From the IMG/VR virus record IMGVR_UViG_3300017766_003084, positions 1 to 50,678 of that record: a stretch of DNA of 50,678 nt. One strand, written 5' to 3'. Of this stretch, positions 1-50,678 are shown piece after piece. Source of the DNA: a virus (taxonomy: Duplodnaviria > Caudoviricetes). Made by a program: the position numbers and the translations under genes. The notes under the pieces were generated by a model that worked only from the letters and a program-made list of their open reading frames with translations, did not search any database and had not been told where the DNA came from. The number at the start of each line of letters is the position of its first letter. Position 1 is the first letter of the stretch.

Positions 1-1
1 A

Positions 2-11
2 TCCGCATGGC
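2..11. repeat. Terminal direct repeat TCCGCATGGC, left copy (putative cos end)
   Basis: Identical to the last 10 nt of the window (50669-50678). The junction lies just upstream of terS. Confidence 0.7.
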
Positions 12-137
12 GTTCCCAAGGGGGGTGGTGTTTCGTCGTGGGGGGTATCCCCTTTGCCGATTGCCGGTTTAATCCATTGCGAGCGAGCGGGAAGCTTCCG
101 CCCCTGAAATTCTTTCAAGAATTCTGGTATCCTGCAG

Positions 138-166
138 TTGTCGATAGTCTGCAGTGCCGATATATT
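138..166 (+). promoter_or_regulatory. Putative sigma70-type early promoter
   Basis: TTGTCG-N17-TATATT upstream of ORF 216, preceded by the repeated element AAATTCTTTCAAGAATTCTG (107-126). Confidence 0.55.
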
Positions 167-215
167 TGTGTGTGGCAAGTGAAACGACAAACGACAAACG
201 AGGGGACGAACGACG

Positions 216-434
216 ATGAGCACAGCAGCAAACATCAACCACATCTCAGTACAGCGAGTGTACCGCACCGGCAACGTCGGAACACGCGTCCGGCTGGCAG
301 AGTACAGCAGCCACATCCGCGAGGCAGTGCTGGCCGACATCGCAGCCACTGGTTGCAGCTACAATCAGATTGTGATCGGTGGCGACTTGTACTGGTACGC
401 ACATGAGACGCCGTGGTTCAGCGGCAAGCGATGA
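216..434 (+). CDS. Hypothetical protein, 72 aa
   Basis: ORF with GAGGGG RBS, downstream of the putative promoter. Confidence 0.6.
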   Translation: MSTAANINHISVQRVYRTGNVGTRVRLAEYSSHIREAVLADIAATGCSYNQIVIGGDLYWYAHETPWFSGKR

Positions 435-586
435 CTGACACCCACCCCGAAACCCCCGAAGCTTCCGAAGCAATCCTAAAATTCTTTCAAGAATTCTGCT
501 GTTCTGGTATTTTCAAGAGTCTAGACTTCCGATATCTTCCGTTATCAGTGTTCTGTCTGTCTGTCTCTTGTCTCTGAGGTTGTGCC

Positions 587-874
587 ATGGAAATTCCCGT
601 AGAACCGTTCATTCTCCCGATGCTGTCTGTCTGTTTTGCTTGTGTGTGTGTGGTGTGTGGATTCAAGCTTTCGAAGCTTGTATTGTGGAATTACGGTTGC
701 GATATACTGCCGTTGCCACGATTTGCCCGCCGGGTACTGTGGTGCTGCGGGGTAAGTTGCAGCACTTGCCCATACGTAGTGGTGCGGGATTGTGGCTCTA
801 GTGAGACGTTTACTCTGAACTGCGAACATACTCCCGAACATACTCCCGATAGTGGCGAAACGTTTATTCTGTGA
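587..874 (+). CDS. Possible small hydrophobic, Cys-rich protein
   Basis: ATG follows the same TCTGAGGTTGT leader as the next two genes, but the sequence is low complexity (TG repeats). Confidence 0.35.
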   Translation: MEIPVEPFILPMLSVCFACVCVVCGFKLSKLVLWNYGCDILPLPRFARRVLWCCGVSCSTCPYVVVRDCGSSETFTLNCEHTPEHTPDSGETFIL

Positions 875-908
875 GTGTCTGTCTGTCTGTCTGTCTGAGG
901 TTGTACCG

Positions 909-1145
909 ATGAAAACTATCGGCGAAATTGCTCGTGTCACCGATCTTTCACCCGATGAAAGTGTTTACCCGCAAAAGGGTGAATTGTGGCGTGTTTACCC
1001 ATGGGCGGTAAACACCAGGGGAACTGCAGGGTTTCAAGTTTCCCGGATGTTCCGCAGAGACGATACGTTGTATGTGGAATCTTCTGGCGGCTCGGAATAT
1101 CCTGTCAGTGGCTCCGGAGCCTATGTCATTCAGCGAATTCGTTAA
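909..1145 (+). CDS. Hypothetical protein, paralogue of 1178-1402
   Basis: Leader TCTGAGGTTGT-N4-ATG. Shares MKTI, DLSP, VSRMF.RD..LYV and GG..Y.VSG with the next ORF. Confidence 0.75.
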   Translation: MKTIGEIARVTDLSPDESVYPQKGELWRVYPWAVNTRGTAGFQVSRMFRRDDTLYVESSGGSEYPVSGSGAYVIQRIR

Positions 1146-1177
1146 TTCTCCCGTTTCTTGTCTCTGAGGTTGTAGCG

Positions 1178-1402
1178 ATGAAAACGATTGCAAAGTGTCT
1201 CTTTCCGTCTGATCTTTCCCCCGGAGAGTACGCCTACCCTGGTGAGCGGCGATACTATGTCAAACGCTTGAGCAATGGCGATAAATGCGGAGTAGTTTCG
1301 CGGATGTTTTCCCGCGACGGAAACTTGTACGTTGATACGTTTGGCGGAAACACATACCGTGTTTCTGGTGACAATCTCGCTTGCCAATTGTGCGTTGAAT
1401 GA
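1178..1402 (+). CDS. Hypothetical protein, paralogue of 909-1145
   Basis: Same leader and shared motifs as 909-1145. Confidence 0.75.
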   Translation: MKTIAKCLFPSDLSPGEYAYPGERRYYVKRLSNGDKCGVVSRMFSRDGNLYVDTFGGNTYRVSGDNLACQLCVE

Positions 1403-1415
1403 AGTTGTGAACGTT

Positions 1416-1446
1416 CCCCGATTGCATGGTGCAATCGGGGTTTTTT
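1416..1446 (+). terminator. Rho-independent terminator
   Basis: CCCCGATTGCA-TGG-TGCAATCGGGG hairpin followed by TTTTTT. Confidence 0.85.
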
Positions 1447-1473
1447 GTTGTGTCTGATCAGAAGGAACTTGTG

Positions 1474-3402
1474 ATGAAGACTGTAAAATTTGAAGGTCTG
1501 CTGTCTCGCTGTAATTCTGAGAGCCTCTCAACAGGCGAGAGACTGTTGTCGGGAGTCTCTCTGCTGCTCTCGCTGGTGGTGGAATATTTCAGGCTCAGGC
1601 GAGAGGCTGAGAGGCTGAATAGACTGTCCCGTGAATTCGAAAAACTCTGTGCTGTCCAGTTGGATAATGGTTGTTCACGTTCTGATTCTCTGCTCTCTGA
1701 ACTTCTGAGAGTCTCTGAAACCCCTAACATCGAGCGAGTGAGAGAATACCAGCGAGACAGACAGTCTCTCTCTGAGTCTGAGACGATCTTGTCTCAATAT
1801 CTCGCCGCATTTAATGAGAGCAGAGAGAAGCTCCTGAGTCTTAAGACTGTCAACCGTATTCAAGCGGAACTCTCAAGCTTGCTGCTCTCCAGCGAGCGAA
1901 ACGGTGACAAGTGGCAAGGCAAGGTTTGCGAGACAGACTCGCTCGCAATTCAACACCCGAAACATCGGTATAAGATCGGCGTTATTTCTGGCGGTGTTGT
2001 TCGGATTGTCGGACGATTGAAAAACGAGCCTGTCTCAGTCTCTCGCTTTTTGTCTGTCCCGATCTTGCGAGAGAGGCTGAATGTTAAAGGCAGGAAACAG
2101 GGGGCAGTTTCCAGACTTCGCGGCGAAAGATTATGGGAGAGAGTTCCGTCTGTCTCTGCTATCTCTTTCCGCTCTCAGTTCTGCTACGATATCGGCCAGT
2201 ATATTCTCAACACAGACTACACTGAGACAGAACAGAAAAGACTCGCTGCGGACATCGAGAGAACCTCTGAGACTCTCGCTGCTCTCACTTCGGACAGGGA
2301 ACGGATCGAGACTATCGGCGAGATTGAAGAAAGACTCTGTTCGGAACTCAGAACATACTCGCGAGAGTCTCAGGAATATTCAGACCGTTTCGACACTGTT
2401 CAGCAATTGAAAGCAGAGCGAGAGAGTCTGAAACTGAAACACCGATTGAACACATGGTCCGGGGACAGGAGAACAGCTTTCGAGATTGTTCATGGTGCTG
2501 AACTGAGAGCGAAAGAGTCTCTGGAGAAGGCTATACAGACTCAGACTGAGAGGCTCTGGAGAGCAGCGAGGGTAGCAAAACAGACTGAGACTCTCAAAAG
2601 TATCGGGAGAGACTTCCTGACAATTGAGAAGGCTCTGTTCTGTGTTCACAGTAGTTATAGTTTCCGTAGGTCAGGGGTAGGTCAGGGACAGTATTTCTCT
2701 CCAGCGAGTCTCTCGCTTGTGTTGGCTGTCCGTAGACTTCTCCCTGTTGATTCGCTCGCTGCTCTCAGAAGGCTCTGTGATGTTTCGACACTGGGGAAGC
2801 GGGAGGTGACTCAACTTGTAATCGGGAGAGCAGAGAGTGCGGGACTGAGAGAATTCGCTGTCTCAGAGATTCAGACTCTCTCGCTTCCGGTTGTGTTGGT
2901 TCCTGTGTTGTCTCTCTACACTGGAGAGCAGCAGACAGAAGTCTGTTTCGGGAGAACTGGTGACAACGAAACAGACTCGCTTCTGTCTCTTTGTACAACC
3001 TATCATACTGCGGATAGTGTGGAGACAGTGAAAGAGAATCTGTCTGAGTCTGAGTCTAGCTTGCTAGGCGTTATGTTGCGGAACCTGAAACAGGCTCTTT
3101 CTCAGAGAGAGGCTAGACTCGCTGCGGAGCGAGACAGAGCAGCAGCGGAGCAGAGAAAACGGAAAGAGACTGCTGCTCTCGCTCGCTCGCTGCGGAATAT
3201 CGAGACAGTCTCAGTCGTGGACAGTCTCAACACGGGAAATTGTCTCGCTGGAACCCGCGAATTCTGTGCCCGCTGGGGAATTGTCGGTGAGACAATCTCA
3301 GGCAGGGAGCTTGCTCGAAAATGGCGGTTAAGCAGTTGGAGCGATAATTATATGTTTATCCGTGTTGTCAAAGCCGTTGTAGAAAAGGCTGGTGTAAAGT
3401 GA
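1474..3402 (+). CDS. Large S/E/R/L-rich hypothetical protein, about 642 aa
   Basis: Long ORF with AAGGAA RBS, coiled-coil-like stretches and a C-terminal DS..TGNC..GT..F motif. Confidence 0.75.
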   Translation: MKTVKFEGLLSRCNSESLSTGERLLSGVSLLLSLVVEYFRLRREAERLNRLSREFEKLCAVQLDNGCSRSDSLLSELLRVSETPNIERVREYQRDRQSLSESETILSQYLAAFNESREKLLSLKTVNRIQAELSSLLLSSERNGDKWQGKVCETDSLAIQHPKHRYKIGVISGGVVRIVGRLKNEPVSVSRFLSVPILRERLNVKGRKQGAVSRLRGERLWERVPSVSAISFRSQFCYDIGQYILNTDYTETEQKRLAADIERTSETLAALTSDRERIETIGEIEERLCSELRTYSRESQEYSDRFDTVQQLKAERESLKLKHRLNTWSGDRRTAFEIVHGAELRAKESLEKAIQTQTERLWRAARVAKQTETLKSIGRDFLTIEKALFCVHSSYSFRRSGVGQGQYFSPASLSLVLAVRRLLPVDSLAALRRLCDVSTLGKREVTQLVIGRAESAGLREFAVSEIQTLSLPVVLVPVLSLYTGEQQTEVCFGRTGDNETDSLLSLCTTYHTADSVETVKENLSESESSLLGVMLRNLKQALSQREARLAAERDRAAAEQRKRKETAALARSLRNIETVSVVDSLNTGNCLAGTREFCARWGIVGETISGRELARKWRLSSWSDNYMFIRVVKAVVEKAGVK

Positions 3403-3644
3403 ATTCACGTATGCAACGAATAACCACACCACATACGAGAGCAGTATTGCGGGGGTTCTGGGATCAGCACGTTTTAGAAGGCTTTTTTCAGGAGAATCCG
3501 GGGGGGAACGTAGTGCTGTCTTCCTATTCTTGCGGCGTTACTGACGATGCGGAAGCTTCTGCGGAAGATATCGCAAGGTATCGTGGAAAGTCGGCCTTAT
3601 CGCCGATAGAATCTGCCGCACTGGTTCTGCTGAGAAGTCGATAG
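3399..3644 (+). CDS. Hypothetical protein, 81 aa
   Basis: GTG start immediately at the end of the preceding gene, followed by a terminator. Confidence 0.5.
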   Translation: MNSRMQRITTPHTRAVLRGFWDQHVLEGFFQENPGGNVVLSSYSCGVTDDAEASAEDIARYRGKSALSPIESAALVLLRSR

Positions 3645-3705
3645 TTCAGAACTGACATAACCGGGAAACCGGCCTGATCCTTGCCAGAATGCAGGGAGTA
3701 CTTCC

Positions 3706-3741
3706 ACCCGCTAAGCAATTGCCTAGCGGGTTTGTTGTTTT
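3706..3741 (+). terminator. Rho-independent terminator
   Basis: ACCCGCTA...TAGCGGGT hairpin followed by TTGTTGTTTT. Confidence 0.7.
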
Positions 3742-3762
3742 GCTTCGTCGCGACGATCGGGA

Positions 3763-3796
3763 AGTGAGTGAGTGAGTGAGTGAGTGAGTGAGTGAG
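3763..3796. repeat. (AGTG)8 tetranucleotide microsatellite
   Basis: Directly visible perfect tandem repeat. Confidence 0.95.
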
Positions 3797-3807
3797 AACT
3801 GACATAG

Positions 3808-4070
3808 CCTAGAACGTTCTAGGATTGATTTTGAAAGCCTTGAATTGTCCGCCCCTGTTTTATATCAGGCGGGATTGTTCAAGGCTTTCAAAATTTATTC
3901 TATGCGATTACAGCGTAGTCTCTGCAGTGGTTGATAGTGGGCAGTGGTCAGTGGTGGTTGTGGTTGTGGTGGTCAGTGGTGCCGAAGCTTCCCGGTAGTG
4001 GGCAGTGGGCAGTCTGCAGTGGTCTCGGTTGTGCGGGATTATTCCCACTGACCACTGACCACTGCAGACT
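3808..4070. repeat. Palindrome and inverted-repeat cluster (candidate origin or regulatory region)
   Basis: 16-bp palindrome CCTAGAACGTTCTAGG (3808-3823), 17-bp inverted repeat 3828-3844/3878-3894, multiple CAGTGG units, 14-bp inverted repeat 4011-4024/4057-4070. Confidence 0.8.
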
Positions 4071-4402
4071 ATCGGGAATAGTGGAATTGAAGATAAACAT
4101 ATACGTTTATCTGCATTCCGGAAATCCAAAAATAGAAGATAAACTGATCCGGATATCCGAATAACAAACCAACCGGCATACAGTCACAAGGCAATCTTCA
4201 ACGGGAGTAACCAACCAATGCAGCGAGAATCCAGAACACGGACAGCAGAGAATCAGCGGATACCCCCCACGGGATTTTTTGGATCAAAAAACAAGTGCGA
4301 TAATTCTTTCAAGATTTAGGTAATCCGGACTTGTCTTTGCTGTCGATGAACGCAATACTCCCCATGGGATTTTTTGGATCAAAATTTCTGAAGGAACAAA
4401 CA

Positions 4403-4741
4403 ATGAAGTGGCCAGCGGAACAGTACGAAATTTTACTCGAAGCGTTCCGGCAGTTTCTGGATTCTTGTGGACGCACTAAACAGCAGATTCGGGAATACTA
4501 CGCTGATCGTCCCGAAGCTGTATTGTGGGATATTTACCGTCAGGTGAGATACGACTTGCAGCACGACGATAACCACCCTGCTTACAAGCCCGGAGTTTTT
4601 GAGGACGGGACACCTATTCGAGCAAGGAAGCGGTTGGTGTCATATTCCCCGAAGTTTGTACTGTATCCGCCGGGGTGTAACGACACACACTTGAAGACTG
4701 CTCTGCAGTCTATCGGCAAGTACCATGACATTTACGGTTGA
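4403..4741 (+). CDS. Hypothetical protein
   Basis: Leader TTTCTGAAGGAACAAACAATG. Confidence 0.75.
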   Translation: MKWPAEQYEILLEAFRQFLDSCGRTKQQIREYYADRPEAVLWDIYRQVRYDLQHDDNHPAYKPGVFEDGTPIRARKRLVSYSPKFVLYPPGCNDTHLKTALQSIGKYHDIYG

Positions 4742-4808
4742 CAACTGGTGAGTGTAACGGGATTTTTTGGGTCAATTTCATTCTCAGAAGTTTCTGAAGG
4801 AACAAACA

Positions 4809-5669
4809 ATGAGCATTTCACGACTGGCTGGCGACAACGTTTACAACAGCGAGAACGATTTCGGCACAGTGTTTCAGTTCTCAGTGTATGGTCCTGCTGA
4901 CACTGCAGAGTGGGTGTACGCTGACGACATTTACGTTGCTGTTGTCGTCCACAAGGGCGGTGATGTTCGTGGCAATTACGGGGCGTGCCGCATGTACAAG
5001 GTCGATGATCTTGTAGATTCAGGGTTCCTCGACTGGACACTGGGCTGGCGTGTTGAATCGACTGATCGTCCCGAAGCACTGTCTGACGATATGGACGAAT
5101 GGACCGATGAACAGATTGCAGAACTGCAGAATGAAGTCTGGGCGGAAGATGAACGACTGAGCGAGCGTTGCAGTCCGGGTTACGCTTCCCTGCCAGCTTC
5201 AGAACTGCCGGGGTATCGCAATTCTGGCAGAGTGTATTGGTATGACGGCAAGGCTTACGTGTTGTATGAAGGTATGTTGTATCGTTCAACACCATACCAC
5301 TGGCACGGTGAAGTCAACACGCCAGACAACGGCACGGGTTATATCTCCGATGCGAACATCGACACTGAGGATTTTTTGAAGCAAACGCTGGGTGAGGAAC
5401 TGCCAAACGTACCCAGCAACGTTGTTGAGAATTGGGATAATTCTGAGGATGAAATCATCCCGTGGATTGAGCAAAGTTGCTACCCGCTGTGCCGCATCTA
5501 CAAGGACGATGTTCAGATTCAAGAAGGTTACGTTGACTCTGACGGCATTCTCTGCGGCACTGACATTGACAGCGAGGAACTGATCGACCTTATTCAGAAC
5601 GGCATTGTGGACGGGGCTGAGTCGGTTGAGTTCGAAGGTGGTGTGTACACGTGGTTAATTGAGGACTGA
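4809..5669 (+). CDS. Acidic hypothetical protein, about 286 aa
   Basis: Same leader. Contains H.GGDVRGNY. Strongly Asp/Glu-rich. Confidence 0.8.
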   Translation: MSISRLAGDNVYNSENDFGTVFQFSVYGPADTAEWVYADDIYVAVVVHKGGDVRGNYGACRMYKVDDLVDSGFLDWTLGWRVESTDRPEALSDDMDEWTDEQIAELQNEVWAEDERLSERCSPGYASLPASELPGYRNSGRVYWYDGKAYVLYEGMLYRSTPYHWHGEVNTPDNGTGYISDANIDTEDFLKQTLGEELPNVPSNVVENWDNSEDEIIPWIEQSCYPLCRIYKDDVQIQEGYVDSDGILCGTDIDSEELIDLIQNGIVDGAESVEFEGGVYTWLIED

Positions 5670-5724
5670 TCAGTACAGCGTTCAGGGGTTTTCATTCTCA
5701 GAAGTTTCTGAAGGGAAAGATGAT

Positions 5725-5949
5725 ATGTCACACGCTGAAGAATTGGTGGCACTGAAGGAATGGGTAGCGAATCACGCTGGCGAGAGTATGACGTTGGAAC
5801 TTGCAGCCACGGTTCCGGCTTGTCTGGGCTATTACCCCGTGGTTACTGCAAACAATGGAATTGTTACAGGAAAGATTGCATACGTTTACGATTCTGCTTA
5901 CAGCCTGTATCGTGGTGATGATAGGTTCTGTTCTGTCGTTCGAGACTAA
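5725..5949 (+). CDS. Hypothetical protein
   Basis: Leader variant TTTCTGAAGGGAAAGATGATATG. Confidence 0.6.
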   Translation: MSHAEELVALKEWVANHAGESMTLELAATVPACLGYYPVVTANNGIVTGKIAYVYDSAYSLYRGDDRFCSVVRD

Positions 5950-6121
5950 GCCCGCTTATGAGTCCGTGAGATACGGACGAAACACCCTACGGGGTGTCCG
6001 GGTTGTCGATACCCCTACTTCGGATTTTTTGGGAGTAAACAATGACTGTAAAGATTCGAGTCGTGCTGACAGATTTAATCTATGACGGTCCCTGACAGAT
6101 TTTCTGAAGGAACAAACAATC

Positions 6122-6349
6122 ATGAGCGGTTGGCTGAATGTACCTCGTGTTGGTCAGAAGATTATCGACTCTCTTCGAGTCGGAGACTCTGTTATCGTTA
6201 CTGAACGCCCCAGCGTTATCAATAAAGGTTCAGCAGTTACTTGCTGTGCTTCCAGAGCAAAGATCAAAGTGAATATGCACGTGATCTACATTGTTGTGCC
6301 GTCAACAGGGCAACAGTTTCAGGCTATACACGTCACCCGTGTACAGTAG
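6122..6349 (+). CDS. Hypothetical protein, 75 aa
   Basis: Leader TTTCTGAAGGAACAAACAATCATG. Confidence 0.7.
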   Translation: MSGWLNVPRVGQKIIDSLRVGDSVIVTERPSVINKGSAVTCCASRAKIKVNMHVIYIVVPSTGQQFQAIHVTRVQ

Positions 6350-6369
6350 ATTTTCTGAAGGAACAAACA

Positions 6370-6630
6370 ATGCAGAAGTCACGTAATTGCACAGGGATCA
6401 TTGTGCTCGCACAGAACCGTGTCAGAGATTATCCGGGCTGCATGTATGAACCTCGCATCGAGGGCGAGCAACTGAACGTACAAGCTGTCATGGATGAACA
6501 GGGATCGGGATTGCGTGTTGTGGCTCAGGATAAAAAGTACGGGGGAAAGACTCTCAGACCGCACTCGAAGCGTATTCTGAGCGAGCGGCACTTCTGGGAT
6601 GTATTCAACCAACTGAAGGACTGGAAGTAA
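6370..6630 (+). CDS. Hypothetical protein
   Basis: Leader TTTCTGAAGGAACAAACAATG. Confidence 0.7.
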   Translation: MQKSRNCTGIIVLAQNRVRDYPGCMYEPRIEGEQLNVQAVMDEQGSGLRVVAQDKKYGGKTLRPHSKRILSERHFWDVFNQLKDWK

Positions 6631-6890
6631 TGAGCGACAGACAAACAGACTTGAAGGATTTACAGATAGAAGCACTGGTAGATTCAGTGCTGGCTTTTAA
6701 GGAAACACTGGCAGAAGCACGGGCAGAAGCTGATGACTACAAGGATCGGTGGGTGAAGTGTGTCAAGGTTCAAAGCGACTACCGATCCGGAAGGATGGCT
6801 AAGCAGACTAAAGCCGAGTTTCGGAAGTTGCGTAAGCAGGTTCAGGTACTCACAGAGATGGTTCAGCAATTGGTAAAGGAACGGCAGTAA
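6630..6890 (+). CDS. Coiled-coil hypothetical protein, 86 aa
   Basis: TAATG stop/start coupling with the previous gene. Confidence 0.7.
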   Translation: MSDRQTDLKDLQIEALVDSVLAFKETLAEARAEADDYKDRWVKCVKVQSDYRSGRMAKQTKAEFRKLRKQVQVLTEMVQQLVKERQ

Positions 6891-7078
6891 TGCGGCATAG
6901 TATCGTGGTGACGTTTGAGGAACTGAAGGGGTCAGAGTTTCTCTCAACCTACCTGTACCGTGTTGGTGACGTTGTCACGAAGGGCAAAAGATCGTATCGT
7001 GTGGACAAGGTGAGAATGCTGCTCAGCGGATATGAATTCATGTTGACCCCCTGTTGAGATTTTTTGGGAGAAAAAACA

Positions 7079-7756
7079 ATGGCGAATCGAATCAGCAAGT
7101 ATTACGACGAACACGGGAAACTGATCCCGCCACGGAGTAAACGGGCCAGCATGACGGCTGAAGACTGGCTTGGCACTGTCGGACACGTTCCTGCCTCAAA
7201 CGAGACCGGGGAGATGATCCGACAGGTACTCGACAAGTACATGACACAGTACCTCGACAGACTGCAACAGTATTACGTGGACGTAACAGGCATGACAGTC
7301 TCACAGGCTGCTCAGGCCCTGCACAGTAAACATCACGGGGAACACCGTATCCGCGAATCTCTCACCGTGACTGTTTCTGGAAAGAAAAAGACTGATCCGG
7401 AGATTGTGTACACCTTCTCCGAGTATGACTTGCTGAGAGTCAACTGGGAGATCGCAGACAAGGTTTACAGGTCAGCGAAGAACCGTATCGACACCAACAC
7501 AGCGGACGATATGGACAGGAAGCTGTGGGTGCTGATCCACTCACTCAAGACTGTCGATGCTGACGGGATTGTGCTGTGGAGGATGTATGCTGACACAGAG
7601 GATGAAGGCAGGGACTGTTGCACATTCGCTCTGTGTGACATTGTGGAAGATCATAAGACTATTCGTGCTAAAGAGGGATTCGCTTCCTCGATGAGTGCGA
7701 TAACGCTTATGACACTTGTGAAAGCGTTTTACCGTGTTGGTCAACTGGGGTCTTAG
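7079..7756 (+). CDS. Hypothetical protein, about 225 aa
   Basis: GGGAG RBS followed by AAAAAACAATG, long ORF. Confidence 0.75.
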   Translation: MANRISKYYDEHGKLIPPRSKRASMTAEDWLGTVGHVPASNETGEMIRQVLDKYMTQYLDRLQQYYVDVTGMTVSQAAQALHSKHHGEHRIRESLTVTVSGKKKTDPEIVYTFSEYDLLRVNWEIADKVYRSAKNRIDTNTADDMDRKLWVLIHSLKTVDADGIVLWRMYADTEDEGRDCCTFALCDIVEDHKTIRAKEGFASSMSAITLMTLVKAFYRVGQLGS

Positions 7757-7773
7757 GATTTTTTAGGAGAAAA

Positions 7774-8316
7774 ATGATGGCGAGTAATCAAGCTGTTGTC
7801 GAAGTGGAAATTGTGGACGTGACTTTGGAAATTCAGAAACTACGACAGGAGGTACAGACTCAGGCGGAATGGATTCGACAGCAAGGCATTACGATCGAGT
7901 CTCTGACCAATGAACTGGTCGGTAAAAATAAGTTCGAGGTGTTGCTCGACAAGTGCGAGTATTGGGGGCGAGAACGTATGATCATTCAGAACGGGAGACT
8001 CGATACACAGGCTCTGAAGCTGTGCGAGGAAGCCACTGAGACGTTGATTGCTGCGAGGAAGGTTCACAGGATCATGGGCAGCAACACTGAGAAGGCTCAG
8101 GCAAACGGAGGAGAACTTCCTGAAGCTGATAAGCAGGAGACTGCTTCTTACCTTGCAGAACTTGCTGACGGTATCGGCGATACGATGGTTGTGTTGACTA
8201 TGCTGTGTGCAATGTCCGGGCTGGATATGTACAAGTGCCTTGAAGGTGCGTATGAAACCATCAAGGATCGACGTGGGTATCTGAACGAAGAAGGTGTGTT
8301 TGTGAAGGAGACCTGA
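7774..8316 (+). CDS. MazG-like nucleoside triphosphate pyrophosphohydrolase with N-terminal coiled coil
   Basis: QALKLCEEATE...LADGIGDTMVVL...CLEGAYETIKDRRG...GVFVKE, typical of phage MazG-like proteins. Confidence 0.85.
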   Translation: MMASNQAVVEVEIVDVTLEIQKLRQEVQTQAEWIRQQGITIESLTNELVGKNKFEVLLDKCEYWGRERMIIQNGRLDTQALKLCEEATETLIAARKVHRIMGSNTEKAQANGGELPEADKQETASYLAELADGIGDTMVVLTMLCAMSGLDMYKCLEGAYETIKDRRGYLNEEGVFVKET

Positions 8317-8405
8317 TGGCTGCTTTGCTGTGCGTCTTTGTTCTGATTGCTGCAATGATTGGTGCAGGAATCGGAGTTCGTCTTGAATAGTTCTGGAAAA
8401 GAAAT

Positions 8406-8441
8406 AACCCCTGCAGGCTTACCCCCTGCAGGGGTTTTTTT
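8406..8441. terminator. Terminator between convergent transcription units, possibly bidirectional
   Basis: AACCCCTGCAGG-N7-CCTGCAGGGGTT with a T-run on the right and an A-rich flank on the left. Confidence 0.85.
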
Positions 8442-8464
8442 GGTTTAATCGCTGGATTGCTCGA

Positions 8465-8707
8465 CTACTCTTCGCTGTACTGGTGTGTTGCACAAGCAAA
8501 CAGTCCTGCAGAGATCCAGTTGCCGAGTGCGTCAGTCACGGTTTTCAGTGCCCGTGTTGCATTCGTGAAACTGTCGTATGTCTCACTGCTCTTCAGAACG
8601 ATCTCGCCGTTCCCTGCAGTCAGTCGCAACCAGTGCTGCTTCCCATCCTGACTGCTTACAATGTCGATGCTCCACTGACGCTTATTGCTTTTCGCCTTCT
8701 TAGCCAC
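8465..8707 (-). CDS. YegP/DUF1508-like protein
   Basis: WLRLTAGNGEIVLKSSETYDSFTNATRAL matches the DUF1508 pattern. GGAGG RBS precedes a GTG start. Confidence 0.75.
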   Translation of the reverse strand: MAKKAKSNKRQWSIDIVSSQDGKQHWLRLTAGNGEIVLKSSETYDSFTNATRALKTVTDALGNWISAGLFACATHQYSEE

Positions 8708-9075
8708 TGTGAAATCCTCCACACAAACACTGCGTAAAATCTGACAGCGAACCACATAGCCCACCGTCTCCAACGAACAACACCTGAGCGTCTCAGCAGC
8801 ATCAGAAAGATCGAGTCAGCGACCATACGGTCCTCGAATGTTTCACTGCCCTCACAGATCCTGTCATGCCAGTAAGACGCCTGCCTCAGTTCTGGTGATA
8901 ATGGGTGCCCGATTATCCACCGCATGTAACGAGGAATACTGGCACCGTCCCAACTGCTCCCGACCTGTTCTACCAGACGCATCTGTATATTGTTTGGCAG
9001 AAACTCAAGAGACAGATACTCAGTCATAAACGTTAGTCGTTCACCTTCAAGACATATAGGGAAGTTGTCTCTCAT
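8656..9075 (-). CDS. DUF1353-like protein
   Basis: DGASIPR...ASYWHD...ADSIF...MWFAVR pattern. Confidence 0.8.
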   Translation of the reverse strand: MRDNFPICLEGERLTFMTEYLSLEFLPNNIQMRLVEQVGSSWDGASIPRYMRWIIGHPLSPELRQASYWHDRICEGSETFEDRMVADSIFLMLLRRSGVVRWRRWAMWFAVRFYAVFVWRISQWLRRRKAISVSGASTL

Positions 9076-9085
9076 TCCTGCTCTT

Positions 9086-9424
9086 TCAGTCAACAATACA
9101 CATTGCACACGGATACACGACTGGACGGCCAAAGCAGTCCTTCTCTCCCAGATCCACCAATTTACACCCACCGCATTCACTGCACACAGGTTCAGGCTTA
9201 TTTCTGGACCTGCGAGTCCTTTGTCTCCTGACTCGCGGCTTGCGGGGAGCACGGGGCTTCCGCTCCTTTACCTTGCCAGATCGCACAGGCTCGCTTATAA
9301 CGCGATCCGATTGTCCGGACGATAGATCAGTCATCTGTGCCAGCAACGACCTCTCAGCGTTGACTACAAGCACAGTGCGACCCACGCTGTACAGTTCTTT
9401 GTTCAGTTGGTGTATGGATGTCAC
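9086..9424 (-). CDS. Basic hypothetical protein with C-terminal Cys cluster
   Basis: CSECGGC...C...CAMC after an Arg/Lys-rich stretch. Start codon uncertain. Confidence 0.5.
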   Translation of the reverse strand: MTSIHQLNKELYSVGRTVLVVNAERSLLAQMTDLSSGQSDRVISEPVRSGKVKERKPRAPRKPRVRRQRTRRSRNKPEPVCSECGGCKLVDLGEKDCFGRPVVYPCAMCIVD

Positions 9425-9515
9425 TTCTCAGACTCCTTCTGTTCGTGGTCAAAACTGTAGTCATCGTCGTCATCAATGTCATCGCCGGGACCGCCTGAGT
9501 CTTGTTGCTCGTCGT

Positions 9516-9839
9516 TCACTTGCCTTCCTCCCTCTGAATCTGTGGTTCTGCTGCTGCCATGTTTTTCGCTGCCGTCCAGATCAGATCGAACTGCAGATCG
9601 ACACCATACACGGTGCTCATAATCGCCACCGCGAACTGCCGTGTCAGTTTTTGCAAATCCTCCTGCTCCGGCGTAATGCTGGCGTCGGCCCACTCGCCGC
9701 ACCAACAAGACTTGTGCGTTGATGGAAAGCACTCGTCACTGTTCGAAATGATCGGCGGTCGCCTGTGGCAATAGCCGTATCCTGTCGGCCCTGCACTCCA
9801 CCATCGACAATTCTCACACGTTCGCTCTGGCATTGTCAT
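9516..9839 (-). CDS. Cys-rich phage protein
   Basis: CENCRWW...GYCHRRPP...FP.T...WCGEW motif, ATGA coupling and GGAGG RBS. Confidence 0.75.
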   Translation of the reverse strand: MTMPERTCENCRWWSAGPTGYGYCHRRPPIISNSDECFPSTHKSCWCGEWADASITPEQEDLQKLTRQFAVAIMSTVYGVDLQFDLIWTAAKNMAAAEPQIQREEGK

Positions 9840-10369
9840 ACCTCCTTTTGTTTGTCCATCAGCTTTACCAGCATATCGACGTAGTGCAGTGCTTTATGCA
9901 CGTCTGTGTGAGCACTGTCTTTGTGACCCATACGCATCAGGTACTTCAGAGCATTGCCGCGAAGGAATCCTCTGAGTTCTTCCGGACTCATGCAGGATTC
10001 CATCACGTCAATCGGTTGATGCTTCATCTTCTTGTAATGGTCTCCACCAACCTGCATGTTGCCCGTGAGTGTTTCTGAAGAAGTAGACTGTGGTTTTTCA
10101 GGTGCTTGTGGAGGAAGTGGGAAGTCGGGCAGACGCGATACGATGTCGCACTGTGAATTTCCCGGATTGTCGTTTAGAAAATTACCTACAATGTCCCAGA
10201 TGTGATCTGTGTCTACCTTGTCGCCGTCTATAATCTCACCTTCCCAAGGCCACTCTGCCTTATCTTCTTCGCAGTGGTTTTCTCGAATGCACGCTATGAG
10301 ACCGTTTCTCAACAGATACCTGCCCGGCCTTAAAGGCAGTTCCAGAGGGGTGGTCTTTTGCTCGCTCAT
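9836..10369 (-). CDS. DUF3310 / T7 gp1.7-like protein (putative nucleotide kinase) with N-terminal extension
   Basis: QVGGDHY...IDVM...GFLRGNALKYLMRMGHK...DVHKALHY. Confidence 0.8.
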   Translation of the reverse strand: MSEQKTTPLELPLRPGRYLLRNGLIACIRENHCEEDKAEWPWEGEIIDGDKVDTDHIWDIVGNFLNDNPGNSQCDIVSRLPDFPLPPQAPEKPQSTSSETLTGNMQVGGDHYKKMKHQPIDVMESCMSPEELRGFLRGNALKYLMRMGHKDSAHTDVHKALHYVDMLVKLMDKQKEV

Positions 10370-10650
10370 GTTTTTCTCTCCGCTATGGTTTTCTTGAGGT
10401 GACAAGGCTTACACAAGGTTTGCAGGTTGCAGTCGTCGTCAGATCCTCCCTGCACAAGAGGAATGATGTGATCGACTTCGAGGTTTGACTCGGGGAATGG
10501 TTGACTGCAGTGATTACACAGGAATGAATCTCGTGAGAGTATTCGCATCCGGCGTTTGCTGCGTCCTTTACGCTTCGAGAGGAAGGCTTCACCCGCCACT
10601 CGTTCGCGGTCTCGGTTTGGGTCTGGGATTCGGACGGTTGGGATTTTCAT
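10366..10650 (-). CDS. HNH endonuclease (HK97 gp74-like)
   Basis: RD..LCNHC...EVDHIIPLVQGGSDDDCNLQTLCKPCHLKKT. Confidence 0.9.
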   Translation of the reverse strand: MKIPTVRIPDPNRDRERVAGEAFLSKRKGRSKRRMRILSRDSFLCNHCSQPFPESNLEVDHIIPLVQGGSDDDCNLQTLCKPCHLKKTIAERKT

Positions 10651-11932
10651 TGAGCACCTTCAGGAAAGCATCCTTGATGTAGGGGTTACAGTGGAGATGG
10701 GGAACTGACCGACCACGTGCCGGTCGATGTGTTTCTGAGTCAGTAGTAAGTATGCCGAGAGATTCCAAATCGTCAATACGACGACTGATGGTCTCCAGCG
10801 GAATGTTGCAAAGTGCGGCGATCGACTGACGGTTCAGCCCTTTGCTCTTTGCAATGGTACTGATGATGTTGAACTGTCTGCCGTAACTGGTGTCCTTACC
10901 GACTTTGATCAGCAGTGAGCGAATGCGAGGTGTGATCCTTGTTTCGCTCAGAACGTAACAGAGGCACAGTGCCAGACGAGACAACTGCTTTACGACTCGT
11001 GTACTGCCCTCCGGGGAAGCGTCGTACAGGAGTTCTGAAGGTGAACCATGTTCTCTGACTCGGGGTGCCTGAGCACGACTGCAGGCGATTACGTCACCGA
11101 TAGCCTGAATCAGAGACTTGTCGGACTGTGTGTATCCGGGACGCAGGATCTCTTCGTTCCTGATTCGAGTGTGCAGATGACTCAGCAGTCCTGCAGTGTA
11201 GGCACGTTGCTTAGGGAAACTGCGGGAGTCTCCTGCTTCGTTACCTTCCAGATTGGTACGGGCAGCAGACTGAAAGATCGAGTCGATAGCACGACTGTTA
11301 CGGTCTACTTCCACGTCTCGGGAGGTGTCCAGTCGGCAGTGAAGGAATCGCTCGCCGAGTGCAGACATGTTCAGCGAGTAGATTCGTTCCGTTATGCCAA
11401 TGACCATACCGAATGAGATGTTACTGAATGAAGCTGAGACACCGTTGCGGTACTCAGCGTTCAGTGAGCCGTCAAAGATGTCTCGCAGTTCCCCGTAGAC
11501 GTTTGCCAGTTGCTGCTGTGATGACTCCAAGAGAAGCGTGCCGTCCTTGATAACGACACACTTCCCCTGAAGCATGGGGATCAGGTGAGTGCCCTGACGT
11601 GACCCAGACACAAGCCCGGTGAACTTACTCAGACTTCGAGTGTGAATCTCGTCCGAAGCGATCAGTTCGCAGATTGTAGACTTCCCGCTCGATGGAGCAC
11701 CGACAAGGTAAATCCACAACGGATCACCTTCCAGAGCCACAGCGAGATGAGTTGCCATACAGATTGCAAGACAGTCCTCAAGTGATTGAGTAACAGACAT
11801 ATCCTGTCTGTAAATCTCGATCAGTTTGTGGAATGACGTACAAGCTTGCGGCTGAATGCTTACAACCTCGCTCAGATCAATTTCTGAGAGAGAAACTCTA
11901 ATCAGGTCAACGAACTGTGTCGGGGTAGTCAT
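10589..11932 (-). CDS. P-loop (AAA+-like) ATPase, putative replicative helicase, with C-terminal winged HTH
   Basis: Walker A GAPSSGKS, LGERF Arg-finger-like motif, C-terminal HTH (RQSIAALCNIPLETISRRIDDLESLG), directly downstream of the primase. Confidence 0.7.
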   Translation of the reverse strand: MTTPTQFVDLIRVSLSEIDLSEVVSIQPQACTSFHKLIEIYRQDMSVTQSLEDCLAICMATHLAVALEGDPLWIYLVGAPSSGKSTICELIASDEIHTRSLSKFTGLVSGSRQGTHLIPMLQGKCVVIKDGTLLLESSQQQLANVYGELRDIFDGSLNAEYRNGVSASFSNISFGMVIGITERIYSLNMSALGERFLHCRLDTSRDVEVDRNSRAIDSIFQSAARTNLEGNEAGDSRSFPKQRAYTAGLLSHLHTRIRNEEILRPGYTQSDKSLIQAIGDVIACSRAQAPRVREHGSPSELLYDASPEGSTRVVKQLSRLALCLCYVLSETRITPRIRSLLIKVGKDTSYGRQFNIISTIAKSKGLNRQSIAALCNIPLETISRRIDDLESLGILTTDSETHRPARGRSVPHLHCNPYIKDAFLKVLNENPNRPNPRPKPRPRTSGG

Positions 11933-11933
11933 T

Positions 11934-12698
11934 TCAGGTTCTCATTGTGTTCCAGAGGTCGCGGATATCAAACTTGTCAGGAATGGTTTCTGAAGAAGGA
12001 ATAGATACCTTAGTCCAGTCGAGGTATGACAGCGACTCGACTGAGATACCAGAACCTTTCAGACGACGGGCGACTGACTGGACTCCTGACTGTCCCGCTT
12101 CATCGTTGTCGAACAGCAGGACGACTTTCTTCCCGTCCAGCAGGTGCAGGTACGACTGACTGAAACTGCTGCCGCAAGTCCCCAGCAGATCAATACCTGT
12201 AGACTTCAGAACCTGACGCATGATAAGATAATCGGCGTGTCCTTCTGCCACCCAGATTTCTGAAGAAGAAGATAATTGGCTCAATCCGAGGATGCTGCAG
12301 TTCCACGGCTTTGGACTGCTGTAAGCAATGTTGTTCTGCGGATTGTACTTGTGCAGAGCGATCAATTTGCTGTCAGCGTTGTAGACCGGGAACCAGTAGT
12401 ATCCTGAATCAAATCGTACTCCCTCACTCCTGAGTGTTTGGAATACGACACCCTTCTTTCTGTTCAGAAATTCACGAGCGGCTGGAGGTGAGAGTTCCGG
12501 AAGATCGTCGTAGAACTTACGCATCAAAGTCAAAGCGTTACCTGACTCTTTACACTTCCAGCACTGGTATACGTTACCTTCTGCCTTGCGGACAGACATC
12601 TTCTCAGAGGCACACCAAGGACAAGTGATGTTCCAGTCGTCGCCGTTGTTTTTGTAAGGCATTTCGAGGTGATCAAATAGTTTCATTTCCGCGGTCAT
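11934..12698 (-). CDS. DNA primase (Zn ribbon + TOPRIM)
   Basis: CPWC...CWKC, WVAEGHAD and LLFDNDEAG. Confidence 0.9.
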   Translation of the reverse strand: MTAEMKLFDHLEMPYKNNGDDWNITCPWCASEKMSVRKAEGNVYQCWKCKESGNALTLMRKFYDDLPELSPPAAREFLNRKKGVVFQTLRSEGVRFDSGYYWFPVYNADSKLIALHKYNPQNNIAYSSPKPWNCSILGLSQLSSSSEIWVAEGHADYLIMRQVLKSTGIDLLGTCGSSFSQSYLHLLDGKKVVLLFDNDEAGQSGVQSVARRLKGSGISVESLSYLDWTKVSIPSSETIPDKFDIRDLWNTMRT

Positions 12699-12919
12699 TG
12701 TCGTCTCCAGCTTTGTGCGTTTGGACCGCCTTGACTTGTCGGTTGCGTGTGAACTGCAGGCTTTGTTTTCCTGACAGTCAGCCACGCAATGAATTCTGAT
12801 AAAAGAAGTAGAAACACAATCAGAAGCAGTGAAGAGCCTAATCCGACTGTGAAACCGAACGTGAACTCTCGATGCTTAGTAATGATTTCAGTTATCATAG
12901 CCTCTTGCAAATCCCCCAT
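12695..12919 (-). CDS. Small membrane protein
   Basis: One hydrophobic helix. ATGA coupling to the primase. Start codon uncertain. Confidence 0.55.
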   Translation of the reverse strand: MGDLQEAMITEIITKHREFTFGFTVGLGSSLLLIVFLLLLSEFIAWLTVRKTKPAVHTQPTSQGGPNAQSWRRQ

Positions 12920-13619
12920 CAGGTTCTGTTGGTTGAGTGGTGACGCCGATCATCTTGTTGACTGCTGGGTAGAAGTTATTATCTACCTCAGTGAAAGGTA
13001 AAGCCTTAAACAAAGCAGATAAGCTATTAAGGAACGGCCTTCCTTCAGCACGAAACAACAGTTCTGCAATACCGACAGCAATCATACGGATTTCACGCTG
13101 AGCATTACTGGCAGATCGCAGAGAGTAGAAGTGCATGAACGACCGCATGTTGAACTGCACAACAGATTCAATCTGTGTGGTGTACGGCAGAAAGTAACGA
13201 GCAATTTCTTTTGCTCGCTGTCGTCCCATCGTTGCTGTCAGTGAGGTGCAGGTTTGATGGTAAAGTTTTGCACAGATTTCATGGTGCATGTGTAATGCGT
13301 TCATCACTTCAGTAGGGCAGTCGTCAGGAATAAGGAACTGATCTTCCTTACGCTCCTTGTAGCGTGCTGACTGACTGTTGATACTGACTCCGACTCGATG
13401 CTTCAACAACTGAATGTGTGTCGCTACGTCAACGACGATGCGAACACGGAACGAAGCCTGTTCGAATGGAGTGTGGTGCCCGTTCCTGTACAGCCAAGCG
13501 ATGAAGTCAGGTACCCGATTCTTACGTTCCTCGGTAAGTTCTGAAGAAGTAGATGTCCATGCTGCCAGTGCGATGGTGGTGTCGTTGCCCTGAATGTCGA
13601 GTAGTTCAATTGTGTTCAT
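12888..13619 (-). CDS. thyX: Flavin-dependent thymidylate synthase
   Basis: GHHTPFEQ, QLLKHR...SINSQSARY, ARYFLP, NMRSFMHF..LR, AQREIR. Confidence 0.92.
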   Translation of the reverse strand: MNTIELLDIQGNDTTIALAAWTSTSSELTEERKNRVPDFIAWLYRNGHHTPFEQASFRVRIVVDVATHIQLLKHRVGVSINSQSARYKERKEDQFLIPDDCPTEVMNALHMHHEICAKLYHQTCTSLTATMGRQRAKEIARYFLPYTTQIESVVQFNMRSFMHFYSLRSASNAQREIRMIAVGIAELLFRAEGRPFLNSLSALFKALPFTEVDNNFYPAVNKMIGVTTQPTEPDGGFARGYDN

Positions 13620-13668
13620 AAATGTTGGTCCTCGTGTTCGTTGAATGACTTCTTACACATAGCTACTT

Positions 13669-13923
13669 TCACAGTTCCACCTCTACCATACCAAAGCAGA
13701 TCATAAGGCCGATGTCGCGTATCAACTCACCGTAAGACGGCACCACGTAATCTTCGAATGTCAGGCTGTATTCGTGGTGTTCCAGCATAATTTCACGAAG
13801 TGTCATTGGGCTGTTACTGAGTGCGTGTATTCCGATACCGGCAATACCTTTAGGGTGGCTACCCTCTAAATTGGCTACTCTGCTGAATTTTATTGCGGAG
13901 GATAACGGATCAATTGTGCTCAT
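13669..13923 (-). CDS. Hypothetical protein, 84 aa
   Basis: AGGAG RBS and ATGA coupling. Confidence 0.65.
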   Translation of the reverse strand: MSTIDPLSSAIKFSRVANLEGSHPKGIAGIGIHALSNSPMTLREIMLEHHEYSLTFEDYVVPSYGELIRDIGLMICFGMVEVEL

Positions 13924-14105
13924 GGTTTCTGCTCCTCTATATCATCTGACCTGAAAAAACACACAAACATTCCAACGATAAATCCCAGCAGTAATACAGC
14001 AAAACTTACCAAGGCGTACAGCAACAGAAGTACGACCGCAGCTTCCAGCAAATAACTGATCAGAGCCACGAGGAACTGGAATACCGGGTAGAACATTTCG
14101 ATCAT
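13920..14105 (-). CDS. Small membrane protein
   Basis: Almost entirely hydrophobic. AGGAG RBS and ATGA coupling. Confidence 0.65.
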   Translation of the reverse strand: MIEMFYPVFQFLVALISYLLEAAVVLLLLYALVSFAVLLLGFIVGMFVCFFRSDDIEEQKP

Positions 14106-14554
14106 GGTTTCTGCTCCTTGTTCATCTGAATCTTCTTCGCTGTCCAACCTTCGAGCCACTTACGTTCATCTGGAGAACTGGTAGCATACTTACCGCCTGA
14201 CTTTCTAAACGGACAAGCTGAGTCAGGTATTCCGTTTTCTGCTGCTGTCATTCCTTGCTGGTAGATCTCCTGATAGCGTGCTTCTTTTCTACGGATGTTT
14301 TCATCACAGTTTCTCCCCATGAAGTAAAATCCGCAGATAGGGTAGAATATCAGTGATGCTAATATGTAGGCACCAAAGTATATCCAAGGTTTGCTGACTT
14401 CATCGTTTCTGCGGTTTCTCCAATGTTCAAGGTAAAACTCATGGTTCTTTTCGTCTCCATACAGTCCCCAACCACAAAACAACAGAAGGTGAATAAAAAA
14501 CAGTATGAAGAACCATCCGGCTATTGCTTCGTTGGTCTCGTAACTGAACATCAT
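14102..14554 (-). CDS. Membrane protein with C-terminal Rmf-like motif
   Basis: Two hydrophobic helices followed by YQQGMTAAENG...CPF...WLEGW. Confidence 0.7.
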   Translation of the reverse strand: MMFSYETNEAIAGWFFILFFIHLLLFCGWGLYGDEKNHEFYLEHWRNRRNDEVSKPWIYFGAYILASLIFYPICGFYFMGRNCDENIRRKEARYQEIYQQGMTAAENGIPDSACPFRKSGGKYATSSPDERKWLEGWTAKKIQMNKEQKP

Positions 14555-16548
14555 GGTCTCCTGATCTTGACTGACTTGTCCCATCGGGTGAAACACAATT
14601 CAGGATCGACCGGGGCTTTGACCCCATAGTCTGCTCCTGCTTTCTCCATCAGTTCTGTCAATGCCCAGACATGCTTCTTGGGGAAGCGTGCTGGCATTTC
14701 GAATACTAACTCATCGTGGCACTGCAATGCAATCCTTCCCTGAGGAAATTCTGAAAGGAAATAATCATGGCAGTATTTCATGGCACGCTTGACGATGACG
14801 CCCTCTGTGCCCTGAACGATGTAGTTCACACCGGCGTGTGCCTTGAACTCAAAGCTGCCACTCCACTGCGAAAACGTCTGTTGCAGGGCCAGAGGGTAGT
14901 CACCACGTGTTTTCACTATCCCTGTTTCTCGGATCTGATCTTTCGTCGCTTCAATGAAAGCGTGGGCATTCGGGAACAATTCGCAGACAGTATCCCAGAG
15001 ACCGGGGATTCCTGCCGTTGTCTCGATCTTCCTCGGACTGGCACCGAAGATAAACCCGAAGTTCACGTTCTTTGCGATACGACGCTGTCCCTTGCTGGGT
15101 GACTCATTGTCCGGCACGTTGAAGATCTTACGTGCAACGAAGTCGTGAGCGTCCCAGCCACGGTCAAACGCATCAATCATTTCCTGCTCTTCAGTGACTG
15201 CTGCAAAGATCCTCAACTGAAGCTGAGAGTAATCGCAGTCGAGCCACCAGTACCCGTCTGAAGGACCAAAGCAGGATCGCATTGACGGACTGGCTTTGAG
15301 CCACTTCGCAATGTCCGGGTGATCCTCTTCGTATGGATTGCTGGCTTTTGTCACCTGCTGCAGGTTCGGCTTCTCTGCACTGAATCGAGTCGTCTTTGTG
15401 CCGCAGATCTTGAATGACGGGTTGATGTGAGTCCCGACCATGCCTTCTCTGTAACCAACGAGGAACTGCAGTTTCTTTTGGTACTTCTTCAATGAGAGGT
15501 ACTGACCGAGGAACTGAAACTCTTTGCTGTCAGGTTCTGCTTCATCGTGGAGACGTAAGAGAGTTGCGGCATCGACTGAAGGCTTACCCTTCTTTGTCTC
15601 TTTGACTGCATCAACTCCCCATGTGTCGAAGAACAACACTCTCAGCTTGTCGTCTGTAATTACTTCAAGACCGCTGAGCCGCTTGCAGTTTTCTGAAAGG
15701 ATAGAGATGTAGTGTTCACAAGCGTCAATGGCTGCTGTGAGTTCCACAGTACGCACACGGACACCGAGCGTCTCCATCTTCCATACGACGTGCTCTACCT
15801 GCTTGTTGACGCTCAGGAGCGTAGCCAGATCGTCACCGTGACGTTCCTGCAGTTCAGCGAGGAACATAGCAGCAAGATCCCACGTGTTCCTGCAGTCGTC
15901 CTTCAGGTAGTTCTCGCAGACTCCACCGATGAGAGTATTCGGGAGTTTCGGTCGTAGTGCCTCTGGAACGAGTCGGTAAACTGCTGCTGGAAGCCAGTAG
16001 TCCATTCGAGTCCCGTCAAGGCTGGATGCACTGCTTCGCAGGGTGGGGTGCTGGTCATTTCGCTCGTCTGCGATGATCCAGTCGGGGTGATGCTTGCGGG
16101 CGTAGGCACGGCACTTGTTGACGATGGTGCAGAGTTTCTTTTCACTTTCGTATCCTCGTTCAAGATACTTGCGTGTCAGTTGGTCCAGCCCGAGAAAGTC
16201 ACTGCTGTTGTGCAGGTGAGCAAGCATCAGCGTGTCGAGAATGTAAGTCCAGAATGACTCTTCGCTGGGTGCTTCCCACGGCAGGATACCTGCTTCACAC
16301 AGGGCTTTCAAATCGAATCCGGCATTGTGCATCACGACCAGTTCTCGGTCGCTGCTGAGCATTGCATTCTCGATGCACGATACAATGGTAGGAGAGAAGT
16401 CTCGACGACGCTTACGTGTCAGCGGATCAATGCCAGCATGATCAGCGAGATATCTCTTTGCGTTGTCTCCGTTGTAGACTCCGATTGCAAACGTCGTGCA
16501 ACCGCTCATGAGGTGTAAACCAGTCGTTTCTGTATCGAGTCCCAGCAT
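14551..16548 (-). CDS. Family A DNA polymerase with 3'-5' exonuclease domain
   Basis: ExoI DTETTG, ExoII HNAGFD, TTRFSAEKPNLQQ, motif A DYSQLQLR, motif B RRIAKNVNFGFIFG, motif C CHDELVFE. Confidence 0.95.
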   Translation of the reverse strand: MLGLDTETTGLHLMSGCTTFAIGVYNGDNAKRYLADHAGIDPLTRKRRRDFSPTIVSCIENAMLSSDRELVVMHNAGFDLKALCEAGILPWEAPSEESFWTYILDTLMLAHLHNSSDFLGLDQLTRKYLERGYESEKKLCTIVNKCRAYARKHHPDWIIADERNDQHPTLRSSASSLDGTRMDYWLPAAVYRLVPEALRPKLPNTLIGGVCENYLKDDCRNTWDLAAMFLAELQERHGDDLATLLSVNKQVEHVVWKMETLGVRVRTVELTAAIDACEHYISILSENCKRLSGLEVITDDKLRVLFFDTWGVDAVKETKKGKPSVDAATLLRLHDEAEPDSKEFQFLGQYLSLKKYQKKLQFLVGYREGMVGTHINPSFKICGTKTTRFSAEKPNLQQVTKASNPYEEDHPDIAKWLKASPSMRSCFGPSDGYWWLDCDYSQLQLRIFAAVTEEQEMIDAFDRGWDAHDFVARKIFNVPDNESPSKGQRRIAKNVNFGFIFGASPRKIETTAGIPGLWDTVCELFPNAHAFIEATKDQIRETGIVKTRGDYPLALQQTFSQWSGSFEFKAHAGVNYIVQGTEGVIVKRAMKYCHDYFLSEFPQGRIALQCHDELVFEMPARFPKKHVWALTELMEKAGADYGVKAPVDPELCFTRWDKSVKIRRP

Positions 16549-16564
16549 TTGAGTTCCTTCTGTT

Positions 16565-16604
16565 AAAAAGAGAGGACCACCTGCCTTGCGACAAGTGATC
16601 CTCC
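16565..16604 (-). terminator. Rho-independent terminator
   Basis: On the - strand: GGAGGAUCACUUGUC-GCAA-GGCAGGUGGUCCUCU followed by CUUUUU. GNRA loop, and the G-U pairs form only on this strand. Confidence 0.8.
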
Positions 16605-16628
16605 ATCGGGGGTTGACTACAGGCTGAA

Positions 16629-17435
16629 TCAGAACGGTACGAGGTTCAGGTCCGTGTACTTCACACGAACACGCTTCCCGTCCAGTTCCAGCACGACTGT
16701 CCTTGCCGTGTCGTCAGCGTCCACCACAGTGTACGTGAGTTCTTTCTTGGTCTTTGGATTGGTCCAACCGACTTCGTAACCAACCCAAGCTGAAGGTTCG
16801 TAGTCCTCGTGCTGAGTCGGTGCATTCGTCGGAACTGCATCTTCGACTTCCTCGACTGCATCTTCAGATTCCGGGGTGTCGAGATCTTCGACTTCACTCT
16901 CTTCGTTCTCGACTTTAGTAGTCTCTTCGCTGTACTCCGACTCTTCCTCGGTCCATTCGCCCTGAGTCTTGTAGGCACTGCGAATGTTGAAGTACATACG
17001 ACCATTGCCGGACTTACCGGGCACTGCGGAGATAATGAACATGCTGTTCTTCTTCGCCAGCAAGTCCTTCTCGATGTCGCCGATTTCACGATCGGAAGTC
17101 GTGAGACCCATTCGCTGAATGTCCATCATCAGGCGGTCAAGACCCTGCTCAGCCGTTGCACGATCAGAGTCTGACAGACTGTGAATGATGCTGCACTGTG
17201 AGCCGTTGTGCTCTTCCTGTCCGTCGATTGAGCCGTCCACAACAAACCGCAGAATTGCGTAGGTCGCACCGTCCTTCACGATCATTCGCAGCGTGTCAAA
17301 CTTGCAGATCACGTCACCGGCGGGACCAGCGTAATCGCGGTTGCCGACAGCGTTGGTTGCAGCTTTGGCGTGCTTCTTGAGACGCTGATTCTTCTTGATC
17401 ACATCGGACAGAGAAACGTTGGTATTGTCAGCCAT
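16629..17435 (-). CDS. Putative single-stranded DNA-binding protein
   Basis: Lies between the AAA ATPase and the polymerase. Beta-rich N-terminal domain, long acidic linker, C-terminal PF. Confidence 0.55.
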   Translation of the reverse strand: MADNTNVSLSDVIKKNQRLKKHAKAATNAVGNRDYAGPAGDVICKFDTLRMIVKDGATYAILRFVVDGSIDGQEEHNGSQCSIIHSLSDSDRATAEQGLDRLMMDIQRMGLTTSDREIGDIEKDLLAKKNSMFIISAVPGKSGNGRMYFNIRSAYKTQGEWTEEESEYSEETTKVENEESEVEDLDTPESEDAVEEVEDAVPTNAPTQHEDYEPSAWVGYEVGWTNPKTKKELTYTVVDADDTARTVVLELDGKRVRVKYTDLNLVPF

Positions 17436-17466
17436 AGTTCACCTTCAAACTTTCTGAGAAAAGAAA

Positions 17467-18435
17467 TCACATGCCCAACACAGCACACAGGTTTTTGTAC
17501 GTCTCGGCGGCGTTTTCACCGCAGTCAATCTCACTCTCACCAGTCGGTGTTACCCACGACTTCGCAATGTAGTACGTGGACGGAGAGATACCGATAAATC
17601 GGCGGTCGCCCAGCGTTTTCTTCTTCTTCGTCTTTTCGTCGATAGTCACGTTGACCATCTGACCCATGAAGTAAACGCCGTGCAACTTCTTCTTCGTGAA
17701 CGACCAGATGCGACTGAACAACTGAGGTTCATACTGCTGGAAGTCAGGACCAACTGGATTGTCAACCTGTCGGTAGACGCTGTGAGCCAGCAGGATGACG
17801 TTGTAGCCCTTGCGGACAATCTTCAGGCAGAGACTCAGGAACTGAGCATCCCAATATGCTTCAGCAGCTTTGATGTAGCCGCCGTAGAATGAGAGGTAGC
17901 CGTCCTTCGCTTTGCTCGACATGTCACCCTTGTACAGCTTGCTGGCACAGTGCTGGAAGCACAGTTCCTGCAGTCCTGACACAGAGTCGATGATCAACGT
18001 CTTGCGACCGTGGTTCGCATTGAGGAAGCGGTCCATTGTCTTAAGGCACTTGTCCCAGCCGGGGTGTCCGTCGCCGTCAGGAATCGAGTCCTGTTCGTAG
18101 ACATCTTCCAGCGGGACGATTGTTACGTCACGTGGAATCAGGCCACGCTCTTTGTAGATTGCTGCACCGTGTTCACCACTGGTTGTAATGAACATCGGCT
18201 TTTCGAACTGAGAAGCCAACGTCGTCTTGCCCATACCGGCTTCTGAGTAGAACATCAGAAACCTGCCGAAGTGCTCTTCATCACCGACAAGATCGGCGAA
18301 TGGATCAGTCCCGGACTTCACGACTTTTGCAGCCATTGCTGGCCGCTCGTTGCCGATCTGCACAGAAGGCATACGACCTGATGGAACAGGTGCCTTCTTT
18401 GCTGGAGAACGTGGGGGTGGTTGTTTCGTGGTCAT
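17467..18435 (-). CDS. AAA_24 / Sak4-like ATPase
   Basis: Walker A SEAGMGKTT, Walker B LIIDSV, NVILLAH. Confidence 0.8.
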   Translation of the reverse strand: MTTKQPPPRSPAKKAPVPSGRMPSVQIGNERPAMAAKVVKSGTDPFADLVGDEEHFGRFLMFYSEAGMGKTTLASQFEKPMFITTSGEHGAAIYKERGLIPRDVTIVPLEDVYEQDSIPDGDGHPGWDKCLKTMDRFLNANHGRKTLIIDSVSGLQELCFQHCASKLYKGDMSSKAKDGYLSFYGGYIKAAEAYWDAQFLSLCLKIVRKGYNVILLAHSVYRQVDNPVGPDFQQYEPQLFSRIWSFTKKKLHGVYFMGQMVNVTIDEKTKKKKTLGDRRFIGISPSTYYIAKSWVTPTGESEIDCGENAAETYKNLCAVLGM

Positions 18436-19406
18436 TTGATACTCCGTGGTCTGAGGCCGTGCTTACAGCCTGTTAAACGATACTGCCTGAACTTTTCTGC
18501 TGTACCCTCCATAAATGGATTGTACAGCCCGTATGGTGTCATCCAGTGAACCTTGTTGACGACTCCTTTCTGAGAAGGAAGAGACATAAACTCGTACCAG
18601 TCGAGGAACGCTTCCAGCATCGGGTACAGACAGCGATGTCGGAATCTGTCTACCATTCCTCGATCTGGTATGATCCAGTACCGGAAGAAGTGATAGTCAC
18701 GATCACTTTCGATCGCTTCCGCAAGACGCCCGGCGAATTCGGTGTCGGATTCTTTGGCCTTCTTTCTTGGACCTCTGTATCCGAATCCATTAGGGCGGCG
18801 TATATGCTGGTACCAAATTTTGTCAGGCAAGCGGTCATGAGCAGCTTCGAAAAACAGCGTATACAGATTGACCTGCAGATTGTACTGAATTTCCTGAACG
18901 ATAGTCTGCTCATCCCATTCCCCCCGGCATTTGTTTTCCATCAGCATCGTGTCGGACTCGCCGTCGATGTAGCCGTGCATTTTAATGCTTCGACCTGACG
19001 GAAGTTCCACGACAATCTGATGGTGCTTTTCGGAATCGTTGAACCCGTACTTCTCAATGTCCTTGCCGTACATTCTGATCCACGTATCGACCTGATGTCC
19101 CGCCAGCGTAGCCCAGAATGCAATCTCACTGTACTCGCTGTGCTGAGTACACTGTTTCTTGAATTCGTTGTCGAGCAGTTTGACTGCTCCAGCACGCTGA
19201 CGGGTTTTGATATACCCTTCGATACCAGCCTGAACCAGAGATCCGTAGTTCGTGTTCTTGTTCCACGTCTCCACAGCTTCGAGTTTGTGAAGATAGTAGA
19301 CCTCGAATGCGACTCGATCAACGAGCCACATTTCCAGCCCGCTTACTGACAGCCCGTTTTTTAGCGGGTGCCACAGCGTTTGCAGTGATTGCAACTTTCC
19401 CTTCAT
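18432..19406 (-). CDS. PD-(D/E)XK exonuclease (RecB/Cas4-like)
   Basis: LSVS..., GYIDG......ENK, QVNLY. Confidence 0.8.
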   Translation of the reverse strand: MKGKLQSLQTLWHPLKNGLSVSGLEMWLVDRVAFEVYYLHKLEAVETWNKNTNYGSLVQAGIEGYIKTRQRAGAVKLLDNEFKKQCTQHSEYSEIAFWATLAGHQVDTWIRMYGKDIEKYGFNDSEKHHQIVVELPSGRSIKMHGYIDGESDTMLMENKCRGEWDEQTIVQEIQYNLQVNLYTLFFEAAHDRLPDKIWYQHIRRPNGFGYRGPRKKAKESDTEFAGRLAEAIESDRDYHFFRYWIIPDRGMVDRFRHRCLYPMLEAFLDWYEFMSLPSQKGVVNKVHWMTPYGLYNPFMEGTAEKFRQYRLTGCKHGLRPRSIK

Positions 19407-19719
19407 TGATCAGCCTTGCGAAAATTGGAAGGTCTTTTAGGTGCAGAATGACCATCGCATTCTGCCTGTCGTCGAACTCACCGATACAAAGAACCGCAGT
19501 TTTCTTTTCTGCGTCTGCCTTCTCTCGTTCTTCGTGTAACAGGTCTCGCAGCATCCTGTGATTGTTGCGAGTGTACTTGCACGAGATAAACAGGTTTGGG
19601 TGTAATGAATCTGAACGTGTCATCTTACTGTTACCTCCACTCAGAGCATTTCTGGTAGAAGTGAAGATACCTGCGATGAACCGCTCAAACTGTTTCCACG
19701 GCTTGTCCGACATGTTCAT
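19318..19719 (-). CDS. Putative Holliday junction resolvase-like PD-(D/E)XK protein
   Basis: WKQFER.IA...SD......ISCKY pattern, with the usual E of ExK replaced by S. Confidence 0.55.
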   Translation of the reverse strand: MNMSDKPWKQFERFIAGIFTSTRNALSGGNSKMTRSDSLHPNLFISCKYTRNNHRMLRDLLHEEREKADAEKKTAVLCIGEFDDRQNAMVILHLKDLPIFARLINEGKVAITANAVAPAKKRAVSKRAGNVAR

Positions 19720-19882
19720 TGTCCTTATTCAGTTCGCTCCTGAGTACCTTAAATGACCTTGGAGCGTCAATGCTAACTTGGATTCGCGACCTCTTGTCTT
19801 TGAGTCCAAAATGAAGTGTGATTGTTCCCTCGCGGGTTGTGATTGTGATTGACTCAGAATCTCTTCGGCTAAGACACAACAT
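19685..19882 (-). CDS. csrA: CsrA/RsmA-like RNA-binding translational regulator
   Basis: MLCLSRRDSESITI...IQVSIDAPRSFKVLRSEL matches CsrA (MLILTRR.GE.I.I...VRIGI.AP..V.V.R.E). Confidence 0.85.
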   Translation of the reverse strand: MLCLSRRDSESITITTREGTITLHFGLKDKRSRIQVSIDAPRSFKVLRSELNKDNEHVGQAVETV

Positions 19883-19909
19883 GGAAAGTTCCCTCTGTAA
19901 TTTCTGAGA

Positions 19910-19966
19910 AAGAAAAGGCAGTGGCCAGCACGATGCCCACCATAACATCAGATACTGACCACTGCC
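19910..19966 (-). terminator. Terminator or attenuator upstream of the csrA-like gene
   Basis: GGCAGUGGUCAGUA...UGCUGGCCACUGCC hairpin followed by UUUUCUUU on the - strand. Confidence 0.65.
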
Positions 19967-19974
19967 TAGAATCA

Positions 19975-21204
19975 TCAAGTCCGGGCTGGAACCGCCTTAC
20001 GCTTTGCGGGAGCACGCTTCACTGCTGGCTTCACCGGCTCTGGTTCTTCCGGAGTATCCAGATCTTCAACGACTGCTTGCACAGGTTCTTCGGTGAAGTC
20101 GTCCAGTTCTTCAGCAGGCTGTTCCGTCTGTGTTTTGCGTTCAGCAGCAGCGGCTTTCTTCGCTGCAGCAATCTCGAAGCAGGACGTGTGCCAGCCATCA
20201 AACAGGATCGGGAAGTCGCGGTAGTTCTCCTGCTCTTTCTTCGACAGCTTGATGTCAGTCACCTTCAGGCCACTCTCGCCGTTCAGGCAAGCACGTACTG
20301 CCTTGACGAACGGGCCAACCCACTCAAGGTCTCGGTCCTTACTGCCCGGCTGTGCCATCAGGTTGTTCCAGTAGCCAGTCAGGGCGTGAGCGACTGAACC
20401 CCTCTCGTAACCGTTGCCAGTGGAAAGCTGAGACAACAGCATCTCGACTTTGTCACAAGCGTCACTGTCGATCATCAGACCGTTATCGGTGTCCTCAAAA
20501 ACGCAAGCGGCGTAGAGAAGTGCAGCAGTGTACGGCAGGGACATCTTCAGTCCGCCGTGTCCGCCGTCACCGTCGTTTGCGTCCAGAACCATCGTGACGA
20601 ACTGACAGAGGTTGTAGTGCTTGTCCTTCAGGAAGTCGAGCATCTCGCTGATCTGGAACTTCGGAGCGTCACTGACGACTGCTCCACCTTCCATCAACCA
20701 TACAAGACGTGCTGCACCAGCCAGCGTCTTTGTCCACGTCTTACGACGGCTGGCCGTGTTGTTCCAGTCGGCACTGATCACGCTGTCAATCCACGGATCA
20801 CGGAACAGAACGTCGCCGTGAGTACGGGACTTGCCAGTGTCAACGGTGTCGGCAGTTTCAGGCTCAACACCGCGAACAATGACAACGTCAATCTCGGTCT
20901 GTGCTTCCGGCCACTCTTCGCCCTTGTCCAATGCTTCGCAAGCAAGAATGAGGGCCTTGAGACGATGCTGTCCGCTGACCAGATGACCCAGATTGTCAAA
21001 GATCAAAGGTTCGCCGTTGACTCGCCACTTGCCACGCAACTTCTCGTTGGCGTACAGCTTTGCGACGCCCATCGACATCGGGCGATTGCCCTTGTTGCAC
21101 TCTTTCAGAACGTAGTCAGCAAACTCGCGGCCAATGCGAACTACCGTCGAGGTGACAGGACTGTTGACCTTCTTTGTACGCTTCATCGCAACTTCAAACG
21201 ACAT
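19975..21204 (-). CDS. ParB/Srx-like N-terminal domain protein
   Basis: NRP...YA....G.W..NGEPLIFD..G.LVSGQHRLKA...VDTGKSRT..D. Low-complexity C-terminal tail. Confidence 0.75.
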   Translation of the reverse strand: MSFEVAMKRTKKVNSPVTSTVVRIGREFADYVLKECNKGNRPMSMGVAKLYANEKLRGKWRVNGEPLIFDNLGHLVSGQHRLKALILACEALDKGEEWPEAQTEIDVVIVRGVEPETADTVDTGKSRTHGDVLFRDPWIDSVISADWNNTASRRKTWTKTLAGAARLVWLMEGGAVVSDAPKFQISEMLDFLKDKHYNLCQFVTMVLDANDGDGGHGGLKMSLPYTAALLYAACVFEDTDNGLMIDSDACDKVEMLLSQLSTGNGYERGSVAHALTGYWNNLMAQPGSKDRDLEWVGPFVKAVRACLNGESGLKVTDIKLSKKEQENYRDFPILFDGWHTSCFEIAAAKKAAAAERKTQTEQPAEELDDFTEEPVQAVVEDLDTPEEPEPVKPAVKRAPAKRKAVPART

Positions 21205-21307
21205 GGGGGTGTTCCTTTTCCTGAACTGTTTTCAAATTGTTTTCAACAAACATGCGAGCACTCTAGCGTTGTTCTTCGACGTGTCAATCCAGAATCTTCA
21301 ATTTGTT

Positions 21308-22087
21308 TCAGAATTTTTCCGCATCGTAGTTTTTGTTGATTCTGCGGGCGGTCAGCATCTGCCTCAGAGTCTCCAATCGCTCAACTGATTCTTCTGGTTT
21401 TTCACCCGAGAGTAACCGAGTAGACCTGCCGCACCAGTTGACTCCTGCTGGTCCCAAGTGCAGCACTTCGAACGGGGGACGGATTTTGTTTGCCTCACTC
21501 CAGTTCTGCTGAAAGAAAGAATCTGCACCGCCAGCATGTCTCCAGTTGACTTCGTGCCAAGGCGGTTCGGGCAGGTGCCTGTCAGTGCCGTGAAATATCT
21601 GTGTGTAACCAGCAAACTCCTGTTGTTGTGGGTGTAACGGGAAAGTTTTCCAGTAAGGTTCGTGAGGCACACGATCAGGAATGTTAATGCACATTCTACG
21701 CTTTGGTGTGTACAAACAGCCGGGAACCATTTTGAACTTGTTGTTCTGAGGCACGAAACCTTCTGGAACAAGAAATTCCCAATCAATTTGTTTAGGCCAA
21801 AGAACGTCTGCGTCCATCAAGCACAGCCAACCGTGTCTGCCAAAGTAATCGAGTCCGAGTTCCAGTGCTGCCCACTTGTTGAACTTTGCACCGTTGGCAG
21901 TGAAAACGTCAGTGCGAAACATTGGCACATCGTACTTGTCAGCAATGTACTTCGTTGCTCTGTCACGCATGTTTGTGACAATGAGTATCTCTTTGAAGTG
22001 ATGCCTGTTGTAATCCAGTGTTACGTTGAGTAAGTCTGAATAGTCAACACACACGATAATAGCACGCAAGGGGGTGGACATGGTCAT
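21308..22087 (-). CDS. GT-A fold glycosyltransferase (GT2-like)
   Basis: AIIVCVDYSDLL, FNKWAALELGL, DxD motif LMDADV, GYTQIFH, GGADSFF. Confidence 0.8.
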   Translation of the reverse strand: MTMSTPLRAIIVCVDYSDLLNVTLDYNRHHFKEILIVTNMRDRATKYIADKYDVPMFRTDVFTANGAKFNKWAALELGLDYFGRHGWLCLMDADVLWPKQIDWEFLVPEGFVPQNNKFKMVPGCLYTPKRRMCINIPDRVPHEPYWKTFPLHPQQQEFAGYTQIFHGTDRHLPEPPWHEVNWRHAGGADSFFQQNWSEANKIRPPFEVLHLGPAGVNWCGRSTRLLSGEKPEESVERLETLRQMLTARRINKNYDAEKF

Positions 22088-23007
22088 TTCTCCAAGTAGT
22101 CGATGACACGACGTTTTTCTGAAGGAACAGTAATGATTGGAAGAATCCCGTGCTTGGCTTTACCATGCAAAGATTCATACATACCGGATACTTCGGTGAT
22201 GTGCTCTCCTTGTGCAAGTCTGTGCTGTGCTCGAAGCGGCACTAGGCAATTGTTGCAGTGTTGTTCAACTTGATGCTTGAACGTTCGCATCGGCTCTTTC
22301 CACCAGCCTTCATGAACGTTCTCGGGAGTAATCGGAATGCCAGTGTCAGGATAGTTAGGATCGTCCTGAAGCAGCACAGCCTGACCACCAGCGACTTCAC
22401 AGAAGAACCCCCGAAGTTCTCCACGGAACTGACAGATCATTGCGGACCAATGCCTGTTGATGTCACAGTTTGTGATGAGGTTATACCGCTCTGTTTCATC
22501 AGGTACTGCTGCGGTAAGGTCGCCGTGAACAGCAGAGTGTCGGCTGTCTTTGTCAGCACCAAAAGGCATTGATTCTGGCCAGTCTCGTTTGAATTCATCG
22601 TAGGCTTTCCTGTTGAGGTGAACATTCAGATTGCTCATTCGAGGGTTAAAGGTTTTCCGCATCACAGAGCCTTCGCCCAACGGATTGTTGCACCAGATCC
22701 CACACTTGTCTTGCGGGAAGTAGGATCGAAGGATGCTGCAGATCCTGTTGAACTCGGGGTGCATTGCAGGGTTGCCACCGAATATGCCGATTAGTCCGAA
22801 GTAGTCATGAACTGACTGACAGGCTAACTCGAAGTTCTGTGGTGTCATGTAGTGACCCCTGCCAGCAAACTGACTGCCTTGTGTGCAGTTGCTACAGGCA
22901 AGGTCACAGGAGCGTGTGATGTTTATTTGCATCACACCTTCCATCCACTTTCCCGGTCTCCGTTGAGACGGGGAAACCATCGCGTCAACGTAGTGATCAA
23001 TACTCAT
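22084..23007 (-). CDS. Radical SAM protein
   Basis: CxxxCxxC (CDLACSNC), FGGNP, additional C-terminal Cys (CDI, FCEVA, CNNC). Confidence 0.88.
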   Translation of the reverse strand: MSIDHYVDAMVSPSQRRPGKWMEGVMQINITRSCDLACSNCTQGSQFAGRGHYMTPQNFELACQSVHDYFGLIGIFGGNPAMHPEFNRICSILRSYFPQDKCGIWCNNPLGEGSVMRKTFNPRMSNLNVHLNRKAYDEFKRDWPESMPFGADKDSRHSAVHGDLTAAVPDETERYNLITNCDINRHWSAMICQFRGELRGFFCEVAGGQAVLLQDDPNYPDTGIPITPENVHEGWWKEPMRTFKHQVEQHCNNCLVPLRAQHRLAQGEHITEVSGMYESLHGKAKHGILPIITVPSEKRRVIDYLEK

Positions 23008-24061
23008 AGTTGTTCCTCAGTTCTTCGATTTTCTCTGCGAGAAGTTTTGTGACGTTTGGGTAACTGTAAAAGTGCGTTGCCGCTCGACTGACTGTGTGCA
23101 TCAAATCTTCGTCGTATTCTTCCTCTGCTGTCAATACCACGTCTCTCAGATCCTCAACTGAGATTGCAGGATTGACGCGAATCAAACAATGACTTGCTGC
23201 GGGCAGACTGAGTACAGGCAAAGACTCTTCCAAAGGTAGATCGGTAATTACTTGACAACCACAGCACACAGCTTCAATGATTTTTCTGAGAGAATAACCA
23301 TACATGCTGGATGTGCAGATCGCTACCTTGTAGCGGCTCAGCGTCTGCAGGAAGTCAGGCGTTGCTACGCCACGACGATGATATCCGGGATGTTGAAGCA
23401 GTGTGATAGGAAGTCTACCTGAAGCGTTGCGAATCTTCTGACGCAACGGATAAACGTTGCTGATCGCACCAGACATCAGTGTCCCACTGCGGATACTCGT
23501 GTATGCCGGTATCGCAGCGGCGTTGACTGTATGATATGTCCGAACAAGATGCTTCTCACGAACGTATGGAGCGAGGTGTTTAACAATTCTTGGGTGGTAG
23601 TAAACAATCCATGCGTGACAGTCCATGTCGTATGCAGCAGCACTATGATAGTCTGGATTCTGATGTGAGTCTTTCAGAATCGTAAGTTTGAACGTTTCTT
23701 TGTAATCACGCAGACATCTGATGTTAGTGAATCGGGCATTGGGATCTCGGAAGTCACCTCTGCGAGTATCCCATTCTCGAATGTCTTGAACAACAATTGT
23801 ACCGGGACGGTACTTGTCCATCAGGTAGCAAACGTCTGTTGACGGTTCATCCAGACCATATCCGCAGTGGGTGTAACCATTCAGAGATAACCCGTGTGTG
23901 ATCTGCCAGCCTTCGTCGGTCATGTGCCGCTTCATGCTCTCCACACCGAGCACAAGTTTGTTGCTGAAATCATCTCGTGGAGAAAACCCCGGAGATTTCA
24001 GTTCCGGGGTTGAAGGCGAAGGTAGTCTGTTGATCGTATCGTCAAGCGAGCGGGGGTGCAT
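22997..24061 (-). CDS. GT-B fold glycosyltransferase (CgeB / Glyco_trans_1_2-like)
   Basis: YPLR...FLQTLSRYKVAICTSS...RKIIEAVCCGCQVITD...HFYSY. Confidence 0.75.
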   Translation of the reverse strand: MHPRSLDDTINRLPSPSTPELKSPGFSPRDDFSNKLVLGVESMKRHMTDEGWQITHGLSLNGYTHCGYGLDEPSTDVCYLMDKYRPGTIVVQDIREWDTRRGDFRDPNARFTNIRCLRDYKETFKLTILKDSHQNPDYHSAAAYDMDCHAWIVYYHPRIVKHLAPYVREKHLVRTYHTVNAAAIPAYTSIRSGTLMSGAISNVYPLRQKIRNASGRLPITLLQHPGYHRRGVATPDFLQTLSRYKVAICTSSMYGYSLRKIIEAVCCGCQVITDLPLEESLPVLSLPAASHCLIRVNPAISVEDLRDVVLTAEEEYDEDLMHTVSRAATHFYSYPNVTKLLAEKIEELRNNYEY

Positions 24062-25397
24062 GGCTTTCTTTCAGCAGTGTTAATGGGTCAAAATCTTCTC
24101 CGGGGAATGTCAGAGCAATTGGATGTTTTTTGTTTCCCATTGACGACTCAGTTCCGATGTGCTGGAGCAGCGATGGACCATGTACGTATTCAGCGTACCC
24201 CGAGTCATTCATCGACTCCACTACAGCACCGTCCAGAGAAATGTGTCGTCTCTGTGCATCGTACCGCCGGGTGATCATGTGACCGCTTGTCAGAAGGGCT
24301 TCACAGGCGTCATGTCTGAACACCAACCCCACTGCACCACGCCCCATGTTTCTCCCTGATGCGGACTTTGCTGAGTCAACCCATCCCTGAACTCCATGCA
24401 CAATAGCCTCATTCTCCATAAAGGTAAAGAGATTGAGGTAACATTTTTCTGCAGGATAGCTGGATTCGATATACTCTTTCAGATTTCTCACGCAAACGAA
24501 GTCGTCCTGAAAGATTGCGTAGTATTCTGCCCACGGGTTTCTGCTGAACATGTCCAGCAGTGTGAGGTGCCAGTGGGAGAATGTTCTGACGTTGTGACGC
24601 TCGTGAACGATACCGACAGGCAGATCCAGTCCGGCGTCGATAATTTCTGAAGGAAGAATACCATCAATGTATAGATCAGGTTCTTCGAATCCTGATGACG
24701 TGAGACTCTTCAGTGTGATCGGCAGTGTCGTGTTGACCCTTGACGGAACAGTCGTCACAGCGTACTGCCACGTGCCCTTGACGTAGATCGTGTCGTACTG
24801 CGGGCGTTCATCTCCTTCATTCCAGTTCAGCACTTCTCGCCTGACTGTCGCTTCGTACTCAGGCTTTGCGAGTATTCGTCTGTGACTCGAAGGCGACGGG
24901 CGATTACCCAGAAAAATCGGAGCAATGTTCTTCATGTGCTCCCTGAAAGCATCGACTGTACCTTCGTGAATACAGCCAACGATAACTCGATCCTGTTTCG
25001 GCATTACCAGCTTTGCTTGGAACGGGGGTTCCATTGCTTGACCTTTCAGTACAGACTTCGCCCACTCTCCTAGTTGGTTCAGTTTCTCGACTCGCTCGGA
25101 ACAATTACAGGGAGCACCAAGCCAGCGGCTGACACGCTCTTCGGTAATGCCGACTGCGGACAAGGCAGACTTTACAAAGTCTCCGAGACCTGAAGATTCG
25201 ACAACAGTGTGAGAACTGGAAACACCGCCGTGTGACAGCATTTCGTCCTGTAGTTCTTTCAGTCTGTCTCCTGTCGCTGACGTGAGTAATCGACGAGTGC
25301 CGTCATTAGACTTGCTGCCCAGCGTTACGTCGGTATTTCTGGAAATGAAAAGACAGGCTTTTGTTTCAGGTAGTTTGCCGAGGGGGGTGTTTGACAT
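24042..25397 (-). CDS. Fusion protein: N-terminal GLGD...CxC domain plus C-terminal GT-A glycosyltransferase
   Basis: GLGDFVKSAL...CNCSERVEKLN, then AVTTVPSR, YAIFQDD, PSLLQHIG. Confidence 0.7.
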   Translation of the reverse strand: MSNTPLGKLPETKACLFISRNTDVTLGSKSNDGTRRLLTSATGDRLKELQDEMLSHGGVSSSHTVVESSGLGDFVKSALSAVGITEERVSRWLGAPCNCSERVEKLNQLGEWAKSVLKGQAMEPPFQAKLVMPKQDRVIVGCIHEGTVDAFREHMKNIAPIFLGNRPSPSSHRRILAKPEYEATVRREVLNWNEGDERPQYDTIYVKGTWQYAVTTVPSRVNTTLPITLKSLTSSGFEEPDLYIDGILPSEIIDAGLDLPVGIVHERHNVRTFSHWHLTLLDMFSRNPWAEYYAIFQDDFVCVRNLKEYIESSYPAEKCYLNLFTFMENEAIVHGVQGWVDSAKSASGRNMGRGAVGLVFRHDACEALLTSGHMITRRYDAQRRHISLDGAVVESMNDSGYAEYVHGPSLLQHIGTESSMGNKKHPIALTFPGEDFDPLTLLKESHAPPLA

Positions 25398-25398
25398 G

Positions 25399-26094
25399 TT
25401 AGTTCAACGTGAGAGATCCAGAAATATCTGTGCCAAACGGGTTTGTTCCTGACGGGCAGTTTACTAAAGAGTTGTACTCATATCCCCAAGGGTTTGGATG
25501 GTTGTACGTAGGAGACAACGCACCAACGTTCTGACAAGAAGATACAAGTGCCCATTTTGTAGGAGTTACAGAACAGTCGTCTGTCTGCCCTCTGTACACA
25601 TCAGTCCTTGATCTAAATATTGAAACGGGAACAACACTTTGCCATCGTACTGTAAGTTGCCATATGACTTTGTTCTGTTGCGTGTTGTTGGACAGATTAA
25701 GCGTAAATCGCTTTCTTGCGTTTGTCGCTGTGCCTGTCTGCATGTATATGGTGTTTCCTTGTTGTGTTGATCCTGTACATTGCAGTTCATCGACTTCAGA
25801 ATCCCATTGACACCCGCCAGTGTATACCAAAGGGAATGTGTTATTGTGATACACGTTTGTCGATGAGTCGTAGCACAAGTTGATTGTCGGATAGCAACGA
25901 GGAAGAGTACTGCCGATAGTGAGGTTGTAGATATATCTTGCTTTGATTGTTCCGCAAGGATCGCAGTCTGTTACTACGTTGAACGGAGATACGCATACAG
26001 GGCACTCGTCTGTGCCTTGCAGTGGGTCGTACATTTTGGAGCAGAGACCTTGAAAGAATCCTTCAGGTACGCCCCATTCTTTGCACTGTGTCAT
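25399..26094 (-). CDS. Cys/Thr-rich putative virion (tail tip) protein
   Basis: Last gene of the tail block, many Cys, ATGA coupling. Confidence 0.55.
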   Translation of the reverse strand: MTQCKEWGVPEGFFQGLCSKMYDPLQGTDECPVCVSPFNVVTDCDPCGTIKARYIYNLTIGSTLPRCYPTINLCYDSSTNVYHNNTFPLVYTGGCQWDSEVDELQCTGSTQQGNTIYMQTGTATNARKRFTLNLSNNTQQNKVIWQLTVRWQSVVPVSIFRSRTDVYRGQTDDCSVTPTKWALVSSCQNVGALSPTYNHPNPWGYEYNSLVNCPSGTNPFGTDISGSLTLN

Positions 26095-27194
26095 GGCCCA
26101 CCTACTCCTGTGCCTGCTCCCGGTGATGTTCCTGTTCCGGGTGCTGTTCCTGTTCCAGCAATTTGACGCTGACCTTCTTTGTAACCTGTGGCGTACCCAG
26201 ACTTGTAGCCTTGATAGAATCCTTCCTCGTAGTCAGACCACATGAAGGTTCCTGTGCCGGTTCCTGTTCCCGTGTTTTCTCCGTAGGTTCCAGTGCCCGG
26301 TGCGAGATACGTTCCGGTTCCAAACTGCTGATAGATACCTGTGCCTGATGCTGTTCCAGTAGAGCCTGCGAAGATCACTCGATCATCATATGGAGCATTG
26401 GCGTATCCGTCGATAAATCCGTTGTCTAATCCATAACTGAATCCTGTTGAGATGCCGTCGTTAAATTCTGGAACAGGAACAGTACCATCAACGCATAGTT
26501 TCAGAGTAGGCTTACCTGTTGAAGGAAACGTCAGCGTAATTTCACCGTCCATCGTTGTCTGAAGTGTCGCACTGGTCCCGTCGTTGTAGTACGCCACCAA
26601 AAGATCGCCGATGTCCAATCGCCACTTGTTTTGATTGCTGTCCCATACCAGCAGATAGTTTCCGGCAGGCAGACATATCTTTCCGTTTGTTTGCTTGAAG
26701 CATAGCTGAGGAAAAGAGACACGCATTGTTCGCATTGTCTCTACGCCGTTGACTGTCAGGTTTCCTTCTTCTTCACAGTCACAGCCGCACTCGTCTCCTG
26801 CATTGTTCTGCCCGCCACCTGAATGCAATGGAGCGTACTCAGACCCCATGTCCTGTACCCAGATGTAGTCATTTATGCTGGCACTGAATGACGTACTTCT
26901 GTTGGTGACTTGGATCTTATTCTCTGCAACATCTTCTGCCGGTTCCATGTTCAGCGACTCGGGATCTACAGGTTGTTCATAACGAACAACAAGACCCATC
27001 GCTTGCGTGTATCCAGTCTCCGGATCAGTCGCAGCAGGAAGTGCAGCAAGCATCTTCACGTAGTAGTTCAGCTTGCGAGTCGTGTATTTACGCTGCACGT
27101 TCAGGTCCGGCTGGACAGACGATCTGCCCAGTACAGCCTGATGAATTCGTGCAGCATCTTCAGGAGTGAATACCCCGATACGACTCTTGCTCAT
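26091..27194 (-). CDS. Putative tail protein with C-terminal Gly-Thr repeats
   Basis: Second gene after the tape measure. Repeated GTGT and GYxxG units. Confidence 0.65.
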   Translation of the reverse strand: MSKSRIGVFTPEDAARIHQAVLGRSSVQPDLNVQRKYTTRKLNYYVKMLAALPAATDPETGYTQAMGLVVRYEQPVDPESLNMEPAEDVAENKIQVTNRSTSFSASINDYIWVQDMGSEYAPLHSGGGQNNAGDECGCDCEEEGNLTVNGVETMRTMRVSFPQLCFKQTNGKICLPAGNYLLVWDSNQNKWRLDIGDLLVAYYNDGTSATLQTTMDGEITLTFPSTGKPTLKLCVDGTVPVPEFNDGISTGFSYGLDNGFIDGYANAPYDDRVIFAGSTGTASGTGIYQQFGTGTYLAPGTGTYGENTGTGTGTGTFMWSDYEEGFYQGYKSGYATGYKEGQRQIAGTGTAPGTGTSPGAGTGVGGP

Positions 27195-28276
27195 GGTATT
27201 ATCAGTCCGTGTGTGTTTGCAAAACTGTTTAAGTCTGCTTCTCGCGGGTACAGAGGGTCAATCCATGCAAACTCTGTAAGAGGGTTTGCAGTATTCACAC
27301 TGCCGTAAGGATACCCGAGTCCTGCAGCATTGAGAGGCCACGGTTCCATTGCCACGTCTCCACGACCGTTGATCAGGATGGGGAGGTAAGTGTAGATCGG
27401 TGCGAGTATCGTACCTATGTTTACCAATTGAAGGGTGTGCATCGAAACACGACGATGTGCTTCGCGGAAGTAACCGTGACTCGCGATTGTACGCCTGTCG
27501 ATAACAATTGTTGCTGTCAGCGTAACGAAGTGGTGTACTGCGGTTGCCCCTGTTGTGTCCTGACCGTCCGGAAGTGCTAGTGTGACTTCCCTGTAATTTT
27601 CTGTGGCAGTAATAGATTCGCAGAGAGCGTGCTTGGCCGTTGCAAACTTCCAGTTGTTGACTTGTGAACTGTTAATCATTCCAATTAGATTACTGTAGTT
27701 GATGTAGTTGAATGTGTTGTAAGGAACGTTCCATGTGAAGGTGTGAACCTCCAGATCGAGAGGTACCTGAATACCTTCCAGAATAGGAAGTCCGTTTGCG
27801 TGCTTCAAGGCGTTACCGCTTGCGTCCTGAAACACTGTGGCCGTAACAGTTCGCGTAGATGAACTCCACGTTGGCGGTTCACTCCACGGATACTTGATGA
27901 TGTTTCCGCCACTGAACTTCTTTCCTCTGCCGACATTACCCCTTCCCTGATCTTCTCCAGGGTAAAGTTCCCGAAGCCACTGACCTGTTTCGTAGGTAAC
28001 GCTTACGAGCCACCACGGGCGACCAGACTCGTGCTCTCGAACACCGTTAGCTTCCTTGAGAAGTAGATCTGGTCTGCCGGGGTAATGACTCAGACCGATC
28101 GTGAAGGTAGGCTCAGACTGCTGGCCGAATGACGGTAGATAAAACTGGACATCGTTCGCTGTCTCCAGCGGATTGTCCATCTTTACCAACCAATCACAAG
28201 TGAGAGTATTGACGCCCCATGAGGCTGTCATGTTCTCACTTGGGAGTAGGATACCCTGAATGGATTCCAAAGGCAT
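27191..28276 (-). CDS. Putative distal tail / hub protein
   Basis: Directly after the tape measure gene, beta-rich. Confidence 0.6.
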   Translation of the reverse strand: MPLESIQGILLPSENMTASWGVNTLTCDWLVKMDNPLETANDVQFYLPSFGQQSEPTFTIGLSHYPGRPDLLLKEANGVREHESGRPWWLVSVTYETGQWLRELYPGEDQGRGNVGRGKKFSGGNIIKYPWSEPPTWSSSTRTVTATVFQDASGNALKHANGLPILEGIQVPLDLEVHTFTWNVPYNTFNYINYSNLIGMINSSQVNNWKFATAKHALCESITATENYREVTLALPDGQDTTGATAVHHFVTLTATIVIDRRTIASHGYFREAHRRVSMHTLQLVNIGTILAPIYTYLPILINGRGDVAMEPWPLNAAGLGYPYGSVNTANPLTEFAWIDPLYPREADLNSFANTHGLIIP

Positions 28277-28286
28277 TATTCAATCC

Positions 28287-30713
28287 TCACGGAATTACGT
28301 TCACAATGACACCGCCGTTTTTAATGGCAGTGGAAATATCAGCAAGGTGACGGACCATCGCTTCCTGCTTTGTGTCAGTCTTTCGTGTTGCTGCTTCCAT
28401 AACTTGTTTCATCGCATCTGCCTGAGCCTGAAACGCATTCTCTTCCATTTTACCAGCAACAGGTGGTTGTTGAACAGCGTCCAGCATTTCTTTCTGCAGT
28501 CGTGCTTGTTCTGCAAGAAGAAACTGTAATCCGAGTTGATCTGCTTGCTGTTGCATAGCAGCATTGGCCGCTGCTCCTGCAATTCCTGCGAACCCGCCAC
28601 CTATCTGAGTCAGTTGCGGATCGAAACCTACGAATTCCTGCTGACGTTGACGAAGATCGTACATCTTCTTCTGTTCTTCGGTCATTTTCATCATCAGCAA
28701 CAACTGTTCGCGTTTTGCTTCCAGCCTGTCTTGCTCTGCTTTGAGTTCTCCTGCTTTGTTGCGTTCTTCCAAAGCCGCAGCATCTTGTTCTTCTTGCTTC
28801 AGTTGTTTATGTCTTTCGACCAACTGCAGCATTTGTTCTTCTGCTTGAAGTTGCTTTATTTGGGCCTCAGACAAATCATTGTTTGTATTGGCGAGCGTCT
28901 CTCTGATTTCTCGAAGTCTTTCACTGGACTCACCAGCAAAAACATATCCGGTTTGGAATATCTCTTCCAAAGAATTTAGAGCAGTGATATCGCTGAGCCA
29001 TTCAGTTCCGTTTGCTAATGCACCTGAATTTAGTAACTCAAACAGAGATCTCAGTTCATTGATTACGGTTTCTGACCGGCCTTCACGGGCTGCTTCTCTG
29101 GCTCTTGCCAATGACCTCTCTATTTCTGCAGCAGCTTCTTTTTCCGCTTGGCTACCGACTCTTCTGGTGTAGAAAATTCTCTGCTCCAAGTCAGCAATTG
29201 CTTCGGCACCGCCCATAGCATTGCGAATGACTTCCTCTCCAACTATTGCTCCTTGTCTGCGGATATTTTCGATTTCTTTCTCTACTTCAAGTCGTCTGTT
29301 GGTGACGTTCTCCATTTCCGATTCTACTTGAGCAGTAGACTCCATGCCTGAGAGTCTCTGGTCAAATAGTCTTTGAGATGACTGTGCCGCTGCGGCTCTA
29401 CCAAAAGATTCCAGTCCGAACGTAGCATCTCTTATCGCGTCAGCAAGCGTTCTTGCATCGCGGGCTGCTCCGTTCAACCATCTTTCAACTTGAACTCCAG
29501 CGAGTATACCTGCAGGAATCGCAAGCAGTGCAGCGTTTAGGGTTGTAAACACAGAACTCAAGGTGCCAGCTTCTGCACCCATTGCAAATAAGCCGCGAGC
29601 AACTTGGGTTAAGTTGTTCGATGCACCAAGCAGAGCGTTTCTGAAGTCTCCAAACGCTACACCCTGTATAAAATCTTCTGTGGCAAAAGAAAGTTGAGTC
29701 ATTACCCCGGTCAGTTCGGAGTATGACTTTTGAGACTGATGAACAGTGCTTTGCGTTTCTTTCAAAGACTGAGCAAGTCTTTTCTCTGCTTGCTGCTGAC
29801 GAATAGTTTCCTGTATCAAAGCAGTTTTGAGTCTCTTGTACTCACTGTTGGTAAGAAACGACCTACCCGTCTCCTGATTGTTGTGAGTCAACAGCCAGTT
29901 CAGACGTGACATTTCGTCGTTGTACCGCTGCGTTGCGTTTCTCGATGCAAGAAGGTTTCGTTCGTATGTTTCAAGCAGGCTATTTGCTTCAGACTGATAC
30001 TTTCTGTTTTGCATCAATCTGTTTGTTTTTACCTGCTCTGCACGTGCAATTTCTTCTTCTTTCTTCTGGCGTCTTTTCGCCCGATCTTCTTCGTACTGAT
30101 CTGTGTATATTTGAGATGCACTTGCTGAAGGACCAGAAGGAAAGTTTGACGGGCCGATTCCAACTGCTTTGAATGCCTCATTTCTTAACCGGGCTATTTG
30201 AAGTTCACGAGACAGAGCGTTTTCTTCGAGACGAATTCTTTCGTTCAACGACTCTATGTAGCGTGCTCGTCTTTCTCTTCTTTCCCTCTGAATCTCATTG
30301 TACGTGTTGTCTCTCAGAAGTTTTTCGGCAATATCTTGCCGAACCATTTCTGCGTAGATTTCTTCGTTTGATTTTTTTATCAGATAAACTCGAAACGCTT
30401 CAGCTTCTTCTTGTGCTTTTCTTTCTTTCAGACGAAGCATTTGCCGATCGTTGTAATCGTTATCTCTGAGTTGTTGAGCAGCATCATTAGACTTCTTTTG
30501 TTGTTCGATCTGCTCTCTGCCAGCCTCAGACATTCCAGCAGTAATACGATTACGCTGTGCTTGTTCAGCACCAGAAGGGCCGCCGATGTTAGTCATCGCG
30601 GCGGTTTCTTTTGCCCACTTCTTCGTATAAGCAGACATGCCAGACATTTTGGAAACCATGTCTGACATGTCTGCTATGAACTGAACGCCGATCTTGCTCA
30701 GGCTCTGTGTCAT
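28287..30713 (-). CDS. Tail tape measure protein
   Basis: 808 aa, helical and A/E/Q/R-rich, central hydrophobic segment, follows the chaperone pair. Confidence 0.85.
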   Translation of the reverse strand: MTQSLSKIGVQFIADMSDMVSKMSGMSAYTKKWAKETAAMTNIGGPSGAEQAQRNRITAGMSEAGREQIEQQKKSNDAAQQLRDNDYNDRQMLRLKERKAQEEAEAFRVYLIKKSNEEIYAEMVRQDIAEKLLRDNTYNEIQRERRERRARYIESLNERIRLEENALSRELQIARLRNEAFKAVGIGPSNFPSGPSASASQIYTDQYEEDRAKRRQKKEEEIARAEQVKTNRLMQNRKYQSEANSLLETYERNLLASRNATQRYNDEMSRLNWLLTHNNQETGRSFLTNSEYKRLKTALIQETIRQQQAEKRLAQSLKETQSTVHQSQKSYSELTGVMTQLSFATEDFIQGVAFGDFRNALLGASNNLTQVARGLFAMGAEAGTLSSVFTTLNAALLAIPAGILAGVQVERWLNGAARDARTLADAIRDATFGLESFGRAAAAQSSQRLFDQRLSGMESTAQVESEMENVTNRRLEVEKEIENIRRQGAIVGEEVIRNAMGGAEAIADLEQRIFYTRRVGSQAEKEAAAEIERSLARAREAAREGRSETVINELRSLFELLNSGALANGTEWLSDITALNSLEEIFQTGYVFAGESSERLREIRETLANTNNDLSEAQIKQLQAEEQMLQLVERHKQLKQEEQDAAALEERNKAGELKAEQDRLEAKREQLLLMMKMTEEQKKMYDLRQRQQEFVGFDPQLTQIGGGFAGIAGAAANAAMQQQADQLGLQFLLAEQARLQKEMLDAVQQPPVAGKMEENAFQAQADAMKQVMEAATRKTDTKQEAMVRHLADISTAIKNGGVIVNVIP

Positions 30714-31054
30714 TTTCTATTCATTCCTGAGATAGCATTAACTACAGCCATAAACCCACTCCGGATTACCGCAGTGGGTTTGATAGCCAGCTTGACGATT
30801 TGATACGTGAACTGATTCTGAGTAGTCCACAGTTTGACGTGGAAAGGCTTCAGGTTTCTACTGCCCTGACTACTCATGCTTTGAGTTACCTGAATAGCCA
30901 GTAGGTCATCCTGCATTCCCCATCTGTAGTTGTCCCAAAACCATTTGTGTTGTCGGAACTCCGAGATAGGCATTTCGCCGATCTCTGCCAGTGACTTACC
31001 CCAACGACTGCAGAGGAACAACATGAACCATCTGTCGTCGTCGGGTGTAATCAG
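30710..31054 (-). CDS. Tail assembly chaperone, -1 frameshift extension (gpGT-like)
   Basis: The -1 frame is open from the slippery site: LITPDDDRWFMLFLCSRWGK... Confidence 0.75.
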   Translation of the reverse strand: MITPDDDRWFMLFLCSRWGKSLAEIGEMPISEFRQHKWFWDNYRWGMQDDLLAIQVTQSMSSQGSRNLKPFHVKLWTTQNQFTYQIVKLAIKPTAVIRSGFMAVVNAISGMNRK

Positions 31055-31482
31055 TTTTTTTCCTGTTCCTCACGGTTGGGCCAGATGTGCAGTCTGATCT
31101 GTTCGTTGATCTCTTCGAACTGAGACGTTGTTACGCTGTCCACGAAGGCGTCACAGAGTTTCTGAAGGTAAGAGTTATCCAGTGCGTCCAGTACCTGACG
31201 TGGCGTGTCGTTCTCCAGCACAGTCACAGGCCACGCTTCAGCAGACTCGCCGTTCAACGAGTTGACGTACTGAGCGAGGAATGCGTGACCTTCTGCGTCG
31301 TACAGGCAGATCAGCATACGCAGAACGATGAAGTACCTTGAGTCAGGATTGCCGTCCGACTTCTTCGGGAACTCGTTCAGGCGAGTAATGAAGTCAGTCG
31401 TCAGTCCTGCTGACGGTTCGACCAGTTTGGCATTGAACGTAGGAAGAGGAAAAGACTTCGGACGATTAAAAGAAATGCCCAT
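31051..31482 (-). CDS. Tail assembly chaperone (gpG-like)
   Basis: Lies between the major tail and tape measure genes and ends GAA AAA AAC TGA. Confidence 0.8.
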   Translation of the reverse strand: MGISFNRPKSFPLPTFNAKLVEPSAGLTTDFITRLNEFPKKSDGNPDSRYFIVLRMLICLYDAEGHAFLAQYVNSLNGESAEAWPVTVLENDTPRQVLDALDNSYLQKLCDAFVDSVTTSQFEEINEQIRLHIWPNREEQEKN

Positions 31483-31525
31483 TGTAAAACCTTAGAAAGG
31501 GGGGTGATCGGGGGTGTAATTCAAA

Positions 31526-32038
31526 TCAGGTAGCGACAGTGAAACTGATTCCGCTGAGTTTGTAAACCAGTTCTGCCATCGAGCGAGCACCAGTGCCTTC
31601 GGACAGCACAGTACCCATCGGCGTGAACTTGTTGCAGTACCCAGTCAGATTGATCTTCGGTCCCACAGTTTCACTTGCTTCTGCAGGAAACTCAACGACC
31701 AAAGTACCGCTGCGACCATCCATGAATGCAGCCAGTTCACGACCGCCAGTAGCGTTACCGTTGCAGTCCCAGTCAACGGTGAAAGTAAGAGTACCGAGAT
31801 CGACAATCTTCCCGCTGCGGAAAGTCTTGATCAGGTTCCCCCACGCATCCAGCGTCGTGTTACTGCAGGTTGTATCGACGTCACCACGAGTGAAACCGGA
31901 CCACGTTGGGCCGTCAGTTACACAGGCATAGAAGTCACTCGTTGCATCAACAGGATCAGGTGCAGCACCTGAACCAGTCGGAGCAGTCGTCTGCTCAAAA
32001 AACTTGATCCTGATACGACTCGTATCGCGATTAGCCAT
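31526..32038 (-). CDS. Major tail (tube) protein
   Basis: Position plus DTT...K.F..G..DLGTLTF and a terminal KLSG pattern. Confidence 0.8.
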   Translation of the reverse strand: MANRDTSRIRIKFFEQTTAPTGSGAAPDPVDATSDFYACVTDGPTWSGFTRGDVDTTCSNTTLDAWGNLIKTFRSGKIVDLGTLTFTVDWDCNGNATGGRELAAFMDGRSGTLVVEFPAEASETVGPKINLTGYCNKFTPMGTVLSEGTGARSMAELVYKLSGISFTVAT

Positions 32039-32048
32039 GACTCGCTCC

Positions 32049-32516
32049 TTAGCAAGTAGCTTTACCAACAAAATTGAAAACAAGCATTGTCAGGTCAGGT
32101 GTTCCCTGTCCTGTCTTGAGCAGAGTCTGCTCGTCCGTACTCACCATCCTGAGATTCTGGATGAATACACTTGTCTGCGGCACCTGATACGAAGTCAGGA
32201 ATGTTCTTCGTCCGCTTACCGTTGGCTGCAGGACGTTGAGCACTGATGTTGCTACAGACTTACGTTGAGCATTGTCATGATGAACTATCGCGATGTCAAC
32301 ATTGAAAGAGATACTTTCTCTTCCGTTCGCTTCGGAAAACCCTTCTGAACATAGTGCCGGTTCTATCTCAGAAACGTCAAAGAACACATACCCCTTCGGT
32401 GTGTCCTTGAGATCTTCTGAAGGAACAAATTGTGACTTGTAGCACGGTACTCCAGCAGGACAAGCACCGGAGATCAGCTTCTGCAGCCCTATGTCGATGT
32501 TGTATGGAGCAGGCAT
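32049..32516 (-). CDS. Tail terminator-like protein
   Basis: Synteny and size (155 aa). Confidence 0.6.
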   Translation of the reverse strand: MPAPYNIDIGLQKLISGACPAGVPCYKSQFVPSEDLKDTPKGYVFFDVSEIEPALCSEGFSEANGRESISFNVDIAIVHHDNAQRKSVATSVLNVLQPTVSGRRTFLTSYQVPQTSVFIQNLRMVSTDEQTLLKTGQGTPDLTMLVFNFVGKATC

Positions 32517-33202
32517 TACTTCACCTGAAAATGCTGTTTGAACAATTCACGCATACGCTGCTCGAAGATCTTCACGCACTCTTCCTTGGTTTCAGCGTAG
32601 ACCTTTTCTACGAAGTGGTGACCTGCAAAGGATGCTGGTTTGTTGCTTCCTGCAAACATACCTGACCCTTTTGAGCGAGTAAACCCGTACTCAGACAGGT
32701 GCCAGTATTTCTTCGGCCACCGCTTGTAAGCGTGTGTGACATCTGCCCTTCTTCTTTGGGTGTTCCTGCGAAGCGTTGACCTGACTTCACCGAGCCTGAA
32801 GCGTCTGTTGAATCTTAGTTGCCCTGTGCGTCTGTTGAACCCAGTAAGCGTGCCGAGACTTACCTGACGAAACTTGCCCGGCTGTTTGATTACAGGTGCT
32901 TCGCGTGTGTAGGCTTCGACGTAGTTCTTGTTGACCGACACCAGACCGTACACAACGGCAGCAGTGCCTTTGACACGTTTGATCTTTGTGTCCAGTGCTC
33001 GCATAGACGCACCGGAAGATGTTCGGCTCTTCATGCCGAGCGACATCAGCTTTGACTTCAATGAGTTTCTTGCTGGGAGTATTGCAGATCTTACAGCCTG
33101 ACGAACCATGTGACGCTGTATTTTTTCCGTAAGATCCTTATACCCGTTCAGCATGTCTGGCGGGATATTGAACTTCACGGCTACAAGCGGTTTTCTGGCC
33201 AT
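32516..33202 (-). CDS. HK97 gp10-like neck protein
   Basis: Basic protein with RQAVR...SG...YWHLSEYG...HHF. Confidence 0.7.
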   Translation of the reverse strand: MARKPLVAVKFNIPPDMLNGYKDLTEKIQRHMVRQAVRSAILPARNSLKSKLMSLGMKSRTSSGASMRALDTKIKRVKGTAAVVYGLVSVNKNYVEAYTREAPVIKQPGKFRQVSLGTLTGFNRRTGQLRFNRRFRLGEVRSTLRRNTQRRRADVTHAYKRWPKKYWHLSEYGFTRSKGSGMFAGSNKPASFAGHHFVEKVYAETKEECVKIFEQRMRELFKQHFQVK

Positions 33203-33600
33203 TAGTAGATCGTACTCATTATCTTGGTTGTGATCTCTTGTGCGAGGTTATCCGTAACCCTCACGTGCATCTTCCTGCGGTCGCCCCACGGGTCAGTTGC
33301 GTTACCAGCCAGCACGACAACCTTCTGCAGATCTTTCACCACAGCGAACAAACCTGCAGTCAGTTCTTTGATCTTCGGCGTGTATTGCCCGAGCAGCATG
33401 AATTCCTGTTGCGGCTGAACACGCCCGAGGTCACTTACTTCAGTCGGTGTTTTTGGCAGTTCCATTGCAAACGTACCGGCATAAACCAGTACGTATTCAG
33501 ACTTCAACTCACCTGCACTGTCTGCGACTGATGTAGGCTTCCAGAACTCAACTCGATGACGAAAGTTTGGTCTGCTTCGCCTGTTGTATTTATTAGCCAC
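33202..33600 (-). CDS. Head closure / head-tail adaptor
   Basis: RHRVEFWKP....D..G pattern and synteny. Confidence 0.7.
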   Translation of the reverse strand: MANKYNRRSRPNFRHRVEFWKPTSVADSAGELKSEYVLVYAGTFAMELPKTPTEVSDLGRVQPQQEFMLLGQYTPKIKELTAGLFAVVKDLQKVVVLAGNATDPWGDRRKMHVRVTDNLAQEITTKIMSTIY

Positions 33601-34255
33601 GGCTCACCTTCGTCCAATCTTCTGCGATGTAACGAATTGCCCGCATGTCGTTCAACAGGTTCAGATCTCGCAACTGACAGTAGCCCTGTGGAAGTTCTGA
33701 GACAGAACCATCAGAGATCGCGTCACGATACTCGAACAGATGATATGCGAGGATCATCAACGCTCGGACAGTCGCCTTGGGAACTTCTGAAAGAGAAGAA
33801 TACCCAGTTGTGTACGTGACTGTAATCGGATACGGCAGTTCGTCGTCGATATCAACGAACAGAGCAGTCCAGTCTTTGCAAAACAGCTTGGCCGGTTCAT
33901 ACTCGTAGACTGTGTATCCGGCAGACGAAACACTCGCTGTTGTGCCGTCAGTTTTCTTGTATGTGAACGTCGTCAGTGTGCTCACTTTGCCAAAAGGCAG
34001 GAACACGAGACGGTCTGCAGACATGAAGGCTTCGTAAGGCAACTGGAGAGTAACAGGCTTACGAAGGATGAACCTCCACTGCTCCTTCTCACAGATCGAG
34101 ATGCACTGGTGCATCAATTCAGAAATATCGACAGGAATATCCGTGTCGGCTGTCTCGGTGTCAAAGCCAAGATTCTGTTTGATCTGAGCAATCAGGGTGC
34201 TTGTCACAAGTGTTGAGACAGCATCTTCCTGAGCGAGGTTGACGTACATTGGCAT
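33593..34255 (-). CDS. Head-tail connector (gp6/gp15-like)
   Basis: ITVTYTTGY...VP....ALMILAYHLFEYR. Confidence 0.8.
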   Translation of the reverse strand: MPMYVNLAQEDAVSTLVTSTLIAQIKQNLGFDTETADTDIPVDISELMHQCISICEKEQWRFILRKPVTLQLPYEAFMSADRLVFLPFGKVSTLTTFTYKKTDGTTASVSSAGYTVYEYEPAKLFCKDWTALFVDIDDELPYPITVTYTTGYSSLSEVPKATVRALMILAYHLFEYRDAISDGSVSELPQGYCQLRDLNLLNDMRAIRYIAEDWTKVSRG

Positions 34256-34266
34256 GGAGACACTCC

Positions 34267-34385
34267 AAAACAAACCGCAGCACAGCCACCCCCGTAACCG
34301 TACTGCGGCTGTCCCGCTTTCACGGACTCAATGTAAAAGCAGGAGACGGGTATGCAGAGACCACGAACTGCATACCCGCCCCCGC
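34267..34385 (-). terminator. Two tandem terminator-like hairpins after the capsid and decoration genes
   Basis: GCGGGGGCGGGUAUGCAG/CUGCAUACCCGUCUCCUGC followed by UUUU, then GCCGCAGUACGGUUAC/GUGGCUGUGCUGCGGU followed by UUGUUUU. Confidence 0.7.
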
Positions 34386-34392
34386 CGGGCGA

Positions 34393-34824
34393 TCAGGTCA
34401 AAGTGCCAGTACCTGTTGCTGTCAGGTCTGCTCGACGATGGAGGGGCAGTACCATCGCAGCGGCTTTGACAGTGTTGGTATTGGTGCCGGTAAGCCTGAA
34501 CACCACAGTCTTGAAGTCAACGCCAGCCTGATCTTCTGCAAAGCTGACTTCTTCGCTGTCAACTTCAACAGAGCAGTTCTGAGTGCCGCTGGTGAACACA
34601 TGCGTCTTGATGGTCGTGAAACCAGACGCACCTGTTGCAGACGTGGAACCGACGACTGTGACAGTCAGGTTTCCGGTCAGCACAGCATCGTTGATGACCA
34701 GCATTGCCTTGTCCGGAAGTTCGGTAACGACGTAAGCGTTGCCGATGCTCCCGTTCATCGTCAGAGTCCCAAGTGCCTTGATCAGGTACTTGCTGGACAA
34801 GTGAGAAAACTTCTGAGTAGCCAT
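34393..34824 (-). CDS. Putative capsid decoration / cement protein
   Basis: Small Thr-rich beta protein directly after the major capsid gene. Confidence 0.6.
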   Translation of the reverse strand: MATQKFSHLSSKYLIKALGTLTMNGSIGNAYVVTELPDKAMLVINDAVLTGNLTVTVVGSTSATGASGFTTIKTHVFTSGTQNCSVEVDSEEVSFAEDQAGVDFKTVVFRLTGTNTNTVKAAAMVLPLHRRADLTATGTGTLT

Positions 34825-34913
34825 ATCGAAAACCCCCGTATGGGTTGAATGTGAATCGAACAATCGCGAGCGGAGAGTTCCTGACCTCACTCAGGAACCC
34901 CCCGCTCACAGCA

Positions 34914-36371
34914 TCATGTGGCGGCTGTCTTGCTGAGAACCACGAACGGAGACTGAGTCAGTCCGCCGTTCTTCGGCTGGAAGGTGTCCTTCCACCACGG
35001 GCGAGCATCGTCGTAAGAAGTGAACATGAACACTTCTTCACGCTCAAGGAATCGGACGTGAATCGAGCGAGTCACGTTGCCAGTACCACGTTCACCGAAC
35101 AGCACCTGAGTCGGGTTGACGCAAGCGAGGAAGTTGTCGTTCCATTCGCTGATTACGCTACCGTCCTGACCGCTGGTGATGCCGTTCATGTACTCGGTCC
35201 AGATCACAGGGCGACCAAGCAGTCGATCCGGCAGTCCGCCTTCTGTTCCGGGGTAGAACAGCTTGATCAGACCGGCGTTGTTCGGCGACTCGATGCACAG
35301 CATAAACAGGATGTCGTACAGGTCCAGCGAGCACAACCACACAGCATTGTCATAACCCCAAACACGCTTACGCATCTTCAGGATGTTCATGCCGTTGACA
35401 ATGGCTGACGTAGCCTGACCAACTTCACGAAGCACAGTCAGCAGTGCCGGGTTGTTGGCGTTCAGCATCCCGAGCGGACGACCGATACCGTTGCCATTCA
35501 GCAGTTCGTCAATGCGGTAGGAACGTGCTTCCTGTCGCATCCCAGCGTCGATCAGAGCAGCAATAGAAATGGGGCTGTCGGCCATCAACTGATTGGTTAC
35601 TGCGGCCGCACCATTCAGTTCATGAGCCTTCAGCGTAACCATTTCCATCGCTGTCTTGGTCAACGTCGGAGCAGCAGTTTCCTTACCACGGTAGACTTGG
35701 AAACCGCCAGTAACGCTGTTACGGTGGTCCTTGTCAACACGGCACGGAATGTCAACGACCGGGGCAGTCATCGGAACGCGAGTCAGCAAACCAGACAACT
35801 GATCAGCTTCGGGTTCCAACTGCATCACTTCGGAAATGAAGCCACGAGGGACCATCAGGCCCTGTGCTTCCCAGTTCGCCTTGCTGAACTCGTCAGACCC
35901 AATCGCGTCCATTACCAGTCGGCGGAGTCGTGGATCAGCAACTTCACGGTTGCGGTAAGAGTTGACGACAGCATTCAGGTAGTCCTGCTGGTTGCGGAAA
36001 CCGTACTTGTCCTTGTCGTCCTCCCACGCCGGTCGCGTGTGTACGCTGCCGTTCAGGTTGACAATACCACCAGTCGCCTGACTGATTCGGCTCGCTGCAA
36101 TCAGAGCATCACGACGTTCACGCTGACCTGCAGCAGTATTCATGATCGCATTGGAAACGGTTTCCAACCGATCAACTGCTTCACGGTACTGCTTGGTTTC
36201 GTCGCCAGTGATCTTGTCACCCTTCGCGTCGAAGGTCTCTGTGACAGTAATCAGTCGGGTACGTTCGTCTGCAAGCTGAGTAGCAGACATGTTCAAAACA
36301 TCATTGTTCTTGACAGCCGTATCGTTGTACACGGCAGCAGCAGCAAAAGCCGCAATATGGCAACGTGCCAT
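34914..36371 (-). CDS. Major capsid protein (HK97 fold)
   Basis: N-terminal coiled-coil delta-like domain, G.MVP..F, LLNGNG.GRPLGML, LLGRPVIWTE, SPFVVL. Confidence 0.92.
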   Translation of the reverse strand: MARCHIAAFAAAAVYNDTAVKNNDVLNMSATQLADERTRLITVTETFDAKGDKITGDETKQYREAVDRLETVSNAIMNTAAGQRERRDALIAASRISQATGGIVNLNGSVHTRPAWEDDKDKYGFRNQQDYLNAVVNSYRNREVADPRLRRLVMDAIGSDEFSKANWEAQGLMVPRGFISEVMQLEPEADQLSGLLTRVPMTAPVVDIPCRVDKDHRNSVTGGFQVYRGKETAAPTLTKTAMEMVTLKAHELNGAAAVTNQLMADSPISIAALIDAGMRQEARSYRIDELLNGNGIGRPLGMLNANNPALLTVLREVGQATSAIVNGMNILKMRKRVWGYDNAVWLCSLDLYDILFMLCIESPNNAGLIKLFYPGTEGGLPDRLLGRPVIWTEYMNGITSGQDGSVISEWNDNFLACVNPTQVLFGERGTGNVTRSIHVRFLEREEVFMFTSYDDARPWWKDTFQPKNGGLTQSPFVVLSKTAAT

Positions 36372-36474
36372 TGTAAACTCCTTCGTGTTGATTGGTGAAT
36401 GCGACTGCTGCGTATATGCGTTGCTTTTACAGCGTCGTTATGACGTTACCGAAACTTATCAGAAACGTCAATAA

Positions 36475-37185
36475 TTATTGTGCCAGATTTCTCCTGACAT
36501 TCAAGACTCGCATTCTCAGCGATTGAAGGTCTGGAGTTTCAACCTGAGCCTTATTCAGTGCTTCCCGAGGGATTTCCAAACAGTTCAACATGGCAGTCTC
36601 AGGTTTGCCATTTCGAACCGAATGAAACAGTCCCTTAGAGACCGCCTCAGAAGCACTGAGGTAAGTTTCCTTGTCGAGCATATCAATCACTTCCTCTTCC
36701 TTCAAGGGAGTTCTGGAAGTGAAGATGTTCTTAATGCTGTCACGGTGAGCCGTCCAACGCTTCGCTGCGTTTTCAGCAGAAGCCTGACTGTCGATCTTTT
36801 CGTACATGTATGGGTTGTGCATCATGAACAGTCCGCCGTTGCAGATCTGTCGGTTTGATCCGGCCAGAGCCAGCCATCCCGCAGAACTGAAGGCATACCC
36901 GTCTACGATGGTTGTAACAGTTCCTCGGTGCTCAAGCAACTGATTGTAGATTGCCAGAGCAGAGCCGACTTCACCACCGTTTGAATTGATGCGTACAGTG
37001 AGTTCTGCAGGAGCATCCTTCAGAAAGTTGAGCACGTCGGACGGAGTCACAGACGTGTCGCCGTCGTAGTATTTCTGAGGAAGAATGTAGTCATAGATGA
37101 GCAACTCGTTCTGTGCGTTGAACGATGCTCGGGTTTCCATTTGCTCGCCGCTGGGCAGAGTCTTACGATTCAGAACCAGTACCAT
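36475..37185 (-). CDS. ClpP-like (S14) prohead protease
   Basis: RINSNGGEV, DGYAFSSA, FMMHNP, ETYLSASEAV..G. Confidence 0.9.
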   Translation of the reverse strand: MVLVLNRKTLPSGEQMETRASFNAQNELLIYDYILPQKYYDGDTSVTPSDVLNFLKDAPAELTVRINSNGGEVGSALAIYNQLLEHRGTVTTIVDGYAFSSAGWLALAGSNRQICNGGLFMMHNPYMYEKIDSQASAENAAKRWTAHRDSIKNIFTSRTPLKEEEVIDMLDKETYLSASEAVSKGLFHSVRNGKPETAMLNCLEIPREALNKAQVETPDLQSLRMRVLNVRRNLAQ

Positions 37186-38980
37186 CGCTGTTCTCCGTGT
37201 ATTTTCTGTCAGCCAGCCAACTGTCAATCAACGATTGACAATTGAAGTTCTCAACCACGTCCTGCCACGGGAGTAATTGTTCTCGTAGCATGTTCGCAAA
37301 CTTGCCGTCTGCTGCATAGAACTCTGCGACCGCAGCGTCGTAATCATCTTTTCGTGTCTGCTTCTTTTGATCCAAGACACGGGCTTCATACTGCTTCAGT
37401 CCGTTAATAACGTTCTGATACGCTGTCTGAATCTGATTATTGGCTTTACGCAGTCGTTTGTCAATGTTGTCCTTCGACGGTGAATTATCCATGTCTTTCT
37501 GCGTAGTCGCTCCTGGTGCCTCAGGAGTCTTTACAGGCTTTACCATTCCGCTGTTTGTCTGGCGTTGCTGTTCCTTCTGCAGGTCCAGCATCTCAAGATT
37601 TGAATTAGCAGTCTCGTTTGCAATGCGAGCCTGATCCTCAAGCAGCAAAGAGTGCTCGACAGTCATCAGGTTCACAGGCACGTAACGAGGGTCTGCAGCA
37701 GCGTCCCTCGGGTCGATGAAGAACCCGAGCAACTGACGAGTCTCAGCACGGTTCAGTACGCCGATCTCCATGAGGTTACGCAGAGATCCTGTGAATTTGT
37801 CAATGACGTTTCGGTACAGGTAGATACGCTCGAAGTCGAATCTGAACAACCTGCGTGATGTCAGTGGGAGTAATTCGTTCCTGAACTGAATACACAGATG
37901 ATCCAGAAATGGTCCGATGCCTGTCTGTACAAACAAAGCCATCGCCTGAGCCAGATCCACGTCTCCAGCTTTCGTACCCATGTAGGAGTGCAGCAGCGAG
38001 GGAGGAATGTTGAAGCCGCGAGCCACATCCTCTACGCTGAATGCACGAGTCTCGATGAACTGAAGGTGCTGGAACGGAATACCCATGTGAACAGGTTTCA
38101 GTCCCTGTTCAAGGATGCGTGTCTTGAAGATTGCTTCAAGTGGTGCATTGGGATCTTCCAGAAAGTTACTCTCGATCCGCTTCAGAACTTCTGGAGCAAG
38201 ACGATTATCAGTCGTCAGGAACATCTGTGTGGCGATACCCTTCGTGTAGAAGGATCGTCCAAATTCTTCAGATGCTTCGTACAACTGCACACTTCGACTA
38301 CTGTTAATTACGAATCCCTGACCACGGAAGTGCTCAGCGTCGTACAGTTTGTTCGAGAAGTGACAGATGTACTCCTTCGGAACAATAATCGCTTGGGTGT
38401 TGGTATCGCGGGAAGATTCTCCTGTGTTGATGACGTAGATGATCTCACCGGCTGTTGCGGTGCGACCATCAAACAACTTCTCGCTTCCGTTAGCACGTCG
38501 GATGTTGGTAACGGGAATGCGTGAGGGATGGATGTAACTGAGACGTGATGTTCGGCCTTGCAGGTCGAACTCTCTGAGAAAGTAACAGTTGCCGTCCATC
38601 AGAACGTCATACACGATCATGCTGAAGGCACGATCAGAGTCGAGTTCTGGATTGAAGTAATGACTGAACAGGCGGCTGGCAGGATGGGCAGTCGTGCTGA
38701 CAATGCGTGTCGGAGTATCGGTGTCAGGGTCAACACCATACATACGACGGGGAAGCCCCATCAGCAAACCGGAGTACGTTTCCAGAGCACACTTCACTGC
38801 TGTCAGTTTGAGAGCGGATTTCGAAGCGTCAGTGTAGTAGGTCTCATGGTTCATTATGCCGATCAGATTCTGCCACGTCATCGTAGCAGAGTTCTGTACA
38901 AGGCTGTGGGCGTAGTCGATCAGCGTGCGAATAGCACCGTGTTGATTACGCTGTTCAGGCTTACGAAACCATGAGATCAT
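37163..38980 (-). CDS. Portal protein (HK97 family) with C-terminal extension
   Basis: VKCALE.YS..L..LP, DGNCY, ILEQGLK, QFIETR, VARGFNIPP, NRAETR. Confidence 0.92.
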   Translation of the reverse strand: MISWFRKPEQRNQHGAIRTLIDYAHSLVQNSATMTWQNLIGIMNHETYYTDASKSALKLTAVKCALETYSGLLMGLPRRMYGVDPDTDTPTRIVSTTAHPASRLFSHYFNPELDSDRAFSMIVYDVLMDGNCYFLREFDLQGRTSRLSYIHPSRIPVTNIRRANGSEKLFDGRTATAGEIIYVINTGESSRDTNTQAIIVPKEYICHFSNKLYDAEHFRGQGFVINSSRSVQLYEASEEFGRSFYTKGIATQMFLTTDNRLAPEVLKRIESNFLEDPNAPLEAIFKTRILEQGLKPVHMGIPFQHLQFIETRAFSVEDVARGFNIPPSLLHSYMGTKAGDVDLAQAMALFVQTGIGPFLDHLCIQFRNELLPLTSRRLFRFDFERIYLYRNVIDKFTGSLRNLMEIGVLNRAETRQLLGFFIDPRDAAADPRYVPVNLMTVEHSLLLEDQARIANETANSNLEMLDLQKEQQRQTNSGMVKPVKTPEAPGATTQKDMDNSPSKDNIDKRLRKANNQIQTAYQNVINGLKQYEARVLDQKKQTRKDDYDAAVAEFYAADGKFANMLREQLLPWQDVVENFNCQSLIDSWLADRKYTENSDGTGSES

Positions 38981-41940
38981 TTCAACCCCCGTATATCGCT
39001 GATCGTCTGAACCTCGGGATATAGCCAACCACCAACTGCCATCAAGGACGCTACTACACCGTCGATCTTCTGCGTGCTCTTTGACTTGTCTGGCCGGTAC
39101 TTCCCGTCTCTGTCAGACACGATAACAACGTTTCCAGCTTCCCATTCCAACACTGTGTTTCCACCATGAAACAACTGACGGTCAGTTATCATTGCCTCAA
39201 GTTTTCGACACGGTTCATTCATGCCAGCAAAGTTCTGCGGGTATGCTCGTGCAGGATACCCGAATTCCTTCAGTCTGACATAGACAATTCGTGCCGCAAA
39301 GCGGTCAAAGCAAACTTCTCGCAATCCACGGAAGTGAGACAGAATGCCCGGATACTGGTCGTTACCGAGCATGGCTGTCAGGATCGCTTCGTCGTCTGTT
39401 GTGTCCAATGGACTTGTGGAATTCAGGAGACCCGATTCCCACCAGTTTCCGTAGGGGATGTTTTGTTCTTTCTGCCTTCTGTACACTGATGCCGCAGGAC
39501 ACCAGCACCAGTGCAGTATAACGCCACGCTGAGGAAAGAAAAGAGCCAGTGAAGCCAAGTCCTGCACAATCGTGTTGTCGAACCCAGCGTAGCATTCTTC
39601 GTCTCTCAGTTCTTCACACTGTTTGATAAACCACGACCAGTATTGCTGTTGCCCATTCAGGTACACATCGACAGATGAAGATTCGTAGAATCGGTTATCC
39701 AGAGCAATGTTGTTCCAAGTCGCATGTTCTGACATCCACTGTTTGATCTCGGGCACTGAAAGTAATTCGACATTTTCCGGATTGCCCCTTGCCCAGATGT
39801 ACGAAGGAATCCATGCTGTTTCAGTCTTTGTTTGAATGTTCAGATGCAACCTGAGAAACCTGTTCAGTTCCTGTGGGTTGTTCTGAACAGAAGAAACCAT
39901 ATCTTCGAAGTATTCCTCCGTGATAGACTTACGGAAGTTTGGGTTTGCTTTCGACCAAACCACAGGACTCCTGAAGTCGTCTGTTGGGAGTGCTTCGTAG
40001 ATTATCGGCAGAAAAGAAGGCTGAACCTGACGGTTATCCCGGATTGCTCGGGCCTTCTCCAGCAACTGATTACAGACCGAAGGGCGGTCATAGTCTGCAG
40101 TCGTCGTGTAAACTGTGAGAGGTTGACGACGAGATGCAGTACCTGTTTTCATTACATCAATCAGTTCTCCACTTGTGTGTGCATGAACTTCGTCCACGTA
40201 AACGAAGTTTGGTGACAGCCCGTGTTTTGTGTCAGCAACAGACGACAGAACTTTGAACACTGATCCGTCATTGTGTTCGAACGACCTTGTTGACTTGTAG
40301 ATACGTTTATCTTTGAGTCGAGACAGCAGATTGGGGTTCTGCTGAATCATGAACTCTGTGTGTCTGAAATTGACAGATGCTTGCTCTACGTCAGCAGCAC
40401 AGCAGAAGTTTTGAGATCGCTGTTCTTTGTCGTAGAAAAACATCAGCAGTGTAATCACCGCACCAAAGGCTGTCGTGTTGTGTGTCGGAAGGTACTGCTC
40501 CCCAAAAAGGTATGTGCCAGAATCAGAACTTACCTGAATGCAAGTCATTGGTCTTGGTTTAGATGGAACAATACTAACAATATGATTTGATTTTGACCTT
40601 CCCCTGTGTGGTTTCATCCTATTGAGTTTTCTGAGCAGCCTAAACACTTCATGCTCTTTTCTGCCCGCAGAAAACTGAATATCGTAGTACGTTCCTTCTG
40701 TTCTGTTCTGAGATTGTTTTTTCTTTTCAGTAATGGACGCCTTGAGACCGAGAGAGTAGCACAGACGAACAATTCCATCTGCAAGAGTTTTGTTCTTTTG
40801 GATTATGTTCAAACAAGTACCTGTTTTGTTTATTGTACCGTCTGTGTCCATCAACCCCTGCAAAAGATGCAGTCTTTGTTTTCTTGATGCCGTGAAATAA
40901 ACTTCTGGAATGTGTTTGTTGTTCTTTAATTTCAACGACGACAATACAGAGCCTGACAACTGAGACAGACTTACGCGAGGACATTTATCAGCGTAGCGAC
41001 TGACTTTGTACTTTGACCAAAAATGAAGGTCTTGATCTCCAACAGAAATGTACGGTCCAGCAGAACTTCCATCGCCAAGCCACGCTCCAAGTATGTAAGG
41101 ATTTACAGGCAGATCTGCTTCATCACATTCAATACCAGAGTGCATTTTCACATTGAATGTCTTACCGTAGGAGCAGTCAACTCCAGCGTCAAACATTTCC
41201 TGTGTTGTCCAAACTGACTCATACGTGCATTTGCCGACAGAGTTCGTTACTGTCTTTACTCCGGATTTCCTACTCACCTTCTTTGTTTTACTGTCAACGC
41301 TTGGGTGTTGTTTTTTTGAAAACACATGCCATTGGTGATCTGCACCAGCCTCAACTGAATGACCGCTTGAAAACGTTACAGTGTAAGTTTTCTCAGGGAC
41401 TCTCGGCTCGGCGACAAACACGACTTGACATTGCTTTCCGTCTTTGTCGAATACTGTGTCTCCTACAGCCAGTTCACCGATTGGAGTAAATCCTTTCGGA
41501 GTTGGAATCGGAGTTGTCATGCACAACTCTTTACCATTCTTTCGAGGGACGTATATAAAGCATTCTTTATATCGACGGTAATTGCTCCCCACCTTCTTCC
41601 AGCAGAACAAGTTGGCGTATACAGCCGACTGCCAGACTTCAGGTATGAAACTTTTACCTGTCAGTTCTCCTTCAGGGTAGCACGCTTCGTTGGTAACGAA
41701 TGAGATGATCCTGTACCACTCGTCTACGTCAAAGTAATACCCCTCCGCTTGTGCGAAGGGGTCGTAGTCAGGAACTGTTCTCAGGAACTTGACGATGTTT
41801 CGATGAGTCCACTTCCAACCTATCAATCGACCATGCTCGTAGATTGTGTCAGGTACTGGAACTTTTCTCAGCGATCTTTTCTCGTTTGTCCTGAAGAATG
41901 AGTTGAGTGATGTATCTTCTTGTTCTTCTGTCGTGGTCAT
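38977..41940 (-). CDS. terL: Terminase large subunit, interrupted by an intein
   Basis: YVPRKNGK / TT Walker A split by the intein, Walker B YVDEVH, TTTA motif, ANP, KIDGVVASLMA. Confidence 0.95.
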   Translation of the reverse strand: MTTTEEQEDTSLNSFFRTNEKRSLRKVPVPDTIYEHGRLIGWKWTHRNIVKFLRTVPDYDPFAQAEGYYFDVDEWYRIISFVTNEACYPEGELTGKSFIPEVWQSAVYANLFCWKKVGSNYRRYKECFIYVPRKNGKELCMTTPIPTPKGFTPIGELAVGDTVFDKDGKQCQVVFVAEPRVPEKTYTVTFSSGHSVEAGADHQWHVFSKKQHPSVDSKTKKVSRKSGVKTVTNSVGKCTYESVWTTQEMFDAGVDCSYGKTFNVKMHSGIECDEADLPVNPYILGAWLGDGSSAGPYISVGDQDLHFWSKYKVSRYADKCPRVSLSQLSGSVLSSLKLKNNKHIPEVYFTASRKQRLHLLQGLMDTDGTINKTGTCLNIIQKNKTLADGIVRLCYSLGLKASITEKKKQSQNRTEGTYYDIQFSAGRKEHEVFRLLRKLNRMKPHRGRSKSNHIVSIVPSKPRPMTCIQVSSDSGTYLFGEQYLPTHNTTAFGAVITLLMFFYDKEQRSQNFCCAADVEQASVNFRHTEFMIQQNPNLLSRLKDKRIYKSTRSFEHNDGSVFKVLSSVADTKHGLSPNFVYVDEVHAHTSGELIDVMKTGTASRRQPLTVYTTTADYDRPSVCNQLLEKARAIRDNRQVQPSFLPIIYEALPTDDFRSPVVWSKANPNFRKSITEEYFEDMVSSVQNNPQELNRFLRLHLNIQTKTETAWIPSYIWARGNPENVELLSVPEIKQWMSEHATWNNIALDNRFYESSSVDVYLNGQQQYWSWFIKQCEELRDEECYAGFDNTIVQDLASLALFFPQRGVILHWCWCPAASVYRRQKEQNIPYGNWWESGLLNSTSPLDTTDDEAILTAMLGNDQYPGILSHFRGLREVCFDRFAARIVYVRLKEFGYPARAYPQNFAGMNEPCRKLEAMITDRQLFHGGNTVLEWEAGNVVIVSDRDGKYRPDKSKSTQKIDGVVASLMAVGGWLYPEVQTISDIRGLK
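40477..41529 (-). mobile_element. Intein (351 aa, class 3 signature) with LAGLIDADG homing endonuclease
   Basis: Block A ELCMTTPIPTPKG...GD.V, block B DHQW, endonuclease motifs YILGAWLGDG and LLQGLMDTDG, block F MTCIQV, block G PTHN followed by extein Thr. Confidence 0.92.
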
Positions 41941-41954
41941 GGGGGTGTTGACCG

Positions 41955-43571
41955 TCAGTTATCAAAGACAATGTCCGATGAACTTTCGAATGACATAACG
42001 TCTGTCCCAGTTCCGGACCATGTGAATTTCAGTGTGGCTGTGTATCTGTAACCCAACAGCCCTTTGGCAGTTTCTGAAGAAGAAATCTCTACACGAACGT
42101 ACGGAGCATTGGCAGTGCCGGTTCCCGGAGGATTGATAACCGTTGCTGTTCCATTGACGATTCGCGATGCGTTTGTCTCTTTCGCCCTGCTTACAGTGAA
42201 TGTAACAGTTGCTGCTGAAAAGTCGAGTGAGCCTGCTGTATCAAGCGGGATACCGTCAGTATCCACAATAGGTATATCAATTGCTCGACCATTGGCAGCA
42301 GTGTAGCTGTCACCGATCTTCAGCGTTGTCGGGAAGCCTTGAATGGTTCCCGGCTCAAGCACTGCTCCTGCGAGTAATGAAGTAACAGCACCAGAACTAG
42401 TAATCAGATCCGTCTTGTTCTGTATCAGGTCCAACTGATCGAGGATCAGTTCCTGATTTTGCAGTGTTGCTGATCCACCACCTGCTCCTGCAGGGCCATT
42501 CTCCAGCATGTTGACAGTAAACTGCCATACAGCACCGTCCTGTACCAGTCCTGTGTTTACACGGTCTGTGACAACCTTGATTGCAGCGATACCCGAGTTG
42601 TCCGGGGCCGTGTAAGCACTCGAAGCAAGTCGAGACAATACGTTGTTATTTATTGTCGTCTGATTGTCGAGAGTCGCCAACCCTGACTGGATCTCTGTGA
42701 CCGCACTTGCTGCAATTGCGTTAGCACTAATCACGTCCGTCTGAAACTCATGCACGTCTGCCGCTATATGGTTACTGCCTGTGACCTGCACAGTCCGGTT
42801 ATTGTTCAACGCCAGAATAAATCGCACGCCATACGATCCGCTCACAGTGTGATCGGCTGGCAGTGCTGCGTACACGCCAGTGACAACCTGTGCCACTGTC
42901 GGCGGTGTCGTGTAGCTTGCTGTGGGCAACGGCATACCTGTCACCGTCACGCCGCCCCACTGATCCGTGTTTGCTGTGACTCGTGCCGTCACCGATCCGA
43001 CTGCCCCTGTCACGCTGCCCACAGCACCCGTAACAGATCCCACAGCCCCGCTCACACTCGCGACCGCCTGCGTCGTGCTGATTGTCGTCCCGCTGAGATT
43101 CAACGTCGTCGTCGGATTCTCGACGTTGCCTAAGTCGATCCCTGCCGCACCTGTTGCCGTAACGTCGAGCGTTCGCCCTGCAGTCGTTGGCCGCAGTGCT
43201 CCGAATGCGTCGGTCTGGTAATCGACCGCATCCAACTCGATGTAAATGTTCACAGGTGCCATATTGTTAGCACCTCGCAATTGGATCGCGACCCCGTTCC
43301 CGCCGTCTAGTGCTGCGTCCGGAATGCCGATTTCATACCACCCGGGCATGTTAGCATTGTCGACCGCGATGAACCCGCCGCTCGCGTATGTGCCAAGCGT
43401 TGCCGTTGCCAGCGTTATCGGCACCTCGTTGTTCAGGTCGCCTGCAAAATAATAGGCAACCAATCCGCTCGAATTGTAGACCAAATTCGCCAACCCGCTG
43501 CCGTCTGTTTTGCTGGTGTCAGCTATGAATATCAATCGCCGAACTGAGGTAGACCCTCGCTTAATTTTCAC
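41955..43571 (-). CDS. Putative virion fibre or accessory structural protein, 538 aa
   Basis: G/T/A/S/V-rich, three tandem V(T/S)GAVGS repeats, a short coiled coil and a beta-rich C-terminal domain. Confidence 0.6.
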   Translation of the reverse strand: MKIKRGSTSVRRLIFIADTSKTDGSGLANLVYNSSGLVAYYFAGDLNNEVPITLATATLGTYASGGFIAVDNANMPGWYEIGIPDAALDGGNGVAIQLRGANNMAPVNIYIELDAVDYQTDAFGALRPTTAGRTLDVTATGAAGIDLGNVENPTTTLNLSGTTISTTQAVASVSGAVGSVTGAVGSVTGAVGSVTARVTANTDQWGGVTVTGMPLPTASYTTPPTVAQVVTGVYAALPADHTVSGSYGVRFILALNNNRTVQVTGSNHIAADVHEFQTDVISANAIAASAVTEIQSGLATLDNQTTINNNVLSRLASSAYTAPDNSGIAAIKVVTDRVNTGLVQDGAVWQFTVNMLENGPAGAGGGSATLQNQELILDQLDLIQNKTDLITSSGAVTSLLAGAVLEPGTIQGFPTTLKIGDSYTAANGRAIDIPIVDTDGIPLDTAGSLDFSAATVTFTVSRAKETNASRIVNGTATVINPPGTGTANAPYVRVEISSSETAKGLLGYRYTATLKFTWSGTGTDVMSFESSSDIVFDN

Positions 43572-44248
43572 TGGTCTGCACCTCCTCGAACATTCACTGG
43601 CCGATAGCCGCCGCCTGATGATTTCGCAACCCCTGTGTCCATCATTTCTGCAACTATATGCACAGTATTGACATTACTGGCTGCAGTAACGGTTATAACT
43701 GGCCAACTTGAAACAGAACTTCCCGTGTCGTGTAATGCCAAATAACCAGTGCTTGATCCTGCATAAACTGCCCTGTTCGTCATACCGCTCGGGGCTGCAC
43801 TTCCGACCCCTGTGTTTTCGTAGATATAAATTGCACCGAATACGACCGCTGCAGCGTTCTGTAACTTTGTCGGTGTGTTTAGAGACGAATACTGAGTAAT
43901 GTTTGGATAAGTAACAGATGTGGTGTTGCGTGTATTGCTTCGATTACAACCGCCCAGTGCACGATAGTTTGTGGAGTCTCTATAAACCGCAGCCATAATA
44001 AGGTGCGAGCCAGTCCATGTTCCGCTGGTTTCACTTGCGCTTGTTGCAATTTTCCAACCAACAAATAGACATCTTGCAGGCGATACCCCATCAGCACTGG
44101 CGATTGGGACACTCCAGCCAGACGGAATGGTCGGAGCGAATCCGGTATTATTTCCGGTTAAAATCAGCAGCAAATCGCCCGCTTGATGCGTCGGTATGGT
44201 AACGCTTGTAGCTTGTGCTGAATTAGCTGCCTGAAACGCAATAGTCAT
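43568..44248 (-). CDS. Putative virion-associated beta-sandwich protein
   Basis: VTIP..QAGDLLLI...PSGW pattern, S/T/A-rich, ATGA coupling. Confidence 0.6.
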   Translation of the reverse strand: MTIAFQAANSAQATSVTIPTHQAGDLLLILTGNNTGFAPTIPSGWSVPIASADGVSPARCLFVGWKIATSASETSGTWTGSHLIMAAVYRDSTNYRALGGCNRSNTRNTTSVTYPNITQYSSLNTPTKLQNAAAVVFGAIYIYENTGVGSAAPSGMTNRAVYAGSSTGYLALHDTGSSVSSWPVITVTAASNVNTVHIVAEMMDTGVAKSSGGGYRPVNVRGGADQ

Positions 44249-44817
44249 AGCGTCACCTGCACAGCAGCCGCCGCCGTGAACGCCGCCCGAATTGACGCCT
44301 CAGTCCGTGCGGGATCTGCCGCCGCTGGATTGACAATCTGGTTCATCGCTTCCGCGAAAACGCTGTCCGCTGCCAGTTGCCTGATTGCGTCCGCCTTCTG
44401 TTGAGCATACTCGGCTTCGGTCGTGTCCTTGAACGGTCGCCCGCCGTCGAGTGCGTAGAACGAATCGACCAGCCCGGCTGCTGTGGGGTTCAGTCCGCTG
44501 ATCGTCTGCACAATGCCCCACACCGTGACTGATGCTGGCGGTTGAGTCGTGTTTAGGGTTTGCAGACTGTCACCCCAGATCGCTGCAAAGAATTGATCGA
44601 GTGCCGCCTGCTGCTGTGGTGTTGCTGCAGGATAGGCCACCGACAAACTGCCGCCCATGGTGCCGTCAGGCTTGCGGAACCACAGGCCTTGCTCTCGCGA
44701 CCATTGCCGGACCCTCGCGGGATCAATTGGCCCGCTGGTGATCGTCTGCAGTATGGCGACGATTTCCACGTCGGTGCCTGTCAATCCCATCGCCTGTGCT
44801 GTCTGGTATGCGTTCAT
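44245..44817 (-). CDS. Ala-rich hypothetical protein, 190 aa
   Basis: ATGA coupling at both ends. Confidence 0.7.
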   Translation of the reverse strand: MNAYQTAQAMGLTGTDVEIVAILQTITSGPIDPARVRQWSREQGLWFRKPDGTMGGSLSVAYPAATPQQQAALDQFFAAIWGDSLQTLNTTQPPASVTVWGIVQTISGLNPTAAGLVDSFYALDGGRPFKDTTEAEYAQQKADAIRQLAADSVFAEAMNQIVNPAAADPARTEASIRAAFTAAAAVQVTL

Positions 44818-45086
44818 TCTGTGACTGCCTGCTGTGTTGTCTGAATGCTCAGTTCGTCTTTGAGGTCTGTCGTTAATGCAGCAATACCCTTGAGCGTCTT
44901 TCCTGCTTCAGTAAACGATGTGGCTTCCAAGCAGTCTTTCAGGTTCCAAAGGCAATCTCCAACCAACTGTTCCGCCTTCTCCATTTCGTGTATTGCAGAT
45001 TGCAGAGCGTCCTTCAGCAGACGGCACTTGTCTGTGGTAGGTGACGGTTCGTCCCCCTGAAAGAGTGACAGTTGCGAAGGACTCAT
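44814..45086 (-). CDS. Small helical protein with N-terminal QLSLF motif
   Basis: GGAG RBS. Its stop overlaps the next ATG. Confidence 0.6.
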   Translation of the reverse strand: MSPSQLSLFQGDEPSPTTDKCRLLKDALQSAIHEMEKAEQLVGDCLWNLKDCLEATSFTEAGKTLKGIAALTTDLKDELSIQTTQQAVTE

Positions 45087-45337
45087 AAAGCGGTATCTCC
45101 GAAACGGGGTGTGCTCTGTTTGCAGCAATACGAGCAGCTTCGTTTGCTACGTTGACAGAGTAACTGGAAAACAGAGTCTGTACTGCCAGACTCTGAAAGA
45201 TCAATGCCTTGTACAGCATATCATCCCACTTGCACTTCAGTCGCGATTTATCATTTCGCTGTTTCACGTAGATTCCAGCGAGGAATGAAATCAGGGCGAT
45301 ACCTACAGTGATGTAGAACTTTTGTGTCAGGTCCATA
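44908..45337 (-). CDS. Membrane-anchored hypothetical protein
   Basis: N-terminal TM (FYITVGIALISFLAGIYV). Its 3' part overlaps 44814-45086. Confidence 0.5.
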
Positions 45338-45530
45338 ACAGACTCAATCCCCAGCATGTTCCACCGAAGAAAATTGCCCACGCAATTGCTTTCACTACAA
45401 GGTTCCACGTGTTCCCTGTGTGATCCATGAACGTCTTGGCAACGTCTTTATCCGCTTTGAAATGTTGGCCTGCAGCGGTAATCTCCAGACCAACATTATC
45501 ATCACGCTCTTCCTGTTGTCCATCCTGCAT
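45327..45530 (-). CDS. Small membrane protein (holin-like candidate)
   Basis: 67 aa with an acidic N-terminus and a C-terminal TM helix. Confidence 0.5.
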   Translation of the reverse strand: MQDGQQEERDDNVGLEITAAGQHFKADKDVAKTFMDHTGNTWNLVVKAIAWAIFFGGTCWGLSLLWT

Positions 45531-45579
45531 CAGCCTTGTCCCGTGCTGATTGTCGAATTGCGGGTAAACCCCAATTGTT

Positions 45580-46023
45580 TTATCGAGTAAACCCCATTTC
45601 CGCAAGGATATTTTTCCAAGAGCCTGAACTGTATCCGGTTCTGACTCTCACAATACCGTTTTTGTCGGTATATCTGAATGCGGGAATCATCGTTGGGGCA
45701 TCCTTCCATCGCTCATACTTGAGAGTAATCGGCAGATCTTTGACAGCAGCAAACTCTCGTTTCGCCAGTTGACACGGAGCACACCAGTCAGCAGAACTGA
45801 CCTGCAAAACCGGCTTGCCGTCGATATTTTCTGAAGAAGTAATTGATTGTTTGGCTGCTTCGAGGGCAGTCACCCGCTCTTCCAGTGCATCGAGCCGTTT
45901 GAGGATCAGCAGGCTGTCAGCAGACGCTGCAGGACTCTGATTACTCTCGTCACTGACGATCTCGGGAAGGGCCAGCAACAGACAGACAGACACGATTGCA
46001 CAGGCTGTAAACCACTCTTTCAT
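45580..46023 (-). CDS. Exported or membrane-anchored thioredoxin-like protein
   Basis: N-terminal hydrophobic signal, coiled coil, SADWCAPCQ active site, IPAF cis-Pro-like motif. Confidence 0.8.
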   Translation of the reverse strand: MKEWFTACAIVSVCLLLALPEIVSDESNQSPAASADSLLILKRLDALEERVTALEAAKQSITSSENIDGKPVLQVSSADWCAPCQLAKREFAAVKDLPITLKYERWKDAPTMIPAFRYTDKNGIVRVRTGYSSGSWKNILAEMGFTR

Positions 46024-46889
46024 AGTATGTATCCTCCACCAGCTTGAGTTCGTTTGTAGTACCGCTCGACAGGTTTGTCGGGCAGCAGTAAGTATGCCCC
46101 AAAAGGCTCGTACTTCATCTTCGCCAATTGGTCATACACCTTACGGGGTATGTAAAAGTATTCGTCGTTATGGCTGTTCCATGAGATGAAGTACCAGTCT
46201 GATTTGATCATCTCAGCCCAGATGATCGTGGTAGCGTGACCACCACCTCTTGTTGGAGGTGTAGCCATCACTTTCTTACCGTTGATCTGACTGCCCTCTC
46301 TGAACGGCCAGAAGGTACCTTGATGCAGGTTTCCGCCTGCAGCAAGACCGGCCAACAGAGATTCACTGTCAGGTGCTGGACGATGCTCAGTGACAAGTCC
46401 ATCCTGCAACTTGACTTTCTTGGCCCTTGCAACAAACCTGCTCGCAGAACGCTCGTAGGTGCCGTAAGGCCAATCAGTTTCAAGCGGAATACCCGGACCA
46501 ACACCGATAGACGGAATGCCTTCAGTCTGCAGTGTTACGCCAGCTTCAATCCATGTCCCACCGTCCTTACCGACTTGGTTGGGGGACATGATGTATTCAC
46601 TGGCGTTGTAGGCAAACGTGTCTGATTTCTGAGGAACTTTACCAGACGATTCATCAACTTCACCGCCTGAAACGTACCACCATCGTCTTTCGTTACCAGT
46701 GCAGGCTGAGTGAGCCTGGCAGTCGTTCTGTGTCTGATTCTGACGCCGCATGTACGGGCGAGGATCATTCTTCGGATCTTTTAGTACATCTTCCCAATTG
46801 GTGAAGTCAGAAGCCTTGACTGGGGGTTTTGCTTTCCTCAGCAAGGCTTCCTGTACTGCCGGATCTGACTTTAGCAGTTCACTCGGCAC
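46020..46889 (-). CDS. Papain-like (C1) cysteine peptidase
   Basis: NQTQNDCQAHS (oxyanion Gln and catalytic Cys), DGGT, WPY, GGHAT (His), WNSH (Asn). GGAGG RBS precedes a GTG start. Confidence 0.8.
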   Translation of the reverse strand: MPSELLKSDPAVQEALLRKAKPPVKASDFTNWEDVLKDPKNDPRPYMRRQNQTQNDCQAHSACTGNERRWWYVSGGEVDESSGKVPQKSDTFAYNASEYIMSPNQVGKDGGTWIEAGVTLQTEGIPSIGVGPGIPLETDWPYGTYERSASRFVARAKKVKLQDGLVTEHRPAPDSESLLAGLAAGGNLHQGTFWPFREGSQINGKKVMATPPTRGGGHATTIIWAEMIKSDWYFISWNSHNDEYFYIPRKVYDQLAKMKYEPFGAYLLLPDKPVERYYKRTQAGGGYIL

Positions 46890-47559
46890 TGAAGTACCTC
46901 CTGATGTAAAGTGCGTGTTTTTCTGGTGTCCACTGCTCTCCGCCAAACTCCAGTTCTTCAGCAGTCAACAGACTTGTGAATGCCTTGACCTGACATTGAC
47001 GGTGAGCAGCCTTGAACCAGTCAGCCGCTTCCTCTTCCGACGAGATGACTTTGTTTTCCAGTCGAGTCGCCAGTTCCTTTTGTGCCAGTCGCCATTCACG
47101 CTCATACACCCTGAAAGCCTTAGCGACATCGTCTTTTGGCTCTACAGGGCCGGGAGTAATGGGATCGGGCTTCGGAACGTCGATAACGTCCAGAAGGCGT
47201 CTGCGAAGGCTCTGACGGCCTTTACTGCCCTCGGGACGATACATGATCTCGACACGACCTGTTGCCTGTCCTTCGAGCACGTACAGGAACGGAGAATCAG
47301 CAACAAGTGTCTGTATGCCGGATTGACCGGCAAATTTACCTCGAAGTCGAGTTCCCGTAGGAACTTCTTCGATAGTGACTATGCCTGCAGGAGAATCGAA
47401 AACGTCAAGAGGAACGGGACTTTGAATCAAGTACCATTCCTCTGTCGTGAATTTGTCGATTTCTGCAGGTGGCTTGGGCGTGTCCGCCTTGATAGTTTCT
47501 GAAGGAAAAACAATAACAGGTTCCTGCAGCAAACAAGCCAGCAGCAGAAGAAACTTCAT
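46879..47559 (-). CDS. Exported protein with Pro-rich linkers
   Basis: MKFLLLLACLL signal-like N-terminus, PKPDPITPGPVEP, GGAGG RBS. Confidence 0.7.
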   Translation of the reverse strand: MKFLLLLACLLQEPVIVFPSETIKADTPKPPAEIDKFTTEEWYLIQSPVPLDVFDSPAGIVTIEEVPTGTRLRGKFAGQSGIQTLVADSPFLYVLEGQATGRVEIMYRPEGSKGRQSLRRRLLDVIDVPKPDPITPGPVEPKDDVAKAFRVYEREWRLAQKELATRLENKVISSEEEAADWFKAAHRQCQVKAFTSLLTAEELEFGGEQWTPEKHALYIRRYFSAE

Positions 47560-47560
47560 G

Positions 47561-47998
47561 TCATTCCTCCGTTGAAAGCGATGCAGCAGCCAAAGTGCGA
47601 TAACTCTCAGCAGAAGTCGAGTGTGCTTCCTGCAGAGCCTTGTCGGCCAGTTCGAGTGAGTCGGTGTCAGACAGGATGTACTTCGACTCGTTGAACATCG
47701 CACCAGACTTCTTTGCGGCACGCTTCAGCTTCTGACCGTGCTTGAACCAGCGGTTGCGGAGTTCCTTCGCGAAGTTCTCGCGGGTCTGCACGTAGTTCTT
47801 CGCACACATCGCAACAACAGTCGTCTGAACCTGATCAGGCTGGATACCACGTCGCTTCTGAATGCAGTTCAGAATCAGCGGCAACACTGTTGAGATGATG
47901 GTTGTAATCGTGATTGGATCAATTCCGACGTTTCTTGCACCAACTCGTCGGATGATTCCCTGACAGAACGCTTCAATCAGGCTTTTCGGGAGTGACAT
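47561..47998 (-). CDS. Membrane protein (one TM, basic C-terminus)
   Basis: IDPITITTIISTVLPLILNC hydrophobic segment. Confidence 0.7.
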   Translation of the reverse strand: MSLPKSLIEAFCQGIIRRVGARNVGIDPITITTIISTVLPLILNCIQKRRGIQPDQVQTTVVAMCAKNYVQTRENFAKELRNRWFKHGQKLKRAAKKSGAMFNESKYILSDTDSLELADKALQEAHSTSAESYRTLAAASLSTEE

Positions 47999-48526
47999 TA
48001 CTTGCTTTCTCTCTCAGAGAGTAATGAAGAAGATGCAGTACCTCACTGCATCTATCAGACGTTCAGTATCAGCGATGTACTGACGACATTATTTTCTCCA
48101 CAACCCCCCTCCCCCTTCGCCTCTTTTATGGGCGAAAGGTTCATGTTGGAAGGTTGGAGAAATTACTTTCTCCTCACCGCTATCAGGCTTTCTGTTTATT
48201 TGTATGCCGTGCTCATAGCCGTCAGGTAGCGTGTACCTCCCCGTTAGAGCACGCTGTCCGATATTACGCTCGGCGGGGTCGTCGCCCCTTTGCACAGACG
48301 TGTTTCAGCCTGTACGGTAGACTGGGATTCTCAGGATTGCAAGTCTGATTCATGGAAATTCCAAAATACCCCGCCAGAACGCACAGGAATGCGTCTGCGG
48401 GCCTCAAATAGCCAAGACGACTCTCAGGTCGTCCATCGCAATCGCAGGCCCTGTAATGGCCTCTAATGCGTTCGTACTGTACAAGTAGTGTACAAGGAAT
48501 CTGTGGAAAATCTGAAAGAATTACAG

Positions 48527-48554
48527 TTGATCGGTACGATAATCTTGATAGAAT
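48527..48554 (+). promoter_or_regulatory. Putative promoter of the right-end + strand cassette
   Basis: TTGATC-N16-TAGAAT upstream of an AAGGAG RBS. Confidence 0.5.
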
Positions 48555-48582
48555 TTCCGTACCTCGCGAACGAAAGGAGCGA

Positions 48583-48789
48583 ATGACAATGGCTGCTGAA
48601 ACAGTAGGGATCTCAGCTACGGCTGAGTTCTGGAGAAAAGTAGATGCACTGTCGCGTCAGACTGGTCAGTCTCGCAGTGCTGTGATCGTGGAGACATGCT
48701 GTGAAGCATGGAATGTGAGAGGGCTGGTGTCCAAGCCTGTTGGTCGTCCGAAGAAGCATAAGGGCGTGAAGAAAGTGAAAGGTGCTTGA
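48583..48789 (+). CDS. Ribbon-helix-helix (CopG-like) DNA-binding protein with GRP (AT-hook-like) tail
   Basis: TVGISATAEFWRKVDALSRQTGQSRSAVI...GRPKK. Confidence 0.75.
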   Translation: MTMAAETVGISATAEFWRKVDALSRQTGQSRSAVIVETCCEAWNVRGLVSKPVGRPKKHKGVKKVKGA

Positions 48790-48790
48790 T

Positions 48791-49024
48791 ATGGCTGATA
48801 CATGCCCGAAGTGCAATGCTCCGTTCAGACGACACCACACTGGATTCCACTGTGGGACAGAAGTGGATGAAAGCAGCGGTTCAGTGATACAGAGTCCACT
48901 GTGCCGTCAGACAACTCTGGAACGAGAACATCAGGAGATGCGTAGACTCCTGACTGAAGTGATCAGTGCGAAGGGAAAGATCCCTGATAATCTACAGAAA
49001 CAGATTAAGGAGATGTTGGGATGA
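48791..49024 (+). CDS. Small putative Zn-binding protein
   Basis: CPKC...HCG...C. Confidence 0.6.
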   Translation: MADTCPKCNAPFRRHHTGFHCGTEVDESSGSVIQSPLCRQTTLEREHQEMRRLLTEVISAKGKIPDNLQKQIKEMLG

Positions 49025-49608
49025 GCGTGCAAGTATGTGAAGGAGTTTGGCGGACTCGGTGCGGGCAGCGGCTGCTGATTACGCAATGCGAACCGGTCGA
49101 TTTCCAGCGGTGGACGGACGGCGTGGATACGTACAGCGATGATGGGTCGTATTCGATTTGGGGTACTGGTCGCGAAAGCCCGCATGATCTGGTATCGTTC
49201 GTCGGGCTGCTGCCGGACAAGCCGCAGTCGGATCAGACAGCCGAGATTGATCGACTGAAAACAGAACTTTTACAGTTACAGGCGAGCGTGCCAAAAGCTG
49301 CTGTAGAAATTGATCGACTGAACAAGGTTTTAGGGGGACAAGCAGGTGTCATCGACTCTTTGAAGGAGTCGAACGAAAGGCTGGTGAATGAGGCTCTACA
49401 GGCACAGCAGTATGTGTCTGAAGCGAACGAGAAGATCAATCAGCAATCAACTGAAATAAAGCGGTTGAATCGGAATGTGGAGGAATTCGAAAGAATCGAC
49501 GAGCATAAGGATTCGGAGATTGATCACCTGCGACAACTCCGAAGAACGAACGATGCGATCATCAAAGAATTCAGGGAACTGTTGACGCACGCATTGTCCA
49601 AGAAGTAG
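49021..49608 (+). CDS. Coiled-coil hypothetical protein, 195 aa
   Basis: N-terminal WRTRCG...DLV domain, then repeated EIDRL heptads. Confidence 0.75.
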   Translation: MSVQVCEGVWRTRCGQRLLITQCEPVDFQRWTDGVDTYSDDGSYSIWGTGRESPHDLVSFVGLLPDKPQSDQTAEIDRLKTELLQLQASVPKAAVEIDRLNKVLGGQAGVIDSLKESNERLVNEALQAQQYVSEANEKINQQSTEIKRLNRNVEEFERIDEHKDSEIDHLRQLRRTNDAIIKEFRELLTHALSKK

Positions 49609-49659
49609 TCGCTGTGTTGGCGGCTCAGACCACGAGTATTTCTGAAAAGGAAGATTGTT

Positions 49660-50031
49660 ATGCCGGGCAGTAAAGGTAAAGGTAACGGAGTTGGTGTCGA
49701 GCAGATTCTTGCAACGAACGCATGGTTCGCGACACACAAGAACGAATTGCACAACTTGACTCGTGCTGAGATTTCAAAGCGAATCAAGGCGGATACCGGA
49801 ATGACCATCGGCACTCGCACTATCATTGCAATGCGAAAGCAGCATGAGATTCGCAGTCGAACTATAGGCACACCGGGGAAAACGTCAGCACTGAAGCGAC
49901 TGGCCATTGCTGAGGCTAGGATCACCAAACTGATTGAAATTTCGATTATCGTACACGAAACGATGGTCAGTTTGGGCGAAGCATCAGCAGCACGTCGGAT
50001 TGAAAGCCTGCTGGCCAGCAAGGCAGAATAG
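49660..50031 (+). CDS. Basic hypothetical protein, possibly DNA binding
   Basis: AGGAAG RBS. LTRAEISKRIKADTG helix pattern. Confidence 0.65.
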   Translation: MPGSKGKGNGVGVEQILATNAWFATHKNELHNLTRAEISKRIKADTGMTIGTRTIIAMRKQHEIRSRTIGTPGKTSALKRLAIAEARITKLIEISIIVHETMVSLGEASAARRIESLLASKAE

Positions 50032-50047
50032 TTTCTGAGAAAGAAAC

Positions 50048-50545
50048 TCAGCGGAAGTATGTGATTCCAGCAAACTCAGTGAGGGTTTGCTGGATCACTG
50101 CTGGTGCAGACACTGCATCAGGATTTGCAAGATACACGATGTCACGTGGAGACATCCCGATCTTTTCCATCAGCTTCAACATGATGACCTGATTGCGATT
50201 GAGGATATTCACCATCGGATTCGGGAACGTGCCAAGATAGTTCCCCTCTTCGTCAACACGATCGAAGGTGTATCCGTTCTTGCCGATGTTCTCCCGACAG
50301 GTATGCACGACATGCCAAGTCTCTACTAACTCAGAAACTATCAAGGTGTACGTCGGGCTGAGACATCGGCGTGACTCCATGTCCGTCACGATGAAGTCCC
50401 ACATCTTCTTCATTGCAGGGTTGTTCACAATACGCAGAGGTACAGGCATCTGAGATGCACTGCAGGTCTCTACGTCAATATCTCGCGGTGCAACATCAGA
50501 GAAGATAGCCAACTCCGTTGCAGTCTTACGCTTTCGTGGTGCCAT
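50048..50545 (-). CDS. terS: Terminase small subunit (P27-like)
   Basis: KMWD.I....., GYT, NPMVNIL..., IGMSPRD pattern, adjacent to the genome end. Confidence 0.8.
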   Translation of the reverse strand: MAPRKRKTATELAIFSDVAPRDIDVETCSASQMPVPLRIVNNPAMKKMWDFIVTDMESRRCLSPTYTLIVSELVETWHVVHTCRENIGKNGYTFDRVDEEGNYLGTFPNPMVNILNRNQVIMLKLMEKIGMSPRDIVYLANPDAVSAPAVIQQTLTEFAGITYFR

Positions 50546-50668
50546 GACATCATCCTTCAGGGGTGTGAGATCCAATGGCACCATTTGACACGATACTGGT
50601 ACGGTTTGTCAACAATCTCCTGCAACAATCACCCAGACCGCCCCCATAACAGCAACTTTGCGTCTGTT

Positions 50669-50678
50669 TCCGCATGGC
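50669..50678. repeat. Terminal direct repeat TCCGCATGGC, right copy
   Basis: Identical to positions 2-11. Confidence 0.7.

Follow-up and report, generated by a model that had tools for sequence, protein, structure and literature searches.

A purine-tailed word on one strand of an uncultured freshwater phage genome and its relatives

A one-strand word across both gene blocks

We analysed positions 1 to 50,678 of IMGVR_UViG_3300017766_003084 (50,678 nt; Caudoviricetes), the DNA of an uncultured freshwater phage; all of it is called the window here. Its gene products include a CsrA homologue (Pfam E 1.5e-8; score 34.9 bits, cut-off 27), a PD-(D/E)XK-like protein adjoining Sak4, and a terL intein with a LAGLIDADG domain. 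The product of 19975-21204 had been labelled ParB-like in the preliminary description, a label that was not supported: Pfam returned 0 families at E<=0.01, the assigned PHROG (5931) is without known function, and Atlas gave a weak lead to ParB_N. Protein-family scans of the phage ORFs found no integrase or repressor family.

An exact search of the window for TTCTGARRRR returned 32 matches, 27 on the + strand and 5 on the - strand (8598, 21110, 23679, 30319 and 37025). None of 100 dinucleotide-preserving shuffles reached 32 (mean 3.32, sd 1.75, max 8). The preliminary description had claimed about 26 + strand copies and few on the reverse strand, and the 27:5 count agrees with both; 25 of its 26 listed positions, which start at the T preceding TTCTGARRRR, are exact matches. 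The exception, 31159, reads TTTCTGAAGGTA, with three purines and then a T, and two + copies, at 37073 and 46627, were absent from its list. Strand ratios (+:-) in the window were 27:3 for TTTCTGRRR and 15:1 for TTTCTGAAG alone, and TTCTGA alone was merely 2-fold above shuffles.

The full word is TTTCT, then G and 9-10 purines, then Y-A, about 18 nt with an information content of ~19 bits, and recurs about once per 1.9 kb (~0.5 per kb); six window copies read TTTCT-GAAGAAG. The length of the purine run is not arbitrary but has a preferred value: among 84 runs, 24 were of 10 nt, 16 of 11 nt and 12 of 9 nt. TTTCT stands in front of 14 of the 78 purine runs of at least 8 nt on the + strand, and of 0 of 131 on the - strand. 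In the window and its relatives, about 25 copies of TTTCTG with a ten-letter purine run lie nearly all on one strand, whatever the gene direction; the strand is constant in both gene blocks and never switches. The window copies are as follows.

4385-4405, + strand: copy TTTCTGAAGGAACAAACAATG, identical 21-mer; purine run is the RBS of a + ORF, ATG 9 nt after the 9-mer
4791-4811, + strand: copy, identical 21-mer; precedes ATG of a 286-aa + ORF
5705-5722, + strand: copy; precedes + ORF ATG
6101-6121, + strand: copy; precedes + ORF ATG
6352-6372, + strand: copy, identical 21-mer; precedes ATG of an 86-aa + ORF
7374-7391, + strand: copy TTTCTGGAAAGAAAAAGA; within + ORF 7064-7756, sense
10072-10089, + strand: copy; antisense in - ORF 9836-10405
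11881-11898, + strand: copy; antisense, 5' end of helicase-like gene
11987-12004, + strand: copy; antisense in primase gene
12257-12274, + strand: copy; antisense in primase gene; kept in 3/3 distant relatives aligned there
13538-13555, + strand: copy GTTCTGA...; antisense in thymidylate-synthase-like gene
14748-14765, + strand: copy ATTCTGA...; antisense in DNA polymerase gene; kept in 4/6 distant relatives
15690-15707, + strand: copy; antisense in DNA polymerase gene
17451-17468, + strand: copy; gap between two - genes, just upstream (- sense) of the 16629-17435 RBS
18567-18584, + strand: copy; antisense in PD-(D/E)XK nuclease-like gene
19901-19918, + strand: copy; 19 nt upstream (- sense) of the CsrA-like gene start at 19882
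22116-22133, + strand: copy; antisense, 3' end of radical-SAM-like gene
23283-23300, + strand: copy; antisense in - ORF 22997-24061
24644-24661, + strand: copy; antisense in - ORF 24042-25397
25336-25353, + strand: weaker copy TTTCTGGAAATG...
29638-29655, + strand: weak copy TTTCTGAAGTCT..., short purine run; probably background
31159-31176, + strand: copy TTTCTGAAGGTAAGAG, inexact match to TTCTGARRRR
32414-32431, + strand: copy CTTCTGAAGGAACAAA; antisense in - ORF 32049-32516
33784-33801, + strand: copy; antisense in - ORF 33593-34273
37072-37089, + strand: copy; antisense, ClpP-like prohead protease ORF 36475-37227 (stretch uncalled by the greedy gene model); kept in 12/27 distant relatives
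42071-42088, + strand: copy; antisense, near 3' end of the gene upstream of terL; kept in 9/9 distant relatives
45828-45845, + strand: copy; antisense in - ORF 45580-46023
46626-46643, + strand: copy; antisense in - ORF 46020-46946; sole site lost in a close relative
47496-47513, + strand: copy; uncalled in the greedy gene model; overlaps alternative - ORF 46879-47721
49639-49659, + strand: copy; precedes ATG of + ORF 49660-50031
50032-50049, + strand: copy; between convergent ends of + ORF 49660-50031 and terS

Of the 145 + strand copies in six genomes, 88 fall within minus-strand genes, 5 within + genes and 21 ahead of + ORF starts; the other 31 are in gaps elsewhere. The word is rarer inside + genes (5 vs 13 expected) than in - genes, and + genes show no build-up of - strand copies. 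As had been proposed, the motif of the early + genes overlaps the RBS: five early copies sit 9-12 nt before the ATG of + ORFs, three of them as the identical 21-mer. GGA and an ATG 9-12 nt downstream were found at 6/6 early copies; 13 of the 31 window copies have no GGA. The copies at 17451, 19901 and 50032, said to be unable to serve as an RBS, indeed lie outside + strand translation starts. The remark that copies in - genes recur as S/P-S-E peptides was likewise right, with 13 of 17 genic window copies in a single phase, a Y-rich codon then TCA GAA; one codon phase is preferred among copies in - genes (46/94). Spacing was mildly regular in G001 (P = 0.007) and G002 (P = 0.036) and not significantly so in the four other genomes.

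Selection, conservation and strand composition

A codon-preserving shuffle, set beforehand as a check, was applied to the 38 minus-strand ORFs of the window (35,208 nt). These contain 17 antisense copies of TTCTGARRRR, against a mean of 1.86 (max 7) in synonymous-codon shuffles and 1.07 in codon-order shuffles; 0 of 1000 shuffles of either kind reached 17, leaving the strand bias without a codon or amino-acid explanation. In sense orientation the same word occurred 3 times in these ORFs (2.1 expected), a count reached by 344 of 1000 shuffles. Minus-gene counts in G000 to G004 were 15, 18, 28, 7 and 16. Synonymous shuffles averaged 3.3, 2.6, 4.8, 2.1 and 2.9 and, at 300 per genome, reached the observed count 0, 0, 0, 1 and 0 times.

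Five near-complete relatives (capsid proteins 66-76% identical) carry the word at strand ratios of 11:2 to 38:4, so that the polarity is kept among related phages. When each site was compared with each relative, it was kept in 46 of 47 cases where DNA identity was 92-96% (control 0.81) and in 37 of 97 where it was ~68% (control 0.134). TTTCTG is constant among relatives and the purine tail drifts (GAAGGA, GAGGAAG, GGGAGAG, GGGAGTAAT); G003 has a second one-strand word, without CTG, GACAGTAA (18:0). The comparison with a candidate host chromosome failed to show enrichment in the single bin available, a 3.9-Mb MAG holding a related phage contig, where 50 word copies were counted against 35 of a control word, or ~0.013 per kb vs 0.5 per kb in the phage (~40 times rarer); the host assignment is weak because it is based on a bin. 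Tail drift and rarity in this one candidate bin point to a reader that would be phage-encoded.

It is very improbable that the word has no function and arose through composition, through codon usage or through the duplication of a few early-gene leaders. The three identical early 21-mers may be duplicates and the hexamer alone is only 2-fold enriched, but the observed 17 copies were never matched by synonymous or codon-order shuffles, counts and polarity recur in five diverged genomes, site conservation exceeds background, and TTTCT precedes long purine runs on the + strand alone. As far as sequence statistics go, the shuffles, the recurrence, the conservation and the run asymmetry refute such an origin. 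The preliminary description had claimed a DNA-level directional signal, and this survives the exact strand count (27:5) and the codon-preserving shuffles, with polarity kept in relatives. On the strength of strand counts, codon shuffles, polarity in relatives and site conservation, we conclude that the word is a selected, DNA-level polar signal.

At third codon positions the + strand carries G over C in + and - genes alike in G000, G001, G002 and G004; the strand component there is +0.05 to +0.15, and gene class (early or late) is a confounder. The skew was absent in G003 (+0.011) and not measurable in G005. Such a G excess is the composition expected of a strand left single-stranded at a one-way fork. 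A rightward fork is what the skew suggests, and such a fork would run head-on into most transcription.

Competing explanations

The main rival to a replication role is that the word marks programmed single-strand interruptions, a phage nickase cutting the + strand within it (for example between TTTCT and G) in packaged or replicating DNA; we regard this as possible rather than probable. An extract of PMC3517423 describes for phage tf 14 nicks, all on the top strand and within TACT/RTGMC, and two convergent gene sets, and for its relatives similar nick-site positions with a shifted consensus. Our recount of the nick word in the tf record gave 14:0, and the annotation places several nick sites on co-oriented gene starts (sci1, sci4, sci11) and two inside opposite-strand genes. 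The tf/LUZ24-like, phiKMV-like and T5 interruptions resemble the present case in having an asymmetric one-strand word and gene blocks on both strands. The tf-type layout, with copies at co-oriented gene starts and inside opposite-strand genes, is matched here, as are a consensus that shifts between relatives and positions that are partly conserved, with turnover. However, the tf-type word is an exact 9-mer, and known nick words are exact 7-19-mers in 4-14 copies, whereas the word here is a hexamer with a degenerate 10-nt purine tract in 17-38 copies. No nickase-type nuclease family was found among ~70 ORFs scanned, and tf is without the third-position strand skew present here (-0.02 in tf).

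Explanations by stoperators, by RNA or by a host Chi or KOPS are weaker. A phage regulator might bind the word as an asymmetric site that blocks or permits RNA polymerase by direction, shutting the early + genes at their starts and leaving leftward late transcription unaffected. Cluster A mycobacteriophage stoperators (L5 gp71-type repressors), in the extract of PMC9283540, are likewise asymmetric sites, 13-mers at >20 per genome and many in short intergenic gaps; their orientation follows transcription and reversal abolishes the effect. Here, 21 copies lie exactly at + ORF starts in six genomes, and ~19 bits suits a protein site. Nevertheless we think this unlikely: unlike stoperators, the phage word is tied to one DNA strand for genes of either orientation, 88 of 145 copies lie inside genes, the scans yielded no repressor or integrase family, and positions accepting any purine would be unusual for base-identity reading in the major groove. 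Similarly doubtful is that the word acts in RNA, as the translation start region of early + mRNAs (UUUCUG, a Shine-Dalgarno-like run and an A-rich spacer), with its complement in late - mRNAs (a Y-run and CAGAAA) pairing with start regions or binding a factor and so stopping early translation, perhaps with CsrA-type proteins, which are GGA binders. The GGA and ATG at 6/6 early copies, the CsrA homologue (kept in two close relatives), the under-representation inside + genes and the preferred codon phase in - genes speak for it. However, G001-G005 have the word and no CsrA gene, 13/31 window copies have no GGA, 5 sense copies lie inside + genes without an accumulation of - strand copies there, and in - genes the purine tails often depart from the early start region at positions where A-C mismatches would result. 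Nor was the small hairpin that the word could form more stable than with permuted purine runs (-2.57 vs -2.26 kcal/mol; 40/84 sites lower, P = 0.10). More improbable still is a polar word read by the host, Chi-like for RecBCD/AddAB or a KOPS for FtsK, and copied by the phage for DNA protection or handling. KOPS and Chi switch strand at origin and terminus, whereas the word never does; its purine tail varies between related phages, and the weakly assigned bin holds few copies. A weak gp5.9-like match (RecBCD inhibitor family, E 1.4e-4) would make Chi unnecessary. In favour are the word's over-representation, its polarity and its place on the G-rich strand, features that Chi and KOPS show on leading strands in the extract of PMC3384302. 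Of the analogy with Chi and KOPS drawn in the preliminary description, the formal likeness to KOPS stands (a polar purine word, ~1 per 1.9 kb), but a host-derived Chi or KOPS does not, the candidate bin being unenriched.

Proposed oriented sites for replication proteins

The explanation we favour, tentatively and at well below even probability, is that each copy gives the phage's own primase, together with its helicase-like partner, an oriented place to load or to start. The candidate readers are encoded side by side:

11934-12785, - strand: DnaG-type primase (CHC2 zinc ribbon and Toprim)
10589-11932, - strand: P-loop helicase-like primase partner with a C-terminal winged helix

Both are conserved in each of the five relatives, at 53-60% identity for the primase and 65-73% for the helicase-like protein. 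Pfam places HTH_24 at residues 353-395 of the latter (E 1.6e-5), and phage primase-helicase fusions match its Atlas model in their C-terminal halves (TM 0.76-0.81); our own structure prediction was poor (pLDDT 41), so the winged-helix call rests on Pfam and the Atlas model.

We propose this pair because of the word's KOPS-like form and the third-position G-over-C excess of the + strand. CTG, the template trinucleotide of E. coli DnaG, ends the invariant core of the word, the spacing is about an Okazaki fragment length, the purine run is about a primer length, and the phage encodes a zinc-ribbon and Toprim primase. By contrast, known sites of DnaG/T7 gp4-type primases are 3-5 nt, and those of the model phage T7 show no strand bias (118:117), so polar enrichment is not a known primase-site property. 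In L. lactis, according to the extract of PMC3384302, the KOPS is GAAGAAG, a heptamer of purines that recurs once per 2.1 kb and shows >91% skew in the dif region; the reader of KOPS is a ring ATPase, through its C-terminal winged-helix domain. Like KOPS and SRS (FtsK/SpoIIIE) in that account, the phage word is short, polar, over-represented and purine-rich, at ~1 per 2 kb and >90% on the G-rich strand, and the helicase-like ATPase, likewise predicted to end in a winged helix, is a candidate reader. Unlike KOPS, it bears an extra TTTCT head, keeps to one strand and is unenriched in the candidate host bin, and the phage has no FtsK.

In this scheme the word would be a cis-acting signal along a single strand of the entire phage chromosome, recognised during one-directional DNA replication by a protein that the phage encodes, putatively the primase and P-loop protein pair. 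As all copies point one way, each loading or priming event would give the same direction of synthesis, and a spacing of about 2 kb would let discontinuous synthesis restart everywhere on the + strand template. The rarity of the word inside + genes is not predicted by a pure DNA signal, unless internal RBS-like runs are counter-selected. We infer both replication as the process and the primase-helicase pair as the reader. An 18-nt composite word as a primase site would be new for this enzyme class; the word marks the DNA itself for a process that runs in one direction, probably the copying of DNA.

Strand bias and conservation of the word

The pattern TTCTGARRRR occurs 27 times on the + strand of the window and 5 times on the - strand, against 3.3 expected, and none of 100 shuffled sequences reached 32 copies. 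The most strand-skewed of all 9-mers in the window was TTTCTGAAG, at 15:1 (here and below, + strand copies to - strand copies). Within the 38 minus-strand ORFs the pattern lies antisense 17 times, compared with 1.86 in synonymous-codon shuffles and 1.07 in codon-order shuffles; 0 of 1000 shuffles of either type reached 17. As a control, the sense orientation in the same ORFs gave 3 copies, with 2.1 expected. The preliminary description had proposed a DNA-level directional signal, and this core inference is upheld, mechanism apart: the exact count of 27:5 excludes an equal frequency of reverse-strand copies, and the codon-preserving shuffles (17 versus 1.86) exclude codon or amino-acid usage as the explanation. 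Its list of 26 + strand positions was accurate in 25 cases, the exception being 31159 (three purines, then T), and lacked two further + strand copies, at 37073 and 46627. The strand-polar word is a real and strong observation; a pure artefact without function is excluded by the shuffles, and the probability we leave to it is negligible.

Searches with the capsid and polymerase proteins yielded 70 related IMG/VR loci (843,538 bases), in which the word is antisense to genes 174 times and sense 25 times. Five near-complete relatives (G001-G005), whose capsid proteins are 66-76% identical, were fetched whole. With the wider pattern TTTCTGRRR the window scored 27:3 and the relatives 26:2, 38:4, 17:1, 26:3 and 11:2. 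Counts in - genes exceeded synonymous shuffles in G001-G004, though not in G005 with this pattern. The tail drifts among the genomes: GAAGGA in the window, GAGG in G001 and G003, GGGAG in G004 and CTGGGAGTAAT in G005. The G005 variant, written (T)TCTGGGAGTAAT, consists of CTG, 3-8 purines and TAAT and scored 17:1; G003 has a second word confined to the strand that holds TTTCTG, namely (T)GACAGTAA(T) (18:0). CTG belongs to the invariant core of the window, of G001-G004 and of the G005 variant, and is absent from this second G003 word; the sites of DnaG/T7-type primases are a template trinucleotide with a cryptic 3' base, recognised in single-stranded DNA. G003 corresponds to L080-L082 and G005 to L086-L088, and the loci L019, L046 and L066 carry related ...GTAAT words. 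Close relatives retained the site in 46 of 47 comparisons (control 0.81), and distant relatives (~68% identity) did so in 37 of 97 (control 0.134). Some sites are fixed (42071 was kept in 9/9), and others turn over.

Anatomy and placement of the word

Alignment of the sites showed an almost invariant TTTCTG followed by purine-only positions, the next 9-10 of which accept either purine. The length of the purine run, counted from the G, is bimodal: background TTTCTG runs are 1-3 nt, and word runs peak at 10-11 nt. Among 84 runs of at least 7 nt from five genomes, 24 were of 10 nt, 16 of 11 nt, 12 of 9 nt and 14 of 7 nt; 51 were followed by T and 33 by C, and the second base was mostly A (TA in 24, CA in 23). 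Purine runs of at least 8 nt were preceded by TTTCT in 14 of 78 cases on the + strand and 0 of 131 on the - strand. GGA is present in 18 of 31 window copies, and other tails, such as GAAGAAG or GAGAAAGAAA, do not resemble a Shine-Dalgarno element. Because only about half of the tails are Shine-Dalgarno-like, the common feature is purine content and not ribosome binding. A hairpin in which TTTCT pairs with the purine run was rejected, as observed runs fold no better than permuted runs.

The record that holds these sites comprises 50,678 bases, is classed as linear and has a CheckV completeness estimate of 97%; the public runs that contain it are freshwater, drinking-water and wastewater metagenomes. 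None of the 20 runs listed is of RNA, and the assembled contigs of four of them showed no point at which molecules start or stop, nor anything bearing on nicks or transcripts. No cultured close relative was found: a 7-kb blastn query of phage records matched nothing, and tblastn queries with the capsid protein and the polymerase gave distant matches alone (identity at most 32%). Genes on the + strand lie at 1-8.3 kb and 48-50 kb and are mostly short ORFs without known family; - strand genes span 9.8 to 48 kb.

Gene products named in the window by family scan
10589-11932, - strand: helicase-like P-loop protein with a C-terminal winged helix (family scan and Atlas model)
11934-12785, - strand: DnaG-type primase, zinc-ribbon/Toprim
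14551-16548, - strand: DNA polymerase A
17467-18435: Sak4, with a PD-(D/E)XK-like neighbour
50048-50584: small terminase
Also named: major capsid protein, portal, large terminase, ClpP-like protease

Copies in the + block lie 9-12 nt upstream of ATG codons, three of them as one identical 21-mer, and here the purine run doubles as the ribosome-binding site. Copies in the - block are antisense within genes and also occupy short gaps immediately upstream of the ribosome-binding sites of - genes. Of the genic TTCTGARRRR copies, 13/17 share one phase (a Y-rich codon, then TCA GAA); with the wider pattern across the six genomes the preference is 46/94, with none in G003 or G004. Such a pattern is consistent with a DNA word accommodated in the cheapest reading frame and not with a peptide motif. 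Pooled over the six genomes, 88 copies lie in - genes, 21 at + ORF starts and 31 in other gaps, and 5 copies lie within + genes, where 13 would be expected at the density of - genes. Nowhere along the six genomes does the polarity switch strand, and regular spacing of copies is significant in just 2 of the 6. An apparent clustering of copies 120-155 nt ahead of - gene starts was set aside, since part of it counts one orthologous site again in several genomes. Contig ends coincided with the word in 0/88 cases against 1.1 expected, an uninformative result.

Several other features of the window were recorded. In the early region (4272-8443) another word, GGATTTTTTGG, occurs 8 times when one mismatch is permitted, always on the + strand and against 0.7 expected; it often stands 3' of a G+C-rich hairpin and 10-30 nt upstream of a TTTCTG word, is also present in the early regions of G001 and G004, and probably marks terminator tails or early promoters. 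Strand-skewed GTGAGTGAG words are due to a perfect (AGTG) x 8.5 tandem array at 3763-3796. At the convergent junction of the gene blocks, 8.4-9.8 kb is a hypervariable stretch, flanked by a strong terminator hairpin that works both ways (8406-8436); here the contigs from other samples are interrupted, lack 76-642 nt or have unrelated sequence. The 10-mer TCCGCATGGC is common to both record ends (1-12 and 50667-50678). The contigs of G001, G002, G004 and G005 stop at the same place, ~100 nt past the small terminase start and beside repeat-rich DNA; a collapsed terminal repeat, a cos/pac region or an origin might account for this. The two ends of G003 overlap by 127 nt and so close the contig, probably an effect of assembly. 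The large terminase (38977-41940, - strand) owes its length of 987 aa to an intein-like insert at residues ~344-432 (Hom_end E 3e-9, LAGLIDADG_3 E 3.4e-7), which lies upstream of the Pfam ATPase-model match (residues 493-630) and within the stretch matched by PHROG terminase models from residue 115. A - strand cluster at 21308-25397, possibly a DNA or nucleotide modification module, encodes a radical-SAM-like protein (22084-23007, Pfam E 7e-6, under the cut-off) and three products without known family; it is found in G001-G004, and G005, whose word variant differs too, lacks three of the four genes, including the radical-SAM-like one. The + strand gene at 49021-49608 matches weakly, through residues 108-142, a PHROG family of T7 gp5.9-like RecBCD inhibitors (E 1.4e-4) and is absent from G001-G005.

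Candidate readers of the word

Uniform polarity with genes on both strands points to a reader that moves one way along the DNA. At third codon positions the sense strand has G>C in + genes and C>G in - genes (the window, G001, G002 and G004), which amounts to a strand-wide G excess of +0.05 to +0.15 and a slight T excess on the + strand, gene class being confounded with strand in this measure. A skew of this kind marks the strand that stays single-stranded at a replication fork. The word would therefore lie on the lagging-strand template, as do bacterial KOPS and Chi (PMC3384302). The replication module, including the zinc-ribbon/Toprim primase and the helicase-like ATPase, is conserved in all five relatives. 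This ATPase ends in a winged helix (HTH_24, E 1.6e-5), and its Atlas model matches the helicase halves of phage primase-helicase fusions; its structure predicted from 4 sequences, at pLDDT 41, was too poor for a structure search. The P4 alpha protein binds origin repeats through a C-terminal domain of this type, and FtsK reads the purine-containing KOPS through its C-terminal gamma domain, also a winged helix. Binding of GAAGAAG by that domain is reported (PMC3384302). Given the skew, the conserved module, the winged helix and the parallels with P4 alpha and FtsK, we tentatively rank first the reading that word copies may be oriented loading or start sites for the phage primase-helicase pair. 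Against it count the primase sites of phage T7, [GT]GGTC, which have no polarity (118:117), so that the strand-polar enrichment seen here is unlike DnaG/T7-type primase sites in that model phage; rightward forks, which would meet most transcription head-on; and the weak regularity of spacing. A wider search of viral contigs for helicase relatives returned the same clade alone (17 loci, 64-100% identity).

Programmed single-strand nicks are a possible alternative that we rank just below the primase-helicase reading, and nick sites are the sole case in which experiments on phages have demonstrated a one-strand word independent of gene direction. In phage tf the top strand carries every one of the 14 sites, several at co-oriented gene starts and two within opposite-strand genes. 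The word resembles nick sites in keeping to one strand in both gene blocks whatever the gene orientation (27:3 in the window; 11:2 to 38:4 in the relatives), and in that relatives share sites and polarity with a co-varying consensus. Nick words are exact, however, and fewer in copy; where they have a short near-exact consensus, here TTTCTG alone is exact and the next 9-10 positions accept either purine. In addition, family scans of ~70 ORFs found no nickase, and tf offers no parallel to the third-position strand skew seen here. Stoperator-like regulation by a phage protein is unlikely, because the word keeps its DNA strand in + and - gene blocks alike, whereas stoperator orientation correlates with the direction of transcription (PMC9283540). 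Moreover, stoperators of Cluster A mycobacteriophages go with a cognate immunity repressor and temperate growth, and the window showed no repressor or integrase family among the ~70 ORFs scanned, many of which have no family at all.

Reading of the word in RNA, which we consider improbable, draws support from two observations: the phage encodes a CsrA homologue (19685-19882), and copies are rare within + genes (5 versus 13 expected). Against this, the CsrA gene is absent from G001-G005, GGA is missing from 13 of the 31 copies, and the small hairpin has no advantage over permuted runs. CsrA/RsmA sites have a GGA core in RNA; of the copies here 18/31 have GGA, and those of the + block alone are in sense mRNA. 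The 65-aa CsrA/RsmA homologue (- strand; Pfam CsrA E 1.5e-8, score 34.9 bits, cut-off 27) starts MLCLSRR, is 86-94% identical in two close relatives, and has an arginine that aligns with the RNA-binding arginine of E. coli CsrA. A global translation regulator encoded by a phage is unusual. Very unlikely, in our estimate, is that the word acts in RNA on both sides: early mRNAs would begin translation at it, and late mRNAs, with ~20 complement copies, would act as an antisense sponge that pairs with these early start regions, maybe with CsrA-type proteins, and stops early protein synthesis; if true, the sponge would be a trans-acting mRNA-to-mRNA timer, of a kind not known from phages.

Similarly remote is a host-read Chi or KOPS. 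The word is like KOPS/SRS in being over-represented and strongly skewed to one strand; unlike KOPS/SRS, whose polarity inverts at the origin and dif, it shows no switch along six genomes, and family scans found no FtsK-like gene. A host-read site gains support neither from the one candidate host bin, whose assignment as host is doubtful and in which the word is not enriched, nor from the tail drift among related phages; the comparison with Chi, a word that would be enriched and skewed in its host genome, draws on these same two observations. No tRNA that could hint at a host was found in the window. A genome-contig search gave one match, L090, a phage contig of the same clade (36,805 bases) that had been assigned to a 'Caulobacter sp.' MAG; C242, from the same bin, has 6 co-oriented word copies and is itself probably phage. 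This binning is at best weak evidence of host.

A one-strand word across a phage clade

To our knowledge, very few phages carry one-strand words genome-wide; those of T5, the phiKMV-like phages and tf are nick sites. The existence of such a word in a phage is thus already known; new here are the two-part architecture, the copy number, the strand-wide skew and the candidate reader. A literature search on polar words, phage Chi and primase-site strand bias found no description of the word. In bacteria, Chi organises repair and KOPS segregation. The case covers an entire clade of abundant uncultured freshwater phages, with a clean two-part word (TTTCTG and a fixed-length purine tract); it combines clear selection, drift among relatives and strand-wide composition bias, and offers concrete candidate readers in the primase and the helicase-like protein with a winged helix. 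For these reasons it offers a test case for the way in which a phage labels its chromosome with a direction. Were the replisome the reader, the word would be the first example of a KOPS-like guide among viral replication motors; were the sites nicks, the word would widen this enigmatic class and supply a predicted cut site.

Follow-up and report, generated by a model that had tools for sequence, protein, structure and literature searches.

A clade of phage family A DNA polymerases with a glutamine gate and a co-varying glutamate on the motif 6 palm helix

We analyzed a 50,678-nucleotide stretch of viral DNA (Caudoviricetes; IMG/VR record IMGVR_UViG_3300017766_003084, positions 1 to 50,678), hereafter called the window. 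ORF translation and Pfam searches identified a gene for a 665-residue family A DNA polymerase, P0001, on the minus strand (14551..16548). An N-terminal 3'-5' exonuclease domain (DNA_pol_A_exo1, PF01612; residues 2-138, E = 1.4e-05, 25.5 bits against a cut-off of 23.6) is followed by the polymerase domain (DNA_pol_A, PF00476; residues 279-649, E = 3.4e-55, 188 bits against a cut-off of 34.3), and the Pfam search found no 5'-3' exonuclease (5' nuclease) domain. The AF2 model of P0001 (pLDDT 95, pTM 0.94) had the Klenow fragment (1d8y), phage G20c Pol I and Bst Pol I as its best Foldseek matches. Klenow-type Pol I has the same fold (Foldseek E ~5e-25, TM 0.7-0.8) and is the best PDB sequence match (5.5e-30), but is only ~20% identical to P0001. 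The scores of P0001 against the NCBIfam models for the bacterial Pol I equivalog lie far below their cut-offs (207 bits against 720 for PRK05755; 163 against 600 for TIGR00593).

We located the active-site motifs, all on the minus strand, by HMMER alignment to the Klenow fragment and a codon check. Motif A reads DYSQLQLR (15211..15234) and was placed on DYSQIELR. Its catalytic Asp439 is intact, and the gate position, Glu in Klenow, is Gln444 (CAG, 15217-15219). Motif B, on the O-helix, reads KNVNFGFIFG (15043..15072) and was placed on KAINFGLIYG, so that Phe501 (TTC, 15046-15048) occupies the position of Klenow Tyr766. Motif 6 reads QGTEGV (14797..14814) and lies on the long palm helix (residues 570-599 of the AF2 model); its segment QGTEGVIVKRAM was placed on QGTAADIIKRAM, and Glu582 (GAG, 14803-14805) occupies the position of Klenow Ala852. 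Because the alignment pairs motifs A, B and 6, we equate Q444 with E710, F501 with Y766 and E582 with A852; the alignment itself gives column matches only, and E710, Y766 and A852 are the numbers that we take these Klenow residues to carry. The initial annotation of the window had read the same three motif sequences. Translation, codons and alignment bear it out, and the interval that it gave, 15043-15234, runs exactly from motif B through motif A.

The remaining functional residues of P0001 are those of an ordinary polymerase. Motif C (His611-Asp612-Glu613, HDE; 14710..14718, minus strand) retains its catalytic residues by alignment and codon check, and Arg489, Lys493 and Phe497 (Klenow F762) are the canonical O-helix residues. 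The codon check also located the exonuclease motifs on the same strand (15892..16536), namely ExoI DTE (16528-16536), ExoII NAGFDL (16309-16326) and ExoIII YLKDDC (15892-15909), and P0001 carries every motif used to define a proofreading PolA (Exo I DxE, Exo II NxxxFD, Exo III YxxxD). Across an alignment of 96 sequences (A2), D439, K493, G502, H611 and D612 are invariant. The earlier observation that the catalytic Asp residues of motifs A and C are intact holds. Among the exonuclease residues in A2, D79 and D218 are invariant and D5, E7 and Y214 nearly so. The intactness and conservation of every catalytic and exonuclease residue lead us to reject an inactive pseudo-polymerase.

P0001 thus shares with canonical Pol I the catalytic Asp/Asp/Glu, the O-helix Arg/Lys/Phe, the motif 6 Gln and the three exonuclease motifs, but differs in lacking the 5' nuclease domain and in having Gln for the gate Glu, Phe for Tyr766 and Glu for Ala852. 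The same three residues occur in genes of two other contigs (L001, 99% identical; L002, 98%), and the triad is kept in homologs down to ~30% identity, so it does not reflect chance or sequencing error. P0001 passes the PF00476 cut-off and has the catalytic residues of family A, but it lacks the family trait of a Glu gate bonded to the motif B Tyr (Gln444, Phe501). We keep it in family A because the Glu-Tyr pair, though conserved and cited as such in published work, is not a profile criterion.

The Glu710-Tyr766 pair is the textbook case of ribonucleotide exclusion and base-pair geometry checking in family A, and position 852 is Ala or Gly in other PolAs. The gate Glu-Tyr pair has been termed invariant or universally conserved in passages of two papers (PMC3715850, PMC4882331), one of which also describes the long palm helix as interacting with both E710 and Y766 (PMC4882331). 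The two replacements found in P0001 have been made singly in the Klenow fragment by Hohlbein et al. 2013 (PMC3715850). As given in the part of that paper that we cite, E710Q acts as a mutator, binds dNTPs weakly (Kd2 of 230 vs 0.83 uM) and incorporates them slowly, and Y766F resembles the wild type. In P0001 and its Gln-gate homologs both replacements are natural, and always in company with Ala852 to Glu, a position left untouched in the experiments described there. Literature searches for DYSQLQLR, SQLQLR, NFGFIFG and YSQLQL returned no occurrence, and those for QGTEG and, more broadly, for residue 852 by name returned only unrelated papers. We found no description of a Gln gate in the literature.

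We examined the three positions in an alignment of 258 proteins, made up of P0001, 120 homolog matches and 137 further representatives among the matches listed; these additions were drawn from the best 150 of ~376 representatives with E below 1e-30. The states at gate/766/852 were Q/F/E in 227 rows, Q/F/gap in 1, E/Y/A in 16, E/F/A in 9, E/Y/V in 1 and H/Y/E in 2, with 2 fragments. Every Gln-gate row with a resolved position 852 has Glu there (227/227). A further 28 proteins picked among the 120 matches listed comprised 2 with Q/F/E and 26 with a Glu gate (852 being Ala in 25 and Cys in 1). Combined, and among the matches listed, F766 and E852 accompany the Gln gate in 229/229 proteins, and E852 is found in 0/52 Glu-gate proteins (50 Ala, 1 Val, 1 Cys). 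The two His-gate homologs keep Glu852 with Tyr at 766, and no Glu-gate protein has Glu852, so position 852, not Tyr766, is the tightest partner of the gate. Alignment column 582 alone separates Gln-gate from Glu-gate homologs completely (score 0.996; next best, 0.81). The 82 IMG/VR loci divide similarly into 60 with Q/F/E, 18 with a Glu gate lacking E852 and 4 that are partial.

P0001 has all three residues that define this Gln-gate PolA clade, as delimited in the present analysis, and the alignments indicate that the triad is a clade signature, not a one-off oddity. They also support co-adaptation of the pocket residues. The initial annotation had proposed a co-adapted pocket in which the Glu of QGTEG might compensate, and had suggested aligning homologs for Q/F co-variation. 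The co-variation is strict, and the Glu gives its strongest signal, as the sole perfect separator; that this residue compensates is our reading of the pattern, and the proposed step from co-adaptation to modified templates or to a changed selectivity for sugar or base is not supported. The clade is large, diverse and known only from metagenomes. The pattern DYSQLQLRIF occurs in 45 IMG/VR contigs, and the canonical pattern DYSQIELR..A in at least 119. The initial annotation had named a Q/F pair common in ordinary phage PolA clades as grounds for refutation, and this is half the case: the pair is universal in this one large uncultured clade and absent, as is the Gln gate, from the 3 best cultured or INPHARED matches. 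DYSQLQLRIF matched 2 MAG contigs in 185,579 species genomes. Only one of them, 13 kb long and assigned to a Caulobacter sp. bin, carries the gene for a relative, at 55% identity. This single relative is too weak a basis for naming a host.

A close comparison is provided by Glu-gate sisters from the same group of uncultured phages, such as P0185, P0192 and P0252. These proteins (E/F/A or E/Y/A) have the length, domain layout and replication neighbors of P0001 and are 25-35% identical to it, but retain the gate Glu and Ala852. The E/F/A forms look like an intermediate state in which the Tyr-to-Phe change has already been made. After removal of the three trait columns, we built a tree of 52 picked rows with IQ-TREE (LG+C20 PMSF). 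The E/Y/A pair P0252/P0255 sits inside a 100/96 clade with 7 Q/F/E rows, and both H/Y/E rows sit inside a 95/85 clade with 8 Q/F/E rows. A single change suffices for Q/F/E in 0/200 bootstrap trees, and the starred branches require at least three. The trees support at least three changes of state, one of which is a reversion of the nested pair P0252/P0255 at all three sites. With the trait sites removed, the palm/fingers segment of P0252 is nearest to Q/F/E sequences (55%, against 44% for E/Y/A), which rules out recombination, by way of a swapped-in segment, as the source of its triple reversal. The same comparison for P0255 gave 47% vs 45% and 44%. A nested E/Y/A clade of 16-23 rows in LG+G4 and FastTree trees was not upheld; under the mixture model it moves to the backbone, which is a polytomy.

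These trees bear on whether the three substitutions could be a neutral, historically linked clade marker that arose once and persisted by inertia, with positions 444 and 582 not coupled. The bulk of the Q/F/E sequences do fall in one large group, and supported independent events are few. Supported branches provide 3 independent pairs, 2 in the same direction and 1 with no difference at 852, so phylogenetic replication is thin and too little for a significant sign test (p 0.5). An AU test against a single Gln/His-gate clade was marginal (p 0.044), and the group was defined after the tree had been seen. Against neutrality, the 283 resolved sequences, which diverge to about 25-30% identity, contain no exception, and neither Q/A nor E/E intermediates were seen among them. 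The nested pair, which has support in the tree, went back at all three sites, with no segment swapped in for P0252; the His-gate variants retain Glu852, and E710Q on its own is harmful in the Klenow fragment, as described in the cited part of PMC3715850. We regard a neutral marker as very unlikely. The co-variation looks like compensated rewiring, not a defect.

We compared the genomic neighborhoods of the two gate types. Upstream replication partners of P0001, identified with Pfam and PHROG and encoded on the minus strand, are a 447-residue P-loop/wHTH protein (10589-11932) and a Toprim/zinc-ribbon primase (11934-12785). Homologs of the former lie near the polymerase in 51/60 Gln-gate and 15/18 Glu-gate loci, and those of the latter in 53/60 and 13/18. 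The downstream replication/recombination partners (16629..21204, minus strand; Pfam, PHROG) are an acidic 268-residue protein, a Sak4-like ATPase (17467-18435), a PD-(D/E)XK-like protein (18432-19406) and a phrog_5931 protein (19975-21204). The conserved replication module is common to Gln-gate and Glu-gate polymerase loci (60 and 18 loci compared).

A rewired pocket could instead alter substrate choice, such that rNTPs or 2'- or base-modified dNTPs are tolerated or preferred, or modified templates are copied. E710 and Y766 set sugar selection and fidelity in the Klenow fragment (PMC3715850, in the part cited), and genes for ThyX and for MazG-like and DUF3310/nucleotide-kinase-like proteins lie in the window, as does a weak radical SAM match. 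The initial annotation had linked the ThyX, glycosyltransferase (GT) and radical SAM genes to modified DNA. This link is not sustained: the three gene types are confined to close relatives, and the same replication module surrounds both gates. Within ~10 kb of the polymerase, accessory nucleotide genes occur in just 5 to 9 of the 60 Gln-gate loci (ThyX 7, DUF3310 9, radical SAM 5, GT-like 7). The window's ThyX scores above the NCBIfam equivalog cut-off and is classed as an ordinary FAD-dependent thymidylate synthase, the radical SAM call is slightly under its cut-off (26.7 vs 29.5 bits) and the GT calls are far under theirs (E 0.04-0.14). In the pocket itself, the steric part of the gate is retained, given that Gln and Glu are isosteric, and Phe497, Arg489 and Lys493 are canonical. 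E/F variants also include ordinary polymerases, namely two bacterial Pol I and that of Microbacterium phage Milani. Altered substrate choice is on balance unlikely.

Phe at the Tyr766 position also invites comparison with DpoZ, the phage family A polymerases of the phiVC8-like and Wayne-like clusters (Czernecki et al. 2021 and 2023). According to the sections cited, this Tyr-to-Phe change in motif B (position B4) is the sole substitution common to both aminoadenine-specific DpoZ clades, and the authors thought it unlikely to account for base selectivity (PMC8599892, PMC10201439). The Phe, together with the MazG-like gene, might suggest that P0001 is of DpoZ type and serves a phage whose DNA contains 2-aminoadenine. 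However, the portion of PMC8599892 that we cite lists no departure at the gate (position A2) for DpoZ, unlike P0001. P0001 also scores far below both NCBIfam models (phage_DpoZ_1, NF038380, 100.9 bits vs 500; DpoZ_2, NF038381, 63.4 vs 350). A six-frame search of the record, which is 97% complete, found no match to PurZ (adenylosuccinate-synthetase-like, PF00709), and the control search was positive in 14/14 genomes. We consider a DpoZ-type function extremely improbable.

The explanation that we favor, with a probability of roughly 60%, is that the carboxylate anchoring the gate has moved, with compensation, from motif A to motif 6, and that the replicase is otherwise an ordinary proofreading enzyme. 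P0001 is predicted to be an active, proofreading replicative polymerase of an uncultured tailed phage. The canonical hydrogen-bonded pair of motif A Glu (E710) and O-helix Tyr (Y766) would have been rewired across the clade: the gate is an isosteric, uncharged Gln, the Tyr hydroxyl is lost to Phe, and Glu582 on the motif 6 palm helix supplies a new carboxylate. Glu582 may serve as hydrogen-bond acceptor for the amide of Gln444, or it may make up for the negative charge lost locally. The static palm, in place of a Tyr on the mobile fingers, would then hold the gate side chain, and Glu582 would offset an E710Q-type change that is crippling alone in the Klenow fragment. One point counts against a Gln444-Glu582 contact: position 852 might lie one turn off the insertion site in the Klenow geometry. 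With substrate selectivity assumed unchanged, the enzyme most likely copies ordinary DNA from ordinary dNTPs.

Holding the gate by the static palm instead of the closing fingers could also change how sugar or fidelity is checked, for example through tolerance of ribo- or 2'-modified nucleotides or through a pocket pre-set independently of the fingers. We think this quite unlikely; if true, the clade would offer polymerase engineering a natural point of departure and would point to unusual nucleotide use in these phages. Under the carboxylate-relocation explanation, a natural clade that replaces both residues of the gate pair, and always adds Glu at 852, would represent an alternative working solution. 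It highlights residue 852, which is absent from the fidelity literature that we found. It would be tempting to take such changes as a sign of modified DNA, but the genomic context does not back this here. The clade may be a source of new scaffolds for polymerase engineering.

The residues singled out by the initial annotation lie in a 665-aa open reading frame (14551-16548, minus strand) whose product, P0001, carries a 3'-5' exonuclease domain at residues 2-138 and a family A polymerase domain at residues 279-649 (Pfam, E = 3.4e-55 for the latter). PHROGs and NCBIfam both identify it as a DNA polymerase, and it falls far under the NCBIfam cut-offs of bacterial Pol I and of DpoZ, the family A polymerase of aminoadenine phages. 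An AlphaFold2 model built from a 96-sequence alignment (pLDDT 95, pTM 0.94) has Klenow fragment, Thermus phage G20c Pol I and Bst Pol I as its top structural matches. HMMER alignment to Klenow fragment and a codon check confirmed that Gln444 of motif A (DYSQLQLR) occupies the Glu710 steric-gate position, Phe501 of motif B (KNVNFGFIFG) that of Tyr766 and Glu582 of motif 6 (QGTEGV) that of Ala852; Klenow numbers 710, 766 and 852 are those we take to match the aligned positions. The O-helix residues Arg489, Lys493 and Phe497 are canonical in this alignment, the catalytic motif C (HDE) is intact by alignment and codon check, and all three exonuclease motifs are intact. Directly downstream, an ORF at 14102-14596 (minus strand) runs over the polymerase stop, with a 46-base overlap; its C-terminal part resembles ribosome modulation factor weakly and below threshold (E = 6.4e-04; 20.2 bits, cut-off 27.9).

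We surveyed homologs for their gate/766/852 states (Q/F/E in P0001). A word-indexed search with P0001 returned 312 relatives, of which the best 120 were taken (98-36% identity), and 376 of the 50%-identity representatives, 150 of them listed, matched below 1e-30 in an exhaustive search. The MAFFT alignment of 258 proteins (P0001, 120 matches from the first search and 137 more from the second) contained 227 Q/F/E, 16 E/Y/A, 9 E/F/A and two H/Y/E proteins, one each of Q/F/gap and E/Y/V, and two fragments. A profile search seeded by 16 boundary sequences listed 120 matches; the 28 that were aligned (18 phage-like, 10 bacterial Pol I) comprised two Q/F/E and 26 Glu-gate proteins, and in the latter residue 852 is Ala in 25 and Cys in one. 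Among the matches listed in both surveys, Phe766 and Glu852 accompany the Gln gate in 229/229 proteins and Glu852 occurs in 0/52 Glu-gate proteins; both His-gate proteins have Glu852 and Tyr766. Neither a Q/A nor an E/E combination of gate and 852 was found among the proteins aligned in both surveys. Column 582 alone splits Gln-gate from Glu-gate proteins completely in the 258-row alignment (score 0.996; next column 0.81), which makes residue 852 the strict partner of the gate residue. Co-variation of Gln and Phe holds in one direction only: Phe766 is required for the Gln gate and is also found with a Glu gate, as in the E/F/A sister group, two bacterial Pol I and Microbacterium phage Milani.

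The two bacterial enzymes (P0343 and P0350, full-length, on ~4-Mb contigs) have motif B NYGVLFG, in which the aromatic residues of positions 762 and 766 have traded places (Tyr762, Phe766), beside a normal Glu gate and QGSAAD. Even in cellular Pol I, Tyr766 thus has exceptions. The Milani protein, annotated DNA polymerase I (L240, OR159658.1 36707-36988; DLAQAELR, NFSLIFG), combines, in a cultured phage, the Glu gate with Phe in place of Tyr766. About ten relatives are ~300 aa longer, among them P0091, P0112, P0156, P0184 and P0202 (920-1014 aa). In four of these five, which were scanned, the DNA_pol_A match falls in two stretches with a break near profile position 213, in the motif B region. 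The extra residues are probably inteins; no intein family matched the scanned proteins at E 0.001.

Hohlbein et al. [quoted passage not shown] Meli et al. 2016 (PMC4882331) call both residues universally conserved and describe the long palm helix as interacting with them. In the relevant sections of Czernecki et al. 2021 and 2023 (PMC8599892, PMC10201439), Phe at the motif B Tyr (position B4) is the one substitution common to the two DpoZ clades, its role in base choice is doubted, and a gate change (position A2) is reported for none of their 19 clusters. A full-text literature search with Gln-gate motif strings found no relevant publication.

Each of the three replacements is a single nucleotide step, and the existence of the E/F/A sister group suggests that Tyr to Phe preceded the other two. 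Tyr766 would first become Phe, a change near neutral in Klenow fragment; Glu to Gln would then drop a gate charge already without its hydroxyl partner, and Ala852 to Glu would bring a carboxylate from the adjoining palm helix. The AlphaFold2 model places Gln444 at the N-terminal end of helix 443-452, after the motif A strand (433-440), and Glu582 three residues beyond the DNA-contacting Gln579 of the long helix 570-599. These are presumably the paired helices of the palm. Glu582 may grip the Gln444 amide or make up the local charge, and the gate would then be anchored via the palm, not the fingers. We put a direct Gln444-Glu582 contact at about even odds. The H/Y/E variants, with Tyr on one side and Glu on the other, agree with a residue-710 side chain lying between 766 and 852.

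We weighed functional coupling against shared ancestry in trees from which the gate, 766 and 852 columns had been removed. Several Glu-gate groups fall inside the Gln-gate group in both FastTree (174 rows, six fragments left out) and IQ-TREE LG+G4 (100 picked rows). Supported branches yield three independent pairs, two in the same direction and one without a difference at 852 (sign test p = 0.5; three pairs put significance out of reach). An AU test against a single Gln/His-gate clade was marginal (ΔlnL 82, p = 0.044), with the group defined after the tree was seen. A careful search on 52 picked rows under the site-heterogeneous LG+C20 PMSF model reduced the backbone to a polytomy, and the nesting of the large E/Y/A clade was lost. 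Seven Q/F/E rows share a 100/96 clade with the E/Y/A pair P0252/P0255, and eight share a 95/85 clade with the two H/Y/E rows. In this analysis 0/200 bootstrap trees explain Q/F/E by a single change, and the starred branches require three changes of state or more. The palm/fingers segment of P0252, trait sites excluded, has 55% likeness to Q/F/E sequences vs 44% to E/Y/A, which rules out a swapped-in segment and points to triple reversal by point changes; for P0255 the comparison is ambiguous between the two. The trees give good but not statistically conclusive support for a putative functional coupling of gate and 852. The proposal of a co-adapted pocket is upheld in narrower form, as a Gln-Phe-Glu triad.

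Altered selectivity or modified DNA, also proposed from the substitutions, found no support in gene context. In IMG/VR loci (~10 kb around the polymerase; 60 Gln-gate, 18 Glu-gate), both classes carry a 447-aa P-loop/wHTH protein (51/60 and 15/18), primase (53/60 and 13/18), a PD-(D/E)XK-like protein (49/60 and 12/18) and a Sak4-like ATPase (36/60 and 9/18). ThyX (7/60), DUF3310 (9/60), radical SAM (5/60) and GT-like (7/60) genes occur in 0/18 Glu-gate loci and, within these ~10-kb loci, are confined to close relatives of the window. Its ThyX scores above the thymidylate-synthase equivalog cut-off (NCBIfam, 114 vs 87.9 bits) and appears ordinary, and the record has no gene like PurZ, the adenylosuccinate-synthetase-like enzyme of aminoadenine phages. 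The GT assignments are far under cut-off and radical SAM slightly under. The Gln-gate state has no tie to nucleotide-modification genes in these 10-kb flanks, which could miss distant ones. Seven consecutive ORFs at 21308-28276 (minus strand) lack a confident family, and close relatives alone share them; one (22084-23007) matches a radical SAM N-terminal core (Pfam, 26.7 vs 29.5 bits) and, best in NCBIfam, the arsenosugar ArsS type (6.5e-07), and two have very weak glycosyltransferase matches.

The 97%-complete record also encodes an HK97-type capsid, ClpP-like protease, portal, TerL and TerS (Pfam). The 987-aa large terminase (38977-41940, minus strand) contains a homing-endonuclease/LAGLIDADG region (Hom_end, 3e-09, residues 344-432) between its ATPase pieces that looks like an intein. 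The small terminase gene (50048-50584, minus strand) lies ~8 kb away, an arrangement that is unusual in packaging modules; the ORFs of this region (41955-50584) are mostly unassigned, and one at 43568-44248 resembles a minor tail protein.

Among 50,697 phage records, none exceeded 28% whole-protein identity to P0001 or about 45% over the motif A-B segment, and three from among the better-ranked matches (H41, H42, H54) all have Glu at the gate. The exact motif DYSQLQLRIF occurs in 45 IMG/VR contigs, and the FastTree rows represent at least 123 50%-identity clusters. One genome-collection contig alone encodes a Gln-gate relative (L238, JBIKII010000381.1, 13 kb, in a MAG binned as Caulobacter sp.; 55% identity, DYSQLQLR, QGAEG). 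Phage contigs are often mis-binned, so as a pointer to the host it is weak at best. The Q/F/E form is common within one uncultured clade, which is absent from the cultured phages examined and from the isolate genomes searched. The Q/F/E polymerase is a new natural form of a well-known enzyme family.

Follow-up and report, generated by a model that had tools for sequence, protein, structure and literature searches.

The window, that is, the whole 50,678-nucleotide stretch of viral DNA analysed here (genome completeness 97%), carries at positions 45327-47998 of its minus strand five coupled genes, all of which were found where a preliminary description had placed them and which are called A through E in this work. 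Gene A (47561..47998) encodes a protein of 145 aa with one hydrophobic stretch at about residues 24-46, a predicted TM helix, and is a holin candidate. Gene B (46879..47559) starts from an ATG at 47559 with a GGAGG on its 5' side and encodes an exported, Pro-rich protein of 226 aa, while gene C (46020..46889), read from a GTG at 46889 with a Shine-Dalgarno-type AGGAGG on its 5' side, encodes a papain-fold (C1-like) cysteine peptidase of 289 aa that is the candidate wall-breaching enzyme. The longest ORF for C extends to 46946, and the Atlas entry for this protein starts at residue 20. The stop of C and the start of D overlap in an ATGA; gene D (45580..46023) encodes an exported protein of 147 aa comprising a hydrophobic N-terminus, a coiled coil and a small thioredoxin-like domain with WCAPC at residues 80-84. 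Gene E (45327..45530, from an ATG at 45530) encodes 67 aa with an acidic N-terminal part and a C-terminal TM helix, and is a holin or antiholin candidate. On the grounds of position only, a gene at 44908..45336 on the same strand, encoding about 142 aa with an N-terminal TM helix, is a probable further member; at this position relatives have ORFs of 160-180 aa whose TM helix lies near residue 30, protein-level conservation being judged by eye. An ORF overlapping it in another frame (44814..45128, minus strand, 104 aa) tentatively encodes a Cys-containing helical protein; this frame is also open and alike in three related loci (L002, L009, and L011) and gave tblastn matches in 3/61 loci. Look-up of an adjoining 190-aa ORF in the Atlas returned nothing, and scans for promoters and terminators gave no excess over shuffled sequences.

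A has no Pfam family at E<=0.001 and no significant holin match, the only one being a weak hit to the phrog_608 holin (E 0.097), and in 13 of the 61 loci tblastn detected its relatives on the upstream side of B, with TM proteins of about 150 aa occupying the A position in most related loci. Relatives of E were detected by the same means in 14/61 loci, and Phage_holin_10 was matched by three of 150 neighbouring ORFs of related loci (best 1e-20).

The cluster had been described as late, and its position would agree with this: the block heads a long minus-strand operon that runs into the terminase, portal, and capsid genes. Proteases of late operons are usually maturation enzymes, which would favor the same role for C. 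However, a separate head maturation protease of the ClpP-like kind is encoded in the genome (36475-37227, E 5e-41), and the constant neighbors of C are exported or membrane proteins, so that we reject C as a virion maturation protease as highly improbable.

The Peptidase and Its Partners

C itself has no Pfam or PHROG match at E<=0.1 and thus stays below the cut-off of the PF00112 family HMM, and searches of the PDB sequences with C, with B and with their profiles found nothing. The assignment to Peptidase C1 made in the preliminary description, with its Gln, Cys, His, and Asn intact, was nevertheless borne out by three lines of evidence. Residues Q71, C76, H237, and N257 are invariant in 32 sequences and stand in the order of Peptidase C1. 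The AF2 model (pLDDT 89.9) matches 251 PDB chains at E<=0.001 in Foldseek, with xylellain and cathepsins at E 3e-9 to 1e-7; the best match is xylellain (3ois, E 2.9e-9), followed by cathepsins S and K and pro-forms, at TM scores of 0.45-0.65 that reflect the papain two-lobe fold. Lastly, 42 of the 69 members of the wider C family match PF00112 (Peptidase_C1; best 1.1e-49), and hhalign aligned the C clade to the Pfam-positive clade with 99.6% probability and with the motifs in register with GSCQGH, GGGHA, and NSW/H. About 40 residues of C precede the mature-type start, and the Foldseek matches to pro-forms cover about 290-308 columns. There is no signal peptide and a single conserved cysteine. 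Secreted C1A enzymes typically contain disulfides; with only one conserved cysteine C lacks them. Judged from sequence and model, C is a divergent C1-family peptidase that keeps its catalytic residues and has no export signal.

In three homologues of C, 515-535 aa long, a hydrophobic anchor at the N-terminus precedes the C1 domain, as would suit action outside the cytoplasm. By eye their N-terminal parts consist of an anchor, a Pro-rich stretch, and helices. The idea that they are B-C fusions (a "Rosetta stone"), based on this likeness by eye, was dropped when the B-domain HMM found nothing, and the claim is therefore limited to a C1 domain sitting behind a membrane anchor. Matches of C in BFVD include C1-fold phage proteins labelled as peptidoglycan-binding or muramidase and, weakly, Lysin A.

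Sequence searches of Pfam, PHROGs, and the PDB gave no match for B. Its AF2 model (pLDDT 89.5) consists of a beta-sandwich (residues 36-126) and a three-helix bundle (144-224), arranged as a short hydrophobic N-terminal helix, a Pro-rich linker, the beta-sandwich, a second Pro-rich linker, and the bundle; the earlier picture of a Pro-rich protein with a signal peptide thus holds. In the window the hydrophobic start comprises only 10 residues, which is not a TM anchor, and there is no clear lipobox. Short forms of B in relatives have the build of type II membrane proteins; their periplasmic domain is helical, and the beta-sandwich is missing. Foldseek found weak matches of the beta-sandwich to EhICP2, amebosin, chagasin, and the ICP of P. 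aeruginosa (E 0.0025-0.017), i.e., to the chagasin family (I42, PF09394) of inhibitors of C1 peptidases. The chagasin-like reading nevertheless gained no support from sequence, as the hhalign probability was 0.09 and the signature loops are not kept: in place of the NPTTG, GxGG, and RPW of chagasin/ICP, B has SPAG, FAGxxG, and RPEGS; the short forms do without the domain altogether. When C (20-308) and the helical domain of B (138-226) were co-folded, the score was 0.11 against a mark of 0.32, which speaks neither for nor against their binding.

For D, a thioredoxin-like reading is suggested by the WCAPC, by the invariant cis-Pro-type proline P114, and by profile matches that are weak but uniform in fold, while D itself remains below the Pfam and PHROG thresholds (E about 0.009-0.011; for Thioredoxin_7, E 0.0085 and 16.6 bits, where the cut-off is 27). 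The D family profile matched the PDB weakly, with DsbC best (E 0.0012), and nearly all matches have the thioredoxin fold, including thioredoxins and CcmG. WC[AG]PC is kept in 24 of the 25 thioredoxin-type D sequences, which argues for redox use, and among 150 neighboring ORFs of related loci three match Thioredoxin_7 and one Thioredoxin. Neighbors with a coiled coil and either a lipobox or a TM helix occur in relatives. Many proteins at the D position, with a middle domain that varies among relatives, combine a lipobox and a coiled coil with linkers rich in Pro and with Cys pairs that are conserved, which is also the make-up of i- and o-spanins. We considered that C is an endolysin and that B and D, rather than being redox helpers, act like spanins that bridge the enlarged periplasm and break up the outer membrane, with the thioredoxin-like domain as one of several exchangeable modules. 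The short, type II forms of B with their helical periplasmic domain and the variable middle domain of D would suit such a role, as would the extended periplasm that PMC12673574 describes for planctomycetes. On the other hand, B in the window has merely its 10-residue hydrophobic start, D in the window lacks a lipobox although lipobox forms exist in relatives, the CxPC is nearly always retained in the thioredoxin-type proteins, and no spanin family was matched by the window ORFs (Pfam, PHROGs) or by the neighboring ORFs of relatives. A spanin-like role of B and D is in our estimation distinctly unlikely.

Search for an Endolysin

The statement that no muramidase or amidase lies elsewhere in the genome was upheld by HMM searches, which recognized no peptidoglycan hydrolase among 59 ORFs (PHROGs) and 39 ORFs (Pfam) of the window genome; PF05257 (CHAP) and PF00877 (NlpC/P60) had no match in it either. 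The check covered 44 module-bearing records, namely the window genome and 43 related viral records. Ten peptidoglycan-hydrolase Pfam families were searched in six frames in five records without a hit, and none of five hydrolase families exceeded the cut-off in 39 further module-bearing records, 16 of which are at least 90% complete. Signals below threshold were a lysozyme-like one (E 0.002) in a 665-aa ORF (G425) and SLT-like ones (E about 0.008) in 1112-aa ORFs (G430, G431). Many ORFs lack any match, and an endolysin beyond HMM detection could sit there.

Such a hidden endolysin would be needed if the block served some other purpose, such as a periplasm-directed module for host takeover, receptor destruction, or superinfection exclusion. 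The abundance of unmatched ORFs leaves room for this, the fused homologues of C would be exported ahead of lysis, and in a subgroup of phages of the L108 type the module is found among head-tail joining genes, inside the structural genes, which is an unusual place for lysis genes. The enzyme would, however, have to escape detection in all 44 records, and C, having no export signal, could not reach its periplasmic site of action until the membrane opens, so we regard a function outside lysis as very unlikely.

Conservation and Host

The conservation of the cluster in related phages, proposed earlier as a check, could be followed in 141 fetched loci. B lies upstream of C in 56/61 loci by tblastn, and of 135 related loci 111 have its helical domain next to C according to the B-domain HMM. 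A partner with a Cys pair follows C in 103 of 128 loci, being thioredoxin-like in 63 and another Cys-pair protein in 40. No homologue was present in any cultured phage in GenBank. The guess of a host among the PVC bacteria found support in prophages bearing the module in genomes of Planctomycetota (G362, G228, and G212), met in a genome-wide scan with the close clade, and the host phylum is probably Planctomycetota; a search of the MAG G005 for the TerL of the window had no hit.

The host bears directly on the exit route put forward in the preliminary description, in which D would reduce the disulfides of a Cys-rich, cross-linked envelope layer and C would digest its proteins, with no peptidoglycan hydrolase being needed. 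Planctomycete envelopes were once described as protein-dominated according to PMC12673574, C1 enzymes normally cut proteins, and no glycosidase or amidase was found in the records searched. In two relatives (L144 and L146) the module adjoins another protease of the protein-cutting type, a matrixin-like zymogen, and C thus need not act alone. Against this route, there are several planctomycetes in which peptidoglycan was detected, as stated in PMC12673574, and it would still have to be breached. In 65 of 128 loci C is not followed by a D-type thioredoxin, and a single small thioredoxin with no demonstrated electron source would presumably be a poor bulk reductant. Since the partner is thioredoxin-like in only about half of the loci and another Cys-pair protein in many others, envelope reduction cannot be the general mechanism. 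Exit through a protein wall is in our view possible but doubtful, and the second role suggested for D, that of holding the periplasmic protease in its active thiol form, is the better fit.

Discussion

A conserved, envelope-directed block in phages with no recognisable endolysin, either in the window genome or in its relatives, is best read as a non-canonical lysis module, as was first proposed. On balance we lean towards the block being a lysis cassette in which the papain-fold cysteine peptidase C is the candidate to stand in for the endolysin. C would fold in the cytoplasm, perhaps restrained by its N-terminal extension of about 40 residues as in xylellain and the procathepsins, and would enter the periplasm once the inner membrane has been opened by a holin, for which A, E, and the TM protein next in line are the candidates. 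There it would cut the load-bearing layer, most likely the stem peptides or cross-links of peptidoglycan and possibly envelope proteins too. D, putatively oligomeric through its coiled coil, would wait in the oxidising periplasm and guard or restore the single catalytic thiol of C, much as DsbG and DsbC would do with single-cysteine enzymes, other phages using a different Cys-pair protein in its place, and B may be a periplasmic partner of C that acts as a tether, spacer, or regulator. We know of no C1-family enzyme that cuts peptidoglycan. Peptidoglycan would nevertheless, in our view, be a likelier substrate of C than a protein wall, since it is reported from Planctomycetota (PMC12673574) and these genomes have no other recognisable enzyme to cut it with.

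Comparison with known systems shows both likenesses and departures. The block resembles the holin-endolysin-spanin cassette of lambda in its small membrane proteins, its signal-less hydrolase, its exported or lipid-anchored coiled-coil proteins, and its place at the head of a late operon before terminase, and holin-family genes adjoin the module in some relatives; unlike in lambda, the hydrolase is a papain-family peptidase and not a muramidase, transglycosylase, or amidase, and the partners B and D have no counterpart. With the papain family C1 (MEROPS clan CA), in which xylellain of Xylella fastidiosa (PDB 3OIS) is the nearest structure, C shares the fold, the catalytic residues, and a short N-terminal extension, and it differs in lying below Pfam detection, in having no signal peptide and one conserved cysteine, and in being phage-borne with fixed partners. 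In SAR endolysins such as P1 Lyz, lytic activity depends on periplasmic thiol-disulfide chemistry. The three anchored homologues of C recall these enzymes; C of the window is without such an anchor, and the thiol chemistry would here come in trans. Cys-His peptidases are used by phages on peptidoglycan peptides, as in CHAP, NlpC/P60, and the papain-like N5 domain of mycobacteriophage Lysin A (PMC10318531, PMC3314691), but these belong to different families from C and have no dedicated redox partner. As for D, it would share with DsbC and DsbG an oligomerising N-terminal part joined to a thioredoxin domain in the periplasm. DsbG keeps proteins with a single cysteine from being oxidised (PMC7089426). 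The Dsb proteins have an N-terminal dimerisation domain and a helical insert in the thioredoxin domain, and DsbD reduces them. D has about 80 residues fewer, would oligomerise if at all through a coiled coil, and matches DsbC at E about 1e-3 over the linker and CxxC, so that it may be said to work like DsbC/DsbG but not to be one.

A more far-reaching and rather improbable extension is that lysis is thiol-gated, with a papain-family enzyme, armed by the phage thioredoxin or Cys-pair protein, replacing the glycan- or amide-cutting endolysin. The exported partner would then position or restrain the enzyme, and protein might be cut besides or instead of peptidoglycan. Such lysis would concern phages of Planctomycetota and perhaps phages of other bacteria.

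To our knowledge, the well-studied lysis systems of tailed phages all rely on a small number of enzyme classes to breach peptidoglycan. The uncultured phages described here form a set in which none of those classes was recognized and which keeps a papain-family peptidase together with fixed exported partners; a full-text literature search returned no description of the module in the texts that it reached, and the block most likely provides a means of bursting the host that is new to the literature. Should C be the lytic enzyme, it would extend phage lysis by a further catalytic family and by an accessory principle that is likewise new, the dedicated periplasmic thiol partner, and would offer a handle on the disputed envelope of the Planctomycetota as well as a new type of enzyme for opening lysozyme-resistant cells. 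If lysis were indeed thiol-gated, bacteria could be using their periplasmic inhibitors of the chagasin type to defend themselves against such phages.

Genome organization and gene starts

The window is an entire record, a single contig of 50,678 bases with a completeness rating of 97%, and PHROG and Pfam scans gave a tailed-phage gene map. The small terminase (50048-50584, minus) is followed by a short plus-strand block (48466-50031) and by a long minus-strand operon which begins at 47998 with five genes at its head. An ORF check found all five at 45327-47998 as the preliminary description had them: a one-TM protein (A), an exported Pro-rich protein (B), a cysteine peptidase (C), an exported thioredoxin-like protein (D) and a small tail-anchored TM protein (E). 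Downstream lie a 226-aa minor-tail-like protein (43568-44248), a fibre-like protein of 538 aa that carries GAVGSVT repeats in tandem (41955-43571, minus) and the large terminase (38977-41940, minus); the position of the first two, between the lysis-like block and the terminase, is an odd site for tail genes. Portal, ClpP-like head protease, major capsid protein, connector and tail genes follow, and replication genes (polymerase, thymidylate synthase, primase) form the 3' end of the operon. The large terminase ORF is, at 987 aa, well above the usual length, matches distinct TerL PHROGs on separate stretches (115-585 and 490-978) and has weak P-loop matches to primase and helicase-loader families; it possibly represents an insertion or fusion. 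Auxiliary genes encode a CsrA-like regulator (19685-19978), a MazG-like pyrophosphatase (7774-8316) and a radical-SAM-like protein (22084-23007, a sub-threshold match). A close cultured phage was not found, the portal matching GenBank phages at less than 25% identity only.

A Shine-Dalgarno-like GGAGG precedes B (ATG 47559), C (GTG 46889) and D (ATG 46023), and the start of D overlaps the stop of C in an ATGA. Translation of C begins at what is residue 20 in the longest ORF, in agreement with 31 homologues (241-291 aa) and with the Atlas. For E, ATG 45530 is the most likely start (67 aa), judging by its relatives. The minus strand at 44814-45408 carries two overlapping ORFs in different frames: one encodes about 142 aa, including an N-terminal TM helix, and the other 104 aa, helical and with conserved cysteines; both frames are open and similar in three related loci (L002, L009, L011). 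The layout resembles overlapped spanin gene pairs, although the second ORF here carries no lipoprotein signal.

The peptidase C

The gene product of C had no Pfam or PHROG match at E<=0.1 and no match among PDB sequences. Despite these null searches it is a member of family C1, as first described with its Gln/Cys/His/Asn residues, on four lines of sequence and model evidence. Q71, C76, H237 and N257-S258-H259 do not vary across 32 aligned sequences; the AF2 model (pLDDT 89.9, pTM 0.88) matches xylellain (E 2.9e-9), cathepsins S and K and several pro-forms, with 251 chains at E<=0.001; among 1.84 billion representatives a profile search identified 159 relatives, and 42 of 69 sampled matched PF00112 (best 1.1e-49); and the close and Pfam-positive clades align with 99.6% probability, catalytic motifs in register. 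C has a single conserved cysteine and lacks a signal peptide. In three homologues of 515-535 aa the C1 domain is preceded by an N-terminal hydrophobic anchor, putting the enzyme of those phages outside the cytoplasm. The B HMM did not match the N-terminal parts of these three homologues. Inteins occur in eight of the 69 sampled relatives, and the three that were read (P0077, P0150, P0166) carry LAGLIDADG-type endonuclease domains and are inserted immediately ahead of the catalytic cysteine, which would be the intein +1 residue.

Conservation of the block and its partners

We fetched 61 viral loci of the close clade and 80 of the distant, Pfam-positive clade. B lies directly upstream of C in 56 of the 61 (tblastn), and its domain accompanies C in 111 of the 135 loci in which C was found (iterated HMM). 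In the model of B (pLDDT 89.5), Pro-rich linkers separate a short hydrophobic helix, a nine-strand beta-sandwich and a bundle of three helices; of these the bundle alone is widely conserved, and short forms consist of a basic tail, TM helix and bundle, or of a lipobox and bundle. A chagasin-like reading of B found no support in a sequence test.

Among 128 loci with room downstream of C, the next protein is a CxxC thioredoxin-like protein in 63, a thioredoxin-like domain without cysteines in one, a CPxGxC...RRGLFG-tailed protein, often a coiled-coil lipoprotein, in 40, and another protein in 24. Members of the D family (n = 25) start with a signal-like N-terminus and share a DEPxP motif, a heptad coiled coil and a domain of about 75 residues with an invariant proline, P114. 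The earlier assignment of D as a thioredoxin agrees with WC[AG]PC in 24 of the 25 sequences and with profile matches to PDB that are weak and nearly all thioredoxin-fold (top DsbC, E 0.0012), although D of the window is itself below Pfam cut-offs; a few relatives do match Thioredoxin_7 or Thioredoxin. The D position also holds a 407-aa protein with an additional Cys-rich stretch (L007:6741-7961) and a large protein (L061:6793-7935) in which a Trypsin_2-type serine peptidase domain is seemingly fused N-terminal to a CAPC thioredoxin-like domain; Trypsin_2 gave one match among 150 neighbour ORFs, assigned to this locus by eye. Tandem D paralogues occur at L048:712-1708, one with CGPC and the other having lost both cysteines (YGSPQS), which suggests the same fold in a non-redox use.

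The block is flanked by small TM proteins. Our neighbour scan (150 ORFs from 22 loci, plus A) gave three ORFs matching Phage_holin_10 (best 1.3e-20) and no lysozyme or amidase. One of the scanned ORFs (L144:4281-5180) encodes a 300-aa matrixin-like zymogen that combines PG_binding_1 with Peptidase_M10 and has a PRCGxPD-type cysteine switch. It is found two genes upstream of the papain-type peptidase and adjoins a two-TM protein, a layout repeated in L146 (contigs of 172-179 kb). In L108-type loci (e.g., L108:1478-4843) a three-gene core of a lipoprotein with a B-type helical domain, the peptidase and a 61-aa Cys-pair protein sits away from an operon end, with head-tail joining genes on one side and an HK97-gp10-like tail gene on the other.

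Search for an endolysin and for hosts

No muralytic family was detected in the window (59 ORFs against PHROGs, 39 against Pfam), and six-frame searches for ten hydrolase families found none of them in five records (the window plus four relatives, two at least 90% complete). Phage_lysozyme, Amidase_2, SLT, Peptidase_M15_4 and Glyco_hydro_19 gave nothing over cut-off in 39 further module-bearing records, 16 of them at least 90% complete, and four sub-threshold matches; the search tool's own set of 14 genomes served as controls. The original remark that no muramidase or amidase is recognisable elsewhere holds in the sense of no detectable known family, which falls short of proof that no endolysin exists.

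Scanning one genome per species with the close clade gave two contigs, both from one Planctomycetaceae MAG. Of 401 Planctomycetota genomes, 41 gave a match to the distant-clade profile at E<=1e-10; strong, phage-sized matches numbered four, and the remainder, mostly long ORFs, are probably host C1 peptidases. Three Planctomycetota genomes (G362, within a 3.0-Mb contig, G228 and G212) contain the whole module, in which C is accompanied by a B-like protein, TM proteins and an exported thioredoxin-like protein with CxxC; the module of G362 adjoins fibre-like, terminase-sized and portal-sized ORFs, named by size or likeness only. Five of 151 Planctomycetota genomes (G024, G026, G089, G118, G149) have domains of the chagasin family (I42), which inhibits C1 peptidases, within ORFs of 229-837 aa.

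Proposed mechanism

No homologue was found among 50,697 GenBank phage records, and our literature search found no paper on this module. The block is best read as a lysis cassette whose wall-breaching enzyme would be C, let out by a holin to reach the wall. Peptidoglycan peptides are its likelier substrate, since peptidoglycan is reported in planctomycetes (PMC12673574) and the module-bearing genomes offer no other candidate cutter. Papain-like domains are described in Lysin A (PMC3314691), and some C1-fold phage proteins are annotated, by label alone, as peptidoglycan-binding or muramidase. A protein substrate, as in the initial proposal that the phage reduces and proteolyses a protein envelope, is possible. 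The replacement of D by other Cys-pair proteins favours a thiol-based partner role over bulk envelope reduction. The closest working model for such a partner is DsbG/DsbC, periplasmic proteins described as maintaining single catalytic cysteines in reduced form (PMC7089426); by analogy, D may do this for the single catalytic cysteine of C.
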